Origin: SAR324 cluster bacterium
GTDB taxonomy: Bacteria; SAR324; NAC60-12
DNA length: 64,000 nucleotides
Reading direction: 5' to 3'
NCBI GenBank assembly: GCA_015231825.1
Contig: JADGAV010000003.1
Span: 178,954 to 242,953, forward strand
The position numbers and the translations under genes were made by a program. The notes beneath the pieces are model-generated. The model did no database searches and was not told where the DNA came from. It saw nothing but the letters and a program-made list of their open reading frames with translations. This document shows, in pieces, positions 1 to 64,000 of this stretch (position 1 is its first letter; each line of letters starts with the position of its first letter).

Positions 1-2
1 GC

Positions 3-1910
3 AACCCGTTTGGGATCTTTTGAAACGGCACCAATAATCAATGCGGTTCCGAAACCAATATAGAAAACCCGGTCTATCTGGGGGAATTCCTCGTTTTCTC
101 CTTTCAGATATGGATCAAGTTCATTCATCACAAAGCGCCCAATTCGCTCATATTCCTCAGTGTTGTATCCAGACGGAGGAATCAAATAGCCAAACAGCAG
201 GTTTTGGTTTCCACGGGGAAGGTATTCCAGTTTCGGAGTTAACTCATAAACCACAAACGCCGACAGGGCCAGTACTCCCGCCAAAAACAGAAATTTGCGC
301 CACCAGGAATATAACAGCCAGCCCAAAAACAGGAGCCAGCTGTTGACCATTCTGCCTATTCTTCTGCGTAACCGATTGTAGAACGAATGCGAGTCTCTTC
401 GATCTTTTGCGGTGAGTACTTTTCGGTTCTTCAAAAGCCATACATAGAGAGAAGGGACAACGGCAATCGAAACAATCATGGCAAGGATGATGGCACTGGA
501 GATTGCAATGGAAATGTCAGCAAACAGTTGACCGGCTTTTTCTTTAACAAAAACCACCGGTAAAAAGACTGCCACAGTGGTGAGGCTTGAAGCTAAAACA
601 GCTCCCCAGACTTCATGGGTCGCGTTCAATGCAGCATTAAAAAGACTTTCTCCCCGCAATCGATATTGATCGATATTTTCCAAAACAACAATAGCGCTGT
701 CGACGACCATCCCCACGGCAAATGCCAGGCCTGCCAGACTGATCACATTGATATTGCGATCAAACGCTTCCAGATATACGAAAGTGCCGATGATGCTGAT
801 CGGAATCGCCAATACAACGACCAGGGAAGAACGGAAATCTCCCAAAAAAAGCAGCAGCACAAGAAAAGCAAGCCCGCTTCCCAAAAGGAGATTGCTCAGT
901 ACCAGTGAAATAGAACTGTTGATGTAGTAACGCGGGTCCGACAGGCGGGCCAGTTCCAGCTGGGCACCGGCCAGTTTCTGACGATTGAGCCGGGCGATTG
1001 TTTCAATCACTTTTTCAGTCACCTCAAGGACATTTGCCCCATGTTCCCGGTAGATTGGAATGACCAGGGAATATTGATTGTTGATCAGCACAGAGGCCGT
1101 CGGATCCTTGTATCCGATCCCCACCTGAGCCACATCACGCAAATAAATCGACTGTCCCTGCGTCTTTTTGATGATCAGATTCCCCAAATCTTCTACATCC
1201 CGAAATTTGGTCAAGGTCCGAACCACGTATTCCCGTTTTCCTTCTTTAATCCGCCCTCCGGAGATATCAAGGTTTTCTCGGCGAATGGTGTTGATCAACT
1301 GAGGAATACTCAATTGATAGGCGGCCAGTTTTTCTGAATCAAAAAGCACCTGCACTTCCTTTTCATGCCCGCCAAACACCCGGGTACTGGAGACCCCTGA
1401 TATTTTTTCAAATTCAGGAGCGACCTCATCCTCAGCATATTTCAGATATTGCCCGATGGCGGTTTCATTGCCTTCCAGGGCTTTCAGCTGCATCCAAACC
1501 ACCGGCGAGGAATTGGATCCGGAAGTCAATATCCGCGGGCGCAGAGAATTTTCAGGATAGTCTGTGACCTGGTCCAGTTCATTGGAAACGCGCAGCAGGG
1601 CTTCATCCAAATCCGTGCCAATGAGATATTCCAAAATTACCCGTCCTCGTCCGGGAGAAGACTCACTTCTCATTTGCTCCAATCCCGGCAGATTTCGAAG
1701 GGCATTTTCCTGTTTGATGACAATTTCCTTCTCCACTTCGTAGGGACTCGCCCCCGGCCAAATGGTCTGCACCGTCAATTGTGGGGTTTGCACATCAGGC
1801 GTCAACTGGATTGGAATCTGCATCAATGCGGTGATCCCTGCAATCAGGATAAAAGCTGTCAATGCCGCCACCAGCGCGGGTTTTTCAAGGAAAAATCGAA
1901 TGAACGCCAT
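3..1910 (-). CDS. RND efflux transporter permease (AcrB/AcrD/AcrF family), 3' end runs off the window start
   Basis: Not in the ORF track because it has no stop in the window. Manual translation from ATG at 1910 gives MAFIRFFLEKPALVAALTAFILIAGITALMQIPIQLTPDVQTPQLTVQTIWPGASPYEVEKEIV, a typical AcrB-family N-terminus; later TM-region motifs include GMVVDSAIVVLENI and ASSLTTVAVFLP. Lies directly downstream of an adaptor gene. Confidence 0.92.
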   Translation of the reverse strand, partial: MAFIRFFLEKPALVAALTAFILIAGITALMQIPIQLTPDVQTPQLTVQTIWPGASPYEVEKEIVIKQENALRNLPGLEQMRSESSPGRGRVILEYLIGTDLDEALLRVSNELDQVTDYPENSLRPRILTSGSNSSPVVWMQLKALEGNETAIGQYLKYAEDEVAPEFEKISGVSSTRVFGGHEKEVQVLFDSEKLAAYQLSIPQLINTIRRENLDISGGRIKEGKREYVVRTLTKFRDVEDLGNLIIKKTQGQSIYLRDVAQVGIGYKDPTASVLINNQYSLVIPIYREHGANVLEVTEKVIETIARLNRQKLAGAQLELARLSDPRYYINSSISLVLSNLLLGSGLAFLVLLLFLGDFRSSLVVVLAIPISIIGTFVYLEAFDRNINVISLAGLAFAVGMVVDSAIVVLENIDQYRLRGESLFNAALNATHEVWGAVLASSLTTVAVFLPVVFVKEKAGQLFADISIAISSAIILAMIVSIAVVPSLYVWLLKNRKVLTAKDRRDSHSFYNRLRRRIGRMVNSWLLFLGWLLYSWWRKFLFLAGVLALSAFVVYELTPKLEYLPRGNQNLLFGYLIPPSGYNTEEYERIGRFVMNELDPYLKGENEEFPQIDRVFYIGFGTALIIGAVSKDPKRV

Positions 1911-1941
1911 TTGCTCTCTTTTGATGTCTTCTGGAACTGAA

Positions 1942-3036
1942 TTACTTGATAGGAAGATCTTTGTTGATTGTGACAGGGGTTCCCGGAAAGATCCGTTCGT
2001 TGCCGCGGACAATTACCGGTTCTCCCGCCTGCAGACCTTTGGCCTGAATAACAACGAGATCCTTCTGATTTCCATCCACTTGTACAGGAACAATTTGAGC
2101 CATCCCGTCGCGAACCACAACCACATGGGTCCGGCTTCCTTTCCGGACTATCGCATCACGGGGAACAAACATTTTTTCTGCAGGAATTCCAATGGGAATG
2201 GATACCTGAACCAGAAGTCCGCTCAGCGGCATTCCCTCCGGATTCGCGACATGGACGATTGCAGTGAAATTTCCTGTGGATTCTTCAATGTGATGAATGA
2301 CTGATGTGATTTGACCCTGCAAAATTTTTGAAGACTCTTTCAATTGAATTTCAACATCGGTCTGAACAGGGATTTTCCCCAGGAATTTCCCTGGTATTCC
2401 CAACTTCAATTCCAGCTTCTCATAGTTGACAATTTGAAAAAGGACCTGAGCAGGGGTGACCCACTTGCCCAGATCTACAGAGGAGGAAAGAATCTGTCCG
2501 CTGAAGGGGGCTTTAATCAAATAGCTAGCTACCAAAGATGCCATTCGATTGATCTCCGCCTTTTTTGATTCGACATTGACTTCCTGCATTTTAAACTGGG
2601 CAACATCTTCATCTAGTTTTTCTTCGGAAGAAACCTTTCTTTTGATCAAAAATCGGGTTCGTTCCATTTTCTTTTTCGCCAGATCCAATTGGATGAGTGA
2701 CTGTCTGAGGTCAATTTTTGCAATAGCTAGTCGCCCTTCTTGAGAGGGATTGATCGCTCGGGCCAGCAATTCTCCTTCTTCAACAAATTCTCCTTCATGT
2801 TTCAAAATTTCTTTGATCCTTCCCGAATCGTCCACTGCAAGAAATGCATTCTTGAAAGGGCGTAGCGTTCCGGACAAGGTAACCTGCAGATTTTGCATTT
2901 CAACTTTTACCGGCATCACAGCCACCGGTGACGGGGGACGGTTTGATGCTTTCTTGGGCTCTTGTGCAATCAGAAAAGCAGGGATCAAACCGATCCACAT
3001 AAGGCTGAAGGAGAGGAATAGTGCAGTTTTTGTCAT
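1942..3036 (-). CDS. RND efflux periplasmic adaptor (membrane fusion protein)
   Basis: N-terminal anchor, lipoyl half motifs (SGRIKEILKHEGEFVEEGELL; IKAPFSGQI), coiled hairpin, and C-terminal VPRDAIV and GLQAGEPVIVRG. Confidence 0.92.
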   Translation of the reverse strand: MTKTALFLSFSLMWIGLIPAFLIAQEPKKASNRPPSPVAVMPVKVEMQNLQVTLSGTLRPFKNAFLAVDDSGRIKEILKHEGEFVEEGELLARAINPSQEGRLAIAKIDLRQSLIQLDLAKKKMERTRFLIKRKVSSEEKLDEDVAQFKMQEVNVESKKAEINRMASLVASYLIKAPFSGQILSSSVDLGKWVTPAQVLFQIVNYEKLELKLGIPGKFLGKIPVQTDVEIQLKESSKILQGQITSVIHHIEESTGNFTAIVHVANPEGMPLSGLLVQVSIPIGIPAEKMFVPRDAIVRKGSRTHVVVVRDGMAQIVPVQVDGNQKDLVVIQAKGLQAGEPVIVRGNERIFPGTPVTINKDLPIK

Positions 3037-3330
3037 CGATTCTTTCAGGAGAATAATTATGGCAGGGAGTCAATTGATTGAGCTTGACATCGAATGCTAA
3101 ATTTTGTGTTGGAGAGTCCAATTTATTCAAAAAAGTTTCAAGAGATTTGATTGCCACGTGTGCTCATTCAGAATTACAGCAGCAACAATTCATCCGTCGC
3201 CAGAGTCCTCGCTTTTCAAAATCAGAGTGTCAAAAAAATCATTGAGGGTGATCCCCAATTGTGTCAATATTTTCACAAGATCAGCAAACAATCGAAGTTC
3301 ATTTGAAGCACCGCATAAAAAGGAGACGCT

Positions 3331-3597
3331 ATGGCCGTTGGCTGGGCCCGCGAAGGGGCCGTCCAGGAACAGATCGAAGCAACAATCGAATCCGCCGTGC
3401 AGCAGGCAAGGACACAGATGCCTCAAGGCGAAAGTTTGACTCACTGTGAAGAATGTGAAGAGGCCATTCCGGAAGCACGCCGTAAAGCTGTGGTTGGGGT
3501 TCGTTTTTGCGTTCAGTGTCAGTCCGAACTTGAAAAAAGCCACAAGAATATTGAACTCTATAACCGCAAAGGAAGCAAAGACAGCCAGCTGAAATGA
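3331..3597 (+). CDS. ybiI: DksA/TraR family C4 zinc-finger protein (YbiI-like)
   Basis: MAVGWAREGAVQEQIEATI...CEECEEAIPEARRKAVVGVRFCVQCQ...YNRKGSKDSQLK, with strong RBS AGGAGA upstream. Confidence 0.92.
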   Translation: MAVGWAREGAVQEQIEATIESAVQQARTQMPQGESLTHCEECEEAIPEARRKAVVGVRFCVQCQSELEKSHKNIELYNRKGSKDSQLK

Positions 3598-3601
3598 AGA
3601 T

Positions 3602-4879
3602 TCACCAGCCAATCCATTCTGCTTTACGCGGAATATCAGCAGTAAATATTTTGTTCATTTTCAAGATTCCATTACTTGTCAATTCGCTTACTCCACCTGA
3701 ACGGGTATCTCCCGAGACCTTTGCCTGATAAATGGGAATCAAAGTCTGACCACGATGATCCGTCGCGGTCCAGGAACTTGGACCGCAAACGCCCTCTAAT
3801 CCTTTTGGCACCCAGTTTTGCTTTTGATAAAACCCTTTTTTGATATTCGGACCATTGATTCCCCCATTTTTGTCGGCCCATTCCATTGCTTCCTTCATGT
3901 AATACGGATGACAAACCCCGCGAATGTAATGGACCGGCCGATACAAAGTTCCGGAAGGGTCTGAGATTTTAGAGATTTCCCGCAGCAGTTTCATTCCCGG
4001 GACCCTATCATTCCAGCTGGCAGTGCTCATCACCCAGACAACGCCGTCTGCCCCCCTGCCGGCCTCTTTCATCGTGTTTTCATCCATGCCCCAAACATTG
4101 ATGAGAAACTGAGTTTTGACCTTGAGACGATAGCAAGTACTCAGCAATGCAGCATTGGAACCTCCAGTGTTGGCAAGAAACGTGTAATCCGCACCGGATT
4201 CTTTCAGTGCGAGACACTGCTCCTCGAATTCTCCAGGATGAAGAGAATAAACAATCGGAGGCACGATTTCAAAATCCAATTCTTCCGCATATTCATATCC
4301 GGGAGCCTTCGCTGCATTAGGGTACGGATGATTGTCTCCCATATGAATATATTTCGGATTGCCGGAACGAGCATGCCGAATCCAGTCCGTTTTAGCCCAC
4401 TGGATCAGGGCACGAACTCCATCGGAATATGAAGGTCCAACAAAAAAATTATAGGGTGCAGCTTTCAAAGTATTGGGACCTCTGCCGGTGGGATCCGTCA
4501 AACGACCAGAAAAGGAAAGGGAAACAAAGGGGACCTTGTCTTTTGAGACAAATCCCACCAACGCTTCTGTATCAGCAGTTCCCCATCCCTGAATTACCGT
4601 GACTCCCTCTCGCTTCCATTTTTTGTAGGTTTCAATCGCTTTGGTCGCTTTGTAAGAGTAATCCAAATGGCTGAGGCGCATCGTTTTTCCATTGATTCCT
4701 CCATGAGCATTGATGTATTCCAGTGCATCAATTTTCCCCTGCCCCGCAAATTTTCCAATTCCGGAGGTGGGACCGGTCATGTCGTAGAGATTGCCTACAA
4801 AAATCTCTTCAACTTCTGCAAAACAGATGCTGGTGAAAGTGAAAAACAGTACGGTATAGCATAGTTTCAATATCGGCAT
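3602..4879 (-). CDS. Periplasmic substrate-binding protein, branched-chain amino acid (LivK/type I PBP) family
   Basis: Signal peptide followed by VGNLYDMTGPTS, YINAHGGINGK and IQGWGTADTEAL. No permease or ATPase genes adjacent. Confidence 0.88.
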   Translation of the reverse strand: MPILKLCYTVLFFTFTSICFAEVEEIFVGNLYDMTGPTSGIGKFAGQGKIDALEYINAHGGINGKTMRLSHLDYSYKATKAIETYKKWKREGVTVIQGWGTADTEALVGFVSKDKVPFVSLSFSGRLTDPTGRGPNTLKAAPYNFFVGPSYSDGVRALIQWAKTDWIRHARSGNPKYIHMGDNHPYPNAAKAPGYEYAEELDFEIVPPIVYSLHPGEFEEQCLALKESGADYTFLANTGGSNAALLSTCYRLKVKTQFLINVWGMDENTMKEAGRGADGVVWVMSTASWNDRVPGMKLLREISKISDPSGTLYRPVHYIRGVCHPYYMKEAMEWADKNGGINGPNIKKGFYQKQNWVPKGLEGVCGPSSWTATDHRGQTLIPIYQAKVSGDTRSGGVSELTSNGILKMNKIFTADIPRKAEWIGW

Positions 4880-5409
4880 CGGCCCTTTGGCTGAAATCTA
4901 TTTGCCTGCCAGCCGTAAGCTGACAATGTTAAGGTCCTGACTCAGTTGGATGAAACATACCACCCAATTTGCTCATTCAGGACTGTAATGATTCAATACA
5001 TCTCTTATTAAACCAGAAAGGTTTTCTCAAATCCCCAGCAATGTTTCGGATTCGAGGTTAATAGAATCATAAATATTTCTGCAGCGGGAAAGTTTCCATA
5101 GAAAATCACATGACATTGTTCAAGAGAATTCCCGTGTCTGCATCAGCTGAATCAACAACATCACGCTGACCACATACATTTTTCAACATCTTCCCCGACA
5201 TAAATTTGTCGAATTTTTGACTATTTCTATCATCGCCGTTCTCTGAAGGTCTGAACCTGATAGAAATTTTCTCATTTCAATACAAGTAAATAAATTAGAA
5301 GTCTTTAAATGTCGAGCAAGTAAGTCATGAAACTGGAAAGATCGATTGACTGAAAAGTGAATTTATTCAAAAACTGTTTTTACATGTATTCCCTGCTGAT
5401 GCGCTATTT

Positions 5410-6093
5410 TCAGCGCCGCAATACAGCGACCCAGCGCCAAAGGTTGAGCAGGCTGGCCAGGGAGTTGGCGACATAAGTCAAGGAACACGCAGTTAAAATC
5501 CGCTGAATTGATTTTTGATCCTGTTCTTCGACATACTGCCCGTCTTTGAGAATCGGCATGGCTTTATCAAAACTGGCATTGATTTCCACGGGAAGCGTGA
5601 TCAAGTGGACCAATATCGGCCCGCCTAGAATGCAAATTCCGCTCAACAGTGTCAGCAAGCCGGCACCGGGTGCTCGACTGAGCAGGGTTAAAACCGGAGT
5701 GGCCAAAACAAGCAAGGAACCGACTTTTTCCAGTTTTTGAGAAACCTGCACCAGACCCGTTCGCCACGCCAGGGGACGGTAGCCAATTTGATCCTGAATG
5801 GCATGTCCAACCTCATGAGCGGCAGTGGCCACTGCGGTCAAAGATTTCCCATGCATATTTCCGGGACTCAGTCGCACCGTTTTAGCCAGGGGATCATAGT
5901 GGTCACCCAGGGCAGTTTCCTCGACTTTGATTCCTTCCATGTCAAACTGCTTCAGTAAATGAAATGCGAGTTCCCCACCGGTGCCGGGAATGTCATCACG
6001 ATGGGCACTATACCGGGAAAGGACCGCTTTGGCCCAAAAACTCGGAGCATACAGAACAATCAGTATAAACAAGATAGGAAGTAAGAAGTGCAT
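5410..6093 (-). CDS. Neutral zinc metallopeptidase (YugP / Zn_peptidase_2 family)
   Basis: GDHYDP, AAHEVGHAIQ (HExxH), TLPVEINAS and LTYVA motifs, plus TM segments. Confidence 0.9.
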   Translation of the reverse strand: MHFLLPILFILIVLYAPSFWAKAVLSRYSAHRDDIPGTGGELAFHLLKQFDMEGIKVEETALGDHYDPLAKTVRLSPGNMHGKSLTAVATAAHEVGHAIQDQIGYRPLAWRTGLVQVSQKLEKVGSLLVLATPVLTLLSRAPGAGLLTLLSGICILGGPILVHLITLPVEINASFDKAMPILKDGQYVEEQDQKSIQRILTACSLTYVANSLASLLNLWRWVAVLRR

Positions 6094-6104
6094 GGTCAGC
6101 TAAG

Positions 6105-6734
6105 CTATTCTTCTGGAGGCATATTTGGAAGCTCCGGCTGCTCAACTGCTTGTCCGGGGAACTCCTCCGATTCCGGATGGCCTTCTGCAAGGTCCTTCTC
6201 CTCTTCAGTCGCCCGAACCATATCCAGCTCGGCGAGACTGGGCAGATTATTGAGATTGCTGAGACCAAAAACTTCCAAAAAAAACTTTGTTGTCCCGTAC
6301 AAAATTGGGCGGCCGGGAACGGGTTCCTTACCGACGATTCGGATCAGGTTTCTTTGAAGAAGCGTTCTGAGGGTATAGGAGGAATCTACCCCGCGTATGA
6401 ATTCAACATTCGCTCTTGTGATCGGTTGTTTATAGGCAACAATGGCCAGGGTTTCTATCGTCGGCAGAGACAGTTTAATCGGTTTAATCGGTTCCAATTT
6501 CTTGATCCAGGGACGAAACCTGGGTTCGGTTCGCATTTGAAAACCGCCTGCGACCTCCCTAATGCGAAAAACTCGACCCGACTTTTCATATTGTCTGTTG
6601 AGATTTTCAATCAGTTTTTTAAATTCACGGGAATTGCCAGTCCCCATCAACTCAGAGACCTGCCTGAGCGAAATGGCCTGCGGAGACGAGAACAAAATGG
6701 CTTCAATAACCTGTTCCTGTTCTTTTGCTTTCAT
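6105..6734 (-). CDS. scpB: SMC-Scp complex subunit ScpB
   Basis: IEAILF, REVAGGFQMRT, ETLAIVAYKQPITRANVEFIRGVDS, PGRPILYGTTKFFLEVFGL and an acidic tail. Confidence 0.96.
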   Translation of the reverse strand: MKAKEQEQVIEAILFSSPQAISLRQVSELMGTGNSREFKKLIENLNRQYEKSGRVFRIREVAGGFQMRTEPRFRPWIKKLEPIKPIKLSLPTIETLAIVAYKQPITRANVEFIRGVDSSYTLRTLLQRNLIRIVGKEPVPGRPILYGTTKFFLEVFGLSNLNNLPSLAELDMVRATEEEKDLAEGHPESEEFPGQAVEQPELPNMPPEE

Positions 6735-6978
6735 TGAGAACTCATACTTTTAAACCAAGAAACCGATTGCCGGGGGGTGATGTCACTGGACGACCATGAA
6801 ACGGAGTTGCTCTAATTGAATTTTTTATATATATTCAGAAAAAACCTGATTCCCAGCCTCGTTTTTGCGAGTCTTAGTGTATCGCAAGACTCATCTGATT
6901 ACCATCCTGTTTTTCTTCACATTCCATAATAAACATAAAAAAACAGGAAGTGAATTTCTATTCTTTCACAGAGAGCAA

Positions 6979-8082
6979 ATGGACACTGTTGACATTACCA
7001 TAATCGGCGCCGGTGTGATTGGACTGGCAATTGCCCAAAAACTGGCTGGGACTGAAAAAGATTTGCTGATCCTGGAGCAGCATCGCTCTTTTGGTACTGA
7101 AACCAGCAGTCGTCACAGTGAAGTGATTCATGCAGGAATATATTATCCAAAAGATTCGTTGAAGGCAAAATTCTGCGTGGCAGGGAAAATCGCAATGTAT
7201 GATTACTGCCGCCGAAATCGGATTCCGTTCAAACAGCTTGGAAAACTGATTGTTGCCACAAAATCAGAAGAAGAACCTATTTTGGAAGAAATCCTGGGCA
7301 AAGCCAGGACCAACGGGGTATTTGATCTACAGTGGATGTCCCGGCAGGAGCTCCAACGCCTGGAACCTGAACTTCAAGCGACTCAAGCTTTGTTTTCTCC
7401 TTCAACAGGCATTATTGACAGCCATTCCTTCATGCGTTCCCTGCTGGCAAATGCCGAAAGCAAAGGGGCCAATTTAGTCTGCCTCACACCTGTTGAGCGG
7501 ATAGAACCGGTCAAAGAGGGTTTTGAAGTCCACGTCGGCGGAGAAAATCCGTTTCATTTTCACACGCGGATCCTGATCAATGCAGGGGGATTGTATGCGC
7601 AAGATATTTCCCGAAAAATCAGTGGTTTAAACCCGCATTCGATTCCACCAATCTATTTTTGCAAGGGAAATTATTTTGCAATCAGCGGTAAAAGCCCGTT
7701 TTCCCACTTGATCTACCCGGTCCCTGAACCCAATGTTGCCGGGTTAGGGGTCCATTCAACGATAGATTTGGCAGGGCAAGTTCGCTTTGGCCCGGATGTC
7801 CAGTACATCGATACAATAGACTATGACGTTTCATTGAAAAATCTCCCTCAGTTTTACCATTCGATTCGCCGTTATTTCCCCGGACTTCCGGATGCTTCAC
7901 TTCGCCCCGATTATTCGGGCATCCGTCCCAAACTCCAGGGACCCGGAGACCCGGTGGCCGATTTTATCATTCAAGACGCCAGTATTCATCAATTGCCCGG
8001 CCTGATTCAGTTGTATGGCATTGAGTCTCCAGGTTTCACTTCTTCTCTTGCCATTGCCGATCATGTCCATACACTTCTTTAG
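6979..8082 (+). CDS. FAD-dependent oxidoreductase, L-2-hydroxyglutarate oxidase (LhgO/L2HGDH)-like
   Basis: IIGAGVIG, ETSSRHSEVIHAGIYY, KGNYF, GLGVHST, YSGIRPKL and GIESPGFTSSLAIA. Start moved to ATG 6979 (MDTVDITIIG); the track start at 6865 is an upstream extension. Confidence 0.88.
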   Translation: MDTVDITIIGAGVIGLAIAQKLAGTEKDLLILEQHRSFGTETSSRHSEVIHAGIYYPKDSLKAKFCVAGKIAMYDYCRRNRIPFKQLGKLIVATKSEEEPILEEILGKARTNGVFDLQWMSRQELQRLEPELQATQALFSPSTGIIDSHSFMRSLLANAESKGANLVCLTPVERIEPVKEGFEVHVGGENPFHFHTRILINAGGLYAQDISRKISGLNPHSIPPIYFCKGNYFAISGKSPFSHLIYPVPEPNVAGLGVHSTIDLAGQVRFGPDVQYIDTIDYDVSLKNLPQFYHSIRRYFPGLPDASLRPDYSGIRPKLQGPGDPVADFIIQDASIHQLPGLIQLYGIESPGFTSSLAIADHVHTLL

Positions 8083-9991
8083 GTTTTTGGCAGTTGGGTG
8101 CTGCCTGTTCATATTCGGGAGTCCTGTCCGCGTGACAGCAATGGATCCGGCAGCATTAGAAACGCTTTTAAAGCAAGTTTCCCAAAAACAGCTTTCACAG
8201 CATCCGTACTGGCTCCGCCTGCTGCACTATCACAAACCCTGGGAATCTCCAGGTCAATGGTCATTCCGCAGTGATGTCCAAAACCCCGCTTTTTTCCTCT
8301 CTCCGTTGGGGCAAACCGATCCGCATGCCGAGTTGCAGGCAACCTTGCGCGCATTTTTCGAACCAGACAACGAGGATCCCAATCTGCACCCCCAATGCCG
8401 TTTTGTGGCGAGGTTTCAATGGCTGCGCACACAGCTCGACCTTTTGAAGTCCAAAACACAAAAAGCCTGCCCGATGTTTGAGCAGTGGGCGAATCTATCT
8501 CATGTCAGATCAATCAGCCTTGTCTTTGCATCCGCCTACATGGGAAATCCCGCCTCGATATACGGCCACATTTTGTTAAAAATCAATTCAGAAGGGGATG
8601 TATTCGCCCATTCCCTGCTCAGCCCAACCTTTAATTTTGGAGCAGCACTCGATGGGGCAGACAATCCCCTCGTCTACGCTTTTAAAGGCTTATTCGGCGG
8701 TTACACGGGACGTTTGTCTGATGAGCGGTTTTATAACTACAACCACATTTATGGCGAATCAGAACTGCGGGATTTATGGGAATATGAACTCAATCTCGAT
8801 GAACAGCAGAGGCGGAGAATTATTTATCACGCCTGGGAACTGCTGCAGGCGGTGGACTTCGATTATTATTTCTTTTTGGACAATTGCGCTTACCGTTTGG
8901 CCGGACTCTTGGAAATGGCCTGGGATGAAAAAAGGATCAACCCAGAATTCTCCCTGTGGACCATTCCCATCAATGTTTTTTTTCATGTCAATGCAATGGA
9001 AAACAACGGGGCCCCGCTCGTCAAATCAGTTCAGCTGCATCCTTCACGGCAGCGTCGACTGCTAAAGAAAGCAGAGGGGTTAAACAGCTCTCAGAAATTC
9101 TGGCTGAGCCAAATTGTCCATCAGTTCGAAAAAATCCATTCGCCTGAATTTAAACAGCTCGCAGGTGACGAACAAGCAGAAGTCCTGGATGCCCTGATTG
9201 ACTATAATCAGTATCAGGCGGCCGAAGAACAAACCTTGCTCTCTGCAGAACAAAAATCCCGGTTGCTGTTGAGACGAAGTCAACTTCCCATTCTCCCGGA
9301 AGCACTCAACGAGTTTGCTTCACTGGCTCCGCCAACCGAGGGAACACCCCCCGTCCGTTTCCGGATCGGAGGGGTTTACAACTCTGAACAGCTCAATGCC
9401 CTGGAAGTCGCTGCCTGGACTTCATTTCACGATTCCCTGGGTCGGGAAGACGGCCATTTGCCTCATTCAGAACTGATCACTCTTGATACCAGAGTCCGTC
9501 TGACCGAAGAACAGATTTATCTGCACCAGCTAATATTTTTTAATCTCCGTTCAATAGACATTGCTCCTATTGACTCTCCTCTGAGCTCTGCCTGGTCATG
9601 GCAGGCAACAGGTACGCTGGAACCCCGTGATTTAAGTTGTGAAAAATGCCCTGTTTTAAACCTGACAGGGGGGATCGGTAAGGCAGAATCGATTTTCAAT
9701 TCAGGTTTTTATTCGCTCTTCCTTTCTTCCTTTGTCCGGGCCTCGAATGAATACGAACAGGACTATACGCTTGGAGTGGCTCCTTCCCTGGGAATCGTGC
9801 TGTCTCCGTTGGAAATATGGAAGTTCGAATTCACGTGGACATACCTGGGAGCTTTTCTGGGAGAACGAATTTCAGAGCATCAACTCCAATGGAAGCACCG
9901 CTTGACGTTGACTGACAATACCGATGCCCGCCTGGAAATCATGCACCATAAGGGTACCGAGGCCGGGCTTTTTTTTAATTATTACTGGTAG
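8063..9991 (+). CDS. DUF4105 / Lnb N-terminal (papain-like His-Cys) domain protein with probable C-terminal outer-membrane beta-barrel
   Basis: Signal peptide, WLRLLHY, QCRFVARFQWL, ASAYMGNPASIYGHILLKI, E-x-RDLWEYELNL and YYFFLDNCAY. The C-terminal third has alternating amphipathic strands and ends GLFFNYYW. Likely start is ATG 8063. Confidence 0.8.
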   Translation: MSIHFFRFLAVGCCLFIFGSPVRVTAMDPAALETLLKQVSQKQLSQHPYWLRLLHYHKPWESPGQWSFRSDVQNPAFFLSPLGQTDPHAELQATLRAFFEPDNEDPNLHPQCRFVARFQWLRTQLDLLKSKTQKACPMFEQWANLSHVRSISLVFASAYMGNPASIYGHILLKINSEGDVFAHSLLSPTFNFGAALDGADNPLVYAFKGLFGGYTGRLSDERFYNYNHIYGESELRDLWEYELNLDEQQRRRIIYHAWELLQAVDFDYYFFLDNCAYRLAGLLEMAWDEKRINPEFSLWTIPINVFFHVNAMENNGAPLVKSVQLHPSRQRRLLKKAEGLNSSQKFWLSQIVHQFEKIHSPEFKQLAGDEQAEVLDALIDYNQYQAAEEQTLLSAEQKSRLLLRRSQLPILPEALNEFASLAPPTEGTPPVRFRIGGVYNSEQLNALEVAAWTSFHDSLGREDGHLPHSELITLDTRVRLTEEQIYLHQLIFFNLRSIDIAPIDSPLSSAWSWQATGTLEPRDLSCEKCPVLNLTGGIGKAESIFNSGFYSLFLSSFVRASNEYEQDYTLGVAPSLGIVLSPLEIWKFEFTWTYLGAFLGERISEHQLQWKHRLTLTDNTDARLEIMHHKGTEAGLFFNYYW

Positions 9992-10117
9992 CCCCCGAAC
10001 TCGTCCCGCTGGTCCTTTTGACCTGAAACGTTCAGCGGAGGCGGCTGTTTTCCCCGATGCCCCCCTGCCAAATAACGGAAGTTTGCAGAAGAAGAGGCAG
10101 AAACTAAAAAAAGCGAA

Positions 10118-11116
10118 CTATTTTTTTGATCGCTTCTGCAGCGTGAAGAGCACGACTTCCGCCTGGGTGTTGAAACGAACGGGCATCCGTGAAGTCCCCA
10201 CTCCGGAATGTGTGAAACCCTGCATGTTTTGATAGCTCCACAAACCCCGAAAATAGGCTTTTCCCTTATTCAGGTGTTTGATCAGGGGGATGCCCCCAGG
10301 CCAACAGATCTGGCCGCCGTGGGTGTGCCCGCAGAGATAAAGATCGACCCCCATCTCGGCAGCGACGTCATAAAGCTCAGGAGAATGAATCAGGGCGATA
10401 GAAAAATCATTCTGTCCCTGTTCCAGAGCATGGACCGCCTGGTCTGTGTAATAAAAATGAACATCATCAGTGCCAACCAGGCGGATCTGCTGACCGCCCT
10501 GATGAAGACGGAAATTTTCATTGATCAGCATCCGTATTCCCAGCTTTTCCAGGGGATGAAGCATCTGACAGCTGTCATGATTTCCCAGCACCCCGAAAAT
10601 TCCGTGTCGGCTGCGTATCCCTTCTATCAGGGGCCGCAGGTCATCAATCGCTTCAGAAAAAGGCCCATCCAGGTGGGCGCGAAAGTCTCCCGTGAGGACA
10701 CATAAATCGACCTCCTGGTCCGGAAGTTTTTCCAAAATTCGAGGCACAGAACCCGGCATGCCATCCAGGTGCAGATCTGACAGGTGCAGGATCGTGAAGC
10801 CGTCAAATGCCGGCGGCAGATCAGGGAACGAGAGAGGAATTTCCCGCAGCACAATCGTTTCTGCATTACGGACACCCTTCTCAAAAAATCCCGTCATGCG
10901 GAGGACCTGTTCAAGCGAATTTCCCATCAGCGAGATCATCGACCACTGCCAGGAACTTCTTCCTCCATAGCGTTTGGTGTGGACATTATTGGTTTCCATC
11001 CAGAAACGGTTGGCAGCCCATACTTGCCTGGGATGGATCAGCTGTGAATCAGGAAACTGCAGAGAAGATTCAATCAGTTCTTCAGAGACGACTTTCTTTG
11101 GATTTAGCGATGTCAT
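10118..11116 (-). CDS. Calcineurin-like metallophosphoesterase (YkuE/YaeI-like)
   Basis: HLSDLH, TGDF, LGNHD, LIHSP and CGHTHGGQI motifs. Confidence 0.92.
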   Translation of the reverse strand: MTSLNPKKVVSEELIESSLQFPDSQLIHPRQVWAANRFWMETNNVHTKRYGGRSSWQWSMISLMGNSLEQVLRMTGFFEKGVRNAETIVLREIPLSFPDLPPAFDGFTILHLSDLHLDGMPGSVPRILEKLPDQEVDLCVLTGDFRAHLDGPFSEAIDDLRPLIEGIRSRHGIFGVLGNHDSCQMLHPLEKLGIRMLINENFRLHQGGQQIRLVGTDDVHFYYTDQAVHALEQGQNDFSIALIHSPELYDVAAEMGVDLYLCGHTHGGQICWPGGIPLIKHLNKGKAYFRGLWSYQNMQGFTHSGVGTSRMPVRFNTQAEVVLFTLQKRSKK

Positions 11117-11137
11117 TATTACTTCTTGTGAAAGGGG

Positions 11138-11839
11138 TTAAACCGCTCTGTTCTTTTGAATCCAGCGATTCAGCTGTTCGCTGGCGAAGAGCGCAGTGAC
11201 AGCCAAAACAACAGAGAGGACGAACAGACGGAGCGTCGCGTTTTCGGTATTTGGCTGCTGAATCAAATTGAACATCGCCAGTGGCAAGGTCATGGTTTCT
11301 CCCTGGATATTGGAGACAAAGGTAATGGTCGCGCCGAATTCTCCCAGGCTGCGGGCGAAAGTCAACATCATGCCGCTCAAAATACCAGGGACAATCAAGG
11401 GAAGGGTAATCGTAAAAAAGACACGAAATGAACTGGCCCCCAATGTTTTGGCAACCTCTTCCAAACCTAGGTCCAAAGATTCCAGAGAAATTGTCAATGC
11501 TCGAACCAAAAGCGGAAATGAGACGATCATGGAAGCCAGCACCGCCCCTTTCCAGGAAAAAGCAAAACTGATTCCGAGCAATTCGTCCAGCCAATATCCA
11601 AAAAATCCCTGTTTCCCGAAAAGAACCAGGAGGGCATAGCCCGTGGCAATCGGAGGCATCACCAGCGGCAAATGGACCAGCATTTCCAGGATTATTTTTC
11701 CGTAAAATTGACATCGTACAAGAACCCAGCTGCAGGCAATACCAAAAGGAAGGCTCACCAAAACACACCAGCAGGCGACTTTTAGAGACAGCCATAAGGC
11801 TTCTTTTTCCATTGCAGTAAACTGCCAGTACTCACTCAT
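11138..11839 (-). CDS. modB: Molybdate ABC transporter permease
   Basis: LWLSLKVA, HLPLVMPPIATGYALL, FAFSWKGAVLAS and FARSLGEFGATITFVSNIQGET. Confidence 0.95.
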   Translation of the reverse strand: MSEYWQFTAMEKEALWLSLKVACWCVLVSLPFGIACSWVLVRCQFYGKIILEMLVHLPLVMPPIATGYALLVLFGKQGFFGYWLDELLGISFAFSWKGAVLASMIVSFPLLVRALTISLESLDLGLEEVAKTLGASSFRVFFTITLPLIVPGILSGMMLTFARSLGEFGATITFVSNIQGETMTLPLAMFNLIQQPNTENATLRLFVLSVVLAVTALFASEQLNRWIQKNRAV

Positions 11840-11890
11840 AGGCCACTTTCCGCTGGGAATGAAGACGGGGAAAAAGCATCACAGGGGGAT

Positions 11891-12385
11891 TTACAGCTGC
11901 TGCTTTTTATGGAGAGGGTGTTGGAAGTCTCCCGATTTTCCACCTGTTTTTTCAAGCAGATAGGTCGACTCAATTACCATCGATTTAGAGATTGATTTGC
12001 ACATATCATACAAAGTCAATGCCGCCACCGATGCGGCAGTGAGCGCTTCCATCTCAACTCCCGTGGAAGAGGTCGTTTTGGCTGTTGCTTCAATCAGCGC
12101 TGTTTCATTTTCCAGCGAAATATTTATTTTCACACTGGAGAGCGGCACAGGATGACACATAGGGATCAATTCGGAGGTCTTTTTTGCCGCCTGAATCCCG
12201 GCCACTACTGCCGTTTGAAAGACAGGTCCCTTTTTGGTGCTGCCGGTTTCCTCCAGCCTGCGTGCGAGCTCGGTTCCCAGCTTCACTTTGGAAATCGCAA
12301 CGGCCCTCCGCTCAGTGGGTGATTTGTGGGAAACATCAACCATTCTTGGCAGATCATCATGGGAAAGATGAGTGAATTCGCTCAT
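11891..12385 (-). CDS. moaC: Cyclic pyranopterin monophosphate synthase MoaC
   Basis: FTHL...MVDVSHK, AKKTSELIPMCHP, TGVEMEALT, LYDMCK and EKTGGKSG. Confidence 0.97.
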   Translation of the reverse strand: MSEFTHLSHDDLPRMVDVSHKSPTERRAVAISKVKLGTELARRLEETGSTKKGPVFQTAVVAGIQAAKKTSELIPMCHPVPLSSVKINISLENETALIEATAKTTSSTGVEMEALTAASVAALTLYDMCKSISKSMVIESTYLLEKTGGKSGDFQHPLHKKQQL

Positions 12386-13608
12386 GATTGCATTCCTAAT
12401 GTATCGATCAAAGGGCGAACTGTCACCTGGCTCCCCTCAGGAAGTTCTTCTGAATTTTCAGGAACAATAATCAAAGAATTGGACCAGGCCAGGGAGCTGA
12501 GACTGTGGGATCCCTGAACCGGCAGGGGTTTGACACGGAAATGGTCCCCATCTTTTCTCAACTGTGCTCTCAAATACTGCCTTCTTTCGGTCCGTTCTGT
12601 GATCCGTTTTTCTAAAGTTGCCGTCACCAAAGACTTTTCAAGGGTAGCATATCCCATCGCCTTGCGAATGGCGGGACGGACAAATTCTTCAAAAATAACA
12701 TATCCGGAGGCCGGATTGCCCGGCATTCCAAAAATCAGGCTGTCTTCTTTTTTTCCAAAGAAAAAGGGTTTTCCAGGCTTGACCCGCACCTTCCAAAAGA
12801 TTTCCTCAACGCCTACTTTCCTGAGGACGTCCTTGACAAAATCACGATCCCCGACGGAAACCCCTCCCGAAATCAAAACCATATCTGCATTGATGTGCGA
12901 TTTGAGGACTTCATACAACAATTCCGGATCATCCTGAACAATTCCAACCCGGTGACAAAGGCATCGTTCTTCGCGAAAGAGAGCAGCAAACATGTAGCTG
13001 TTGGAATCATGTATTTTCCCGGGTTCTAAAGGAGAATTTACATCGACCAGCTCACTTCCCGTGGTGATGATGACCACTTCCAAAGGCTTCTGCACCAGAA
13101 CTCTGGCATGCCCGAAAGCAGCAAAGAGAGCAATTTGGGCAGGACCAATCAACTCGCCGCGCCTCACCACGGTTTGATGTTCCTCAATATCTTCTCCTTT
13201 GAAACGGAGATGTTCTTTGACTTGCGGAGAATGCATGAAACGGATCTGATTGCCCTCAACCTCAACTCGTTCTTTCATGACAACGGCATCGGCCCCCGGA
13301 GGAAGTTCTGCACCGGTGGCAATCTGGTAGCATTGTCCTGACTGGATCTCCCTTTCTTCGCGGTTGCCAGCCGGGATGTAGTCTACTTTTTCCAAAACAA
13401 CAGGAGATTGCGGGCTTGCCTGAGCTAAATCACTGGCTAAAACGGCATATCCGTCCATTGCAGAATTGTCAAACGCCGGAACTGAACAAGTCGCCCGGAT
13501 GTCTTCCTGCAGCACCAGTCCCAGACTTTCTTCCAAACCCACTTGCTGAGGTGGTTTTGGAGCAATGTGTTCCAGGACGATTTGTTTGGCTCGATCGGGA
13601 TCTAACAT
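12382..13608 (-). CDS. moeA: Molybdopterin molybdotransferase MoeA
   Basis: PAFDNSAMDGYA, IATGAELPPGADAVVMKE, TTGSEL, DSNSY, SGGVSVGDRD, VKPGKP and GMPGNPAS. Confidence 0.96.
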   Translation of the reverse strand: MLDPDRAKQIVLEHIAPKPPQQVGLEESLGLVLQEDIRATCSVPAFDNSAMDGYAVLASDLAQASPQSPVVLEKVDYIPAGNREEREIQSGQCYQIATGAELPPGADAVVMKERVEVEGNQIRFMHSPQVKEHLRFKGEDIEEHQTVVRRGELIGPAQIALFAAFGHARVLVQKPLEVVIITTGSELVDVNSPLEPGKIHDSNSYMFAALFREERCLCHRVGIVQDDPELLYEVLKSHINADMVLISGGVSVGDRDFVKDVLRKVGVEEIFWKVRVKPGKPFFFGKKEDSLIFGMPGNPASGYVIFEEFVRPAIRKAMGYATLEKSLVTATLEKRITERTERRQYLRAQLRKDGDHFRVKPLPVQGSHSLSSLAWSNSLIIVPENSEELPEGSQVTVRPLIDTLGMQS

Positions 13609-13674
13609 AATAAAACCTAAAAAGTGTTGTCAAAAATTGGGATTTATCGGTCAAAAAGAATCATGAGTCTGTTT

Positions 13675-14406
13675 TCAGTCCAGTTGCTGCTCCATCAGAA
13701 AGGCAGACAACTCTTTTGTCAACGAACAAGAGGATCTTGAACGGTACGCTTCCCGACTATAGACAGGCTGCGGAAGTTCGTAAGGGAGCCGAAGGATAGA
13801 AAATATCTTTCGAGCCTTGCTCAGAACGTGAACAATACTTTCTTCCTTGAAGATCAGATCAAAATAGTATTCAAGCTGCAGCACCAATTCTGATGAATAG
13901 AGCTCATTGAATACGGATCCCATCTTCTTTTTCCCGGGAATTTCAAGAGCTCTCAAAGAGTTTTGATAAGCGGCATCCTGCTCTGCAGATGAAGTGGCTT
14001 TGACGGACAGCAGATTGACCTTCTCATGATCTATCATTTTTGTCAGCAGCACCCGGTCCACTTCATGCCTTTCCACCAGGAAATGCCGATAGGCATCCTG
14101 TTCTCTGCCCCCTTCCAAAATTCCCCGTTCCAGGTAAAGGTCGGTTTCGTGGTGCTTCCCCGAAATTTTTAGTTCCTGCGCGATGACATCAATGATTTTT
14201 TCAAACTCGGGTGCCAGGTGTTCGAATTGTTGTTTCACTCGACTGACAAATTCCCGGTTACGCTTCATATTGCTTAAAACATTGATTGGGACTCCTGAAA
14301 TCCGCATCATTTCTTTGGGATTTCGGCCGCTCAATCGAGCCAGTCGCAGGCCGATGATATTGACGGTGTCTTTTATCCCAAGGACCGTAATTTTGCTCTC
14401 TCCCAT
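13675..14406 (-). CDS. Hypothetical protein (243 aa, soluble, charged, probably helical)
   Basis: Long ORF filling the gap upstream of moeA with protein-like composition. No motif recognised. Confidence 0.7.
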   Translation of the reverse strand: MGESKITVLGIKDTVNIIGLRLARLSGRNPKEMMRISGVPINVLSNMKRNREFVSRVKQQFEHLAPEFEKIIDVIAQELKISGKHHETDLYLERGILEGGREQDAYRHFLVERHEVDRVLLTKMIDHEKVNLLSVKATSSAEQDAAYQNSLRALEIPGKKKMGSVFNELYSSELVLQLEYYFDLIFKEESIVHVLSKARKIFSILRLPYELPQPVYSREAYRSRSSCSLTKELSAFLMEQQLD

Positions 14407-14523
14407 CTCAGTTGCCTGACAACGGTTTGGACTCGAATTCCGACGGTTCCGACAAATTTACATTGAAACTGAGAGAAACGCAATCCTCCCTTCAAAATCA
14501 TATTTTGGGATCAGGGCACAATC

Positions 14524-15435
14524 TCACTGCTGCGCCTGCTCCAAAAGCCAGTCCCGAAAAGCCTTGATTTTGTATGATTCGGCAGTTGATTCAGGAGAGA
14601 CGATGTAGTATGCATTTTCTGATCGAACATGATGATCAAACAAGCGCACCAACCTCCCCGCTGCCAAGTCTTCTGAAACCAGGGCGGTTCGCCCCAAAGC
14701 AATTCCGGTCCCTGCAATAGCCGCTTCCAAAACCATGTGTGTGGCATTGAAAGACATTCCCTCGTTGAAGTCGAACTCCGTGACCGCAACCCCGACGGCA
14801 TTAAACCATGTCACCCAATCACGATGGGGAACCGGCAGCTGCTCCTGTTCCATGTAAAACAAAAGAACATGCTTGAGCAAATCTTCAGGTTGAAGGATGG
14901 GGCCGCTCTTTTTTAGAAGCTGCGGACTGCAGACCGGAAAGATTTCATCCTTCATCATAAAAGTGACATTTAAATCACCGTAATCTCCACGCCCATAACG
15001 GATCGCCATGTCCACTTTATCGGTCCTGAAATTGACCAGACGCATTTCAGTATGCAAATGAAGGACTATTTCTGGAAATCTCTGGTTAAAATCATTCAAC
15101 CGGGGAATCAGCCATTTTACAGCGAATCCAGGCAGGGTGCTCAGGGTCAAAACCCCATTTCTTTCATCTTTCTGAAGTTCGTTGATCACCTCCGACAATC
15201 TGATCAAGGTGCTGCGCACCTCATCAGCCAGACGTTTCCCTTCTTCGGTCAAGGCCAGCTGGCGGGTCAGACGATGAAACAGTTTGAATCCCAGATTTTG
15301 TTCAAGTTGCTTGATTTGCTGACTGACAGCCGCTTGAGTCACGTATAGTTCTTTCGCGGCTTGAGTAAAACTCAAGTGGCGGGCGGCGCACTCGAAAACA
15401 TGAAACCCGTTAAGAGGAGGAAGTTCTATTCTCAT
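14524..15435 (-). CDS. LysR-family transcriptional regulator, GcvA subfamily
   Basis: LPPLNGFHVFECAARHLSFTQAAKELYVTQAAVSQQIKQLE HTH, KWLIPRL, DMAIRYG and KIKAFRDWL. Confidence 0.93.
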   Translation of the reverse strand: MRIELPPLNGFHVFECAARHLSFTQAAKELYVTQAAVSQQIKQLEQNLGFKLFHRLTRQLALTEEGKRLADEVRSTLIRLSEVINELQKDERNGVLTLSTLPGFAVKWLIPRLNDFNQRFPEIVLHLHTEMRLVNFRTDKVDMAIRYGRGDYGDLNVTFMMKDEIFPVCSPQLLKKSGPILQPEDLLKHVLLFYMEQEQLPVPHRDWVTWFNAVGVAVTEFDFNEGMSFNATHMVLEAAIAGTGIALGRTALVSEDLAAGRLVRLFDHHVRSENAYYIVSPESTAESYKIKAFRDWLLEQAQQ

Positions 15436-15444
15436 GGTTTATAC

Positions 15445-15487
15445 ATTAATTATTCTTATCTATTATATAAAAATCACTCGTTTGTGA
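15445..15487. promoter_or_regulatory. Putative LysR binding region between the divergent LysR and DUF1127 genes
   Basis: ATTA-N7-TTAT (contains T-N11-A) at 15445-15459 and the dyad TCAC-TCGTTT-GTGA at 15474-15487, in an AT-rich divergent spacer. Confidence 0.5.
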
Positions 15488-15562
15488 AAACACTGTTTTT
15501 AGGATATTTTATCTCTATTCAAAGAATCAGGAATTAATAAGTAAATATTATAAGGAGAGACC

Positions 15563-15793
15563 ATGAAAGTCAACATACTACCAATCAGTTCTGCAAACAT
15601 CATCGAACAAATTTCGCCAGGACAAAAATTTATCGTTCACATTAAAGCAGGAAGGCAGCTAATCAGGAAATGGATAAAGCGATCCATCGAACGAAGAGTG
15701 CTGAAAGAATTGAACGGCTATGTCCTCAAAGATATCGGCATCACCCGTTTGGAAGCAAATAGGGAAGCCGACAAATGGTTTTGGCAAGACTGA
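15563..15793 (+). CDS. DUF1127 (YjiS-like) small protein
   Basis: W-x-x-R-x-x-x-RRVLKELNGYVLKDIGITRLEANREADKWFWQ signature; RBS AAGGAGA; divergent from a GcvA-type LysR. Confidence 0.88.
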   Translation: MKVNILPISSANIIEQISPGQKFIVHIKAGRQLIRKWIKRSIERRVLKELNGYVLKDIGITRLEANREADKWFWQD

Positions 15794-15951
15794 TTTTAAA
15801 TCGGCTTTATCCTAAACAGAAAAAGCAATCTCAATTGGAATTCCTGCAAAAAACCTTCAGGGTTTGGTTTGTCTAAGTCAAAAAAATATAGTATTCTGCT
15901 CAATCTATGTAATGGCCCTATATTTTTCCCCTTCACCTCAGAAGAAAACCT

Positions 15952-16653
15952 ATGACAACCCCTATTGATCTTTATTACTGGCCGACACCCAATGGCCACA
16001 AAATCACTATTTTACTGGAAGAGCAGGAAGTCCCGTACCAGATCATCCCAATCAACATCAGCAAAGGCGATCAATTTGAAGCAGATTTCCTCAAAATCGC
16101 CCCCAATAATCGAATGCCGGCTATTGTTGATCACGAACCCTCAGGAGGAGGGGAACCGATCAGCATTTTTGAGTCGGGAGCCATCATGCTTTATTTGGCT
16201 GAAGAATACGGTGGTTTTCTTCCCCATGAGGCTCGAGAAAAAGCAGAGGTGACGCAATGGTTGATGTGGCAGATGGGAGGTTTGGGGCCAATGGCCGGGC
16301 AGGCCCACCATTTTCGTCATTACGCTCAGGATAAAATTGAATACGCGATCAATCGCTATACGGATGAATGCAATCGGCTCTATGGAGTAATGGACAGGCG
16401 ACTGAAAGACCGGGATTTTCTTGCCGGAGAATACTCCATTGCCGATATGGCCTGCTGGCCCTGGGTCAAACCTTATGAACGGCAAGGGCAGGATCTCAGT
16501 GAGTTTCCTAACCTGAAACGCTGGTTCGAAACAATTGAAGCCCGTCCGGCGGTTGTTAAAGCAATTGAAGTTGGAAAGGAATATCGATCCAGACCTGAGG
16601 ATATGACCGATGAAGCAAGACAAATTCTTTTTGGCCAAACGGCGAGAAAATAA
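15952..16653 (+). CDS. Glutathione S-transferase family, YfcG/nu-class-like
   Basis: LYYWPTPNGHKI, PNNRMPAIVD, IFESGAIMLYLAE, QWLMWQMGGLGPMAGQAHHF and YSIADMACWPW. Confidence 0.92.
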   Translation: MTTPIDLYYWPTPNGHKITILLEEQEVPYQIIPINISKGDQFEADFLKIAPNNRMPAIVDHEPSGGGEPISIFESGAIMLYLAEEYGGFLPHEAREKAEVTQWLMWQMGGLGPMAGQAHHFRHYAQDKIEYAINRYTDECNRLYGVMDRRLKDRDFLAGEYSIADMACWPWVKPYERQGQDLSEFPNLKRWFETIEARPAVVKAIEVGKEYRSRPEDMTDEARQILFGQTARK

Positions 16654-16668
16654 AACAGGCTAAATGCG

Positions 16669-18276
16669 ATGACTGTTTTTGAGGCATTTTTGGAATCTGC
16701 ACAAAAATATCCGGATCATGAGTTTTTGTGTATCCCTCCTCAATCCGATCGTCACTACTATCCTGATGGAATAGAATTCTCTTTCTCCGAGCTTCGTGAA
16801 CGTGTATTGGTTTTAAGAGAAAAATACCAAAATGCGGGTTACGGAATGGGGCATCGGGTCGCATTGCTGCTTGAAAATCGCCCTGAACATATAATGCATT
16901 TCCTGGCCCTGAACAGCCTTGGTGCCGGTATCGTCCCTGTCAACCCCGAATACCGGCACGATGAAATGCTCTACCAGATGGAACATTCCGAAGCAGAACT
17001 CGTCGTCTCCGTTGCGGACAGGATCGCTGATCTGAAAACCGTCGCAGTCGAACGGGAAAAACCGTTGGCCCTCATGAACGGAGAAGACCTTCCCGCCCAT
17101 TTTCCTCCACCTTCTAAAAAAGCTCAAAGCGGAAGTCCAGTTCCGGACACAGAAGCTTGCCTGTTTTACACCTCAGGAACCACAGGGCGTCCGAAAGGAT
17201 GCATCTGCACCAATTTTTATTTCCTCAATGCGGGGCATTGGTACGCCAACATGGGCGGCCGACTGCACATCAATCCGGAAACAGAGCGATTGTACAATCC
17301 CCTGCCTCTGTTTCATATGAATGCCGGCGCCATTTCTTTGATGTGCATGATGCTGACAGGAGGCTGTCTGATCATTCCGGATCGCTTTCATCCCAAAAGC
17401 TGGTGGAAGGAAATCAAGGCAACGGATGCAACTATCGTCCATTATCTGGGAGTTGTGCCGCCACTCTTGCTGAATCAGGACGAAGTTCCTGAAGAGAAGC
17501 AGCATCAAGTCAAATTTGGATTGGGTGCCGGAGTGGAACCTGAGCTGCATGATCCCTTTGAGGAACGGTTCGGATTTCCATTGGTAGAAATATGGGGAAT
17601 GACCGAAACCGGGAGACTTTTTGGAGATCATATTGAACCCCGTCGCACCACGACCCGTGCTTTTGGGATTCCCTACGGCATTTTTGAAGCAAAGATCACC
17701 GATGAACAAGATCTGGAAGTTCCGCGAGAGCAGCCGGGGGAGCTTCTGGTTCGTTGTGCTGGAAACAATCCAAGAATGGGATTTTTTTCCGGCTATCTGA
17801 AAAATGAACAAGCCACTGAAGAAGCCTGGCGGGGAGGATGGTTTCACACAGGAGACGTGGTGCGGCAGGGTGCCGACGGAATGCTCTATTTCGTGGATCG
17901 CCAGAAAAATATCATCCGCCGCTCAGGTGAAAATATTGCGGCTGCAGAAGTAGAGGCAGTGCTCCAGGTTCATAAAAAAGTCGCGCAAATTGCAGTCATT
18001 GCAGTTCCCGATGAGCTGCGTGAAGAGGAAGTGATGGCGTGTGTTGTCCTGATGCCGGGCATTCATGGAGAAAAAGCAGTAGCAGAAGATCTCTTCGCCT
18101 GGTGCAGTGAGCGTTTGGCTTACTTCAAAGCACCCGGGTGGATATTGTTTTTGGACGCATTGCCCACCACTGGAACACAGAAAGTGCAAAAAACAAGAAT
18201 TTTTCCGGATAAAGTTGATCCCAGACGACAAGCAGGAATCTTTGATTTTCGTCAGCAAAAAAGAAAACGCCGTTAA
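16669..18276 (+). CDS. Acyl/aryl-CoA ligase, CaiC-like AMP-binding enzyme
   Basis: YTSGTTGRPKG, PLPLFHMNA, WGMTE, GWFHTGD, RRSGENI and LPTTGTQKVQK. Confidence 0.92.
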   Translation: MTVFEAFLESAQKYPDHEFLCIPPQSDRHYYPDGIEFSFSELRERVLVLREKYQNAGYGMGHRVALLLENRPEHIMHFLALNSLGAGIVPVNPEYRHDEMLYQMEHSEAELVVSVADRIADLKTVAVEREKPLALMNGEDLPAHFPPPSKKAQSGSPVPDTEACLFYTSGTTGRPKGCICTNFYFLNAGHWYANMGGRLHINPETERLYNPLPLFHMNAGAISLMCMMLTGGCLIIPDRFHPKSWWKEIKATDATIVHYLGVVPPLLLNQDEVPEEKQHQVKFGLGAGVEPELHDPFEERFGFPLVEIWGMTETGRLFGDHIEPRRTTTRAFGIPYGIFEAKITDEQDLEVPREQPGELLVRCAGNNPRMGFFSGYLKNEQATEEAWRGGWFHTGDVVRQGADGMLYFVDRQKNIIRRSGENIAAAEVEAVLQVHKKVAQIAVIAVPDELREEEVMACVVLMPGIHGEKAVAEDLFAWCSERLAYFKAPGWILFLDALPTTGTQKVQKTRIFPDKVDPRRQAGIFDFRQQKRKRR

Positions 18277-19850
18277 CTTCGCGTTATTTTTCCTGGTGAT
18301 TTGTTCAGAAAGGTTTCCAGAGATTTTCCTTGAGGATCATTCAATGCGGCTTCACGGGCAAAACGGAGCTCTTCTGCGCTCGGCAATCCTTGTGTACGAT
18401 CGGCCAATGCCGGTTCAACGAAAATTCTGAATATTGAGTCGAAATTCTGACGTCCCTGTTGATAAGTTTCTCCATAGCCTTTCAAGAGTTCTGCACATTT
18501 AACCATTTCAAACGCGAGCAATTGATCATGCTCCATAATACGAACCACCTGCCCCAACCAGGCATCTATCAGGTCCTGCTCAATTCGATATCGAAAAGTG
18601 AGCGGCCGTATTTTTTTTAACCGCGCGATCAGCCAAATGCGTAAAAAACCCGAGACAGTATCGGTCCGAATCTGCATCGGAATTCGCAGCTTCCCGAATC
18701 GTGGGAATTTCTGACCCAGGCGCAGCACAGGCCGGGCCAGAAAGGAAGGAAGCAGAGAACAAATTTCATCAATTCCCGGGTCGAGAAAGTCGGTGACTTG
18801 GACCGGTTCATTCGATCTGGCGTCGAGCTCTTTCCTTATCGACTCAAATCGGCCAGCACAGGTTTTCAGATGAGCCACTCGGATCACATCTTCATAGCTC
18901 ATCCACAGAGCCAACTGCCGCGCTATTTCGAGACAAAGCGCATAATCTTTTTTCTCCTCCTTCTCTTGAATTCGACATTGCAGCATTTCGAGACGGGAGA
19001 TATATTTCCGGGCATAAGCCAATCCCTGATAGTCCAATAATCGTACAATTCCTTCCAGGATCAAGGGATGGGAAACCGGAGGAAAAGAATTTTCCATTCT
19101 TTGCTGCAATTCCGATGGAATCTTTCGATTCACCGATTTTGCATGCGGGGATTCCACTGCAGATGATTCGGGGTCTTTCCTTTTCTTCTGGGCTACTTCC
19201 ATGCCGGCCTCGAACCCCTTCAGGTTGGATTCAACGGCTACTCCTTTTTGTCGAATGCTCTCCTGCAGCACCGCAGACGGAATGGGAAGCAGTTCGATCC
19301 CGGCAATCGCTCCCAGTAAAACAGCATTCTCCTTACTGCCGCATGCCTTTGCGGTTTTCTCCAAATCAAACAAAAGCACCTTTTTTGACATTGATTTTGC
19401 TGCCTGCAAAATTCCTTCTCCGTGATAGCGCCCGTCTCCTGGAGCAGTTTTTTCGAGCATGGCATAGTTTCGATGAGTGGAAGCAAGCAGTGTCGTGCGG
19501 TCAGGACTAACATAACCATTTTCCATGTTACGTCCTGCTTCCAGCAGTTCTGTAAAAACGGCAAGATCAATTTGTCCCGGGAAAGGGTACAAAGAGAGTA
19601 TTGGCTGCTTTCCTTTCAACTCGGTTCGTTTGACCGGAAAAATTTCAATATAATAGAAAGTCGCCCCCGTACGCTGGGCCACTCCGGGGATAGACGTACT
19701 TTGCACAGGAAAACCCTCGGATGTGGCTGCAAGGACCAGCCAGTCCGTCAAAATGCCTCCGCCTTCGCCTCCCAGTGCACCCACGAGGATCGTCAGGGGA
19801 TCCATCTGCGGGTACAAGCCAGAAGCCCCGGATTGTTCAGGAGCGCTCAT
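18273..19850 (-). CDS. iorB: Indolepyruvate:ferredoxin oxidoreductase beta-family subunit (long form with C-terminal helical extension)
   Basis: ALGGEGGGILTDW, QSTSIPGVAQRTGATFYYIE, LALWMSYEDVIRVAHLK and LLKGYGET. Start ATG 19850 overlaps the iorA stop (ATGA). Confidence 0.9.
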   Translation of the reverse strand: MSAPEQSGASGLYPQMDPLTILVGALGGEGGGILTDWLVLAATSEGFPVQSTSIPGVAQRTGATFYYIEIFPVKRTELKGKQPILSLYPFPGQIDLAVFTELLEAGRNMENGYVSPDRTTLLASTHRNYAMLEKTAPGDGRYHGEGILQAAKSMSKKVLLFDLEKTAKACGSKENAVLLGAIAGIELLPIPSAVLQESIRQKGVAVESNLKGFEAGMEVAQKKRKDPESSAVESPHAKSVNRKIPSELQQRMENSFPPVSHPLILEGIVRLLDYQGLAYARKYISRLEMLQCRIQEKEEKKDYALCLEIARQLALWMSYEDVIRVAHLKTCAGRFESIRKELDARSNEPVQVTDFLDPGIDEICSLLPSFLARPVLRLGQKFPRFGKLRIPMQIRTDTVSGFLRIWLIARLKKIRPLTFRYRIEQDLIDAWLGQVVRIMEHDQLLAFEMVKCAELLKGYGETYQQGRQNFDSIFRIFVEPALADRTQGLPSAEELRFAREAALNDPQGKSLETFLNKSPGKITRS

Positions 19851-22009
19851 ACTTCCTTTTTTCGGGGCTTGCGATCCCCGGAACAAAATTGAAAAATCCT
19901 AATAACAATGGATCTGATGCGGTTCAGTTTAACTTCATAGGGAAGCGGATTGTGCACAATTTCTGTGCGATAAAATGAAGGGCAAAGTGCGACGGTATGA
20001 GCTATCTCTCCGCACAATCCGCAGCCGACGCAATTATTGTCGACGGTGGCGACCGGGTCCCTGCGCAAGGGATCTTCACTTGCTTTGATCGTCAGGGAAG
20101 GACATCCGGAAAGTCTGATACACGAATGATCCCCTGTGCATACCGATGCATCAATGCCGAATCTGGTTTGAACGACACGCTTTCCTTCAAGGATTTTTTT
20201 TTGATTCTCCGGTTTAACTCGCCGTTGGCGCACCAACTGGCATTCTCCTTCCGCGAGAATAACTTTCAGTCCTCCTTCCTTGCTCGTCATCGCGGTACGC
20301 AGGATTTTGAGCATTTTCCTCACCTGGTAACTTGAGATTTTTCGAACCCAGCGGACTCCCAACCCTTTCAGCATGCTTTGAATCGAAATGTCTGAAAATT
20401 TATCTCCTGTTTTGTCATTCGAAGAAGGAATATACTGCTGCCCTGTTGCCGATGTGTAGCCGTTGTTGACGACCATCAGAATCGAATCGCTCTTCTTATT
20501 GAATTGACTATTGACCACACCGCTGGTCAGTCCGTTGTGCCAAAATCCGCCATCCCCCATGATACTGATTACACGTTTATCAAAGGCAGGACCGACCGCC
20601 GTGGAACCGGCCAGGGAGAGTCCATAACCCATCACGGTATTTCCTAGATTGAAAGGAGGCAGGGTAGAAAAAGTGTGACAGCCAATATCTGAACTGACAT
20701 GAACTTTGCCAAACTCTTTTTCCATGATTTTAATGGCGCTGAAGATGGGTCGTTCCGGACATCCTGTACAAAAACTGGGCGGTCTTTTGGGAACCGGCCG
20801 GGGACCGAGTTCCTTTGCAGCACGAAGAATATATTTTTTCACCCTCTGTATTTCAGCCGCAACAGGCCCCGCTTCAATCGCATGAGACCGGCTTTCACTG
20901 ACAAATTCAGCAATTCCTTCCAACAGTACCCGTCCGGTATACTCTCCTGCCATGGGCAAAAGGTTTTTTCCATAAACTGCCGTGTCTTGATTTTCTTTAC
21001 GGAGCAGCACATGCAGCGCTTGCTCCAGATAGTCAGGTTGTCCTTCCTCGATCATCAGCACGGCTTTTTTTCCCTGGCAAAACCCGGTCACTTCATCGGG
21101 AACAAGAGGATGAGTGACATTGAGCACCAGGAGCGGAATTCGGCACTGGCCGAAACTGTCCGCCAACCCCAATTGTTTGAGGGCCCGCAACACTGAATTG
21201 TAGAGTCCTCCCTGGAGAATGATGCCGACATCGTCGGCATCACCCGGAAAAATCTCATTGAGGCGATGCTTGCGAATAAAATCAACGGCCGCCGGCAGGC
21301 GAATTTCCACTTTGTGCTTTTCCTGGTGGTAGGTTCCCGGAGGAAGGCAAATGCGGTTGGGATCGAATTCGGGTTCACTGAGCAGATTTTTTCGCGAATA
21401 TTCCGGCGTTCTGTTTTCCTTGCAGACAAAACTTCCAAACACATGACAAGCGCGAATACGAAATTCCACCATCACCGGAGTATTGCTCGCTTCAGAAAGT
21501 TGAAAAGACTGTTCTATCAGGTCAACAAATTTTTCATGACCGGGTCGAGGATCGAGAAGCCATATCGAAGATTTCAGGGCAAAGGCATGGGAACGTTCCT
21601 GGATAATGCTCGCGCCCTCTCCATAGTCTTCTCCCACAATGATCACAGCACCCCCGACAACTCCAGCAGAGGCAAGGTTGGACAGTGCATCGGAGGCCAC
21701 ATTGGTCCCGACCACAGACTTCCAGGTTGCTGCCCCCCGAAGCGGATAATTGATCGAAGCACCCAGCATAGCAGCCGCGGCGGCTTCATTCGGACAATAC
21801 TCAAAATGGACCCCCAAATCATCGAGAATCTCTTCGGCCTCTCCGAGGACATCGATCAAATGAGAAATAGGCGCCCCCTGGTATCCACCAATATAGCTGA
21901 CACCAGACTGCAGCAGGGCCTTGGTGATGGCTAAAATGCCTTCTCCATAAAAGACCTCATTTTTCCCGAGCTTCAAAGACTCGATCTCTTTGGCAAATGA
22001 ACGTTCCAT
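19847..22009 (-). CDS. iorA: Indolepyruvate:ferredoxin oxidoreductase alpha-family subunit (TPP, 2x[4Fe-4S])
   Basis: GYQGAPIS, FCTGCPERP, SDIGCH, TPP motif GDGGFWHNG...NN, and C-terminal ferredoxin motifs CTGDHSC...GCP and CVGCGLCGE...CP. Confidence 0.93.
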   Translation of the reverse strand: MERSFAKEIESLKLGKNEVFYGEGILAITKALLQSGVSYIGGYQGAPISHLIDVLGEAEEILDDLGVHFEYCPNEAAAAAMLGASINYPLRGAATWKSVVGTNVASDALSNLASAGVVGGAVIIVGEDYGEGASIIQERSHAFALKSSIWLLDPRPGHEKFVDLIEQSFQLSEASNTPVMVEFRIRACHVFGSFVCKENRTPEYSRKNLLSEPEFDPNRICLPPGTYHQEKHKVEIRLPAAVDFIRKHRLNEIFPGDADDVGIILQGGLYNSVLRALKQLGLADSFGQCRIPLLVLNVTHPLVPDEVTGFCQGKKAVLMIEEGQPDYLEQALHVLLRKENQDTAVYGKNLLPMAGEYTGRVLLEGIAEFVSESRSHAIEAGPVAAEIQRVKKYILRAAKELGPRPVPKRPPSFCTGCPERPIFSAIKIMEKEFGKVHVSSDIGCHTFSTLPPFNLGNTVMGYGLSLAGSTAVGPAFDKRVISIMGDGGFWHNGLTSGVVNSQFNKKSDSILMVVNNGYTSATGQQYIPSSNDKTGDKFSDISIQSMLKGLGVRWVRKISSYQVRKMLKILRTAMTSKEGGLKVILAEGECQLVRQRRVKPENQKKILEGKRVVQTRFGIDASVCTGDHSCIRLSGCPSLTIKASEDPLRRDPVATVDNNCVGCGLCGEIAHTVALCPSFYRTEIVHNPLPYEVKLNRIRSIVIRIFQFCSGDRKPRKKEV

Positions 22010-22430
22010 CTCTCTCCGGAATTGAACCGCAAAATTTCTGATATTCTTTTTTCAGCGATCTGACTTCAATCAACACTTCCTCCGAGCCGGGAAAAGCAAT
22101 TCAATTTCAGACGCAACAGAAGACGCAGATTCTTTTAACTTTTCCTGGGATCCGCTAAAAACTGAGAACTATATTCAATTTTGTCGGCAATGAAAGTCAA
22201 TTCAATTGTTTAGTTTTTTATGAACTTTACCCTATGGTCGTATGGTCATTCAGAGACAAATCCCCGCCTAATCACGATTTATTCGAAATCTCAGCAATTT
22301 CGCCGCAGATCACACTTCCCAATTATGTTTTGAAACAAATCCCAATACGCTGAAATGATGAATTTAATCAATTGTTCACCTTTTCCGAAGCATCAAGGTC
22401 TGTCAGTTTTTCTCATTTAAAAAATTGGAA

Positions 22431-22463
22431 TTGACAACTGATCGTGGCAAAATTAGTATACCA
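22431..22463 (+). promoter_or_regulatory. Sigma70-type promoter with an overlapping GntR-like dyad
   Basis: TTGACA (22431-22436), 17-nt spacer, TAGTAT (22454-22459). The -10 box lies inside the imperfect palindrome TTAGTATACCAA. It precedes the binding protein-kinase genes. Confidence 0.6.
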
Positions 22464-22612
22464 AATTTCCCCAAATGGGGTATTTTATTTAATTCTTGAA
22501 AAATTTTCCATCGGGGATAACAAGAAGTATCCTTTGAATCGACTATTCTCATCCCTGATTTACATCAAAGCAAAAGTGGGCAAAACAAGTCAATTTTCAG
22601 TTGGAGGAATGA

Positions 22613-23779
22613 ATGATGGGATTTCTTAAGGGAACTTCATCGAGGCTGCTCACCGCAGCAGTTTTTTTGCTTCTGATCTCCGTTATTTTATATTCTGTCT
22701 GGTCGGACTTTAACAAACCGGCGGACCCGATAAAGATTGGACTGTCAAATACATTAACCGGACCGGCTTCGACCTCTGGAATCCACTCCAGGAACGCGGT
22801 CATCTTGGCCGTAGATCAAATCAACAAGTCCGGAGGCATCAAAGGCCGCCCATTGGAACTGATCATCAAAGACGACAAAGGTCAGGCAGATGAAGCAGTG
22901 AGAGTCGATCGCGAACTGATAAATGAAGGAGTGATCGGTATCATTGGTCACTACCTCAGTACTCTCAGTGTGAAAGCGGCCGGGATTGTCAGTGAAAGCC
23001 GGGTGCCGATGATCTCCACCGGGGCCACGACTCCTGAACTGGGCCGACTGGATGACTTTTTTCTACGTTTGATGGTGCCCGACAATCTGCGAACCCAGTT
23101 TTTTGCAGACCTGGTGTACGAGCGGCTGAAAATCAAAACGATGGCAATCATTACAGACCTTTCCAATCCCAATTACACCATTCCCTTCAGCCGGCATTTC
23201 AGAAAAAACTTCACGGAGCTGGGAGGGAGCATTTCATCTGCAGTCCGTTTTAATTCGCTAGAAAAGTATTCGGCGTCCGAAATAGCCAATCAGGTGACCG
23301 CATCAAATTCAGATGGTGTCCTTCTTGTCACCAATGCGATCAATGGTGCACTGCTCAGCCAGCGGTTGAGAATCATTGACCCGGAAATTAAACTGATTGT
23401 CTCCCCCTGGGCACTGCCCGAAGTAGATTTCATCAAAAACGGCGGTCAGGCGATTGAGGGTGCAATCAGTCTGGTCGAGCTCGACCTCGAATCTTCAAAT
23501 TCAAAATTTCGTACTTTCCGGGCGCAGTATCAAACACGATACAACGAGGAACTCAGCCTCAATGGCTACGTGGCATATGAAGCAGCACAGATTTTTTTTG
23601 AAGCTCTGGCGAAAACAGAAAATCCGGCAGACCTAAAAAAAAACATCCTCGAACAAGGCAATTTTGAAGGCCTGATCGATCAGATCACCCTCGATTCGTT
23701 TGGTGATCCCATCCGTCCTCTCTATATTGTTGAAGTGCAGAATTCTTTGATCAGGACAATTGGAAAAATGGAAAGATAA
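22613..23779 (+). CDS. Membrane-anchored/periplasmic LivK-type substrate-binding protein associated with a sensor kinase
   Basis: N-terminal TM, PIKIGLSNTLTGP, AVDQINKSGGIKGRPLELIIKDD and FEGLIDQITLDSFGD. Stop lies 4 nt before the kinase start. Confidence 0.88.
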   Translation: MMGFLKGTSSRLLTAAVFLLLISVILYSVWSDFNKPADPIKIGLSNTLTGPASTSGIHSRNAVILAVDQINKSGGIKGRPLELIIKDDKGQADEAVRVDRELINEGVIGIIGHYLSTLSVKAAGIVSESRVPMISTGATTPELGRLDDFFLRLMVPDNLRTQFFADLVYERLKIKTMAIITDLSNPNYTIPFSRHFRKNFTELGGSISSAVRFNSLEKYSASEIANQVTASNSDGVLLVTNAINGALLSQRLRIIDPEIKLIVSPWALPEVDFIKNGGQAIEGAISLVELDLESSNSKFRTFRAQYQTRYNEELSLNGYVAYEAAQIFFEALAKTENPADLKKNILEQGNFEGLIDQITLDSFGDPIRPLYIVEVQNSLIRTIGKMER

Positions 23780-23783
23780 GCCA

Positions 23784-26402
23784 ATGAAACACTTGAGCCT
23801 GAAAACGACATTGATCTGGAGCTTTGTTTTTGTTGCCGCAATTCCATTGATCGTTACTTCAATCTGGGTTTCCCGGGAACTGGAGCTCGAAATTGAAAAA
23901 GAGACTGCAGAAAAGAATAACTTGCTGACCGCATCAATTGTCAAAGAGGTTGAGCAGTTTATTGAAATGGCTGTCCTGCATCTGGAACAAGTGGCGGACC
24001 TGTATGATCAGGGAATGATCGTTTCCGAGAAAATAGACGAATATTTCGAATTGCTGGTGCATCATGATGACATTTTTGACTCGGTTGAAATTATCAGTCC
24101 TCAAGGTTATATAGCAAATATATTTCCTTTTGATGAAAATTCCATTGGCCTGGACGTTTCAAATCAGAACTATTTCCAGGAGTATCTAAAAACAAAGGCC
24201 ATTTACTGGTCAAAAATTTCGATTTCCCTGCAAACCGGAGAGCCGACCCTGACTTTGAGCCTGCCTATCTCGGAAGGGATCCTGCTCGGGCACCTCAACC
24301 TATCCTCCCTCAGTCGAATCACTGACAGGTTTAAACTGGGAATCAGAGATTTTGCTCAAATCACCGACAACAGAGGAAATATTATCGCCGGCCCGGACAA
24401 GGCCCTGATTCGGGAAAGATATAATGCAAGTTATCTCAAACCCATTCAGGAAGGGTTGACAGGAAATTCAGGAACCTATCAATACCAATTCAATGAAACC
24501 GAATGGACCGCCAGTGTTGCCATCGTAGCAAGCAACGGGTGGATCGTCACCTACTCTCAACCGACGGAAGACATCGTTGCTCCTGTCGAGGCAATGGAAA
24601 GTCTTGTGCTCAGCGGCCTTGTCGCGGCGATTCTGACGGCAGCATTCATTGCCGCGATCTGTTTGAGGTATCTGTTGACACCGCTGAATTATCTGGTTGA
24701 AGAATCGAAAGGCATCACCCAGGGAAATTTCTCGGCAAGATTCCAAAGAGGATATTTTCCAGAACTGGAGCAGCTGGCCAATGCCCTCAACAGGATGCTT
24801 GAAACCATCAAAGAAAGAGAGACGGCTCTGCAGGAAGAAGTGTCAGTTAGAATCCAGGCGGAAAACAACTTAAAAAACAATCAGGCCCATCTGCAGGCAA
24901 TACTTGACCATTCACCCTTCCTCATTTCCATAAAAAATACGTCAGGTGATTTTCTGCTTGTCAATCAAAAGTTCGATATTCTGGAAGGCCCTTCTCCAGA
25001 AGAATTCGTCGGTAGAAACGCTTTGGATTTTTTTCCCAAAGAGGTTGCCAGCAAATTATGGAAAAATGATATGGCAACGTTAAAGAGAGAAAGTGCCGAA
25101 GAATTTGAAATAGAATTAAAACATAAAGATGGGACATGGCATACTTACTCAAGCATTAAATTTCCTTTGAAAGACGAGGAAGGCAAAATCTGGGGGATTT
25201 GTACTTTTTCTTCAGATATTTCAGAAAAAAAGAAATTCGAAGAAGAAAAAACAGAATTGGAAGGCCAGCTCAATCAGGCGCAGAAAATTGAATCAATCGG
25301 AACTTTAGCTGCGGGCATTGCCCATGATTTCAACAACATCCTGGCAGCCATTCTGGGCTATGCAGAACTTGCCTTAAATGAAATTGATGAACCCCAGCTT
25401 CTGGAAAATGACCTCAAAGAGATTATCCAGGGCAGCAGGCGTGCCAAAGAACTGGTGGAACAGATTCTTGTGTTCAGTAGAAAAAACGAATTGGAGTTGC
25501 GTCCCCTGAGAGCGCAACTGATTGTCAAAGAAGCCATGAAACTTCTGCGTTCTTCAATTCCTTCCACCATTGAGATCAGGCAAAATATCGATCCAAATTG
25601 CAAGGCGATACTCGCGGATCCTTCACAAATTCATCAAGTTGTTATGAATCTGTGCACCAATGCCTTTCACGCCATGGCCGAGTCAGGGGGATTGCTTACA
25701 GTGAACTTGAACATGACACAATTGGAAGCCGACAAGACCGAAATGATCCCGCTTAAATCCGGCTCTTATCTGAAACTTGAGATCAGTGATTCCGGACTTG
25801 GCATTTCAAAAGACATTCTGGAAAATATTTTTGAACCCTATTTCACAACCAAAGAAAAAGGAAGAGGAACCGGTCTTGGTCTTGCCGTTGTTTACGGGAT
25901 TGTCACTCGTCTAAACGGACGTATCTCCGTTGTCAGTCAACCCGGAAAAGGGTCGACATTCACCATTGTACTGCCGACAATTTATGAACCAAAAATTGCT
26001 GATCCGGAAGAACACTCAACTGATCTTCCAAGAGGTAAGGAACGGATCCTCTTTGTTGATGATGAACCCAGCATCGTTCAATTGAACCAAAAAGTGCTCT
26101 CCAAACTGGGCTATCAGGTCACTGCTTTTACCCATTCACCGGATGCCCTGCTATTGTTCCAAAAAAATCCGGAAGCCTTTGATCTTCTCATCACGGACAT
26201 GACAATGCCCAAGCTGACTGGAACCGAACTTGCCGGCCTAATCCGCAAAACACGCCCCAATCTGCCGATAATTCTGTGTTCCGGGTACAGCGATAATTTC
26301 AGTCCTGAAGATGCGCAGCAGCAGGGTGTTCACTTTATGAAGAAACCCCTTAATCTAAAAGACCTGGCAAACACTGTTCGAAAGCTTGCCGACTCCACAT
26401 GA
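23784..26402 (+). CDS. Hybrid sensor histidine kinase (TM-dCache-TM-HAMP-PAS-HisKA-HATPase-REC)
   Basis: H-box GIAHDFNNIL, N-box QVVMNLCTNA, EPYFTTKEKGRGTGLGL, receiver ILFVDDE...LITDMTMP...KP. Start moved to ATG 23784. Confidence 0.94.
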   Translation: MKHLSLKTTLIWSFVFVAAIPLIVTSIWVSRELELEIEKETAEKNNLLTASIVKEVEQFIEMAVLHLEQVADLYDQGMIVSEKIDEYFELLVHHDDIFDSVEIISPQGYIANIFPFDENSIGLDVSNQNYFQEYLKTKAIYWSKISISLQTGEPTLTLSLPISEGILLGHLNLSSLSRITDRFKLGIRDFAQITDNRGNIIAGPDKALIRERYNASYLKPIQEGLTGNSGTYQYQFNETEWTASVAIVASNGWIVTYSQPTEDIVAPVEAMESLVLSGLVAAILTAAFIAAICLRYLLTPLNYLVEESKGITQGNFSARFQRGYFPELEQLANALNRMLETIKERETALQEEVSVRIQAENNLKNNQAHLQAILDHSPFLISIKNTSGDFLLVNQKFDILEGPSPEEFVGRNALDFFPKEVASKLWKNDMATLKRESAEEFEIELKHKDGTWHTYSSIKFPLKDEEGKIWGICTFSSDISEKKKFEEEKTELEGQLNQAQKIESIGTLAAGIAHDFNNILAAILGYAELALNEIDEPQLLENDLKEIIQGSRRAKELVEQILVFSRKNELELRPLRAQLIVKEAMKLLRSSIPSTIEIRQNIDPNCKAILADPSQIHQVVMNLCTNAFHAMAESGGLLTVNLNMTQLEADKTEMIPLKSGSYLKLEISDSGLGISKDILENIFEPYFTTKEKGRGTGLGLAVVYGIVTRLNGRISVVSQPGKGSTFTIVLPTIYEPKIADPEEHSTDLPRGKERILFVDDEPSIVQLNQKVLSKLGYQVTAFTHSPDALLLFQKNPEAFDLLITDMTMPKLTGTELAGLIRKTRPNLPIILCSGYSDNFSPEDAQQQGVHFMKKPLNLKDLANTVRKLADST

Positions 26403-26662
26403 ATACACGTCCGCTTTTCTTCTGTTCAATTACAAGCTCCTTTTTTTGCCAAATCATGGTCTGGTTTTGCTCGCCTTTTTTCCCGAAAAATGTTTTTGAT
26501 TGTCAGATAAGCAAGGCGGTCATCATAAATTCAATTTCCATCTTAAAAACTCAAAATCCGCCTGTTTGCCGGCTGAACAATATTGGGAAGCAAACAAGGC
26601 AGCGGAATTTGAGTACCTGTTGACAAGTAACGTTCAACTAAAAACCAGAGAGGAGTATCACA

Positions 26663-28093
26663 ATGGGCAATTCAAGAATTTCCGGAAAATATCGAGAACC
26701 GATTCTTGCTTCGGGACTGGAGCAAAATTCCCTGACAAGCTGGCTGGATTCGATTGATTCCTTCAAGCTTCCCGGTGAAGCGGGCGCAGAACGTCTGGAA
26801 TCCGATGCAGGAACGGCGGGTGGCCTGATTCAACAAGGCTGGGATTTTTGCAGCAGACTTCCGGTAAAATCAAAGCGGTCCCTGAAAGAACGCACGGCCG
26901 GAGAATCTGTTGTAGAACTGATCAGGATCGTAGCCCGTCAGTTCTGCCAACCCCATCGCAAAGCCATCTATCAAAAATTGACAAATGACTTTTCACAATT
27001 TCTGAGAGTGGACGAGATTGCCGAAAAGTCGGCGGAACTTTGGCCGGGGATCATGCCTTCCAGAAAAGATCTGGCTCAGGAAGCGGAGAGAATGCAGCTG
27101 GATAAAGATGGTTTGGAACTGCTGCAGGGAATTTTCTTTTCTCAGCTGCTTTCGGAACCGGAAGCAGGAATTCACATGCTGCAGGCTATGCTCCGCCCCA
27201 AACCGGAATCTCTCGAACGATTGAAAGCCTTTCAGCAGGACGGTGTTCTGCAGCTGGATCATGCTCGCCTTGAAAATCGTGATGGCGTCGCTTTCATCGA
27301 CTTGATCAATACCCGTTACCTCAATGCAGAAGATGATGCTTCGATCATTGACCACGAAACAGCAATTGATCTTGCATTGCTTCATCCAGAGATCAAGATG
27401 GGAGTGCTCCGCGGCTCTGTTGTCGATCACCCCCGGTATAAAGGACGACGGGTTTTTGATTCTGGAATCAATCTGACCAAGATCTATCACGGGAAACTCT
27501 CGTTTCTCTTTTACCTCAACCGCGACTGGGGAATGATCAACAAACTATATTACGGAATTGCAGGGAATGCTCCCTGGGAAGAATGCAAGCCGGAAAATAC
27601 TTCTGAAATCCCCTGGATCGCTGCAGTCGAGAGTTTCGCCATAGGCGGAGGATGTCAAACCCTGCTGGTCGTCGACTATGTGATTGCCGAATCAGGCTCC
27701 TACTTCAACCTGCCTGCCCGTAAAGAAGGAATTATTCCGGGGGCTGCCAATTTGAGATTGGCCCGTTTTCTGGGAGAACGAATGGCTCGGCAGGCGATCA
27801 TGTTTGATAAGACATTTTATGTGGAAAGCCCGGAAGCCGCCGGGTTGATCAATGAGGTCGTTCCCCGGGAACAAATGGATCAGGTGATTCAACGCACGGT
27901 TGACAACGCGCTGGGTTCAGGGATGGTGAGCGCCGCAGGAAACCGTAAAGCGCTTCGGGTGCAGCAGGAGTCTCTGGATAGTTTCCGCCGCTACATGACA
28001 ACTTATGTCGAAATCCAATCACAATGCCATCTTAGCGGTCAATTGATTCACAATCTGGAAAAACACTGGAATGCCAAAGAAAAAAAATTATAG
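26663..28093 (+). CDS. dpgC: DpgC-like cofactor-independent arylacetyl-CoA 1,2-dioxygenase (crotonase superfamily with N-terminal helical extension)
   Basis: DpgC-type motifs along the whole length: IYQKLT...LRVDE, KDGLELLQGIFF, HMLQAMLRP, LNAEDD, ETAIDLALL, HPRYKGRRVFDSGINL, PWIAAVESFAIGGGCQTLLV, LPARKEGIIPGAANLRL and F-RY. Strong RBS GAGGAG. Confidence 0.88.
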   Translation: MGNSRISGKYREPILASGLEQNSLTSWLDSIDSFKLPGEAGAERLESDAGTAGGLIQQGWDFCSRLPVKSKRSLKERTAGESVVELIRIVARQFCQPHRKAIYQKLTNDFSQFLRVDEIAEKSAELWPGIMPSRKDLAQEAERMQLDKDGLELLQGIFFSQLLSEPEAGIHMLQAMLRPKPESLERLKAFQQDGVLQLDHARLENRDGVAFIDLINTRYLNAEDDASIIDHETAIDLALLHPEIKMGVLRGSVVDHPRYKGRRVFDSGINLTKIYHGKLSFLFYLNRDWGMINKLYYGIAGNAPWEECKPENTSEIPWIAAVESFAIGGGCQTLLVVDYVIAESGSYFNLPARKEGIIPGAANLRLARFLGERMARQAIMFDKTFYVESPEAAGLINEVVPREQMDQVIQRTVDNALGSGMVSAAGNRKALRVQQESLDSFRRYMTTYVEIQSQCHLSGQLIHNLEKHWNAKEKKL

Positions 28094-28097
28094 GAAA

Positions 28098-29657
28098 TCA
28101 ATGAATTCGTTTTTCTCTTCCTTTCCAGAAAGGTTCTCTCAATTTGTTTTTCAAAATTTTCCCTGCACCGCTCAAAGGAAGTGGTTCTCCGCGAAATTCC
28201 ACGTTTCTGGGGATCTTGAATCCCCCCAATTTTCCGGTGCAGAAATCTATAATTTCCTTTTCTTCCGCATTGGATCCTTCTTTGAGAACAACGATGGCAT
28301 GCACCACTTCTCCCCACTGCTCATCGGGAATACCAACTACAGCACAGGAAGCGACGGCAGGATGCTGATAAATCACATTTTCTATTTCAACCGAATAAAT
28401 GTTTTCTCCCCCGGAGATAATCATGTCTTTCAAGCGGTCTGAAATATAGACAAACCCATCCTCGTCCATATAGCCCGCATCCTGTGAGTGCATCCAACCT
28501 TCGCGAATGGCGTTTGCGGTTTCTTCCGGACGTTTCCAGTAGCCTTTCATCACGTTGTCTCCCTTGACAATGACTTCACCCACCACCCCTCGTGGAACCT
28601 CTCTGCCGTCTTCATCCACAATTTTGACTTCAATGCTGGGAATAGCTCGTCCTGCCGATTTAATTTTTGAATTCGGTCCGTCCAGCGTATGGAATTTTGA
28701 AGGAAGAATGGTAGCAAGAGGGGAAAGCTCTGTCATTCCATAAGCCTGATTGAAGGTGCAATGGGGGATTTCCACCATAGCCTTCCTGATCACTTCTTCC
28801 GGCATCGGAGAAGCGCCATAAATAATTTTCTGCAGATGAGACAAATCGTAATTTCGGATCAAGGGATGATTCACCGTCATATTGATCATCGTAGGGACAA
28901 TCAGCGTATGAGTCACTTTCTCTGCTTCAAACACTTTGAGCATCGCTTCCGGTTCAAATCTAGGCATGAAAACGTGCAGTCCCTGAACCATGGTGATGCT
29001 GCCCGTCGAACAGATATCGGCAGCATGAAACATCGGTGCCGCATGCAGATAGACCGAGTCGCTGCTGTAATCAAACATCATCAGGGTGTTCAAATTGTTG
29101 AAAACCAAATTGTGATTCGTCAGCATCACTCCTTTGGGCAGCCCGGTGGTGCCTCCGGTATAAAACAGTCCTGCTACATCATCACTGTCGGAGGCCGCAT
29201 CAGGAATCGCATCTGCCGCATTCAGAATTTTTTCGAAATGATGAGTCCCATCGGCGGGCTTTTCCTGATCGGTAATATGAATAATCTCTTTGACCGATTC
29301 AAGCTTGCCTTCAAAATCAGCAAGCATGCCCACGAAGGTGTCATCCACCAGGAGAATTTCTGTCTCTGAATCATTGAGCATAAAAATCAGTTCAGGTGGC
29401 GAGAGGCGAATGTTGAGGGGAACCATGATCGCCCCTGCCCAGGGAACCGCATAATAATACTGCAGATAACAATCGCTGTTCAACGCCAAAATAGCGACTC
29501 GTCCTCGCTCGCTCAAGCCCAGATTTTTGAACGCTCCGGCAAGCTTGCTGATACGCGACCCCAATTCGCTCCAAGTGTACCTGCGAGTCCCGTCAACCGT
29601 GGCGACACGTGATCCATTCATCTGCATTGCGTTCTTCAACCCTTGCGTGATATACAT
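28098..29657 (-). CDS. Acyl-CoA ligase (FadD-like AMP-binding enzyme)
   Basis: YTGGTTGLPKGVML, APMFHAA, YGMTE, DRLKDMIISGGENIY and LPLSGAGKILK. Confidence 0.93.
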   Translation of the reverse strand: MYITQGLKNAMQMNGSRVATVDGTRRYTWSELGSRISKLAGAFKNLGLSERGRVAILALNSDCYLQYYYAVPWAGAIMVPLNIRLSPPELIFMLNDSETEILLVDDTFVGMLADFEGKLESVKEIIHITDQEKPADGTHHFEKILNAADAIPDAASDSDDVAGLFYTGGTTGLPKGVMLTNHNLVFNNLNTLMMFDYSSDSVYLHAAPMFHAADICSTGSITMVQGLHVFMPRFEPEAMLKVFEAEKVTHTLIVPTMINMTVNHPLIRNYDLSHLQKIIYGASPMPEEVIRKAMVEIPHCTFNQAYGMTELSPLATILPSKFHTLDGPNSKIKSAGRAIPSIEVKIVDEDGREVPRGVVGEVIVKGDNVMKGYWKRPEETANAIREGWMHSQDAGYMDEDGFVYISDRLKDMIISGGENIYSVEIENVIYQHPAVASCAVVGIPDEQWGEVVHAIVVLKEGSNAEEKEIIDFCTGKLGGFKIPRNVEFRGEPLPLSGAGKILKNKLREPFWKGREKRIH

Positions 29658-29774
29658 TTTTTCTCCGGTTCTTTAGTAACATGACTGGTCTGTTCACATT
29701 CTCTGAATGCGAGCAGCACCCTTCACTTTGTTGTACAATATCCCTGATCTGCAGTTGCTCTATCTAAAAGTTTG

Positions 29775-30668
29775 TCATTGTTGTCTGCTCACTCCTGCCA
29801 TCTCTTCCATAACAGCGCAGACCGCCGCAGTATCCTGTTTCGCCCTGCCATTGGCCAGCGCAGTTGTGTAGATTTGGGTGGATGCAGACATCAAGGGAAC
29901 AGGACATTGAAGCTGACTGGCAAAACTGCTGATGATATTGATGTCCTTCTGATAAACTTCCATCTTCATCGTCGCTTCATCATAGGATCCCTCCACCATC
30001 ATCGGGCCGCGCACTTCGAACATGCGGGAGGACCCCGCCCCGTCGCTGATGACTTTGTATACCAGTTCCGGGTCCAATCCACTCTTCATCCCGAGTACCA
30101 GGGCTTCTGCCGCGGCGACATTGTGGATTGTGACCAGCAGATTGGCAATAAATTTCATTTTGGACCCGGTGCCGAAATCGCCTACATAATAGTTGCCGCG
30201 AGAGAAACCTTCAAAGATCGAACTGCATTGTTCGCAGGCATCCGAATCTCCACTGGCGTAAACAATTAAATCTTTTTTGACCGCTTGAGCTCCGGTGCCG
30301 CTGAGGGGACAATCCAGCATTTCAATCCCTCCCGATTTCAAACGTTCATACGCATTCTGTTTTGTCTCCAGGGGAAGTGTGCTGGTTTCAACAACAATCA
30401 ATCCTGGTTTGGAAACCGCCATCAACCCATCCTTTCCATCCACTACGGCTTCCAGTGCCGCGATGCTTGGCAGCGAAGTGATCACCACATCGGATTGCTC
30501 GGCCAGATCTCGACAGGAATTCGCCGCACGTCCGTTCCGGCTGACCAGTGATTGGACTTGTTCGGGTTCAACATCATATCCCAGCACCGAAAAACCCGCT
30601 TTGAGGAGGTTTGCCGAGATGGCGGATCCCATAATTCCTAACCCGATAATACCAACTGTTTGTTTCAT
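29775..30668 (-). CDS. NAD(P)-dependent beta-hydroxyacid dehydrogenase (3-hydroxyisobutyrate dehydrogenase family)
   Basis: GIIGLGIMG, LDCPLSGTG and catalytic-Lys motif GSKMKFIANLL. Confidence 0.92.
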   Translation of the reverse strand: MKQTVGIIGLGIMGSAISANLLKAGFSVLGYDVEPEQVQSLVSRNGRAANSCRDLAEQSDVVITSLPSIAALEAVVDGKDGLMAVSKPGLIVVETSTLPLETKQNAYERLKSGGIEMLDCPLSGTGAQAVKKDLIVYASGDSDACEQCSSIFEGFSRGNYYVGDFGTGSKMKFIANLLVTIHNVAAAEALVLGMKSGLDPELVYKVISDGAGSSRMFEVRGPMMVEGSYDEATMKMEVYQKDINIISSFASQLQCPVPLMSASTQIYTTALANGRAKQDTAAVCAVMEEMAGVSRQQ

Positions 30669-30692
30669 GGTTGATCTCCTTCAAGGTAAATT

Positions 30693-32969
30693 TTACATTC
30701 GCAGCAATATATCCCGCAATATGGGATCACTGGCGATGGCCACTTCATTTTCAATTAAAGTCCCGCATCCGGGGCAATAAAACTGGCGATAGACCACTTG
30801 ATCATCGATGAAATCGATCGGATCGCCAATAAGCGGATTGGATCTGCTGATTTCTTTTTCTTCCAATTGGCAGTGATCTTTAAAATTGTCTTTCAGATCG
30901 CCTAAATCGGCATCACATTTGGCACAGGTCCAAAAGCTGCCGTTTTCATCCTGTTTGACATTGAGATATTCCGCCGCCTCCAGAATAATTTTCCCGGATC
31001 GATGCCCCGGTTGTCCTCCATTGACCCGGTTTCGGCGGACTTCGGATCTTTTTGCTTCCGTTAATGCAGTATCCACTTCACCATCAGCAGTGAGGACAAC
31101 ACCATACAATTCATTCGCTGCATTCGGGGAAATCAGGAAATTCTCAAGATCTGCCTGCACTTCAGCAGGATCACGGTCCATCGGATCACCAAATCCACCT
31201 CCACCAGACCAGCGCACGGCATAAACATCTTCCGGAAGTTGCGTAAAGTTTTCCTGACGGAGCTGCAGAGTGACCGATTTTCCTTCCAATTCTCCTATGT
31301 CTTCGGGCATGTTTTGAGCATGCATCCGCTCCAGCACATTGCTTTTCTTCAAAAACTGATACTGGTTGGTGGTAGAAGGATAACCGCCCATCATTCCGGG
31401 AGAAGTCGGCAATGCATTTCCGGAAGAAAGGGTGTCCTGGGTGATAAGCTCTGTGTTGTGAGGAATAAAACAACTTTCTGCCGACAGTCCTCCGCGATAT
31501 TTCCCCGCACCGCCCGAATCGGGAATTTCTTTACGGTAAAGGAACAAAAGGGGAAAACTTTGTTCCGTATGTTCAATATTGGGCAGCTGACAAATCGGGG
31601 TGCGTGCCTGACCTCCCGTATTGATGCCGTCCGCATGAGAAAACGCACCAATCGCTCCTCCAATCGGGTCGATCAGGAGATAGCCATAGCGTTCTCCCCA
31701 CTGATCAATGCCCCGAAAAATAGTAGCCGGCCATTGACTCGTTCCTCCAATACAAAAAATGTCTTTCCGCATTTGCGGATCAGGGAATATCATTTTTGAA
31801 ATAGCATTGTAGGCGGGATAAAGAGAAATCTCCATCGCCTGAACCGGAGCAGTGGAAACAGAGGCAGGAAAATTGGCACAATTGAAGGTCCCGGGACTGG
31901 GGTCAAACTTTATATGCCGCAAGGCTCCGCCGATGGCAAAATATTGATCCCAGCAAAGCAGTTCATTGATCGCCACCATCACAGATCCCCGCCAGCCGGA
32001 ATAGGTAGCATTCATCGCACCGTCCTGAGGAGCAGAACCTTCATTGTAAAAAGAAAGGGTGCTGCCTTTTTTTTCAACTGTCAGGATTACCCGATGCGTG
32101 CGCCGGTCTCCAGGGCGACAGGCTTCAATATAGGTCCGCTCCTGCCAGACCCCGTCAGGCAGCTTGGACATTTTGTTGAGAAATGCTTTTTCGGCATGGT
32201 TGATGATTTGTTTCATCACCCCCTTTACGGTCCGCGGACCATAGCGCTGGATGAGGGCAAGCACCCGCTCCCGGGCAGAAATATTCCCCGCCAGCTGCGC
32301 GCGGAAATCCAGGGCAACCATTTCAGGCTTTCGGGAAGACCGAAGATAAAGATCTTCAATGTCTTTGCGAACGACGTCGTTTTCTACAATCTTCACCGGA
32401 GGAATAAGAATGCCTTCGTCAAAAGCATCTCTTGCAGCGGGACAAAAACTTCCCGGAGTGATCCCGCCAATGTCATACTGGTGCAGACAATTGGTGACCC
32501 AGCAAAAAAGCTCTCCCTCATGAAATACCGGACAGATCAGCATCACATCCATTTGATGGGCTGCACCAACCCAGGGGTCGTTGGCCAGAAACATATCACC
32601 TTCCTGAATCCCGGGGTTTTCACTGCGATTCTCCAGGATCCATTTGACTTGAGTATCCGTCACCCCCGACATGTATTGCATATAAGGGCCAAAATAAATG
32701 AACTCCGCATCTTCTGTCAGCAGGGAAGGATTGAGATCCAGAGCATACATAGCAATCGGCGAACCTGAAATACGCTGAATGGTTGCACCATGTTCCTCAT
32801 TGATATTCCAAAGATTATGGCGGATTACTTCATAAGTGACAGGGTCAATATTCTGTTCCCATTCCCGATGCAGTTTTAAACGGTCCGATATTCGGAGTTT
32901 TTCCGGTGGAACATAAGCTTGGGAGACCCCATCAAACAGAGTATCCGGCATTTCGCTGATGCGTGGCAT
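30693..32969 (-). CDS. Hydantoinase B/oxoprolinase family subunit with fused C-terminal acetone-carboxylase-gamma-like Zn domain
   Basis: DPVTYEVIRH, NDPWVGAAHQMD, HQYDIGG, FDEGILIPPVK, DSGGAGKYRGG and GGGGFGDPMDRDP, then CAKC...RQFYCPGCGTLIENEV. Start ATG 32969 with RBS GAAAGGAG. Confidence 0.9.
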   Translation of the reverse strand: MPRISEMPDTLFDGVSQAYVPPEKLRISDRLKLHREWEQNIDPVTYEVIRHNLWNINEEHGATIQRISGSPIAMYALDLNPSLLTEDAEFIYFGPYMQYMSGVTDTQVKWILENRSENPGIQEGDMFLANDPWVGAAHQMDVMLICPVFHEGELFCWVTNCLHQYDIGGITPGSFCPAARDAFDEGILIPPVKIVENDVVRKDIEDLYLRSSRKPEMVALDFRAQLAGNISARERVLALIQRYGPRTVKGVMKQIINHAEKAFLNKMSKLPDGVWQERTYIEACRPGDRRTHRVILTVEKKGSTLSFYNEGSAPQDGAMNATYSGWRGSVMVAINELLCWDQYFAIGGALRHIKFDPSPGTFNCANFPASVSTAPVQAMEISLYPAYNAISKMIFPDPQMRKDIFCIGGTSQWPATIFRGIDQWGERYGYLLIDPIGGAIGAFSHADGINTGGQARTPICQLPNIEHTEQSFPLLFLYRKEIPDSGGAGKYRGGLSAESCFIPHNTELITQDTLSSGNALPTSPGMMGGYPSTTNQYQFLKKSNVLERMHAQNMPEDIGELEGKSVTLQLRQENFTQLPEDVYAVRWSGGGGFGDPMDRDPAEVQADLENFLISPNAANELYGVVLTADGEVDTALTEAKRSEVRRNRVNGGQPGHRSGKIILEAAEYLNVKQDENGSFWTCAKCDADLGDLKDNFKDHCQLEEKEISRSNPLIGDPIDFIDDQVVYRQFYCPGCGTLIENEVAIASDPILRDILLRM

Positions 32970-32982
32970 GATCCTTCTCCTT

Positions 32983-35082
32983 TCAAAGCTCAATTTCAAA
33001 ATTACCCCAGGCATCCACCGTCAAGTGTTGTCCCGGATGCAGCACAACGGTGGTCATCTCCAGTTCGAGAACTGCAGGGCCGCTGATTTGATTGCCCGGC
33101 ACAAGTTGGTGCCCGTCATAAATAGGAGTATCGTTTTTCGGACCAAGATCCGGCCAATGCACCTCCCGTGGGCGGCGAACCGCAGATTCCGGGATCTTTT
33201 CCGTCAGGACCTCTGCAGCTGGAATATGTGGTTTCGGAGTCTGTGCTGTTGCCCGGCAGCGCACTGCCACGATTTCTAACTGGGCACCGGGCAGTGACGC
33301 ACCTTTTCCATAAAGCTGCTCGTAGTTGACAACAAAACGCGTGCGCAAAGGCTCCAGCTGTGCGGCTTCAATCTGATCGCCATCAATTTCAACTTCCACT
33401 TCATGAATTTGCCCCTTATGCCGCATATCAAAGGTGAAGCGGAACTGCTGATGCTCTGCCTGAACCCCTTCTTCAATCAATTGTTCCAAAGCTTGTGTCT
33501 TCAAATTTCCGATGACGGCGTTGAGGCGAGCCGGATCAAAGGGGGAGCTCATAATATCAACCTGATCGCTGATGTGCAGAATATCTGCTGCGGCAGAACC
33601 AAAAGCACACCAGACTGAAGCAGTATCTCTCTGAGGAATTATTATCTTCTGCACTCCGAGTTCACGGGCGAAGACACCGGCATGCACCGGGCCGGCTCCT
33701 CCAAAGGCAAAGAGCACAAAATCCCTTGGATCAAACCCTTTTTGAATGGTCACTTTTCGGATCAAATCGGCCATTTGAAAATCAGCAATTTTCACAATCC
33801 CTGCCGCGCATTCGTATAAATCCATCCCCAAACGATCTGCAATTTCCCCAATTGCCGCTTCCGCGGCAGCTTTATCCAGCTGCATTGTACCACTGGCAAA
33901 ATGATCGGGTGAGAGATAGCCCAGTACAACATCGGCATCAGTCACTGTCGCCACCCGGCCCCCTCGCTGGTAACAGACAGGACCGGGAACAGCCCCTGCG
34001 CTTTCCGGCCCAACCCGCAAAGTGCCGGTGACTTCATCTATCCAAACTTTGCTTCCTCCACCGCTGCCGATCGCCTGTATATCGACTTTGGGTAAAAAAT
34101 ATTCATACTGATTGACCAGACTATGGAAGGAAAACGCCGGTTCGCCCTTGAAAACAACTCCCACGTCAAAAGAAGTTCCTCCCATGTCGGTCGTGATGAT
34201 ATTGGAATAGCCCATTGCTTCTCCAATGTATTTGGCTCCCATCACACCGGAGACCGGACCTGAATCCAAAGTCAGCAATGGTGCTTTCACAGCCCGTTCA
34301 ATCGCAATGGTTCCCCCGGCACACTGGGTGATTTGAACTGGAGACGAATACCCCAGTTGACTCAATTGCTCTTCTACCTTTCTCAGATAGGCAGTGGTTT
34401 CAGGACCAATATAGGCGTTCAGCGCCACTGCAGTGGTCCGTTCGTATTCACCCCATTTCGGAATCAGCTCTGAAGAGCAGGTCACGAACAGATCCGGCGC
34501 CATGGATTCGACCATCTGCTGTACACGGCGTTCATGAAGCGGCTGCAAAAATGACCAGAGGAAACAAATCGCAATGGCCTCCACCCCCTGATCCACCAGA
34601 CGCTTGATGGACTGCCTCACTTCTTCCTCATTCAGTTCAACCACAATTTTGCCAAAACAATCCACTCGCTCCGAGACCCCCTGGATTAAACGCTTGGGAA
34701 CAATCGGATCCGGCTTGCTGCTCTCTGCAAAATGCACGACCTTCTGAACATCACGTCCCGAAAGGCCTCGGGATCCGCGCATAATATGGATCACATCGTT
34801 GTGCCCGCGGGTAGTGATCAATCCCACTTTCGCTCCCTTTTTCTGCACAACGGCATTGGTGCCCACCGTCGTGCCATGGGCGAGATGAGTGATGGATTGA
34901 GCCAGCTTTTCCGGAGACAATTCCAGTTTCTCAGCAGCCGCGGTCAACGCGGCCATCATTCCATTGGTGAAATTGCCGGGAGTTGAGGGCGCTTTTGCTG
35001 TGATCACCGTTCCTGCCTGATCAACAACGACACAATCAGTAAAGGTGCCACCAATGTCTATTCCACAGAGATAGGACGTCAT
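32983..35082 (-). CDS. Hydantoinase A/oxoprolinase family ATP-binding subunit
   Basis: GIDIGGTFTD, HGTTVGTNA, EYERTTAVALNAY, DMGGTSFD, GPESAGAVPGPVCY, FGGAGPVHA and GPAVLE. Confidence 0.95.
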   Translation of the reverse strand: MTSYLCGIDIGGTFTDCVVVDQAGTVITAKAPSTPGNFTNGMMAALTAAAEKLELSPEKLAQSITHLAHGTTVGTNAVVQKKGAKVGLITTRGHNDVIHIMRGSRGLSGRDVQKVVHFAESSKPDPIVPKRLIQGVSERVDCFGKIVVELNEEEVRQSIKRLVDQGVEAIAICFLWSFLQPLHERRVQQMVESMAPDLFVTCSSELIPKWGEYERTTAVALNAYIGPETTAYLRKVEEQLSQLGYSSPVQITQCAGGTIAIERAVKAPLLTLDSGPVSGVMGAKYIGEAMGYSNIITTDMGGTSFDVGVVFKGEPAFSFHSLVNQYEYFLPKVDIQAIGSGGGSKVWIDEVTGTLRVGPESAGAVPGPVCYQRGGRVATVTDADVVLGYLSPDHFASGTMQLDKAAAEAAIGEIADRLGMDLYECAAGIVKIADFQMADLIRKVTIQKGFDPRDFVLFAFGGAGPVHAGVFARELGVQKIIIPQRDTASVWCAFGSAAADILHISDQVDIMSSPFDPARLNAVIGNLKTQALEQLIEEGVQAEHQQFRFTFDMRHKGQIHEVEVEIDGDQIEAAQLEPLRTRFVVNYEQLYGKGASLPGAQLEIVAVRCRATAQTPKPHIPAAEVLTEKIPESAVRRPREVHWPDLGPKNDTPIYDGHQLVPGNQISGPAVLELEMTTVVLHPGQHLTVDAWGNFEIEL

Positions 35083-35095
35083 AGAATTCTCCCGC

Positions 35096-35626
35096 TTATT
35101 GTGCAGAATCTACAACCAGGTTTCCGGACTCATCGAGACTCAGTCCAGTTTCCTGCGCACGATTCAGCACCGAAGGTGACCAGGACACTTTTCCTGCATC
35201 GGTGCCACCGAGAATTGCCATCAGATAGCCGGGTTCTTCTCCCACGTTTCGAAATCCGCGCATCACTCCCACGGGGACTGAAATCACATCAAAAGGTTCC
35301 AGAATAAATTCATTTTCTCCATCATCCCCCCAATAAACTGACCATCTGCCGGACATTGGGATGAAAACCTCCACAGTGGGGTGCGAATGCAGGGCGGCTC
35401 CTTTTCCAGGCTCCGCTCCCACATAGGTAATGTTGAATCCCTGAGGATCGCTGATTGCCGGTTTGAGTTCAGGGTCTTCGGTAACGCCGGGGCCGATCAC
35501 GTTGAAGATGTCCCTCAGGTGTTCCGGCAATCGGGTGTCAACAAAAGCCTGTTTGCTGGGTTTCAGTGTTTTGAAACGAGCCAGACGCTCCTCCATTTTT
35601 TCCTTTGAAATAGTGACTGTATCCAT
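35096..35626 (-). CDS. Cupin-domain protein
   Basis: GAALHSHPTVEVFIPMSGRW...DVISVPVGVMRGFRN; first gene of the hydantoinase operon. Confidence 0.88.
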   Translation of the reverse strand: MDTVTISKEKMEERLARFKTLKPSKQAFVDTRLPEHLRDIFNVIGPGVTEDPELKPAISDPQGFNITYVGAEPGKGAALHSHPTVEVFIPMSGRWSVYWGDDGENEFILEPFDVISVPVGVMRGFRNVGEEPGYLMAILGGTDAGKVSWSPSVLNRAQETGLSLDESGNLVVDSAQ

Positions 35627-36036
35627 ATTCGGTTTCTGTATTTTTCGGGTTCTGAAAGTTGCTCCAAAAGCATTTAAGAATCATGAATTTCTAACACAAT
35701 TATTTTCCATTTGACAGAAGAAAATTGTTTGGAATTTGAGTGGCAGGGAGTAAGAATTTTTCTTCCCTTTTTTGGATTCTGCATGATAAAGTTGCTTCCT
35801 GGAAGGCAGTTAGCTGATCGTGTTCGAGACCCTGACTGCCAAACAAAGAAATTGAACAAAGATGACACCAGGAGCAAGGTCGCGTTCAATTCATTCGGTA
35901 AATGAATCCATTAGGATTCGGCCCTTAGAGACTCACTCAACATGTTGATTTCCGGGCAATTGAGCAAGATTTCAGCAAAAGTTTCATTGAATTTCGTACC
36001 GGAAAAAACCTGAACCTTTCAATTGGAGGATCGCAG

Positions 36037-36903
36037 ATGAAAACACCGCGAATCAAATACACTCCCAGCTGGGCACGAAGACCCTTGAAGCCGCCGCCCG
36101 GCGGCAACCTGATCGTTTTCACTCTGGTCAATGTGGAACATTGGGTTTACAGCGAAACCATGCCCAGGACCGTAATCCCTCCCCCGCAGGGAGGATCGAA
36201 TCCTCCGCCTGATATTCCGAACTGGAGTTGGAAAGAATATGGATGGCGTTGCGGTTTGCCCAGAGTGATGAAAATTCTGAAGGAATTTGGAATACGGGTA
36301 ACGGCCAGTATCAATGGTGACGTCTGCAACGCCTACCCGGAGATGGCCCGTTACATGAACGATGAGGATTGGGATTTTATGGGTCATGGCTGGGTGCAGA
36401 CCCCCATGAACAAAGTTTCAGACGAACGGGAAACTTTGATCAAAACAAAAGAAACCATCGAGGCATTTACCGGAAAGAAAATGCGGGGATGGATGGGGCC
36501 CGGCATGGTAGAGACCTTTGATACCCCTGATCTAATGAAAGAAGTCGGGATCGACTGGACCTGTGATTTCCCAATTGATGATTTACCATTCGAGATCGAA
36601 ACCAAGCATGGGCCTCTTGTCGGCCTGCCATACACTTTTGAACTGAACGACATCGTCGTCTATCCTGTCGAAAAACACAGTTCAGAAGAAATCTATCGTC
36701 GTTTCCGAGACGGACTTCCCGTCTACTTGGAAGAAAGCAAAAACGAACCGCGCATCATGGTCATTTCCGCGCATCCTTATACCATCGGTGCGCCGCATCG
36801 GATCGTCTGGTACCGCAAAATGTTTGAAGACCTCTCCCGTTTACCCGGCGTGGTCTATATGACAGGCAGCGAAATAGCAGACTGGTATCTTTCCCAACAG
36901 TAA
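36037..36903 (+). CDS. Polysaccharide deacetylase family amidohydrolase (PuuE/allantoinase-like)
   Basis: VNVEHW, NWSWKEYGWRCG, FMGHGW, RGWMGPG, DDLPF, PYTFELND and ISAHPY-x-x-GAPHR. Cytoplasmic; RBS GGAGGA. Confidence 0.88.
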   Translation: MKTPRIKYTPSWARRPLKPPPGGNLIVFTLVNVEHWVYSETMPRTVIPPPQGGSNPPPDIPNWSWKEYGWRCGLPRVMKILKEFGIRVTASINGDVCNAYPEMARYMNDEDWDFMGHGWVQTPMNKVSDERETLIKTKETIEAFTGKKMRGWMGPGMVETFDTPDLMKEVGIDWTCDFPIDDLPFEIETKHGPLVGLPYTFELNDIVVYPVEKHSSEEIYRRFRDGLPVYLEESKNEPRIMVISAHPYTIGAPHRIVWYRKMFEDLSRLPGVVYMTGSEIADWYLSQQ

Positions 36904-36942
36904 AGGATACCGTTGGGAAAATTTAGGGAGCCGTGTCCATTT

Positions 36943-37860
36943 TCAGCGTCGAGCAGCACGGACTCCTTCTGCAGCCCATTTATCGCAGGCCTGATTGGCA
37001 TCCTTCCTTGTTCCGGTTATCCGGTCTCCAGAAAAAAAGGCGAGACCGCAGCAGATGGAATTGTCAGAATACCAGTACCAGTAGGCCGCATTGTCAGAAA
37101 AGATCGCATCCAAATGTAAAGGATAGGCAGAATCGCGCGCGTAACTGATATTGTTTGATTTTTCCATTTCATAAATGGATTTCAATTCTTCAACGGTCGG
37201 AATTCTCCAATCGGTGTATCCTCCGGTATTCAATTGGCTCACATAATTTTTCGCGTCATTGTAGTTCACGCAGCGGCCGAGATCCGCATAACTGTCCTTT
37301 TTCGTCCACATGACCCCTGTCTTGGTGTCGGTAACGGTGCCGTTGCCGTGATCAACGTAGCGCCCATCTTGAGAACGAGTTTCTGCTGCTGAAGGAGCCT
37401 GCGGGGCAGGGGTTGGCTGGACTGGAGCAGGCGCCGAAGCAACGGGTGCCGGTGCCTGGGGCATCGGCACAATGGCGGATGGATTCGGTATCCCCACGCT
37501 GAAGGAAACCGAGGCCACTTCCCGCCCGTTATCGTCCGTATCATGCATCCTCAAGTCATAGGCGCCATTGCTGTTGGGAGCTTTAAAGCTGAGTGTTCCA
37601 CGGGTCTTTTTGCTGAGATACTGATACCCCATGTTGTTTTTGTCATTTTCACTTTCTCTGCCATGAACGATCTGAGAGGGAACAATTCCTATCCAGGCAT
37701 TTTCTGCATAATTTGATTGGGCATCAAATTGTACTTGAATTTCTTCACCCGGGGTAAAGATATATTTTCCAATCAACAGATTTTGAGCCTCGGCAGAATG
37801 AGTCGCAATCGAAATTAAAACTATTGATCCGAACAGAGAAAAAATGATTGATTTATTCAT
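36943..37860 (-). CDS. Secreted protein: signal peptide, Ig-like domain, Pro/Ala linker, DUF1566 (Lcl C-terminal, C-type-lectin-like) domain
   Basis: RYVDHGNGTVTDTKTGVMW, LNTGGYTDWRIPTVEELKSI and terminal VRAAR are DUF1566 hallmarks. Start ATG 37860 after GAAGGAG. Confidence 0.85.
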   Translation of the reverse strand: MNKSIIFSLFGSIVLISIATHSAEAQNLLIGKYIFTPGEEIQVQFDAQSNYAENAWIGIVPSQIVHGRESENDKNNMGYQYLSKKTRGTLSFKAPNSNGAYDLRMHDTDDNGREVASVSFSVGIPNPSAIVPMPQAPAPVASAPAPVQPTPAPQAPSAAETRSQDGRYVDHGNGTVTDTKTGVMWTKKDSYADLGRCVNYNDAKNYVSQLNTGGYTDWRIPTVEELKSIYEMEKSNNISYARDSAYPLHLDAIFSDNAAYWYWYSDNSICCGLAFFSGDRITGTRKDANQACDKWAAEGVRAARR

Positions 37861-38106
37861 GAAAAGCACTCCTTCCTGAAAGATTGTTCTGTCATCATGA
37901 TTTTGTCTTCAGAAATTGTATCGCGAATCAAAGGAAGTACAAGTGAAAAGTCGGATCGAAAAACGATTTAGTCTTGAAAAAGTCAAATAACTATTGACAA
38001 AAAAACGCCATTTGGCATTGTATATCATAATGAATGTTCAAGAGGAAAAACTTCCCGTTGACAACTGTTGAATGATTTTTCGACTTCCCACTTTTGGAGG
38101 AGGATT

Positions 38107-41100
38107 ATGAAGAAGCTAATTTCGATACCCTTACTGTTTTCAATTGCCTTCCTTTTTTTCACCCACACCTCGCAGGCGCAATCTGAAGAAAAAGAACTGT
38201 TTTCCACACGTAACAAAGCCGGGGTGAGAAACGGTCCGCGGGCTTTCGCGACCTTCACGCTTCAGCAGCCGACCACGATCACCCGGATCAACACCTACCA
38301 TTGGAATGACGGGAAAGGAACCCCCAGTCCCGGGATGATCGGCATTCAGGGGCAAGGTTCCTGGCAGGCCAAAGGCAGTCCAGGCATGAATGGAACTCCA
38401 AACGCGGAATGGTGGGCTTTTCCGAATCTCACTTTGCAGCCCGGCACCTACACTCTGACCGACAGCGATTCGGTAACCTGGTCCCAAAACGGTCAGTCCA
38501 ATGGAATCGGGCATTTTTCCATCTATGGAATTGTCCAATCGGTTTCAATGCCTTCTCCCAGCCCTGCAGCAGATTCTTCAGGAGCAAGTGAGCAGGAAAT
38601 CCATAGTACCCGCAACAAAGCCGGTGTGCAGAATGGACCTCGTCAATTTGCTACATTCACGCTTCAGCAGCCGATGCTCATTACCCGGATAAACACCTAT
38701 CATTGGAACAACGGAAAGGGCACGCCGAGCCCCGGCAAGATCGGTATCCAGGGACAGGGATCCTGGCAAGCCAAAGGCAGTCCAGGCATGAACGGCACAC
38801 CCAATGCGGAATGGTGGGCTTCTCCGAATATTACACTGCAGCCCGGCACCTATACGGTTACTGACTCTGATTCAGTTACCTGGTCCCAGAATGCCGGATC
38901 CGGAGGGGTTGGGCATTTTTCCATCTATGGAAAAATTATCACTGCGGCAGCGACCAGCGCAAATGTGAGCGGGGAATGGGATTTCGGCTCAAAATTGCTA
39001 CTCAAACAGGAAGGCAATCGAATTACAGGCACATACAATAATGGTCGAAGCAGGATCGAAGGTATTTTAAACGGAAGGGTATGGTCCGGGACCTTCAATT
39101 ACAACGCCCAGGTTCACGGTACCTTTTCCTACACTTTTTCACCCGACTTCAATTCATTTGAAGGAGTATGGGCTAACAGCACCGATTCAAACAAGGGAAC
39201 CGATAAAGGCGTACGTCTGTCCAGCGCGGCCCCCTCTCAAACAGCCCAGTCCGGTCCCACTTCATCAAGTATGGGAAATCCTTCAATCCGCCTGCAAAAA
39301 CAGACTTTCACCGTTGGAGAACCCGTAGTGGTCACCTATGAAAACCTTCCAGGCAATTCGCAGGACTGGGTTTCCGTCACTGCAGCTTCGAAGCCGGACA
39401 ACCAGTATGATAAATGGACTTACACCCAGGGGAAGAAAAACGGTACCTTTGAAGTATCGGATCTGCCGCCGGGGAGCTATCAGGCACGTTTGTATCTCAA
39501 TTGGCCTGCGGGTCAGTACAATGTTCAAGGTCGAGTTTCATTTGAGATCACTGCTCAGGCACCTGCACCACAAGCCGGGCCCTCGATGGCTTCGCTTCGT
39601 CTGGATAAAAGCGCTTTTATGCCCAATGAAGAAATCCGGGTGTATTTCACTGCCTCTTCGAATTACGCAGCCAATGCCTGGGTTGGGATCATCCCTTCCA
39701 GCGTAGCCCACGGGAGTGAAGCAGAAAATGATAAATACGATCTCAGCTATCAGTATCTTGAAAAGAGAAGCAGCGGAACACTGACTTTTAAAGCTCCCGC
39801 CCAAAATGGATCCTATGATTTCCGCATGAACGACGCGGATGGCGGCGGTCGTGAGGTCGCCTCCTTCACCTTTTCGGTCGGTGCCATGTCTCAAACTGCA
39901 GCGGCACCTGCACAGCCCGTCGGGGCCGCTGTTCAGGGCTCACTTTCGAATTCGGTATCCGCTGCTGTTGCTCAGTTCACGATGACTCCGAATGCGGCAA
40001 TCAGCGGCTATAACAATCAGCATTTGACAGGAGTTTCTCCCAGCGATTGTGCCCAGCAATGCCTGCAAAACAGCTGGTGCCAATCATTTGATTACTACAA
40101 AAATGAAAGCAAATGCGATCTGAGTGACAAAAACGCAGCGCAGGTTGGCGGGTTAAAAACTAACTATGGGGGCAACCCTTATGATCACTATGCCAAAGTT
40201 CAGGGAAGCGGACCTGTTTTAACGGAGACTGCGATGCCTCCTTTTGCGGTGATCGCAGGGAGTTGGGACAGTTCCGAAGGAAAAATGCAAGTCTATCAGA
40301 ACGGCAATAATGTTTCCGGGATCTACGGCTCCGACAATGGAAAAATATCAGGAATTCTTTCCGGAAACACCCTCTCTGGACTATGGACGGAAAATTCATC
40401 ATCCAAAAAGTGTGCAACGGCCAGGAACGGGTCATATTACTGGGGTCAGATTCGTTTTACTTTTCAGAATCCTCAACAATTCAATGGTGTCTGGGGATAC
40501 TGCAACGAGCCGCTGTCCGGCACCAATTGGACTGGCAATAAAACAGCCTCGTCCCCGACGGCAGCTTCAATTCAGCCAACCGCCCCTCAACAGGATGTGC
40601 AGCCGTACAAAGTACAACTTCCCCCGGCGGCCTCCGGAGAATCCATCGTATTTTATTCCCGAAATATAGCCTCTGTGCAAAACGGTCCAAGCCAATATGC
40701 CACCTTTGCAATCCAGCAGCCGATGATGATCACTCGGATCAATACCTACCACTGGAACAATGGAAAAGGAACTGCCCGCCCTGGCAGCATCGGGATTAAA
40801 GGTCTGGGGTCCTGGCAGGCGCAGGGCAGTCCCGGCATGTACAATACTCCCAATGCTGAATGGTGGGTATCTCCCAATTTGCTTCTGCAGCCCGGTACAT
40901 ACAGCATTGTTGATTCGAACCCGGCCACCTGGTCACAAAACCCGGGATCTCAAGGAATCGGCCACACAGCAGTATACGGCAAAACGGTATCCACCCCCCA
41001 AGCAATCGCGACTGCCCCGAAAAAAACATTTGATGCCAATGTTCAGCAATCAACCCAAAAAGTCGTCGTTCCTCAACCGGCTGCAATCAAAGCTCAGCCC

Positions 41101-41517
41101 GCCCCTCCAGCACAAGCTGCGACGGAAACGGCCGCATGCAGTCCCAAAGCGGGAGCTGATTTGCGGCACTGCAATTTTGCAGGAAAAAAACTGGATGGAG
41201 CCGATTTTTCAAACACGGACCTCTCCGGCGTCTCTTTTAAAAAAGCATCTTTAAAAAAGGCAAAATTTGAAGGAGCCCAATGTGAAAAAACTGATTTTTC
41301 CCACAGTAATTTGGAAAAGGCATCTTTCAAAAAAGCCGGCTGCGAAGGAGCCGATTTTACAAAGGCGAAACTGGAGAAAGCAAACTTCAGAAACGCTAAT
41401 TTAAGCAACACGAAATTTCGCAAGGCTGACGTCAACAAAACCAGCTTCAAAGGGGCAAAGTTGAGAGGATCCGATGTCAGAAGTGATCCGATGAATCTGA
41501 TCAAAGCCAAATTTTAG
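38107..41517 (+). CDS. Large secreted modular protein: 3 copies of an unassigned 112-aa domain, 2 small beta-rich domains, 2 Ig-like domains, PAN/Apple domain, C-terminal pentapeptide repeats
   Basis: Signal peptide MKKLISIPLL...SQA after RBS GGAGGAGG. Internal repeats are visible by eye; PAN-like CAQQCLQNSWCQSFDY...CDLS; pentapeptide tail ADLRHCNFAG...ADFSNTDLSGVSFKKASLKKAKFEG. Confidence 0.88.
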   Translation: MKKLISIPLLFSIAFLFFTHTSQAQSEEKELFSTRNKAGVRNGPRAFATFTLQQPTTITRINTYHWNDGKGTPSPGMIGIQGQGSWQAKGSPGMNGTPNAEWWAFPNLTLQPGTYTLTDSDSVTWSQNGQSNGIGHFSIYGIVQSVSMPSPSPAADSSGASEQEIHSTRNKAGVQNGPRQFATFTLQQPMLITRINTYHWNNGKGTPSPGKIGIQGQGSWQAKGSPGMNGTPNAEWWASPNITLQPGTYTVTDSDSVTWSQNAGSGGVGHFSIYGKIITAAATSANVSGEWDFGSKLLLKQEGNRITGTYNNGRSRIEGILNGRVWSGTFNYNAQVHGTFSYTFSPDFNSFEGVWANSTDSNKGTDKGVRLSSAAPSQTAQSGPTSSSMGNPSIRLQKQTFTVGEPVVVTYENLPGNSQDWVSVTAASKPDNQYDKWTYTQGKKNGTFEVSDLPPGSYQARLYLNWPAGQYNVQGRVSFEITAQAPAPQAGPSMASLRLDKSAFMPNEEIRVYFTASSNYAANAWVGIIPSSVAHGSEAENDKYDLSYQYLEKRSSGTLTFKAPAQNGSYDFRMNDADGGGREVASFTFSVGAMSQTAAAPAQPVGAAVQGSLSNSVSAAVAQFTMTPNAAISGYNNQHLTGVSPSDCAQQCLQNSWCQSFDYYKNESKCDLSDKNAAQVGGLKTNYGGNPYDHYAKVQGSGPVLTETAMPPFAVIAGSWDSSEGKMQVYQNGNNVSGIYGSDNGKISGILSGNTLSGLWTENSSSKKCATARNGSYYWGQIRFTFQNPQQFNGVWGYCNEPLSGTNWTGNKTASSPTAASIQPTAPQQDVQPYKVQLPPAASGESIVFYSRNIASVQNGPSQYATFAIQQPMMITRINTYHWNNGKGTARPGSIGIKGLGSWQAQGSPGMYNTPNAEWWVSPNLLLQPGTYSIVDSNPATWSQNPGSQGIGHTAVYGKTVSTPQAIATAPKKTFDANVQQSTQKVVVPQPAAIKAQPAPPAQAATETAACSPKAGADLRHCNFAGKKLDGADFSNTDLSGVSFKKASLKKAKFEGAQCEKTDFSHSNLEKASFKKAGCEGADFTKAKLEKANFRNANLSNTKFRKADVNKTSFKGAKLRGSDVRSDPMNLIKAKF
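38194..40980 (+). repeat. Three 336-bp intragenic domain repeats (38194-38529, 38596-38931, 40645-40980)
   Basis: Ungapped 112-codon copies with the conserved core ITRINTYHWN-x-GKGT...GSWQA-x-GSPGM...PNAEWW...LQPGTY...TWSQN. Copies 1 and 2 differ at about 15 of 112 residues by hand count. Confidence 0.93.
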
Positions 41518-41638
41518 ATCATTCCGGGAAAGGAACGTGAATTTTTGCAGTTTTTAGTGTATCCTGCAGGTTTTCAAATCGTTCTCTCAAGGAAACGAAC
41601 AGAACCGAAAACGAATCAAATATGAAGGAGATCAACAC

Positions 41639-42526
41639 ATGCCGGAGGTAGACAATAAAGAGTCCAAACAGTTTTATACAGATGTTCCTCAAAAAACCGA
41701 GGGGTTTTTTCTCAAGGGGTCCAATTCCTTGGACTGGGGAATGAAAAATCGACTGGCGCGAATTTTCAATCCGGATTCCGGAAAAACGGTCATGCTGGCT
41801 TTTGATCACGGCTATTTCCAGGGACCAACCACTGGACTGGAGCGAGTGGATATCAGTATTTTGCCTCTGGTTCCCTATGCTGATACCCTGATGCTGACCC
41901 GGGGGATACTGCGAAGTGTGATTCCCCCATCCGCGACCAACTCTGTTGTTTTGCGTTCTTCGGGAGGACCAAGCATGCTCAAAGAGCTTTCCAATGAGCA
42001 GATTGCAGTTGACATCGAAGATGCGATTCGACTGAATGTCGCAGCGATCACCTGCCAGGTCTTTATCGGGGGCGAATACGAAACTCAGTCCGTGCTCAAC
42101 ATGACCAGGCTGGTCGACACCGGCACCCGTTACGGCATCCCAACTCTGGCTGTGACAGCAGTCGGCAAAGACATGGTGCGCGATGCCCGCTATTTCCGTC
42201 TGGCGACCCGCATCTGTGCAGAATTGGGAGCACACTATGTGAAAACCTATTTTATTGAAGAAGGGTTTGAAACTGTCGCAGCCAGCTGCCCCGTGCCCAT
42301 CGTCATAGCAGGAGGAAAGAAAATTCCGGAACTCGATGCATTGAAGATGGCTTACAACGCTATCCAGCAGGGGGCCGCGGGAGTGGATATGGGTCGAAAC
42401 ATTTTTCAGTCCGAATCACCCACTTCGATGATTCAGGCGGTACGGTCCGTGGTTCACAGCAACGAAACTCCGGAAAAGGCCTATGAACTCTATCACACCT
42501 TAAAAAACGAAATCACTCCGAATTGA
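41639..42526 (+). CDS. lsrF: 3-hydroxy-5-phosphonooxypentane-2,4-dione thiolase LsrF (class I aldolase fold)
   Basis: [61 protein letters not shown] and [11 protein letters not shown]. Confidence 0.94.
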
Positions 42527-42541
42527 TTACGCCTCAAGACT

Positions 42542-42584
42542 GGCGGGGCAGTCCGAAACGGTCTGACAGCCCCGCCCCTTCTTT
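42542..42584 (+). terminator. Putative intrinsic terminator after lsrF
   Basis: GGCGGGGC (42542-42549) / GCCCCGCC (42569-42576) stem followed by CCTTCTTT, 15 nt after the stop. Confidence 0.6.
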
Positions 42585-42747
42585 CCTCGTTGAGCCTCAA
42601 CAGATATTTTCATCGAAAACGATACAGAGAATTGCTGAAGAATGATGGACAGCAAGACTGAATCGCTTCGCACAGCAGCACTTTAAAAGACGAATCGTAA
42701 TGATGATAAGGATTTTTTGAGTCAAACGGATAATTTACAGAAATAGC

Positions 42748-43650
42748 TCAAGCGAGCGTCCTTGCCCGGCTGCCATAGTTGACCAGCGCGATTCCTGCCA
42801 GGATGACGGACATCCCGATCACGATATTAAGCGTCAGCGCTTCTCCCAGCAAAAGCACCCCGGCGAGTGTTGCAACGATGGGAGTGACATAGAAGCTCAT
42901 GCCCGCAACGGTCGGTCCGAAGTCACGAACCGTCAGATTGTAAAGCAAAAAAGCGATAAAAGTCCCAAAGAGTCCGCTATAGAGAAGAGACATCAGACCC
43001 GTCAGATCAACCCTGCTGAAGTCAAACCCCATCGTTAAGCTTGCTCCCAGCAGAATAAACACCATCGCAATCAGGATTTGACTCCCAGTCAGATCAAAGG
43101 TTCGGTATTGATGGGTGTATTTGCGAAGATAAATGGTCGCGACACAGTGACAGGAGACGGATAACGTAATCAGGATGTAGCCCAGCGGATTCGCTTGAGG
43201 AAAATCTCTCAATCCGCTTTCACCATTCAGGGCGATGAATAACGCTCCTCCTAAAGCAAGGACGATTCCCGAGACTTTCACCCGATTCAGGGATTCATCG
43301 GGGAGAGCAAAATGTGCCAGCAAGGCAATCATAGCCGGACCGGTTGTGATGAAGATCGCTGAAACACCGCTTGATTGGAACTGCAGGGCGGCGATAAAGC
43401 AGGTCATCGGCAATGCTGTTCCAAACGTTCCAAGGAGGAGGGAATGCCGCCATAAGCGCCAATTGGATGGGAAAGGATGCCGTTGATGAGAGACGAGATA
43501 AAAACCTGCAAAGGCCAACACCGCGACCGCCAGTCGCAGTCCGGTAAACACAATGGGTTCAAACTGACCGATTCCAAAACGTGAAGAGACGATTCCTCCC
43601 CCAAACAAAAGACCGATGAGCATCACATTGACTAATGATTTTAAATTCAT
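42748..43650 (-). CDS. DMT/EamA family transporter
   Basis: About 10 hydrophobic segments in two EamA-like halves; P-x-x-FTGLRL and TPIVATLAGVLLLGE. Confidence 0.92.
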   Translation of the reverse strand: MNLKSLVNVMLIGLLFGGGIVSSRFGIGQFEPIVFTGLRLAVAVLAFAGFYLVSHQRHPFPSNWRLWRHSLLLGTFGTALPMTCFIAALQFQSSGVSAIFITTGPAMIALLAHFALPDESLNRVKVSGIVLALGGALFIALNGESGLRDFPQANPLGYILITLSVSCHCVATIYLRKYTHQYRTFDLTGSQILIAMVFILLGASLTMGFDFSRVDLTGLMSLLYSGLFGTFIAFLLYNLTVRDFGPTVAGMSFYVTPIVATLAGVLLLGEALTLNIVIGMSVILAGIALVNYGSRARTLA

Positions 43651-43674
43651 CGCTCAAACTGACATCTTTTGAAA

Positions 43675-44529
43675 TCACAATCCATTGTTTTTGAACATTC
43701 CGGGCGAAAACCCGTAGATTCGCTTGAAGGCGCGGCAAAAATTGTTGACATCTGCAAAGCCGCAAAGGTCTGAAATCACTTTGACCGAGTGCTGTCCGTT
43801 TCTCAACAATTCCACACTCTTGCGCATCCTGAGAGTTCTCAAAAAAATACCAGGCGGCACCCCAACAATTTCTCGAAAAAGACGAGTGAAATGGTAACGG
43901 CTCAAACCAGAAATTTCTGCCATTTCTTCCACTCCGATATAGTTGTGATAATGGGTTTCACAATACTGTACCACCGATTGAATTTCTCGCCGGGGTGCTT
44001 TTAATTCGGGATTGAGTAGTTCATCCATGATCTTCATGGCAAACTGATATCCCAGTGCCGAAGTTCTGTAAGGGGAAAATATCGGGTTGTTCAGAACAAC
44101 TTCGTGGATTTCACAATAGATTTCAAATAGAGGAGAATCTTCCGGAATGCGGACAACCGGGCCTGTTTTTTCCTCGATCTGCTGCCACAATTTCTGAATT
44201 TCTTCTCCATATAAACTGACCCAAAACAAATGCCAGGGTTCCCACTTAGCGGGAAGCCAGTAACGGTGATTGTGGGGAAAACGAACAAGCATTGCGTGTC
44301 CGGAAGGAATTTCAAAATCTTCGGATTCATACCTCAATTTTCCACAGCCTTTGATGGTGTATTGAAATGTTGCCAACGGAAGCGACCCTCTTTTGAGTCC
44401 GTCCCAATCATATTGTGACGAAGTTTGAATTTCTGTTCCAGCCCCCCAAATTGCGCAGGGCAGGCGTTTGCTGTGTTCAAGCGGAAGAGCACTACTGCCT
44501 ATTTTCAGTTTTTTTATGTGGGAGAGCAT
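43675..44529 (-). CDS. AraC-family transcriptional regulator
   Basis: N-terminal cupin-like sensor; C-terminal MAEISGLSRYHFTRLF...CGFADVNNFCRAFKRIYGFSPG. Divergent from the GH4 operon. Confidence 0.94.
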   Translation of the reverse strand: MLSHIKKLKIGSSALPLEHSKRLPCAIWGAGTEIQTSSQYDWDGLKRGSLPLATFQYTIKGCGKLRYESEDFEIPSGHAMLVRFPHNHRYWLPAKWEPWHLFWVSLYGEEIQKLWQQIEEKTGPVVRIPEDSPLFEIYCEIHEVVLNNPIFSPYRTSALGYQFAMKIMDELLNPELKAPRREIQSVVQYCETHYHNYIGVEEMAEISGLSRYHFTRLFREIVGVPPGIFLRTLRMRKSVELLRNGQHSVKVISDLCGFADVNNFCRAFKRIYGFSPGMFKNNGL

Positions 44530-44651
44530 AAAATGCCTATATATAGCAAAACGTGCCTATTGAATTAAAATTAAAGCTCAGTATATTGCGGAATTGAACT
44601 TACCCTAAAAATACTACTTCTAAAGAGAATCATAAATTTAGTCAATTTGAA

Positions 44652-46049
44652 ATGGGATTAAAAATTGTTATCATCGGGGCAGGCAGTCTTGTTTTTTCAA
44701 GTCGATTGACGGCTGATTTGCTAACCTACAGCGCATTGAATGAAGCACACATCGCTTTGGTCGACCTGGACCCGGATCGTTTAAATTATGCGGGTCGAAT
44801 TGTTGAAAGAATGCTGGTGGAAGGTAAATACTGCCAAGCGACATACTCGATGACCATCGATCGAAGAGAAGCGCTCCAAGGAGCAGATTATGTCATCAGC
44901 AGTATTTTGGTGGGCGGTTACGATGCGATCGCAGCCGAAATTGATATTCCGATGAAATATGGGGTCGACCAGGCGATTGGAGACACGTTAACTCCGGGAG
45001 GCATTATGCGCTGTCTGCGCACTCTGCCTCACCAAATCGGAATTGCACGGGACATCCTGGAAATTTGTCCCGACGCAACACTGCTCAATTATACCAATCC
45101 GATGGCCATGCTTTGCTGGGGGATGTACAAGTCGCTTCCAGAAATCAAATTGGTGGGATTGTGTCATTCGGTGCAAGGTACTACAGAAGAGTGGGCAAAA
45201 CGCCTGGGAATTGACATCAGGAATATCAATTTTGAATGTGCGGGAATCAATCACCAGGCCTGGATCACTCGCTTCCAGAAAGACGGTCAAGACTTGCTCC
45301 CTCAAATTCGAAACCTGGCTGAAGACCCCAAAATCTGGCTGGGCGACAGTTCCAGAATGGAGTACGTTAAACATTTCGGTTTCCCGGTCACCGAGGCCAG
45401 CGGACACAATTCAGAATACAGCGGTTGGTTCCGAAAAACCCCGGAACTGGTGCAGCAATACTGCCCCGGAGGATCGTGGAACGGCGCTTCCGGATTTATT
45501 AAGACGCTCTACAATCGCCCTGACTGGCGCGAAACCATGGAAAAAATGGCCCGCTGGGAAAAGCCGGTTGATCTGAAACGAAGTTTTGAATATGGTTCAC
45601 AAATCATCAATGCGATGGAAGGAGGAGAACCGGTGATCGTTCACGGCAATGTGAGAAATGCCCAACTGATTGAAAATCTGCCGGAAGATTGCTGTGTAGA
45701 AGTTCCATGTTTTGTTGATAAAAACGGGATACAGGCCCTCAAAGTCGGAAAATTGCCTCTTCATTTAGCAGCCATCAACCGGAACCAGATCAATGTTCAG
45801 GAACTTGCGGTGGAAGCGACGTTGCAGCAGGACCTCGAGATGGTTTTTCAGGCCATGTGCCTGGATCCACTAACAGCATCGATCTTAACCCTGGACCAAA
45901 TCCGTGCGATGACAATCGAACTGGTCGAGGCCCATCGGCCGTACATTCCGCAATTTGAAGGGAAAACACTCGTTTCAAAACCTGTCCTTATCGGTAGTTT
46001 TTCCCAAGAGGTTGAGGTCCATCACGATCCGGGGGAAAAGCGATCCTGA
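44652..46049 (+). CDS. melA: Glycoside hydrolase family 4, alpha-galactosidase (MelA-like)
   Basis: KIVIIGAGSLVF, DIPMKYGVDQAIGDT, LLNYTNPM, VGLCHSVQ and AGINHQAW. Exact specificity is uncertain. Confidence 0.85.
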   Translation: MGLKIVIIGAGSLVFSSRLTADLLTYSALNEAHIALVDLDPDRLNYAGRIVERMLVEGKYCQATYSMTIDRREALQGADYVISSILVGGYDAIAAEIDIPMKYGVDQAIGDTLTPGGIMRCLRTLPHQIGIARDILEICPDATLLNYTNPMAMLCWGMYKSLPEIKLVGLCHSVQGTTEEWAKRLGIDIRNINFECAGINHQAWITRFQKDGQDLLPQIRNLAEDPKIWLGDSSRMEYVKHFGFPVTEASGHNSEYSGWFRKTPELVQQYCPGGSWNGASGFIKTLYNRPDWRETMEKMARWEKPVDLKRSFEYGSQIINAMEGGEPVIVHGNVRNAQLIENLPEDCCVEVPCFVDKNGIQALKVGKLPLHLAAINRNQINVQELAVEATLQQDLEMVFQAMCLDPLTASILTLDQIRAMTIELVEAHRPYIPQFEGKTLVSKPVLIGSFSQEVEVHHDPGEKRS

Positions 46050-46396
46050 AAGGAACTGCATTAAAAGCAGGGTCAATTTTACTTTCCAAAAAGAGCACAG
46101 CCTTTAAGACCGTGCTCTTTCAATGGTTTTTAATGCTTCTAAACAGAGCAGATAAAAACCGAAAATTCTTCGTTTTTTTGAAGAGTAGATTATCGCGAGG
46201 AGAAATTGAGAATCACACATCAGTCATGCCCTGGAAGACGATAAATCAAGGGTCTGACCAGATGCTGAGGACAATGGTTTCTGCAGATAATTTTGTTAAG
46301 GAGCTGGAAGAAAAGCTCCGCAAACCCCTGGCCGGGCAGTTCACTTCAGTGACAAATGCTTGGTGTTTTTTTAATTTGTGAGAAGGAGACTAGAAA

Positions 46397-47623
46397 ATGA
46401 AATCACTATTGCTTGCTCTTTTGACAAGTGCTCTCTTATTCAGTCAGACTGCCTGGTCTGGAGAGCTTGTTATTAATTTTGACGGACCCGATCCCGCGCC
46501 TAAAAAAGCATTTGAGATGGTAATCGCAGCCTTCGAAAAAGCCAATCCCGATGTCAAAGTGAAGTGGAATCTTTTTGACCATGAAGGTTACAAAACATCA
46601 ATAAGAAACTTTTTATCCGCCAATCCTCCAGACGTTGCTGCATGGTATGCAGGAAATCGGATGGCACCTTTTGTCAACGCAGGTCTTTTTGAAGACGTCA
46701 GTGATGTCTGGGAAAGTGCGGGATACAATAAATCCCTTGCAGCCGCCGCTCCCTCCCTGACTATTGATGGGAAAAAATGGGGGGTCCCCTATACATACTA
46801 TCAATGGGGAGTGTACTATCGAAAAGACATCTTTGAAAAAATGGGAATTGCGGTCCCGACGAACTGGAAACAGTTTTTAGATGCCTGCGCGACTCTCAAG
46901 AAAGGGGGCGTCACTCCCATTACAATCGGGACCAAATATCTCTGGACTGCTGCCGGTGTCTTCGATTATTTGAACCTGCGTGTCAACGGCTATGACTTCC
47001 ACAATGATTTGACTGCCGGAAAAGTGAAATATACCGATCCAAAAATGCAGCTTGTCTTCGATCGCTGGGACGAATTGGTTAAACCCGGATATTTTGTCAA
47101 AAATCACGCTTCATTGTCCTGGCAAGATGCCCTCGCTCCGATGGTTCAGGGAAAAGCAGCCATGTATGTGATGGGGAATTTTGCGGTGGCGCCATTGAAA
47201 GAGGCAGGATTGACCGATGACACACTCGGATTTTTCCAGTTTCCCGAAATCACTGCCGGGCTAGCCAAAGCAGAAGAAGCACCCACAGATACTTTCCATA
47301 TTCCTGCAAAAGCAAAAAACAAGGAAGATGCAAGGAAATTCCTCTCTTTTATTGCTCAAGCCGACATTCAGACAGAGTGGAACAAAATTCTCGGCCAGCT
47401 TCCAGTGAACAATCAATCCCAGGTTGCGGACGACAAGTTTCTTAAAGCGGGTTTTAACATTCTGAACAACGCAAAAGGGATTGCGCAATTCTATGACCGC
47501 GACGCACCGGCTGCAATGGCAAAAGCAGGCATGGAAGGATTTCAGGAGTACATGATTCATCCCGATCGACGTGAAAAGATTTTGAAGCGACTCGATAAAG
47601 TCCAAAAAAGAGCATATAAATAG
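46397..47623 (+). CDS. Carbohydrate ABC transporter substrate-binding protein (CUT1)
   Basis: Signal peptide, DHEGYKTSIRNFL, DGKKWGVPYTYYQWGVYYRKDIF and GKAAMYVMGNF. Confidence 0.92.
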   Translation: MKSLLLALLTSALLFSQTAWSGELVINFDGPDPAPKKAFEMVIAAFEKANPDVKVKWNLFDHEGYKTSIRNFLSANPPDVAAWYAGNRMAPFVNAGLFEDVSDVWESAGYNKSLAAAAPSLTIDGKKWGVPYTYYQWGVYYRKDIFEKMGIAVPTNWKQFLDACATLKKGGVTPITIGTKYLWTAAGVFDYLNLRVNGYDFHNDLTAGKVKYTDPKMQLVFDRWDELVKPGYFVKNHASLSWQDALAPMVQGKAAMYVMGNFAVAPLKEAGLTDDTLGFFQFPEITAGLAKAEEAPTDTFHIPAKAKNKEDARKFLSFIAQADIQTEWNKILGQLPVNNQSQVADDKFLKAGFNILNNAKGIAQFYDRDAPAAMAKAGMEGFQEYMIHPDRREKILKRLDKVQKRAYK

Positions 47624-47793
47624 ATCGCTCAAAAAATTCCTTGGAACGAACTGAGTTGATCGAATCCAATCTCTTCCTCAATGAGGCAAATCTCCCTTGA
47701 ATCATGGGGAAGAGAGTGGTCCATCTCATCAACGAATCAATCCTTGCTCATCCGACTTTCATGAGAAAGGAGAGAAATTCAGGAAAACGTCTT

Positions 47794-48708
47794 ATGGCCG
47801 TTGCAAGCTACAAAAATCATAAAACATTTTGGCATCGTAATCGGATAGCAATAACTCCCTGGCTGTTTCTATTACCCGGGCTTTTCATGTTTCTGATCTA
47901 TGTGATTTTGCCAATTTTTCAAAGCATTTGGATATCTTTTTATGAATGGGATGGTCTCAGTCCCAAAAACTATGTGGGATTTGAGAATTATCTGGAACTG
48001 ATCGACGATGAGAATTTTTATACATCTTTAAAAAACAACATCATCTGGCTCATTCTTTATATGCTGGCCGTGCCAGTGGGTCTTTTTATCGCTTTGTTTC
48101 TCAACCAGACAGTCACCGGGATCCGAATCTACAAGTCTTTGTTTTTCTTTCCGTTTGTCCTGTCACAGATTGTAGTCGGCCTGGTTTTTACCTGGTTTTA
48201 CAATCCGGCAAATGGAATATTTGCGATCATTCTCGGCTTTTTCGGTGTGGAAGCGCCATCGATATTAGGCAACGAAGATTATGTCACTTATGGGATTATC
48301 GCCGCCGGCCTCTGGCCTCAAATCGCTTATTGCATGATCTTGTTTTTAACCGGTTTAAACAATGTGTCGCCAGATCAGGTGGAGGCAGGGCGTCTCGACA
48401 ATGCCAAAGGATGGAAGATGCTCTGGTACATCATATTGCCGCAGCTCCGACCGGCCACCTTTATTGCCATTGTTGTGACAGTCATCGGCGCACTTCGCTC
48501 ATTTGACCTGATCTCGATCATGACCCAGGGGGGGCCCTATGGTTCCAGCCGTGTGCTCGCCTATTACATGTATGAAACGGCATTGTCTGAATACGGGTAC
48601 CGGATGGGATATGGAGCGACCATCGCAACCATCCTCTTTTTGATCATGATGGTGTATATTACTTTTTTTCTCTGGAGAATGTACCAACAAGAAAAAGAAG
48701 GAGCTTGA
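47794..48708 (+). CDS. Carbohydrate ABC transporter permease
   Basis: PWLFLLPG, YVGFENY, EAA loop EAGRLDNA...IILPQLRP and GGPYGSS. Likely start is ATG 47794. Confidence 0.92.
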   Translation: MAVASYKNHKTFWHRNRIAITPWLFLLPGLFMFLIYVILPIFQSIWISFYEWDGLSPKNYVGFENYLELIDDENFYTSLKNNIIWLILYMLAVPVGLFIALFLNQTVTGIRIYKSLFFFPFVLSQIVVGLVFTWFYNPANGIFAIILGFFGVEAPSILGNEDYVTYGIIAAGLWPQIAYCMILFLTGLNNVSPDQVEAGRLDNAKGWKMLWYIILPQLRPATFIAIVVTVIGALRSFDLISIMTQGGPYGSSRVLAYYMYETALSEYGYRMGYGATIATILFLIMMVYITFFLWRMYQQEKEGA

Positions 48709-48712
48709 GCAG

Positions 48713-49564
48713 ATGTTCCCAAAACCCATCGAAAAGTCTTCTGAAGCATTGCAGCGGACTTATAAAGCAATTCTTCCAATTGCCTTGTTTATTTGGCTGT
48801 TGCCGCTCCTGGCGGTCATGTTGACTTCCATCCGATCAGCAGGAGATATCAATGCGGGCAACTATTGGGGGTGGCCCACCGAATTCAATCTGATAAACAA
48901 CTACACCGACATTTTTTTGAACTCCAAAATCGGTCTATATATCTTAAATTCCTTCAAAGTGACCATACCCACTGTTCTGCTCACTTTGACAATTTCATGT
49001 TTGACTGGTTATGCCCTGGCAATTTATCGTTTTCGGGTCAATATGTTCCTATTCTTCGTGTTTATTGCGGGAAACTTTGTCCCTTTTCAAATCCTGATGG
49101 TCCCGGTCCGGGATCTTTCCCTGCAGTTGGGACTCTACGATACCACCACGGGTTTGGTATTGTTTCACTCTGCATTTCAGACAGGGTTTTGCACTTTATT
49201 TATGCGGAACTTTATGAAGGCTTTGCCTTTTGAACTGATTGAATCCGCCCGAATAGACGGAATCAGCGAATTTAAAATATTCCGATACATTGTACTCCCT
49301 TTGGTGCGCCCTGCCCTGGCCGCACTGGCCGTATTGATTTTTACTTTCATCTGGAACGATTACTTCTGGGCCACTGTGCTGGTTCAAGGAGACCATGCCT
49401 TACCGGTTACAGCAGGATTACAGTCTCTCAACGGGCAATGGATTTCGCAATGGCAACTCGTTTCCGCCGGCTCAATAATCGCAGCATTTCCACCAGTGAT
49501 TTTGTTTTTCCTGCTGCAGAGACACTTTATTGCCGGTCTCACCCTGGGGGCAACCAAAGGTTAA
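48713..49564 (+). CDS. Carbohydrate ABC transporter permease
   Basis: ELIESARIDG, FIWNDYFW and QRHFIAGLTLGATKG. Confidence 0.93.
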   Translation: MFPKPIEKSSEALQRTYKAILPIALFIWLLPLLAVMLTSIRSAGDINAGNYWGWPTEFNLINNYTDIFLNSKIGLYILNSFKVTIPTVLLTLTISCLTGYALAIYRFRVNMFLFFVFIAGNFVPFQILMVPVRDLSLQLGLYDTTTGLVLFHSAFQTGFCTLFMRNFMKALPFELIESARIDGISEFKIFRYIVLPLVRPALAALAVLIFTFIWNDYFWATVLVQGDHALPVTAGLQSLNGQWISQWQLVSAGSIIAAFPPVILFFLLQRHFIAGLTLGATKG

Positions 49565-49613
49565 ACAATGAGGACAATCCTTAGAAAATAAACAGAACAA
49601 GAAGGAACAAGTT

Positions 49614-53806
<4,193 letters not shown>

Positions 53807-53950
53807 GTCAGTCACTCGAAAAACCCGAATTCACCTTACATTATTTCAGCCTTTCGCCGAAATTTCCGCAAAAAATTATTCTTGACAAGCTGAGAAAAAG
53901 AGTCATAGTTCAAATCATTTTTCAATAATCGATTCAATCAAGGATTTCTG

Positions 53951-54838
53951 ATGTCAATCAATAGCGCTAAGCTATTGCGGTCACTGCTGTTCGTACCTGC
54001 CAACAATAGAAAACTTTTGGAAAGCGCGACCCGGAGAGCAGTCGACGCAATTCAGCTTGATTTGGAAGACGCCATTGCCATAGCTGAGAAAGACGCCGCC
54101 CGTCAATCGGCAGTAGCTGCTATCGGGTGGCTGCAGGGACGCTGCCCCTACGTAGTCGTGCGAATCAATTTTCCCCTAAGATTGGCAATAAGGGATCTGG
54201 AAGCCGTTGTCCTACCCGGCTTAAACGCTGTGACTGTTCCGATGGTCCCCAACGCATCCTTTCTCAAACTGCTCGATCAGACCATCCTGGAACTGGAAAT
54301 GGAGCGGGGACTGGATCCTGAATCGATTGCTTTGATTGCCTTGATTGAAACAGCGGAAGGTCTGGCAAACATCAATGAAATCGCAATGGCAACTCCTCGG
54401 CTGACCGCATTGACCATCGGCTCTGAAGATCTGGCGGCATCGCTGGGTTCACAAGCAGTTCCGGATGCCTTGTACACGCCAAACATGATGGCTTTGGCGG
54501 CGGCCCGTCGAGCAGGGATTATTCCGTTGGGCTTTGTCGGGTCCATCGCCCTTTACGATGATCTGGAAACCTACCGTGAATGGATCGGTCGGGCGGCCAT
54601 GCTTGGTTTTGAAGGAGCGTTCTGCATCCACCCCAGTCAGGTGAAGCTGTGCAATGAGATATTCCAGCCATCCGCCAATGAAATCAACAAAGCCAAACAA
54701 CTGGTGGAGGCCTTTGAAATACATGCTGCTCAGGGTCTGGGAGTGTTTGCAATGGATGGGAAAATGGTTGACGCCCCCGTTGTAGAACGCGCCAGGACGG
54801 TGTTGGCAAAAGCAAACTTGATCGGTTCTCGTCAATGA
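53951..54838 (+). CDS. CitE-like CoA-ester lyase (HpcH/HpaI aldolase/citrate lyase family)
   Basis: RSLLFVPAN, LDLEDAI, VRIN, LIETAEG, GSEDL, CIHPSQV and DGKMVDAPVV. Confidence 0.92.
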   Translation: MSINSAKLLRSLLFVPANNRKLLESATRRAVDAIQLDLEDAIAIAEKDAARQSAVAAIGWLQGRCPYVVVRINFPLRLAIRDLEAVVLPGLNAVTVPMVPNASFLKLLDQTILELEMERGLDPESIALIALIETAEGLANINEIAMATPRLTALTIGSEDLAASLGSQAVPDALYTPNMMALAAARRAGIIPLGFVGSIALYDDLETYREWIGRAAMLGFEGAFCIHPSQVKLCNEIFQPSANEINKAKQLVEAFEIHAAQGLGVFAMDGKMVDAPVVERARTVLAKANLIGSRQ

Positions 54839-55116
54839 GAAGAGAAAATTCTCCGCAGTCTCAATTCTTTTGATGCGATTCCACCGTTTACAAAAGTTTG
54901 ATAATATCTATAAATCTGCCCCTTTGTATTTGAATCTCAGGCTTATGGATATTATGTCATCTTTACAACCGTTCTTGTTTTTCGAACCTGCAAAGAATTC
55001 AAAAGGCGGGAAGAGGACACAAGCAACCGACAATTGAAAGTGGAATGGTGATTTTGGTTCTGAAAAAAGATTCCTAGTCAGAAGCAGTCCGGGCAAAAGC
55101 TTGCCCTCTTGATTTC

Positions 55117-56094
55117 CTATTTTTCCTTATCCGCTGCATTCGAATTGCCGGTGCTCTGATAGGCATTGCGAAGCGAGAAAGCAATGTCATCAATTGCAAT
55201 CCGAGTCCGATCAAAAATCCCCAGCATCCCTAAAAATCCGTGCGTCATTCCCGGGTAAAATTTGCTGCTAACCGAGACTCCTGCCTTCTTAAGCTTGTCA
55301 GCATAGGCTTGTCCCTCATCTCTTAAAACATCAAACTCTGCGATCGTAACATGAGCGGCAGGCAGGCCCGCCAAATCCTCGCCGAGCAAGGGAGAGGCAA
55401 GAGAATTGAATCCATCCTTGGGATTCTTCAAATATTGCTCGGAATACCACTGCATTTGCTTTTTAGTCAACCCATATCCGTCTGCAAGTTCCTCGTAGGA
55501 AGCGGTATCGAAATTGGAAATATCGGTGATGGGATAGTTGAGCAGCTGAAACTTCAAACTGGGATCGCCTTCACGCTTGGCAAATAAAGCAAGGCTGGCG
55601 GCCAAATTACCGCCGGCACTGTCTCCTCCCACAGCAATCCAATCCGGATTTCCTTTTATGCTCTTTCCATTGCTGAGCAGCCACTGCAGGACCTCGTATC
55701 CTTCATGGAGAGCCTTGGGAAATTTTGTTTCGGGAGACAGCGGATAATCGACAGAAACAACAACAAAACCGCTGCTGTTGGCCAATGCCCGGCAGAGTGG
55801 GTCATGAGTATCGAGACTTCCTGCCACCCAGCCTCCTCCATGAAAATACAAAAGTAGAGGAGCAAGGGAATCAAGGACAGGCTGGTAGACGCGGACCAGG
55901 ATGTCCTTGCTGTTGATCGGGACTTTAAGATTTTGAATTTGCTGGACATCTTCTCGAATAACAGGCCTTTCCAGGCTTTTCCTGTTGGCCGATTCTCGAA
56001 CCTCCTGAGCTGTCATTTCGGTAAAGGACGGTTGCCCTTGCAAAGACATTTCATGCAGCCATTGGGCTGCCTGGGTATCTAATTTACTGTTCAT
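55117..56094 (-). CDS. Alpha/beta hydrolase, hormone-sensitive-lipase-type esterase
   Basis: HGGGW, GDSAGG, DVLRDEG and HGF catalytic triad motifs. Start moved to ATG 56094. Confidence 0.93.
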   Translation of the reverse strand: MNSKLDTQAAQWLHEMSLQGQPSFTEMTAQEVRESANRKSLERPVIREDVQQIQNLKVPINSKDILVRVYQPVLDSLAPLLLYFHGGGWVAGSLDTHDPLCRALANSSGFVVVSVDYPLSPETKFPKALHEGYEVLQWLLSNGKSIKGNPDWIAVGGDSAGGNLAASLALFAKREGDPSLKFQLLNYPITDISNFDTASYEELADGYGLTKKQMQWYSEQYLKNPKDGFNSLASPLLGEDLAGLPAAHVTIAEFDVLRDEGQAYADKLKKAGVSVSSKFYPGMTHGFLGMLGIFDRTRIAIDDIAFSLRNAYQSTGNSNAADKEK

Positions 56095-56298
56095 ATTTCG
56101 TAACCCTTTAAAATTCAAACAGGGAATGACAATCTGAGACTAAAATAGTTCACGTAAAATTGCATATTCCCGGGAAACCTGCCATAAAAATTTTTTCCTG
56201 GCTCTATCTGCATGGCAAAGTACTGCTTCGTAAATTGAAAAAATGCAAAAATCTCAACTGAAATAATTGAATCTCTCCAGCATAAAGGCAGTAAAACT

Positions 56299-57087
56299 AT
56301 GAATACAAATGACACTTTTCTAGAAATTCTGAGACAATCCCGGACTGAAATAAAACCTGCTATTTTTTCCAAATTAGATGATGCTCCGCCGGATTTAAAC
56401 GCCGCCTATGACGCTCAGGACCGACTCCATAAGCTGCTCACCCACGAATTGGGAAATCTTGCCGGATACAAAATCGGCTGCACAACCCCCGTGATGCAGG
56501 AATACTTGAAAATCAAGCATCCCTGTGCTGGTGCGGTGTTCGAAAAAACTGTTTACAGGGAACCAGCGGCGCTTTCCTTTGCCTCCTTTATCAAACCCGG
56601 AGTCGAATGCGAAATTGCAGTTCACATTTCAGAGGATATGCCTCATGGAGAGACCGAAATGCCAGAAGAGGCAATTTTAAAATATATACACGCCTGCTCC
56701 GCCTCAATTGAAATCGTGGATGCCCGCATGCCGGATTTTTCTTCATTATCCACTCCGATTCTGGTTGCTGACGATTTCTTTAATGCGGGTGTCGTCTTGG
56801 GAGCACCGGTAACGGAATGGAAATCAATCGATTTGGCATCAATTGTTGGGACACTCTCTGTCAACGGGATAAAATCAGGAGAGGGTTTGGGATCGTTTAT
56901 TTTGGGGCACCCGATCAAAGCACTTTCCTGGCTCATCAAACATTTAAACGAGCGTGGAACGAGTTTGAAAGCAGGGGAATTCGTCACCTTGGGGAGTGTT
57001 GTTCAAACGGAGTGGATTTCTGAACCCCAAACTGAAGTTACGATTGAGTTTGAAGGTTTAGGACGCGCTTCTGTCCAATTTGTCTAA
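56299..57087 (+). CDS. Fumarylacetoacetate-hydrolase-family hydratase/decarboxylase (2-keto-4-pentenoate hydratase-like)
   Basis: AYDAQ, GYKIGCT, VECEIA, IEIVDAR, VADD, LGHPIKALSWL and AGEFVTLGS. Confidence 0.9.
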   Translation: MNTNDTFLEILRQSRTEIKPAIFSKLDDAPPDLNAAYDAQDRLHKLLTHELGNLAGYKIGCTTPVMQEYLKIKHPCAGAVFEKTVYREPAALSFASFIKPGVECEIAVHISEDMPHGETEMPEEAILKYIHACSASIEIVDARMPDFSSLSTPILVADDFFNAGVVLGAPVTEWKSIDLASIVGTLSVNGIKSGEGLGSFILGHPIKALSWLIKHLNERGTSLKAGEFVTLGSVVQTEWISEPQTEVTIEFEGLGRASVQFV

Positions 57088-57118
57088 TCGTTCACCAATA
57101 AAAAAAATGCATTATCAC

Positions 57119-57147
57119 TTGACAGATCTATGTTTTATTTATAATTT
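57119..57147 (+). promoter_or_regulatory. Probable sigma70 promoter of the dehydratase-ABC-lactonase operon
   Basis: TTGACA at 57119-57124 and TATAAT at 57140-57145 in a very AT-rich spacer. The 15-nt spacing is suboptimal. Confidence 0.4.
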
Positions 57148-57204
57148 TAATTATCATACAATTTAAATAATATTTTCTTTTTATAATTCAATTAATAATA
57201 TTTA

Positions 57205-58377
57205 ATGAAAATTACAAATATCAGGACACTCGTTGTAAATGCCGAAATGCGGAATTGGGTATTTGTAAAAGTGGAAACAAATACTCCCGGGTTACATGGA
57301 TGGGGAGAAGCAACATTAGAGTGGAAAACAAAGGGAGTTGTTGGGACAATTGAAGACTTGACCCCATTTTTGATTGGAAAAGATCCCAGAGACATAGAAC
57401 AGCTTGTCAGAGTGATGCACAAGCACGGATTTTGGAAAATGGGCGTGATTGGGAGCAGCGCCATCAGCGGGATTGAGATTGCGCTTTGGGATATTCTGGG
57501 AAAAAGTTTGAATACTCCGGTCTGGAGACTGCTTGGTGGAAAAACTCATGACAAAATAAAAATTTACACGCACCTTGGTATGGGGGAAATGAGTGCTGTA
57601 TACGAGACTTCTGAAACGGCATATTTGGTAGAAAAAGCACAGCAAGTGTTAGAAAAAGGATACAGGGCTTTAAAAATAGTTTGTATTCCCTACGGTCATT
57701 TCCTCGCCACGATTGAAGCAATCGACCATGTTTCAAAGCTAATGCAAGATTTACGAGAATCGGTCGGTGCAGGCGTAGAGATCATGGTGGACTTTCACGG
57801 GCGTTGTCCCTCAAGCAGCGCTGCAGTGCAATTCATCAAAGCACTTGAACCCTTTAATCCTCTATTTGTAGAAGAGCCAATCCCCCCGGGCGATTCACTG
57901 TCGATGAAAGCAATATTTGACAAAATTTCGTGTCCTTTAGCGACCGGAGAACGCCTGGTTTCCCTTCAAGAATTCGAACCTCTGTTTCAGATGCGAGCCA
58001 TTAACATTGCACAGCCGGACCTATGCCACTGTGGCGGTTTCAGCGGAGCGAAAAAAATTGCTCAGATGGCCGAAATTGCAGGGATTGGAATTGCCCCTCA
58101 TAATCCATTGGGTCCTCTTGCAGGCGCTGCCGCCCTGCACTTTGATATTGCAACACCGAATTTTGTAATTCAAGAGGAGATGACCGGAGTAGTTCCCTGG
58201 TATCATGATGTAGTCGAAGGGACTCCCATACTGGACGATGGATATTGGAAGCTTCCCCAAAATCCGGGTTTAGGTGTTGAAGTAAATGAAGAGGAAGCAA
58301 AAAAGCACCCATACAAGCAGGAAATTCTGCACACCACTAATGCCGTTCTTGACGATGGAACGATTGTCGACTGGTAA
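57205..58377 (+). CDS. dgoD: Mandelate racemase/enolase superfamily sugar-acid dehydratase (galactonate dehydratase-like)
   Basis: RNWVFVKVET...GWGEATLE, SGIEIALWDILGK, MVDFHGR, FVEEP, ATGERL, QPDLCHCGG, APHNPLGP and DGTIVDW. The substrate may not be galactonate. Confidence 0.8.
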   Translation: MKITNIRTLVVNAEMRNWVFVKVETNTPGLHGWGEATLEWKTKGVVGTIEDLTPFLIGKDPRDIEQLVRVMHKHGFWKMGVIGSSAISGIEIALWDILGKSLNTPVWRLLGGKTHDKIKIYTHLGMGEMSAVYETSETAYLVEKAQQVLEKGYRALKIVCIPYGHFLATIEAIDHVSKLMQDLRESVGAGVEIMVDFHGRCPSSSAAVQFIKALEPFNPLFVEEPIPPGDSLSMKAIFDKISCPLATGERLVSLQEFEPLFQMRAINIAQPDLCHCGGFSGAKKIAQMAEIAGIGIAPHNPLGPLAGAAALHFDIATPNFVIQEEMTGVVPWYHDVVEGTPILDDGYWKLPQNPGLGVEVNEEEAKKHPYKQEILHTTNAVLDDGTIVDW

Positions 58378-58390
58378 CGTTCAGGACTAG

Positions 58391-59356
58391 ATGAAGCCAA
58401 CAAAATCATTTTCAACGTTGCCAGAAAGTTTCAACCGAATCGGAGCTGTCTGGTTTGCTGTTGCAGGCCTGTATGCTTTAGCGAGTATTCATTCCCCCGC
58501 AATGTTTCAATACGGTCAGGTCTTGAATCTTCTCCAGGTCGCAGCATTTCTCGGTATTATTGCCATTGGACAAACTTTTGTATTATTGGTGGGAGGAATT
58601 GATTTATCCCAGGCCGGGGTGGTCACTTTGGTTAACATTCTTTCAACAAGCATCATGGTGGGAAAGGCGGAAAACATCGTCGAAGCCGTCATCCTTTGCC
58701 TTTTTGTTTCGCTCTTTGTCGGCTTCATCAATGGATTATTGATCACAATTTTCCGTGTCACCCCTTTGATTACAACGCTCAGCATGAATTCACTGGTATA
58801 CGGAAGCGCTCTTGTTTACACAGGGGGAATGCCTCATGGAAAAATTGCTCCGGCTTTTGAGTTTTTGGGACAAGGCCATTTTTTAGGAATTCCTGTGACT
58901 GGCATTGTATGGCTGACATTGGCCATCAGCATCGGATATGCGAGCCTTCATACCATTTATGGCAGATGGATTTATGCTGTCGGCGCCAACCCGCAGGCAG
59001 CCAGACTGATGGGCATTCCCGTCAATTCTGTTTTGATCTCTGCCTATATGATGAGTTCTCTGTTTGCCTGTCTCGGGGCACTGGTGCTCACATCCTACAT
59101 CGGTCTGCCGAGTTTAGGAATCGGAGACCAGTTCCTATTGACCTCCATTGCGGCAGTAGTGGTGGGGGGAACAGCCCTCACCGGAGGAGTGGGCAGTGTT
59201 TTTGGTACCATCGGAGGTACTTTGTTTATCACAATTTTGAGTAGTTATACCCGTTTGATTAATCAACCGATCGGCATTCAATTTATGCTGCAGGGATTGA
59301 TCATTGCCTTGAGTGTGCTGATGTACCGTCTGGTTCAAAAAAACAGACTGGGGTGA
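58391..59356 (+). CDS. Monosaccharide ABC transporter permease (RbsC-like)
   Basis: GQTFVLLVGGIDLS, GRWIYAVGANPQAARLMGI and IAAVVVGGTALTGGVG. Confidence 0.93.
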   Translation: MKPTKSFSTLPESFNRIGAVWFAVAGLYALASIHSPAMFQYGQVLNLLQVAAFLGIIAIGQTFVLLVGGIDLSQAGVVTLVNILSTSIMVGKAENIVEAVILCLFVSLFVGFINGLLITIFRVTPLITTLSMNSLVYGSALVYTGGMPHGKIAPAFEFLGQGHFLGIPVTGIVWLTLAISIGYASLHTIYGRWIYAVGANPQAARLMGIPVNSVLISAYMMSSLFACLGALVLTSYIGLPSLGIGDQFLLTSIAAVVVGGTALTGGVGSVFGTIGGTLFITILSSYTRLINQPIGIQFMLQGLIIALSVLMYRLVQKNRLG

Positions 59357-59397
59357 CGCATATTCCCTTTCAAAACAATAAAAATCTGGAGAATGTT

Positions 59398-60492
59398 ATG
59401 GAAAAAAAGATAAAGGTCATGTTTCGAAAATCAATCATGAGCAGTAGTTTGGTGATCGTGAGTATGTTTGCCCTGCTCGCTTTCGGAAATGCCTATGCAA
59501 AAGGAATCAGAACAGCTGCCATAACCGGAGCAGGCAAAGAGGTATCAGTGCCGGCAAAGAAAGGCCCATTTCGAATAGGATTTTCCAATGGATTTTCCGG
59601 AAATAGCTGGCGTGCCATGGCACTGGATGCCCTGAGAAATGCGGCAAAAAACAATCCTGATGTTTCTGAATTGATCGTTGTTGATGGTCAGGGAGATGTC
59701 ACAAAACAAGTTGGAGATATCGAAAATTTAATGGCTCAGAACGTTGATGCGATCATGGTCATCCCAAACTCAGGAACAGCCGTGGCTCCCGTATTGAGAA
59801 AAGCCATGCGAGCAGGAATTGTGACCGTTCCTTTCAATCTCCCTGTGGAAGGGGGTCAGTACCATGCATTTATTGGAACAGACCCCTCAAAAAAAGGGTA
59901 TGCCACTGGAAAAAGACTGGCAGTTGAACTTCCCGACAATGCCAAAATTCTTGCTTTTGACGGGATTCCGGGCAACTCCTACACGGCAGCCGGATGGAAA
60001 GGCGCCCAGCAGGCGTTTAAAGAAAGTGGGAAAAATATTGAAATCCTGGCCTTTGAACCCTGCAACTGGCAAGAAGACAAAGCGAAAGTAATCATGGCAG
60101 ATATGATTGCTGCGCATCCAAAAATTGATGGAGTCTGGTCAGATGGAGGACAATGTGCTGCCGGTGCAATGAAAGCGCTCATTGCAGCAAACCGCCCCCT
60201 CATTCCTGTTACAGGAGACGATTACAACGGTATTCTCAAACTGTATGACAAATACCACGCACAACACTCGAATTTTAGTATCTCTCTGATTTCCGAACCA
60301 ACCTGGCAAAGTGTTGTTGCCATGGAAATTGCCGTTTCTCTCCTCAAGGGGGAGTCGATGAAAGCCCAACAAATCATCCAGCCCAAACTGATCACTTCCG
60401 AAAACTATAAAGAGCTCATGCGGCCTGAGCTTCCTGATGGTGTTTTCACTGATACGAATTTATCGGATGAAGCCCTGCGTAAACTCTTTTAG
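59398..60492 (+). CDS. Monosaccharide ABC transporter substrate-binding protein (type I PBP)
   Basis: Signal peptide, RIGFSNGFSGNSWR, QVGDIENLMAQNVDAI and IDGVWSDGG. Likely start is ATG 59398. Confidence 0.9.
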   Translation: MEKKIKVMFRKSIMSSSLVIVSMFALLAFGNAYAKGIRTAAITGAGKEVSVPAKKGPFRIGFSNGFSGNSWRAMALDALRNAAKNNPDVSELIVVDGQGDVTKQVGDIENLMAQNVDAIMVIPNSGTAVAPVLRKAMRAGIVTVPFNLPVEGGQYHAFIGTDPSKKGYATGKRLAVELPDNAKILAFDGIPGNSYTAAGWKGAQQAFKESGKNIEILAFEPCNWQEDKAKVIMADMIAAHPKIDGVWSDGGQCAAGAMKALIAANRPLIPVTGDDYNGILKLYDKYHAQHSNFSISLISEPTWQSVVAMEIAVSLLKGESMKAQQIIQPKLITSENYKELMRPELPDGVFTDTNLSDEALRKLF

Positions 60493-60502
60493 ACGAATCC
60501 TC

Positions 60503-60562
60503 CTTCCCTTCTTCAAACAAGAAGAGGGGAATACCTCTCTCCTTCACAAAAGGAGAGAGGTA
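60503..60562 (+). other. Tandem intercistronic hairpins after the binding-protein gene (probable mRNA stabiliser/attenuator)
   Basis: Perfect 13-bp stem TACCTCTCTCCTT (60532-60544) / AAGGAGAGAGGTA (60550-60562), preceded by an imperfect CCCTTCTT / AAGAAGAGGG stem. No U-tract. Confidence 0.7.
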
Positions 60563-60602
60563 CCAACACTCAATCGATTGTGGCACAAAACTCTACTAAT
60601 TT

Positions 60603-63158
60603 ATGATCGAAAAAACTAACAAAACAGCAATCGCCGTCAAGGGAATCTCAAAAAGTTTTCCTGGAGTGCAGGCACTTAAAAATGTGTCATTTGAGTGTAA
60701 AAAAGGAGAAATTCACGCCCTCATTGGAGAAAACGGCGCAGGAAAATCAACTTTAATGAAAATTATCGAAGGCGTGTTCCCTGCAGATGAGGGTTCTATT
60801 TTTATGGACGGCAAACCCGTTTTTTTCCGTCAGCCATCCGATTCACTCGCTCATGGAATCACAATGGTTTATCAGGACTCAAACCTGATCGAGGATTTGG
60901 ATGTCGCTCAAAATATCTGGTTAGGGCGTGAGCCCGGAGGCAGGTTCATTTTCAACCGTAAAAAAATGAACCATCAGGCTCAGCAGCTGGTCGAAAAACT
61001 CGGAGAAAAAATCGATGCCAGGAGCTTGGTCAGTGAACTTTCTGTATCAGAAAAACAAATTGTTGAAATCGCTCGTGCATTGAGCTTTGATTCTCAAATA
61101 CTGATTCTTGATGAACCCACCTCTACCCTGGGTGCCAGTGAGTCTCAACGTCTATTTGATATTCTTGATCATTTGCGGAGACAGGGTACGAGCATCATTT
61201 TTATTTCCCATCGACTCCCGGAAGTACTCTCTATTGCCGATCGCATAACTGTTCTGAAAGACGGAGAGATCGTCGGCACCGTTTCCAGCAGTTCAACAAA
61301 TTCTGATGAAATTGTAACGATGATGGTGGGAAGAACGCTCGATACTGCATTTCCTCCAAGAGCCCAATCCTTCGGGGAAAAAATTCTGGAAGTCAAAAAC
61401 CTGCAGTCATCTTCAAGCTTTCACAATGTGAATTTTAGTGTACGATCCGGAGAAATTTTGGGGATCGGCGGTATTCAAGGCAATGGACAGCAAGAGATTG
61501 TTCGTTCTCTTTTCGGACTATGTTCATCGGAAGGGACGGTCACAATCGACGGTGCTGAAGCGGATTTAAGCTCCCCTTCAAAAGCTATTCAATCCGGTGT
61601 TATTTATGTTGCGGCCGATCGGCGTAAAGAGGGGCTGTTTCTTCCTCATTCCATACGAAAAAACATCAGCGTCCCTCATCTTTCCAAGTGGTCTCATCTG
61701 GGATTTGTTAACCGGAAGGCAGAGAAAAAGTCGGTTCTGGAACAAATCAATGCCCTTAAAATTCGAACTCCTTCTGATGAAAAATCAGTCGGTATGTTGA
61801 GCGGAGGCAATCAACAAAAAGTCGTATTTGCCCGATGGTATTTGGCCAAAACCAGGGTCTATATTTTTGATGAACCGACCCAGGGTGTTGATGTGGCAAC
61901 CAAACTCGAAATTTATCGACTGATTCGGGAAATGGCGGCTGAAGGAATTGCCGTCATCGTATTGTCCTCTGATGTCATGGAACTCAACGGACTTTGTGAT
62001 CGAATTTTGGTTGTTGCTCATGGAACTGTTGTAGACGAAGTTGCAGGAGCAGATGCGACTGAAGAACGAGTCATTGGGAGCGCCGTCACCGCTGAGTCAG
62101 ATAAAACTCAACTTTCGGAAACACAAGTTCGTCAGACAAATACTTTGTCAAAAACAAGCATTTTTTTGAAACGCTACGCTCCTTCTCTTTTGCTGTTAGC
62201 GCTGCTCCTTGTGATTGGAGGATTCACTGCCAATAAATCTCCTTACTTTTTGACATCTAGAAATTTTGCTTCCCTTGCCATACTGATCGCACCGCTCGCA
62301 TTGGCAGCATTCGGGCAAATGCTGGTGATCACGCTGGGAGGAATAGATTTGTCAATGGGGCCAACAATTAGTATGACGACCGCCATTGCTTCCTTTACAA
62401 TCATCGGTGAATCTGTCTTTTCAATTGTCACAGGAGTGCTTATCTGTCTTGCGGCAGGGATCGTCGTCGGATTGCTGAATGGGATTCTGATCCGGGTATT
62501 TAAGATTTCCGATCTGGTCAGCACCTTAGCAACCTATTCCATTATTTACGGGTTAGCCCTGGTAATCAGGCCAACACCGGGTGGTTTGATAAACTTTGAT
62601 TTTCTTGATTTCGTTGAATTTCGATGGGGAGTTGTTCCGGTTGTTTTTATTATAACCGTTCTTTTATACGTGGGATTGGAATTTCTTTTATTACGTGGCA
62701 CTATTGGAACAAAACTGTACGCAACAGGGTCGAATGAGTACGTTGCATTCAATCTGGGTATACGCGTCGGATGGGTCAGGGTTGGCGCATACATTTTCTC
62801 GGGCCTTACTGCTTCTCTGGCAGGATTAGTGGTGGCCGCCCGGATCGGGAGCGGCGACGTGCAATCAGGGCTCCCTTTCACAATCACTTCAATTACCGCC
62901 GTTGTTGTCGGAGGGGCAAGCATTTTTGGAGGACGAAGCACTGCCGTCGGCACTTTTTTAGGAGTCACTCTGGTGATTTTCATTCAAAATTCGTTGAATT
63001 TTCTCCACGTTTCTGCCTATTGGCAATATATCTGGGCAGGAGGACTGACACTCTTTGCGGTTGCAATATATTCGCTACAAACAGAGACGCCGATAAAGTG
63101 GCAGCAGCAGCTGAAGCAGATCAATTTTTTGAGTTCCGGCAAAGCACAAAAGTCGTAA
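60603..63158 (+). CDS. Fused sugar ABC ATPase (RbsA-like, two NBDs) plus permease (RbsC-like)
   Basis: GENGAGKST, ILDEPT, LSGGNQQK and FDEPTQGVD, then an in-frame linker and permease motifs GGIDLS and ITAVVVGGASIFGG. Confidence 0.92.
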   Translation: MIEKTNKTAIAVKGISKSFPGVQALKNVSFECKKGEIHALIGENGAGKSTLMKIIEGVFPADEGSIFMDGKPVFFRQPSDSLAHGITMVYQDSNLIEDLDVAQNIWLGREPGGRFIFNRKKMNHQAQQLVEKLGEKIDARSLVSELSVSEKQIVEIARALSFDSQILILDEPTSTLGASESQRLFDILDHLRRQGTSIIFISHRLPEVLSIADRITVLKDGEIVGTVSSSSTNSDEIVTMMVGRTLDTAFPPRAQSFGEKILEVKNLQSSSSFHNVNFSVRSGEILGIGGIQGNGQQEIVRSLFGLCSSEGTVTIDGAEADLSSPSKAIQSGVIYVAADRRKEGLFLPHSIRKNISVPHLSKWSHLGFVNRKAEKKSVLEQINALKIRTPSDEKSVGMLSGGNQQKVVFARWYLAKTRVYIFDEPTQGVDVATKLEIYRLIREMAAEGIAVIVLSSDVMELNGLCDRILVVAHGTVVDEVAGADATEERVIGSAVTAESDKTQLSETQVRQTNTLSKTSIFLKRYAPSLLLLALLLVIGGFTANKSPYFLTSRNFASLAILIAPLALAAFGQMLVITLGGIDLSMGPTISMTTAIASFTIIGESVFSIVTGVLICLAAGIVVGLLNGILIRVFKISDLVSTLATYSIIYGLALVIRPTPGGLINFDFLDFVEFRWGVVPVVFIITVLLYVGLEFLLLRGTIGTKLYATGSNEYVAFNLGIRVGWVRVGAYIFSGLTASLAGLVVAARIGSGDVQSGLPFTITSITAVVVGGASIFGGRSTAVGTFLGVTLVIFIQNSLNFLHVSAYWQYIWAGGLTLFAVAIYSLQTETPIKWQQQLKQINFLSSGKAQKS

Positions 63159-63196
63159 CTCTCTCAAAAAAAGTAAACCTCTTTTAATAAAAATAT

Positions 63197-64000
63197 ATGC
63201 AAAATATTGAATGCGTTGTTGATGCTAAGAATAAACTGGGTGAGGTTCCGGTATGGTGTCCCCGGGAACAGGCATTGTACTGGATTGACATAGAGGGCTG
63301 TCTGCTCCAGCGATTCATTCCTGAACTGGGTGAGGTAAAAGTATGGAAAATGCCGGAAAGAATCGGTTCTTTTGCAATCAGAGAAACGGGAGGACTGATT
63401 GTCGCTTTTGCATCTGGATTTGCATTTTACGACTTGGAAACTGAAAAAATTCAGTGGCTTTCCAAACCGGAATCACATATTCCCCGAAATCGCTTCAATG
63501 ATGGCAAATGCGACCGGAATGGCAGATTTTGGGCGGGGACCATGGACGATCAACTTTCTGAACACACGGCTGCACTCTACTGCTATAATCCCGACGGGAC
63601 AGTCCAGCAAAGGCTCAAGGATGTCGGCATATCCAACAGTTTAGCCTGGTCTCCCGAAAATGATAAATTCTATTTTGCCGATACTTTGGACGGTTCAATA
63701 TACGTTTTCGATTACGATCATGACAGCGGTCAAATCGCCAACAAACGTGTTTTTGCAACAACAGAAGAGCAACCGGGAGTGCCGGATGGATCAACAATTG
63801 ATGAAGAAGGCTATCTTTGGAATGCTCAGTGGGATGGGTGGCGACTCGTCCGTTATGCACCCTCCGGGGAGATCAATCAAATTGTGGATCTTCCTGTGCA
63901 AAAGCCCACGAGTTGCATGTTTGGCGGAGCGAACTTAGACACCCTCTACGTGACATCCGCTATTTGGGATCTTTCTTCTGAACAATTGAAAAAGCAACCT
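63197..64000 (+). CDS. SMP-30/gluconolactonase/LRE family lactonase, truncated by the window end
   Basis: Not in the ORF track because it has no stop in the window. Manual translation from ATG 63197 gives MQNIECVVDAKNKLGEVPVW...LYWIDI...RFNDGKCDRNGRFWAGTM...ISNSLAWSP...GVPDGSTIDEEGYLWNAQW...PTSCMFGG. Confidence 0.93.
   Translation, partial: MQNIECVVDAKNKLGEVPVWCPREQALYWIDIEGCLLQRFIPELGEVKVWKMPERIGSFAIRETGGLIVAFASGFAFYDLETEKIQWLSKPESHIPRNRFNDGKCDRNGRFWAGTMDDQLSEHTAALYCYNPDGTVQQRLKDVGISNSLAWSPENDKFYFADTLDGSIYVFDYDHDSGQIANKRVFATTEEQPGVPDGSTIDEEGYLWNAQWDGWRLVRYAPSGEINQIVDLPVQKPTSCMFGGANLDTLYVTSAIWDLSSEQLKKQP

What the first reader, a model, noticed from the sequence alone, without database searches (positions are those of the whole stretch)
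15952..36903. Candidate undescribed catabolic island: lactam hydrolase, CoA ligase, DpgC-like dioxygenase and IorAB (O2-dependent arylacetyl-CoA alpha-oxidation)
Seen: within ~21 kb lie two acyl-CoA ligases, iorAB, a DpgC homologue, a hydantoinase/oxoprolinase pair, a cupin, a beta-hydroxyacid dehydrogenase, a PuuE-like amidohydrolase and a GST. Established: DpgC converts an arylacetyl-CoA plus O2 to the arylglyoxylate plus CoA. IOR-family enzymes oxidatively decarboxylate aryl 2-oxoacids to acyl-CoAs. Hydantoinase/oxoprolinase pairs open lactams using ATP. Anaerobic phenylacetate degradation makes the same phenylacetyl-CoA to phenylglyoxylate to benzoyl-CoA conversion with a molybdoenzyme. 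Inference: the products chain together as lactam, arylacetate, arylacetyl-CoA, arylglyoxylate, aroyl-CoA, with a cofactor-free dioxygenase replacing the molybdoenzyme. A neat fit would be oxindole, 2-aminophenylacetate, isatinate, anthraniloyl-CoA. From memory (to be verified), iorAB genes also occur in auxin-degrading iad loci that pass through isatinate. The substrate is a hypothesis only.
Basis: partly seen in the sequence, partly recalled or inferred. Interest (0 to 1): 0.88.

Follow-up and report, generated by a model that had tools for sequence, protein, structure and literature searches.

The report
Oxygen-dependent arylacetate breakdown gene pair
The genes are all there, but only a CoA ligase and a DpgC-like oxygenase form a unit that recurs in many bacteria; it looks like an undescribed way of burning phenylacetate-type acids, while the "lactam" genes beside it appear to be a separate module.

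Summary
The 21 kb is a mosaic, not one conserved island.

The conserved unit is the DpgC homologue (26663-28093) plus the convergent ligase Lig2 (28098-29657).
- Of 102 other DpgC loci, 42 have an acyl-CoA ligase within 500 nt and none has HyuA/HyuB.
- The closest relative keeps DpgC+Lig2 and has deleted the Hyu segment.
- Lig2 falls in a clade of DpgC-linked ligases.

The IorAB link recurs once, as an iorA-iorB-dpgC run (L129). Other thiamine-dependent 2-oxoacid enzymes sit beside DpgC in a few loci.

Genome-level pattern:
- In 101 genomes of one family, 26 had DpgC and 33 had PaaA, with no overlap. BoxB was in 25 of 26 DpgC genomes against 41 of 75 others.
- One genome has boxC-boxB-paaK-dpgC in a row.
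- The window's genome has BoxB/BoxC and no PaaA.

HyuAB carries a fused acetone-carboxylase-gamma domain and sits in ketone-carboxylase-like contexts elsewhere. The lactam/oxindole step is unsupported.

Verdict: core idea partly supported and apparently not in print.

The parts
26663..28093 (+). DpgC-like crotonase-fold protein (476 aa). Proposed cofactor-free arylacetyl-CoA 1,2-dioxygenase that makes an arylglyoxylate plus CoA.
   Evidence: NF042432 DpgC 394 bits, below cut-off 530. PDB DpgC 5kag/2np9 E 9e-93. Positions matching DpgC E189, I235, R254, G296 and Q299 are kept and are invariant or near-invariant in 16 homologues. It is 36-41% identical to Streptomyces genes annotated dpgC.
28098..29657 (-). 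Lig2, an acyl-CoA ligase convergent with dpgC (gene ends 4 nt apart). Proposed arylacetate-CoA ligase and partner of the DpgC-like enzyme.
   Evidence: AMP-binding plus AMP-binding_C. The closest solved structure is a feruloyl-CoA synthetase, 8wev, E 8e-100. The same convergent pair occurs at 79% identity in L119. In the tree it forms a 99/98 clade with all DpgC-linked ligases, excluding Hyu-linked ligases and own paralogues.
19847..22009 (-). IorA, the TPP-binding alpha subunit of a two-subunit indolepyruvate-oxidoreductase-family enzyme. Proposed arylglyoxylate to aroyl-CoA step (inferred).
   Evidence: TPP_enzyme_C. TIGR03336 280 bits, below cut-off 651. A C-terminal Cys cluster lies at 660/663/666/676. 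Orthologues at 66-69% identity occur in relatives on other contigs than their dpgC.
18273..19886 (-). IorB, the beta subunit (POR plus DUF6537).
   Evidence: NF006179 546 bits, over cut-off 348. A second iorAB lies on contig C4 among housekeeping genes.
22613..23779 (+). Periplasmic solute-binding protein (Peripla_BP_6). Overlaps the kinase gene and is a possible sensor partner.
   Evidence: PDB hits are generic HAAT-family binders.
23760..26402 (+). Hybrid histidine kinase (dCache-HAMP-PAS-HisKA-HATPase-REC), 260 nt upstream of dpgC.
   Evidence: It is not conserved next to DpgC elsewhere.
30693..33014 (-). HyuB fused to an acetone-carboxylase-gamma-like domain. Proposed catalytic subunit of an ATP-dependent ketone-carboxylase-like enzyme, in a separate module.
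   Evidence: Hydantoinase_B plus Acetone_carb_G at residues 675-770. The best solved relative is acetophenone carboxylase delta, 5l9w_A, E 3.7e-52, with the tail matching ApcB at E 3e-7. Two CxxC pairs lie in the tail. Contexts elsewhere are given.
32983..35082 (-). HyuA, the ATPase-type partner subunit.
   Evidence: Hydantoinase_A and its N and C domains. It is equally near acetophenone carboxylase gamma (E 1.7e-127), N-methylhydantoinase (E 1.5e-125) and caprolactamase alpha (E 5e-120).
29775..30668 (-). Beta-hydroxyacid dehydrogenase (HIBADH / tartronate-semialdehyde-reductase family), lying between hyuB and Lig2.
   Evidence: all NCBIfam matches are below their cut-offs.
35096..35626 (-). 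Cupin_2 protein, first gene of the hyu transcription unit.
   Evidence: No PDB relative at E 0.01. Not similar to the DAD-family cupin next to the M. branderi hyuBA.
36037..36903 (+). Polysaccharide-deacetylase-fold protein distantly like PuuE allantoinase, divergent from the hyu unit.
   Evidence: PDB 3cl6 PuuE E 1e-16. A 73-nt remnant of this gene survives in L119.
16669..18276 (+). Lig1, a second acyl-CoA ligase convergent with iorB. Role unknown.
   Evidence: No match at E 1e-100 in the 87 other genomes of the phylum. No PDB relative at E 1e-50.
15952..16653 (+). YfcG-like glutathione transferase / disulfide oxidoreductase, 16 nt upstream of Lig1. Role unknown.
   Evidence: NF010579 278 bits, below cut-off 332.
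14524..15435 (-). GcvA-type LysR regulator on the left flank.
   Evidence: NF008352 354 bits, over cut-off 288.

Best explanation
The stretch is a mosaic of modules.

The real functional unit is Lig2 plus the DpgC-like protein. Lig2 would activate an arylacetate (phenylacetate or a ring-substituted relative) to its CoA thioester. The DpgC-like enzyme would then, without any cofactor, add O2 at the alpha-carbon and release the aryl-2-oxoacid (arylglyoxylate) and CoA, as DpgC does with 3,5-dihydroxyphenylacetyl-CoA.

The nearby IorAB most likely decarboxylates that 2-oxoacid oxidatively to the aroyl-CoA. That product enters the aerobic benzoyl-CoA (Box) pathway encoded elsewhere in this genome, which has no PaaA epoxidase.

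The cupin-HyuA-HyuB::gamma-dehydrogenase unit is a separate ATP-dependent ketone-carboxylase-like module. GST-Lig1 has no assigned role.

Shown: gene content, conservation patterns and residue conservation. Inferred: every enzymatic step and the substrate.
For: 1. DpgC homology and residues. PDB match E 9e-93. E223, I269, R287, G329 and Q332 match DpgC E189, I235, R254, G296 and Q299, and are invariant or at least 90% conserved in 16 homologues.

2. Ligase partner.
- A PaaK-type ligase lies within 500 nt in 36 of 102 other loci and a Lig2-type ligase in 6 of 102.
- AMP-binding is the top family among 138 scanned neighbours, with 32 hits.
- Three checked PaaK-type neighbours score 675-680 bits against the phenylacetate-CoA-ligase cut-off of 646.

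3. The nearest relative, L119, keeps DpgC+Lig2 at 79% identity in the same convergent layout. The Lig2 clade has 99/98 support.

4. Downstream thiamine-dependent enzymes next to DpgC.
- An iorA-iorB-dpgC run on one strand in L129.
- TPP decarboxylase-like genes in L016, L128, L130 and L134.
- E1_dh in 3 of 138 neighbours.

5. Genome-level pattern.
- PaaA is over its cut-off in 0 of 36 genomes with a PaaK-adjacent DpgC.
- BoxB is over its cut-off in 28 of 40 and IorB in 27 of 40.
- In a 101-genome family sample, DpgC+ 26 and PaaA+ 33 overlap in 0. BoxB is in 25 of 26 DpgC+ genomes against 41 of 75 DpgC- genomes.
- G296 has boxC-boxB-paaK-dpgC contiguous.

6. Own lineage.
- The window's genome has BoxB at 845 bits, BoxC at 908 bits and benzoate-CoA ligase at 737 bits. 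It has no PaaA or PaaC apart from BoxB itself.
- Five relatives positive for both DpgC and IorA: BoxB 5 of 5, PaaA 0 of 5.
- Among 40 relatives, IorA is in 5 of 8 DpgC+ genomes against 2 of 32 DpgC- genomes.
Against: - IorAB is not near DpgC in 101 of 102 other loci. In the closest genomes that hold orthologues of both (G028, G026) the two lie on different contigs.
- L129's IorA groups with the window genome's housekeeping paralogue, not with the window copy.
- IorB-family genes were found in 0 of 8 Kofleriaceae, Stellaceae and Chloroflexota genomes that have DpgC+PaaK. IorAB is therefore not an obligatory partner.
- The window's DpgC scores below NCBI's DpgC cut-off.
- Its partner is Lig2-type, not PaaK-type. 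Two of four other genomes with Lig2-type pairs do have PaaA, so the substrate here may not be phenylacetate.
- Some homologues sit beside type III polyketide synthases (3 loci) or aminotransferases (3 loci), which suggests biosynthesis.
- The co-occurrence counts come from related genomes and are not independent. Completeness of those genomes was not reported, and in many genomes only part of the first-look candidates was scored.
- No expression or biochemical data exist.
Confidence: 0.55

Rival explanations
1. HyuAB opens a lactam such as oxindole with ATP, a ligase activates the resulting (amino)arylacetate, DpgC oxidises it, and IorAB makes the aroyl-CoA. All 21 kb would be one pathway.
For: Lig2 lies at the 3' end of the cupin-hyuA-hyuB-dehydrogenase unit on the same strand. 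HyuA-HyuB-(dehydrogenase)-ligase layouts recur on a Rhodococcus opacus plasmid and a Haloterrigena plasmid. A remnant in L119 suggests the Hyu segment was already next to Lig2 in the common ancestor. The iad loci do join iorAB with a pathway through isatinate.
Against: - HyuA/HyuB are near DpgC in 0 of 102 other loci. DpgC is absent from all 6 annotated HyuB contexts inspected.
- L119 lost the Hyu segment but kept an intact DpgC+Lig2.
- The Hyu-linked ligases of the plasmids fall outside the Lig2 clade.
- HyuB is nearest to acetophenone carboxylase and carries the gamma domain typical of carboxylases.
- Neighbours elsewhere are thiolases, acyl-CoA dehydrogenases, SDRs and 2,3-butanediol dehydrogenase. 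None are lactam genes.
- A 2-aminophenylacetyl thioester should cyclise back to oxindole (chemical inference).
- No Rieske oxygenase or MarR as in iad loci.
Confidence: 0.07
2. Ketone route. HyuAB::gamma carboxylates a ketone to a beta-keto acid, the dehydrogenase or Lig2 processes it, and the DpgC-like enzyme oxygenates the acidic alpha-carbon of that beta-ketoacyl-CoA. This would be an apc-bal-like module with an oxygenase in place of a thiolase.
For: Carboxylase-like features of HyuB. A ligase follows hyuAB here and in 3 of 6 plasmid contexts. No thiolase was seen in the cluster.
Against: The co-occurrence failure is the same as above (0 of 102 loci). L119 keeps DpgC+Lig2 without Hyu. Lig2 belongs to the DpgC-linked clade, not the Hyu-linked one. 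The PaaK-type partners elsewhere point to arylacetates.
Confidence: 0.08
3. Biosynthetic role. The DpgC-like enzyme makes an arylglyoxylate for an arylglycine or another secondary metabolite, as in glycopeptide clusters, and its nearness to iorAB is accidental.
For: Type III polyketide synthase genes lie beside DpgC homologues that are 52-56% identical to the window's in L123, L124 and L126. Class-V aminotransferase genes lie beside it in L016, L018 and L122. The residues that bind a phenolic hydroxyl in DpgC are kept (their roles are recalled).
Against: No polyketide synthase, NRPS, DpgB/D or aminotransferase in the window. A ligase partner implies a free acid taken up as substrate. There is also the exclusion from PaaA and the nesting in BoxB.
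Confidence: 0.1
4. Chance juxtaposition. The genes are unrelated neighbours and the DpgC-like protein has some other crotonase-type activity (hydratase or thioesterase) on a non-aromatic acyl-CoA.
For: The cluster as a whole recurs nowhere. There are five or more transcription units on both strands. The score is below the DpgC equivalog cut-off.
Against: Full-length match to DpgC with key positions kept. Strong, repeated pairing with ligases, including phenylacetate-CoA-ligase equivalogs. Patterned co-occurrence with BoxB and against PaaA.
Confidence: 0.15

Closest known systems
DpgC, (3,5-dihydroxyphenyl)acetyl-CoA 1,2-dioxygenase of glycopeptide-antibiotic producers (PDB 2np9, 5kag)
   Same: Full-length homology at E 9e-93. 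It is 36-41% identical to annotated Streptomyces dpgC genes. Crotonase core plus N-terminal domain. The positions of E189, I235, R254, G296 and Q299 are kept. The reaction type is as described in PMC4618494 (section 4).
   Different: Below the NCBIfam equivalog cut-off, 394 against 530 bits. No DpgA/B/D, HpgT or NRPS nearby. It is paired with a CoA ligase, so its substrate would be a free acid taken up and activated, not a polyketide-derived thioester. It lies in a non-actinobacterial lineage. The proposed role is catabolic.
Anaerobic phenylacetate (Pad) pathway: PadJ ligase, PadBCD molybdoenzyme, PadEFGHI phenylglyoxylate oxidoreductase
   Same: The same chemical logic of phenylacetate to phenylacetyl-CoA to phenylglyoxylate to benzoyl-CoA (PMC5109826, passages).
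   Different: The alpha-oxidation would use O2 and a cofactor-free crotonase-fold enzyme in place of the molybdoenzyme. The decarboxylating step would use a two-subunit IorAB in place of five-subunit PadEFGHI. The product would go to the aerobic Box pathway. PadBCD was not searched for here.
Aerobic Paa pathway (PaaK ligase plus PaaABCDE phenylacetyl-CoA epoxidase)
   Same: It starts with CoA activation. In 36 loci the DpgC neighbour is a PaaK-type ligase, and three that were checked score over the PaaK cut-off.
   Different: No PaaA or PaaC in this genome. PaaA and DpgC did not co-occur in any of 101 genomes of one family. The side chain is attacked, not the ring.
iad auxin-degradation loci of Variovorax and Bradyrhizobium
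   Same: They hold iorA/iorB homologues (IadA/IadB) and an AMP-ligase (IadF). Their route passes through isatinate to anthranilate (PMC9613470 and PMC12852158, passages).
   Different: The window has no Rieske dioxygenase IadCDE, MarR IadR, thiolase or cyclase. The papers as read assign no function to IadAB. Sequence relatedness to IadAB could not be tested because no iad sequence was at hand.
Acetophenone carboxylase plus benzoylacetate-CoA ligase (apc-bal), and acetone carboxylase
   Same: HyuB is nearest to ApcD (E 3.7e-52) and its tail to ApcB (E 3e-7). HyuA matches ApcC at E 1.7e-127. A ligase follows on the same strand.
   Different: All scores are far below the NCBIfam cut-offs: 209 against 1500 bits and 468 against 1500 bits. 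The gamma-like domain is fused to HyuB. No ApcA or ApcE. HyuA is about as close to N-methylhydantoinase and caprolactamase. The following ligase belongs to the DpgC-linked clade.

Membership tests
DpgC (NCBIfam NF042432 equivalog) | Whole-protein score over the curated cut-off | tested here: not met
   394.4 bits against cut-off 530, though profile positions 6-400 of 412 are covered.
DpgC (fold and active site) | Full-length similarity to solved DpgC, with the oxyanion-hole and substrate-contact positions kept | tested here: met
   E 9e-93 over residues 64-453 against 30-417 of 5kag_A. E223, I269, R287, G329 and Q332 align with E189, I235, R254, G296 and Q299 and are conserved in alignment A1. 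The roles of these residues are recalled from Widboom 2007 and Fielding 2007, which could not be opened.
DpgC (biosynthetic context) | Neighbouring dpgA (type III PKS), dpgB/D, an aminotransferase and an NRPS | tested here: not met
   None in the window.
DpgC (activity) | Cofactor-free O2-dependent conversion of an arylacetyl-CoA to an arylglyoxylate | not testable with these tools
   Needs an enzyme assay.
Indolepyruvate oxidoreductase family, two-subunit proteobacterial type | Beta subunit over the NF006179 cut-off, alpha subunit with a TPP-binding domain, adjacent genes | tested here: met
   IorB 546 bits against 348. IorA has TPP_enzyme_C, and the genes overlap by 40 nt.
Archaeal-type IOR alpha (TIGR03336 equivalog) | Score over the cut-off | tested here: not met
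   280 bits against 651.
ATP-dependent lactamases (caprolactamase CapAB, oxoprolinase, N-methylhydantoinase) | HyuA/HyuB pair over the family cut-offs, and no gamma subunit | tested here: not met
   CapA 585 bits against 1000 and CapB 168 against 1000. An Acetone_carb_G domain is fused to HyuB.
Ketone carboxylases (acetone or acetophenone carboxylase) | HyuA-like plus HyuB-like plus small Cys-rich gamma (ApcB-type) component | tested here: inconclusive
   All three parts are present and the best PDB match is ApcD/ApcB. Two CxxC pairs were found. Scores are far below the equivalog cut-offs, and HyuA is equidistant from hydrolases.
iad auxin-degradation locus | iadAB together with Rieske iadCDE and MarR iadR | tested here: not met
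   Only iorAB and ligases are present. The locus make-up is taken from PMC12852158 passages.
Mobile genomic island | Deviant composition, integrase or transposase, tRNA or repeat borders | tested here: not met
   GC is 0.44-0.51 as in the flanks. The flanks scanned hold housekeeping and sugar-use genes. tRNAs and repeats were not scanned.

The most novel reading that the evidence does not exclude
DpgC-family enzymes outside the actinomycetes would be the key step of a widespread, undescribed third route for phenylacetate-type acids. A cofactor-free dioxygenase turns the arylacetyl-CoA into the arylglyoxylate. A thiamine-dependent enzyme (IorAB here, decarboxylases or E1-type dehydrogenases elsewhere) shortens it to the benzoyl level. 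The Box pathway then takes over. This route would stand in for the PaaABCDE epoxidase in hundreds of species; at least 595 DpgC-encoding stretches were found in species-representative genomes.
Probability: 0.4. Interest if true: 0.85.

Novelty: new variant of a known kind. Interest (0 to 1): 0.72.

Why it matters
As recalled from the literature, phenylacetate is a hub of aromatic breakdown (phenylalanine, styrene, lignin pieces, auxin-like acids). Two routes are known to me: the aerobic Paa epoxidase and the anaerobic molybdoenzyme route, the latter as described in PMC5109826 (passages).

A cofactor-free, O2-dependent alpha-oxidation feeding the Box pathway would be a third route. It would give a first physiological role to the large non-actinobacterial branch of a rare enzyme class. 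It would also explain why many genomes carry a phenylacetate-CoA ligase and Box genes but no Paa epoxidase.

The proposal is directly testable with two or three recombinant proteins.

Tried and rejected
- Conserved island: rejected. IorA, IorB, HyuA and HyuB were found in 0 of 80 genome loci and 0 of 6 relatives' loci within 10 kb of DpgC. IorAB neighbours in 7 relatives' loci lack GST and Lig1. The HyuB orthologue was found in only 1 of 87 other genomes of the phylum, partial and without the operon. One search repeated the same 88 genomes because phylum and class coincide.
- Insertion of the Hyu segment into the window: rejected in favour of deletion in L119, because a 73-nt piece of the PuuE-like gene survives there.
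- A DpgC-specific IorA subclade: not found.
- Promoter and terminator scan: uninformative. It gave 30 promoter-like sites against 17.4 expected and 15 terminator-like sites against 18.5.
- Solute-binding-protein ligand from PDB relatives: generic.
- The cupin has no PDB relative and is not like the M. branderi DAD-family cupin.
- RNA or DNA runs: none was listed, so no reads were laid.
- An order-level sample around G090 gave only 4 of 121 DpgC+ genomes, too few for a table.
- Literature. No paper joining DpgC with indolepyruvate or phenylglyoxylate. The 15 papers holding DpgC, dioxygenase and CoA looked, from the titles and abstract starts shown for the 14 listed, to concern antibiotic biosynthesis, oxygenase or enzyme chemistry, or unrelated topics, with none on a catabolic DpgC. 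Phrase searches for a phenylacetyl-CoA dioxygenase or a DpgC-like/homolog enzyme found nothing relevant. iorAB with isatin gave nothing. Subscription journals are not in that library.
- Supplementary tables of PMC9613470 may assign iad gene roles. They were closed and not seen.
- Not run: structure prediction, complex prediction, the search of protein representatives and the protein atlas.
- E1_dh neighbours (3 of 138) were not located to loci.

Full report
OBSERVATION

In order:
- GST, 15952-16653 (+).
- Ligase Lig1, 16669-18276 (+).
- IorB, 18273-19886 (-), NF006179 546 bits over cut-off 348.
- IorA, 19847-22009 (-).
- A solute-binding protein, 22613-23779 (+).
- A hybrid histidine kinase, 23760-26402 (+).
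- The DpgC homologue, 26663-28093 (+).
- Ligase Lig2, 28098-29657 (-).
- A beta-hydroxyacid dehydrogenase, 29775-30668 (-).
- HyuB, 30693-33014 (-).
- HyuA, 32983-35082 (-).
- A cupin, 35096-35626 (-).
- A PuuE-like deacetylase-fold protein, 36037-36903 (+).

Composition is like the flanks. The flanks scanned hold molybdopterin, housekeeping and sugar-use genes. The word 'island' is therefore justified only in the sense of a cluster.

THE DpgC HOMOLOGUE

It matches solved DpgC over nearly its whole length (E 9e-93). It is 36-41% identical to Streptomyces genes annotated dpgC and 43-79% identical to a very large set of homologues outside the actinomycetes. Its NCBIfam score of 394 bits is below the equivalog cut-off of 530.

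Counting along the alignment, the residues at DpgC positions E189, I235, R254, G296 and Q299 are kept as E223, I269, R287, G329 and Q332. They are invariant or at least 90% conserved in 16 diverse homologues. That these are the oxyanion hole and the contacts to a phenolic hydroxyl is my recollection of Widboom 2007 and Fielding 2007, which could not be opened. The reaction and the cofactor-free nature of DpgC are as stated in PMC4618494 (sections 4 and 7 read).

IS THE CLUSTER CONSERVED?

No. In 80 loci from species-representative genomes and 6 loci from relatives, none had IorA, IorB, HyuA or HyuB within 10 kb of DpgC.

The window's phylum holds only 88 species genomes. Within it:
- DpgC was found in 8 of 40 relatives searched.
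- IorA was found in 10 of 87 other genomes.
- HyuB was found in 1 of 87, and that copy was partial.
- Lig1 was found in 0 of 87 at E 1e-100.
- IorAB loci of relatives lack GST and Lig1.
- In G028 and G026, which hold the closest orthologues of both, the two lie on different contigs.

WHAT IS CONSERVED: DpgC PLUS A LIGASE

A metagenome contig from a close relative (L119) has DpgC and Lig2 at 79% identity in the same convergent layout. Its housekeeping genes are 72-94% identical to the window's genome. On that contig the pair is followed directly by the DeoC aldolase, which in the window lies 12 kb further on. Between them L119 keeps a 73-nt piece (81% identical, E 9e-13) of the window's PuuE-like gene. 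L119's lineage therefore deleted the dehydrogenase-Hyu-cupin-PuuE segment and kept DpgC+Lig2.

Across 102 other loci:
- A PaaK-type ligase lies within 500 nt of DpgC in 36.
- A Lig2-type ligase lies within 500 nt in 6, and within 5 kb in 8.

A family scan of 138 immediate neighbours gave AMP-binding as the top family with 32 hits, 26 of them with the PaaK-type C-terminal domain.

In a ligase tree, Lig2 and its L119 orthologue form a 99/98-supported clade with all the other DpgC-linked ligases of the Lig2 type. That clade excludes Hyu-linked ligases from plasmids and the genome's own paralogues. Three PaaK-type neighbours that were checked score 675-680 bits against the phenylacetate-CoA-ligase cut-off of 646.

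THE STEP AFTER DpgC

One metagenome contig (L129) has iorA, iorB and dpgC in a row on one strand. L128, L130 and L134, which are near-identical to each other, and L016 have a TPP decarboxylase-like gene beside DpgC. Three of the 138 neighbours carry E1_dh. Different thiamine-dependent 2-oxoacid enzymes thus recur next to DpgC, which fits a 2-oxoacid product.

L129's IorA groups with the window genome's second, housekeeping-flanked IorAB (contig C4), not with the window copy. There is therefore no dedicated IorA lineage.

GENOME-LEVEL PATTERN

The window's genome (93.5% complete):
- BoxB at 845 bits, BoxC at 908 bits and benzoate-CoA ligase at 737 bits.
- No PaaA, and no PaaA_PaaC match other than BoxB itself.

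The 36 genomes whose DpgC has a PaaK-type neighbour:
- PaaA over its cut-off in 0 of 36.
- BoxB over its cut-off in 25 of 36.
- IorB-family over its cut-off in 23 of 36.

The 4 genomes with Lig2-type pairs:
- PaaA in 2 of 4.
- BoxB in 3 of 4.
- IorB in 4 of 4.

IorB was found in 0 of the 8 Kofleriaceae, Stellaceae and Chloroflexota members.

A 101-genome sample of the family around G090:
- 26 genomes had DpgC and 33 had PaaA, with no genome holding both (Fisher p 6e-6).
- BoxB was in 25 of 26 DpgC+ genomes against 41 of 75 DpgC- genomes (p 7e-5).

These genomes are kin, so the p-values overstate the case. Their completeness was not reported, and not all first-look candidates were scored in every genome.

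In G296, boxC, boxB, a PaaK-type ligase and dpgC are contiguous. In the window's own phylum, five genomes positive for both DpgC and IorA have BoxB in 5 of 5 and PaaA in 0 of 5.

Counter-examples: Bradyrhizobium iriomotense (G091) has both DpgC and a canonical paaK-paaA cluster. G128 and G129 also have both.

THE Hyu MODULE

- HyuB is nearest to acetophenone carboxylase delta (E 3.7e-52), and its fused tail to ApcB (E 3e-7). The tail has two CxxC pairs.
- HyuA is equally near carboxylase and hydrolase members.
- All NCBIfam scores are far below their cut-offs.

Six annotated plasmid contexts of homologues at 31-45% identity show the following:
- A separate or fused gamma component.
- Ligases directly after or within 1 kb in 3 of 6.
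- Thiolase, acyl-CoA dehydrogenases, SDRs, 2,3-butanediol dehydrogenase, P450s and a dihydroxyacetophenone-dioxygenase-family gene.
- No DpgC and no lactam-related genes.

I read the module as a ketone-carboxylase-like system whose tie to DpgC is unproven. The oxindole proposal also has a chemical problem: an ortho-amino arylacetyl thioester should re-form the lactam (my inference, not tested).

LITERATURE

- The anaerobic PadJ/PadBCD/PadEFGHI route, and IOR turning arylpyruvates into arylacetyl-CoA, are described in PMC5109826 (passages).
- iad loci carry iorA/iorB and an AMP-ligase, and pass through isatin and isatinate to anthranilate (PMC9613470; PMC12852158; passages only).

I found no paper giving a catabolic role to a DpgC homologue. 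The library lacks most subscription journals, and supplements were closed.

VERDICT

The one-island view, the lactam entry step and the oxindole substrate are not supported. The substrate of the window's pair is open. A ring-substituted arylacetate is as likely as phenylacetate, since the partner is Lig2-type and the hydroxyl-contact residues are kept.

Noticed in passing
G000 contig C77, locus L110:9751-15785: The genome's boxC and boxB are followed by a gene scoring 855 bits for 4-hydroxybenzoyl-CoA reductase alpha (cut-off 995). A molybdenum hydroxybenzoyl-CoA reductase-like enzyme therefore sits beside the aerobic Box genes.
   Followed up: partly
L119:6275-6347 against window 36636-36708: A 73-nt remnant of the PuuE-like gene lies in the Lig2-DeoC spacer of a close relative. 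It marks a deletion of about 12 kb there.
   Followed up: yes
window 36943-41517: An Lcl_C-domain protein (308 aa) and a 1149-aa protein with PAN and pentapeptide repeats lie between the cluster and the DeoC aldolase. L119 lacks both at this place.
   Followed up: no
L123, L124, L126: DpgC homologues 52-56% identical to the window's lie next to type III polyketide synthase genes. These are possible Dpg-like biosynthetic sets outside the actinomycetes.
   Followed up: partly
L016:8320-13422: A run of class-V aminotransferase (with an N-terminal HTH-like part), DpgC and a TPP enzyme on one strand in a Burkholderiales MAG.
   Followed up: no
L013:10315-10731: A fluoroacetyl-CoA-thioesterase-family (FlK) gene lies between DpgC and its Lig2-type ligase in an Acidiferrobacteraceae MAG.
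   Followed up: no
G003:C88:8782-10899 and G010:C43:123874-125223: An in-frame TGA in an IorA orthologue and an in-frame TAA in a DpgC homologue of relatives. These could be pseudogenes or sequencing errors.
   Followed up: no
window 3602-4879 and 53951-58377: A second Peripla_BP_6 binding protein lies upstream. Downstream lie an HpcH/HpaI aldolase, an esterase and a mandelate-racemase-family enzyme.
   Followed up: no
The genome search controls: The control E. coli genome did not ring for PaaA or PaaA_PaaC. The control strain may lack paa genes, or the first-look filter may miss them. This is a small caution on the PaaA negatives.
   Followed up: no

Follow-up and report, generated by a model that had tools for sequence, protein, structure and literature searches.

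A DpgC-like gene away from antibiotic biosynthesis in a SAR324 bacterium: a putative arylacetyl-CoA alpha-dioxygenase

The DpgC-like gene and its neighbours

The 64-kb stretch of SAR324 DNA analysed here, hereafter the window, carries a gene for a crotonase-fold protein of the DpgC/PglA family (Table 1). We regard its product, a member of the uncharacterised 'PARKEGIIPG' clade, as a putative cofactor-independent arylacetyl-CoA alpha-dioxygenase. The gene starts with ATG, behind a Shine-Dalgarno sequence (GAGAGGAG) lying 7-14 nt 5' of the start, and this start is well defined because the open frame is just 483 codons long. YLNAEDD, HPRYKGRRVFDSGINL, FAIGGGCQ, EGIIPG and NRDWGM are all present in the translation; the initial annotation had described a full-length DpgC homologue that retains the first four of these motifs. 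Searches bear this out: crystallised DpgC (2np9, 5kag) matches query residues 64-453 with an E-value of 9.2e-93, and the NCBIfam DpgC model NF042432 matches over positions 6-400 of 412 (E 7.8e-118, 394.4 bits). Between positions 26200 and 28400, a promoter and terminator scan detected nothing promoter-like and terminator-like sites only at the frequency expected by chance, and the 260-bp spacer 5' of the gene holds no inverted repeats.

Table 1. Features of the window around the DpgC-like gene
Feature	Coordinates	Strand	Basis and remarks
Second FadD-type acyl-CoA ligase, 535 aa	16669..18276	+	Pfam AMP-binding; convergent with IOR-like genes
IOR-like 2-oxoacid oxidoreductase, beta-family subunit	18273-19886	-	One of two overlapping genes
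IOR-like 2-oxoacid oxidoreductase, alpha-like ThDP subunit	19847-22009	-	One of two overlapping genes
Liv-type periplasmic binding protein	22613-23779	+	Pfam
Hybrid sensor kinase, dCache-HAMP-PAS-HisKA-HATPase-REC	23760-26402	+	Pfam; overlaps binding-protein gene
DpgC/PglA-family crotonase-fold protein, 476 aa	26663..28093	+	Homology, fold, tree, key residues
FadD-type acyl-CoA ligase, 519 aa, candidate activator of the acid substrate	28098..29657	-	Pfam AMP-binding and AMP-binding_C
HIBADH-type dehydrogenase	29775-30668	-	
Hydantoinase-B subunit fused to acetone-carboxylase-gamma domain	30693-33014	-	
Hydantoinase-A-type subunit	32983-35082	-	Upstream of ligase 28098..29657
Cupin_2 protein	35096-35626	-	Upstream of ligase 28098..29657

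The nearest neighbour is the 519-aa ligase, which is convergent with the DpgC-like gene, with 4 bp between the two stop codons, and which scores 539.6 bits against NCBIfam PRK06187, above the cut-off of 476. Homologues of this ligase (35-39% identity) stand within about 500 bp of a DpgC-like gene in five other loci (L019, L020, L022, L040 and L069), and the operonic ligase of L019, searched against the genome that contains the window (G000), finds it as best match with 385 bits, the next reaching 253. A functional link between the two convergent genes seems plausible. The closest orthologues of the ligase, at 62-63% identity, belong to two genomes (G005, G015) where we found neither a DpgC-like gene nor the other window neighbours.

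Several other genes make up a possible island. The gene pair for an indolepyruvate:ferredoxin-oxidoreductase-like (IOR-like) enzyme, which contains a Pfam TPP_enzyme_C domain, scores above the cut-off of PRK08312 (545.9 bits against 348) and below that of TIGR03336 (280 against 650.9). Such an enzyme could conceivably supply arylacetyl-CoA from arylpyruvate or turn arylglyoxylate into aroyl-CoA; its linkage to the DpgC-like gene is not conserved in other loci. The second ligase reaches 370 bits with PRK06155, below cut-off, and is entered as an island member only. The binding-protein and sensor-kinase genes point the same way as the DpgC-like gene, lie 260 bp ahead of it and by their position might form a sensor for the island; the other loci hold no conserved counterpart of this pair. 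The cupin, hydantoinase-like and dehydrogenase genes were considered as a pathway conserved together with the DpgC-like gene and rejected, as they recur in no other locus, accompanying neither the DpgC-like gene nor the closest ligase orthologues elsewhere.

Fold, residues and phylogenetic placement

The AlphaFold2 model of the protein (mean pLDDT 85.5, dipping to 63-79 across residues 300-400) reproduces the fold of DpgC, the (3,5-dihydroxyphenyl)acetyl-CoA 1,2-dioxygenase (2NP9, 2PG8, 4YLH, 5KAG/H/J), with its N-terminal helical domain, crotonase core and C-terminal helices. Foldseek aligns it with 2np9_A over 425 columns at 40% identity, with an E-value of 2.3e-33 and a target-normalised TM-score of 0.91. 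DpgC and the window protein have E189, R254, Q299, A319, E322 and L237 (DpgC numbering) in common, along with the HP(R/K)Y and GINL motifs; in the window protein, E223 (=Glu189), R287 (=Arg254), Q332 (=Gln299), A352 (=Ala319), E355 and L271 are retained superfamily-wide. Glu189, Arg254, Gln299 and the O2-pocket residues Ala319 and Val425 of DpgC we take to be functional sites, and titles of PDB mutant entries fix the identity of residues 254 (2pg8, R254K), 319 (5kaj, A319C) and 425.

Enoyl-CoA hydratases and isomerases use two catalytic glutamates, one after GGG-x and one in the P-x-x-x-E-G loop. Here the second is a Glu (E355) and the first, presumably at the Gln299/Q332 position, is a Gln as in DpgC (Q332, in FAIGGGCQ). 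An alternative that we think unlikely is that the protein lacks oxygenase chemistry, through loss or from the outset, and is an O2-independent enzyme of the crotonase type (thioesterase, hydratase/isomerase, decarboxylase or retro-Claisen hydrolase) whose acyl-CoA substrate comes from the neighbouring ligase. Pfam does give only the generic ECH_1 domain (PF00378), which spans just residues 313-411 and scores 64.2 bits (cut-off 27), JGI names several clade members 'thioesterase DpgC', gene contexts are highly varied, and there are clade-specific changes around the O2-pocket residues, namely R353 beside A352, L461 for V425, and C455. However, Gln is kept at the first catalytic position in 48 of 52 window-clade members, as in DpgC and PglA, the positions of A352, L271, I357 and L461 remain hydrophobic, and the strong conservation of the DpgC-specific N- and C-terminal architecture suggests the same type of reaction.

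The clade-specific residues of the window protein are D288, C331, R353, C455 and L461. Compared with DpgC, it has D288 for E255, R353 for A320, C455 for an Arg of the DpgC side, L461 for V425, N464 for K428 and T272 for K238, together with a three-residue insertion (SGM) ahead of VSAAGNRK; the changes at 353 and 455 look like the relocation of an Arg from one position to the other. Since several of these positions lie near the O2 pocket (V425, A320 and K428 in DpgC), the O2 chemistry could be altered. The passages of PMC4618494 that describe the O2 path in DpgC name Lys428, Phe432, Ala112, Val429 and the loop 318-322, and mention no contacts to the substrate.

The initial annotation had also pointed out that the segment RRELGY of actinomycete DpgC reads NRDWGM here, and had taken this as a sign of a different ring specificity. 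The replacement is real, as crystallised DpgC indeed has RRELGY at this place, but it is a weak argument for specificity because its central residue, the key Arg254, is retained as R287: in two of three groups of sequences every member has R in this column (25/25 and 16/16), as do 50/52 in the third. The flanking residues vary even inside the DpgC-side clade, and only the change of E255 to D288 is clade-specific.

With its 394.4 bits, the window protein stays below the DpgC equivalog level (curated cut-off of NF042432, 530). Two control representatives pass (P0150 with 578.7 bits, P0146 with 534.3); among eight further representatives, five from the DpgC side score 413-494 bits and three from the window side 369-431. 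We built two trees for clade placement, both by quick IQ-TREE searches (LG+G4, midpoint rooting). A branch with SH-aLRT support of 99 splits the window protein from a clade of DpgC and PglA, and the PglA orthologues join P0149 in a set of 29 rows (support 99%) that also holds DpgC and leaves out the window protein. Judged by its score and these trees, the window protein is not an orthologue of DpgC and belongs to a deep, uncharacterised sister clade of DpgC/PglA. This large clade is spread over Gemmatimonadota, Burkholderiales, SAR324, Acidobacteriota and others.

That DpgC is known from dihydroxyphenylglycine synthesis, as the initial annotation stated, is an incomplete account of the family, leaving unmentioned PglA, a homologue from the phenylglycine operon pglA-E of pristinamycin and virginiamycin S producers; in the sections of PMC7089894 that deal with it, PglA ('Phg dioxygenase') is proposed, from genetics and not from pure enzyme, to oxidise unsubstituted phenylacetyl-CoA. 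PglA orthologues encoded in pgl operons of Streptomyces are 36-40% identical to the window protein. PglA and the window protein have T272, L282, Y448, L461 and a C-terminal L-x-x-(N/T)-L-E-x-x-W in common, a motif missing from DpgC sequences, although PglA groups with DpgC in the tree. We rejected the idea of a globally PglA-like window clade: 18 columns discriminate between PglA and DpgC, and its consensus resembles PglA in only 5 of them and DpgC in 3, with a residue of its own in 2. A homologue on a plasmid of Tistrella mobilis (H10) entered the PglA-containing tree only as a 71-aa extract and is omitted from this column comparison.

Gene contexts across the clade and the phylum

When 92 loci were scanned by tblastn, 35 turned out to carry an AMP-ligase no more than 3 kb from the DpgC-like gene, 28 of PaaK type and 7 of FadD type, the window among them. 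The 87 loci with a full-length gene divide into 28 linked to PaaK, 6 linked to FadD, 18 with neither although each flank extends for 1.5 kb or more, and 35 whose flanks are too short; clustering at 80% identity leaves 17 PaaK, 5 FadD, 12 ligase-free and 13 short-flanked clusters. Counted by ORFs, the PaaK-type neighbours form a cluster that is represented once in each of 27 loci, and this member is the next same-strand gene in 22 of the 27. Four loci (L046, L054, L056 and L062) are missing from the ORF-based counts and are covered by the tblastn scan, where none has a ligase; L084 was left out because it is on the same contig as L035. The one PaaK-type representative tested of the 28 scores 677.3 bits with TIGR02155, above the cut-off of 646.3. 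In a tree rooted with DpgC-side sequences, from which one locus with a partial gene (<380 aa) was omitted, the PaaK-linked loci are the basal lineages of the window clade, with the DpgC-like gene directly upstream of a PaaK-class phenylacetate-CoA ligase. The thioester made by such ligases is phenylacetyl-CoA, the proposed substrate of PglA. Because of this PaaK linkage, the substrate is likely to differ from that of DpgC. The 48-row sub-clade of the window itself contains no PaaK, 6 FadD-type ligases, 16 members without ligase over adequate flanks and 26 with flanks too short.

Some loci offer richer operons. In L073, a single strand carries genes for a ligase, TctC, a ThDP enzyme, the DpgC-like protein, an aldehyde dehydrogenase, a UbiD decarboxylase and a ligase, and the operons of L069 and L022 resemble it. 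These operons would make sense only with a 2-oxo acid as the product of the DpgC-like enzyme. The best models for the ThDP enzymes of L073 and L069 are generic ThDP or acetolactate-synthase-type ones; with the benzoylformate decarboxylase model the score is 212 bits, below the cut-off of 493.

Could the protein be a functional DpgC, oxidising 3,5-dihydroxyphenylacetyl-CoA for the catabolism of 3,5-dihydroxyphenylacetate, for instance from resorcinolic lipids? Arg254 and Glu189, which we understand from mutagenesis work to contact a substrate phenol, are kept as R287 and E223, and a UbiD/VdcC-like hydroxyarylic-acid decarboxylase at the end of the L073 operon (322.6 bits, below cut-off) would fit hydroxylated rings. 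Yet both residues are also kept in PglA orthologues, whose substrate, as proposed in the relevant sections of PMC7089894, has no hydroxyl; they thus do not report ring hydroxyls, and we rejected their retention as proof of a phenolic substrate. The linkage of basal lineages to an equivalog-level PaaK, the PglA-like T272 and L461 in place of K238 and V425, and the NF042432 score of 394 against 530 also speak against a true DpgC, which we hold to be highly improbable.

The antibiotic-pathway context of DpgC, which belongs to clusters for glycopeptide and related antibiotics, is absent. As the initial annotation had noted for the window, its annotated genes include no dpgA/B/D, aminotransferase or NRPS gene, and genome-wide searches for type III PKS, DpgA, DpgB and NRPS condensation domains agree with this (5.8 Mb, 81 contigs, 93.5% complete, a completeness that bounds these absences). 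In the genome we found no match to the type III PKS domain PF02797, the DpgA model NF042429 or the NRPS condensation domain PF00668, and the DpgB model NF042431 reaches 35 bits at best, for a cut-off of 140. The gene in the window is the only DpgC-like one of this genome, where 16 further matches are ordinary crotonases with 72 bits or less. For comparison, locus L133 displays the canonical dpgA-dpgB-dpgC-aminotransferase array. The pgl context is equally lacking at the window locus: the PglA gene lies between an NRPS gene and pglB/C/D/E (L134, L135, L137), while the DpgC-like gene is flanked by the sensor kinase and the acyl-CoA ligase.

The genome has four COX1 matches (haem-copper oxidases) and a BoxB scoring 845 bits. 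It has no PaaA: TIGR02156 gives no match and the sole PF05138 match is BoxB itself. Over 88 genomes of the phylum, BoxB is present in 12 of 12 carriers of the DpgC-like gene and in 21 of 76 other genomes. PaaA above cut-off occurs in 0 of 12 carriers and 6 of 76 non-carriers, a difference that is not significant (expected overlap about 0.8). These genomes are related, and the co-occurrence with BoxB may only mark aromatic degraders in general.

A biosynthetic role is also conceivable. The enzyme would then supply arylglyoxylate or arylglycine for a natural product or signal that has escaped recognition and is made without an NRPS, or it would clear phenylacetyl-CoA where this serves as a regulatory metabolite. 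In favour of such a role, the two characterised relatives both serve biosynthesis, many clade members stand alone amid housekeeping genes, an arrangement atypical of catabolic operons, and the window has genes for a sensor kinase and a binding protein immediately upstream. We nevertheless consider it very unlikely, given the lack of NRPS and type III PKS in the genome and of an adjacent aminotransferase in the window, the degradative look of the aldehyde dehydrogenase/UbiD/TctC/ligase operons, and the presence of BoxB in all 12 genomes with the gene. Of the catabolic subfamily with different ring specificity proposed initially, the tree and the catabolic or orphan neighbourhoods support a non-biosynthetic branch separate from the actinomycete enzymes, while the ring-specificity argument is weak.

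A possible route for arylacetate degradation

Our preferred reading, to which we give a probability of about 0.55, is that the protein is an O2-dependent arylacetyl-CoA alpha-dioxygenase making arylglyoxylate for catabolism. We infer its use of O2, the class of substrate, the product and the route that follows. The adjacent AMP-forming ligase would convert phenylacetate, or another arylacetic acid with a substituted ring, to its CoA thioester; alternatively, arylacetyl-CoA might come from arylpyruvate via the nearby IOR-like enzyme. The crotonase-fold enzyme would then form the thioester enolate, which would react with O2 without metal or cofactor. Oxidation of the alpha-carbon would give an arylglyoxylate, which would either be released as the free acid while CoA is lost, the outcome with DpgC, or stay esterified to CoA, the outcome proposed for PglA. 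This 2-oxo acid would finally lose one carbon, yielding an aroyl-CoA or aryl aldehyde that would enter benzoyl-CoA (Box) catabolism. As a member of its clade, the protein most likely has a part in the degradation of phenylacetate-type acids.

Several observations count against this catabolic dioxygenase. The window ligase is convergent with the DpgC-like gene and not co-transcribed with it, the window sub-clade is devoid of PaaK, and the genes of the nearest relatives (L032 and L033, 62-64% identity) have housekeeping surroundings, among MurJ, a class II tRNA synthetase and DNA polymerase III delta. To these we add the DpgC score below cut-off, the changes near the O2 pocket, the generic nature of the ThDP matches and the ligase orthologues found in genomes without a DpgC-like gene. 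A literature search of main texts retrieved no characterised DpgC homologue that is non-actinomycete or catabolic. The only 'DpgC homolog' that it turned up is apparently an unrelated enzyme of phloroglucinol degradation.

In anaerobic phenylacetate degradation by Thauera and Aromatoleum, the phenylacetyl-CoA:acceptor oxidoreductase PadBCD, a membrane-bound molybdenum enzyme, takes its oxygen from water and works without O2. The window protein would share with it the net step from phenylacetyl-CoA to phenylglyoxylate, ahead of benzoyl-CoA; the two are unrelated, and the window protein, which is soluble and has the crotonase fold, is expected to use O2. Under aerobic conditions the PaaK product is usually passed to the phenylacetyl-CoA epoxidase pathway PaaABCDE, unrelated to the window protein in both enzymes and chemistry.

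More tentatively, the entire 'PARKEGIIPG' clade might be a widespread cofactor-free, O2-dependent arylacetyl-CoA alpha-dioxygenase which, together with a PaaK or FadD ligase, would constitute a third route of arylacetate degradation, DpgC and PglA being a specialised side branch of a mainly catabolic family. This route would lead from arylacetate to arylacetyl-CoA, arylglyoxylate and an aroyl-CoA or aldehyde, and on to the Box/benzoate pathways. If true, it would do under aerobic conditions what the PadBCD step does anaerobically, it would give bacteria without paaABCDE another way than the Paa epoxidase, and it would fill the missing aerobic link from phenylacetate-type acids to benzoyl-CoA in Box-positive organisms that lack Paa. 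Such acids arise from the breakdown of phenylalanine, styrene, lignin and plant hormones. The clade would also be a diverse natural source of enzymes making arylglyoxylates, precursors of the phenylglycines in semi-synthetic antibiotics, and its proteins, now called 'enoyl-CoA hydratase', 'thioesterase DpgC' or DpgC, would gain a better annotation. Cofactor-independent oxygenases are rare and DpgC is their textbook case, studied to our knowledge only as an antibiotic-pathway enzyme. If its sister clade performs the same chemistry in degradation, the main role of the family would be catabolic rather than biosynthetic.

Gene product and missing biosynthetic partners

The DpgC-like gene has a ribosome-binding site, GAGAGGAG, directly 5' of its ATG, and its open frame is just 7 codons longer than the ORF. 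The ORF given in the initial annotation and the motifs listed there (LNAED, HPRYKGRRVFDSGINL, FAIGGGCQ, EGIIPG and NRDWGM) were all found in the translation. The product matches the NCBIfam DpgC model end to end (E 7.8e-118), at 394.4 bits, below the curated cut-off of 530 bits; its sole Pfam match, ECH_1, is partial (residues 313-411). Five distinct DpgC sequences from the PDB match residues 64-453 with E values of about 1e-92. An AlphaFold2 model, built from an input alignment of 28 sequences, has a mean pLDDT of 85.5 (63-79 across residues 300-400) and superposes on 2np9_A with a TM-score of 0.91 and 40% identity, in line with the homology first proposed.

The gene had also been described as a DpgC homologue lacking any glycopeptide-antibiotic context in the window, and this is borne out assembly-wide: across 5.8 Mb in 81 contigs (93.5% complete), we found no type III polyketide synthase domain, no DpgA, no NRPS condensation domain and no DpgB above cut-off (best match 35 bits), and a single DpgC-like gene. 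In contrast, a Streptomyces globosus plasmid carries a canonical dpgA-dpgB-dpgC-aminotransferase array. A biosynthetic role of some unrecognised kind, or a regulatory one, appears quite unlikely beside these results.

Position in the family and active-site columns

A word-indexed search gave E <= 1e-10 for 7855 of the 8000 candidates scored. For the most part, the best 120 of these 8000 measure about 475 aa and share 52-79% identity with the window protein, and the few organism labels given for them are Gammaproteobacteria, Burkholderiales, SAR324, Acidobacteriota and Proteobacteria MAGs; genome contigs added carriers in Gemmatimonadales, Lacisediminimonas and Comamonadaceae. An exhaustive search of 50%-identity representatives returned 193 clusters at E <= 1e-30. 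Within the window's small phylum the gene is patchy (12 of 88 species genomes): in one family 9 of 19 genomes carry it, and the window's own family has 2 carriers among 44 in addition to the window's genome. In a same-family relative, the match at G010:C43:123874-125223 (L030/L035) contains one in-frame TAA, which could reflect a pseudogene or an error in sequencing. Plasmid searches by tblastn gave 24 records: 21 from Streptomyces and one each from Embleya, Nonomuraea and Tistrella. The Tistrella mobilis homologue (L136, 961372-962496; 41.5% identity) lies on pTM3, a conjugative plasmid of 1.1 Mb whose record is unannotated; its host, an alphaproteobacterium, is in culture and may offer a starting point for experiments. 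Within open-access PMC and bioRxiv, we found no publication describing a catabolic family member or one from outside the actinomycetes.

In a family tree of 61 full-length representatives and context-labelled sequences (quick IQ-TREE, LG+G4, midpoint root), a branch with 99% SH-aLRT support separates two sides, one of 25 rows and one of 68; the window protein belongs to the larger. When ten representatives were scanned, two alone exceeded the DpgC cut-off, P0150 (578.7 bits) and P0146 (534.3 bits), and both sit on the 25-row side; the three taken from the window's side reached 369-431 bits. In each of three Streptomyces records, an NRPS gene stands on one side of the homologue, and genes for PDH-E1 alpha/beta, an alpha/beta hydrolase, MbtH and an aminotransferase stand on the other. 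This order matches the phenylglycine operon pglA-E as published (PMC7089894), where PglA is named as the Phg dioxygenase that converts phenylacetyl-CoA to benzoylformyl-CoA; we therefore take the three homologues to be pglA orthologues. For S. virginiae this assignment also draws on the statement that virginiamycin S contains phenylglycine (PMC7089894). RefSeq labels the Streptomyces plasmid genes at L134:6905-8302, L135:6998-8410 and L137:5905-7302 only 'enoyl-CoA hydratase/isomerase family protein', and there seems to be no NCBIfam model naming PglA. Once added to the tree, the apparent pglA orthologues join P0149 within a 99%-supported set that also contains DpgC, so that both known enzymes fall on one side. 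By this placement, the window protein is a member of an uncharacterised sister lineage to DpgC and PglA: it shares their fold and probably their reaction type, but stands in a deep clade of its own whose biological setting differs.

Residue numbering was anchored on PDB DpgC chains: in 2pg8 (titled R254K) K replaces the second R of RRELGY, 5kaj (A319C) has C within LPAAKEG, and 5kah is V425T. E223 (= E189), R287 (= R254), Q332 (= Q299), A352 (= A319), E355 and L271 are conserved on both sides of the tree and in intermediate groups. PglA orthologues retain the Arg and Glu, so R287 and E223 are uninformative on ring hydroxylation. An enzyme still specific for 3,5-dihydroxyphenylacetyl-CoA and used in catabolism is a reading that we hold to be very unlikely. 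The replacement of RRELGY by NRDWGM, initially taken as a sign of altered specificity, carries little information because the remaining motif positions vary on both sides.

Clade-specific columns, scored in the window's group (n=52) against the DpgC side (n=25), are D288 (D in 40/52; E in 25/25), C331 (C in 48/52), R353 (R in 49/52; A in 19/25), C455 (C in 43/52; R in 22/25), L461 (L in 43/52; V in 22/25) and N464 (N in 42/52; K in 15/25). Arginine occurs at 353 or 455, never at both (51 R/C, 18 A/R and 0 R/R among 93 sequences). This looks like one arginine supplied by two different elements, and suggests that a single functional arginine moved from one structural element to another as the two super-clades split. 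Of the 18 columns in which PglA and DpgC differ, the clade consensus sides with PglA at 5 (T272 and L461 among them) and with DpgC at 3, has a residue of its own at 2 and is mixed at the others.

Gene neighbourhoods

Features of the window and of one metagenome operon
Feature	Position	Strand	Remarks
DpgC-like gene	26663..28093	+	476 aa
Liv-type binding protein and hybrid sensor kinase	upstream of DpgC-like gene	co-directional	overlapping genes
Indolepyruvate-oxidoreductase-like (IOR-like) pair, second acyl-CoA ligase, GST, LysR regulator	further upstream	other strand	
The same IOR-like pair, an unusual two-gene oxidoreductase	18273-22009	-	genes overlap by 40 bp
FadD-type acyl-CoA ligase	downstream, 4 bp from DpgC-like gene	convergent	
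Hydantoinase-type region	30693-35082	-	
1149-aa protein	38068-41517	+	PAN domain (residues 637-698); C-terminal pentapeptide and decapeptide repeats
Metagenome operon	L073:3544-13979	one strand	seven genes: FadD-type ligase, TctC, ThDP enzyme, DpgC-like, aldehyde dehydrogenase, UbiD (VdcC-like) decarboxylase, second ligase

The FadD-type ligase ends a minus-strand row also encoding a cupin, hydantoinase-A, hydantoinase-B and a HIBADH-type dehydrogenase. The 773-aa hydantoinase-B-type subunit has a fused C-terminal acetone-carboxylase-gamma domain (PF08882, residues 675-770); the hydantoinase-A subunit preceding it reaches 585 bits with the caprolactamase-alpha model, whose cut-off is 1000, and 468 bits with acetophenone carboxylase gamma. 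Flanked by the cupin and the dehydrogenase, the pair is an ATP-dependent carboxylase or lactamase. The IOR-like enzyme comprises a 720-aa alpha-like subunit (IOR_alpha, 280 bits; cut-off 651) and a 537-aa 'beta family' subunit (PRK08312, 546 bits).

We compared 92 loci; besides the window, these are 6 genome contigs, 6 regions of relatives and, after one duplicate was dropped, 79 metagenome contigs. By tblastn, an AMP-forming ligase lies within 3 kb in 35 (28 short PaaK type, 7 FadD type). Of the 87 loci whose gene is full-length, 28 are PaaK-linked, 6 are FadD-linked and 18 lack a ligase although their flanks measure 1.5 kb or more on both sides; another 35 are too short. Clustering at 80% identity turns these figures into 17, 5, 12 and 13 clusters. 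Counted by ORFs, 27 loci each contribute one member to the PaaK-type neighbour cluster, and in 22 of them it comes next on the same strand; the one tested scores 677.3 bits, above the PaaK equivalog cut-off of 646.3. PaaK-linked loci form the basal lineages of a FastTree locus tree rooted with four DpgC-side sequences, and the window's 48-row sub-clade has no PaaK and six FadD-type cases. The other recurrent neighbours of the PaaK-linked group (endonuclease III, CysZ, DUF2244, C92 peptidase and an Ada-like regulator) are housekeeping genes marking shared ancestry of these contigs.

At L019, the best match of the co-directional ligase in the window's genome is by far the window's ligase (385 versus 253 bits). 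Two observations speak against the DpgC-like gene and ligase being a fixed pair: the genes of the window protein's nearest homologues (L032, L033) are surrounded by those for MurJ, DNA polymerase III delta and a class II tRNA synthetase, and the closest orthologues of the window's ligase (62-63% identity) come from genomes without a DpgC-like gene and also lack the hydantoinase-type genes.

Telling operons occur at L073, L069 and L022. L069 and L022 each combine a DpgC-like gene, a ligase and UbiD, with a ThDP enzyme in L069. A 2-oxo-acid product would call for a ThDP decarboxylase and, after it, an aldehyde dehydrogenase; the ThDP enzymes of L073 and L069, however, fit generic models rather than that of benzoylformate decarboxylase. 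On the window's contig, some 180 kb upstream, G000:C48:23238-24896 encodes a ThDP enzyme sharing 51% identity (641 bits) with that of L073, possibly an arylglyoxylate decarboxylase encoded elsewhere in the genome.

Oxygen and the proposed pathway

The window's genome has four COX1 matches and a BoxB benzoyl-CoA oxygenase (845 bits), and the organism therefore lives with O2. This genome yielded no PaaA, and no PaaK above cut-off (best 395.9 bits). BoxB occurs in all 12 carriers of the DpgC-like gene (one partial match) versus 21 of 76 other phylum genomes, and PaaA exceeds its cut-off in 6 phylum genomes, none a carrier; these counts are suggestive only, because the genomes are related, and the exclusion of PaaA from carriers is within chance.

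The reading we favour, with a probability of roughly 55%, is an O2-dependent, cofactor-free arylacetyl-CoA alpha-dioxygenase used for degradation, fed by a thioester and delivering arylglyoxylate towards Box; we infer chemistry, substrate and product from homology and context. An O2-independent crotonase-type activity is, in our estimate, unlikely. The thioester would be supplied by a ligase, or by the IOR-like enzyme acting on arylpyruvate. The window enzyme would convert arylacetyl-CoA to arylglyoxylate, which would be shortened to the aroyl level and enter the Box pathway. The L073 operon is a good candidate for resolving the entire pathway.
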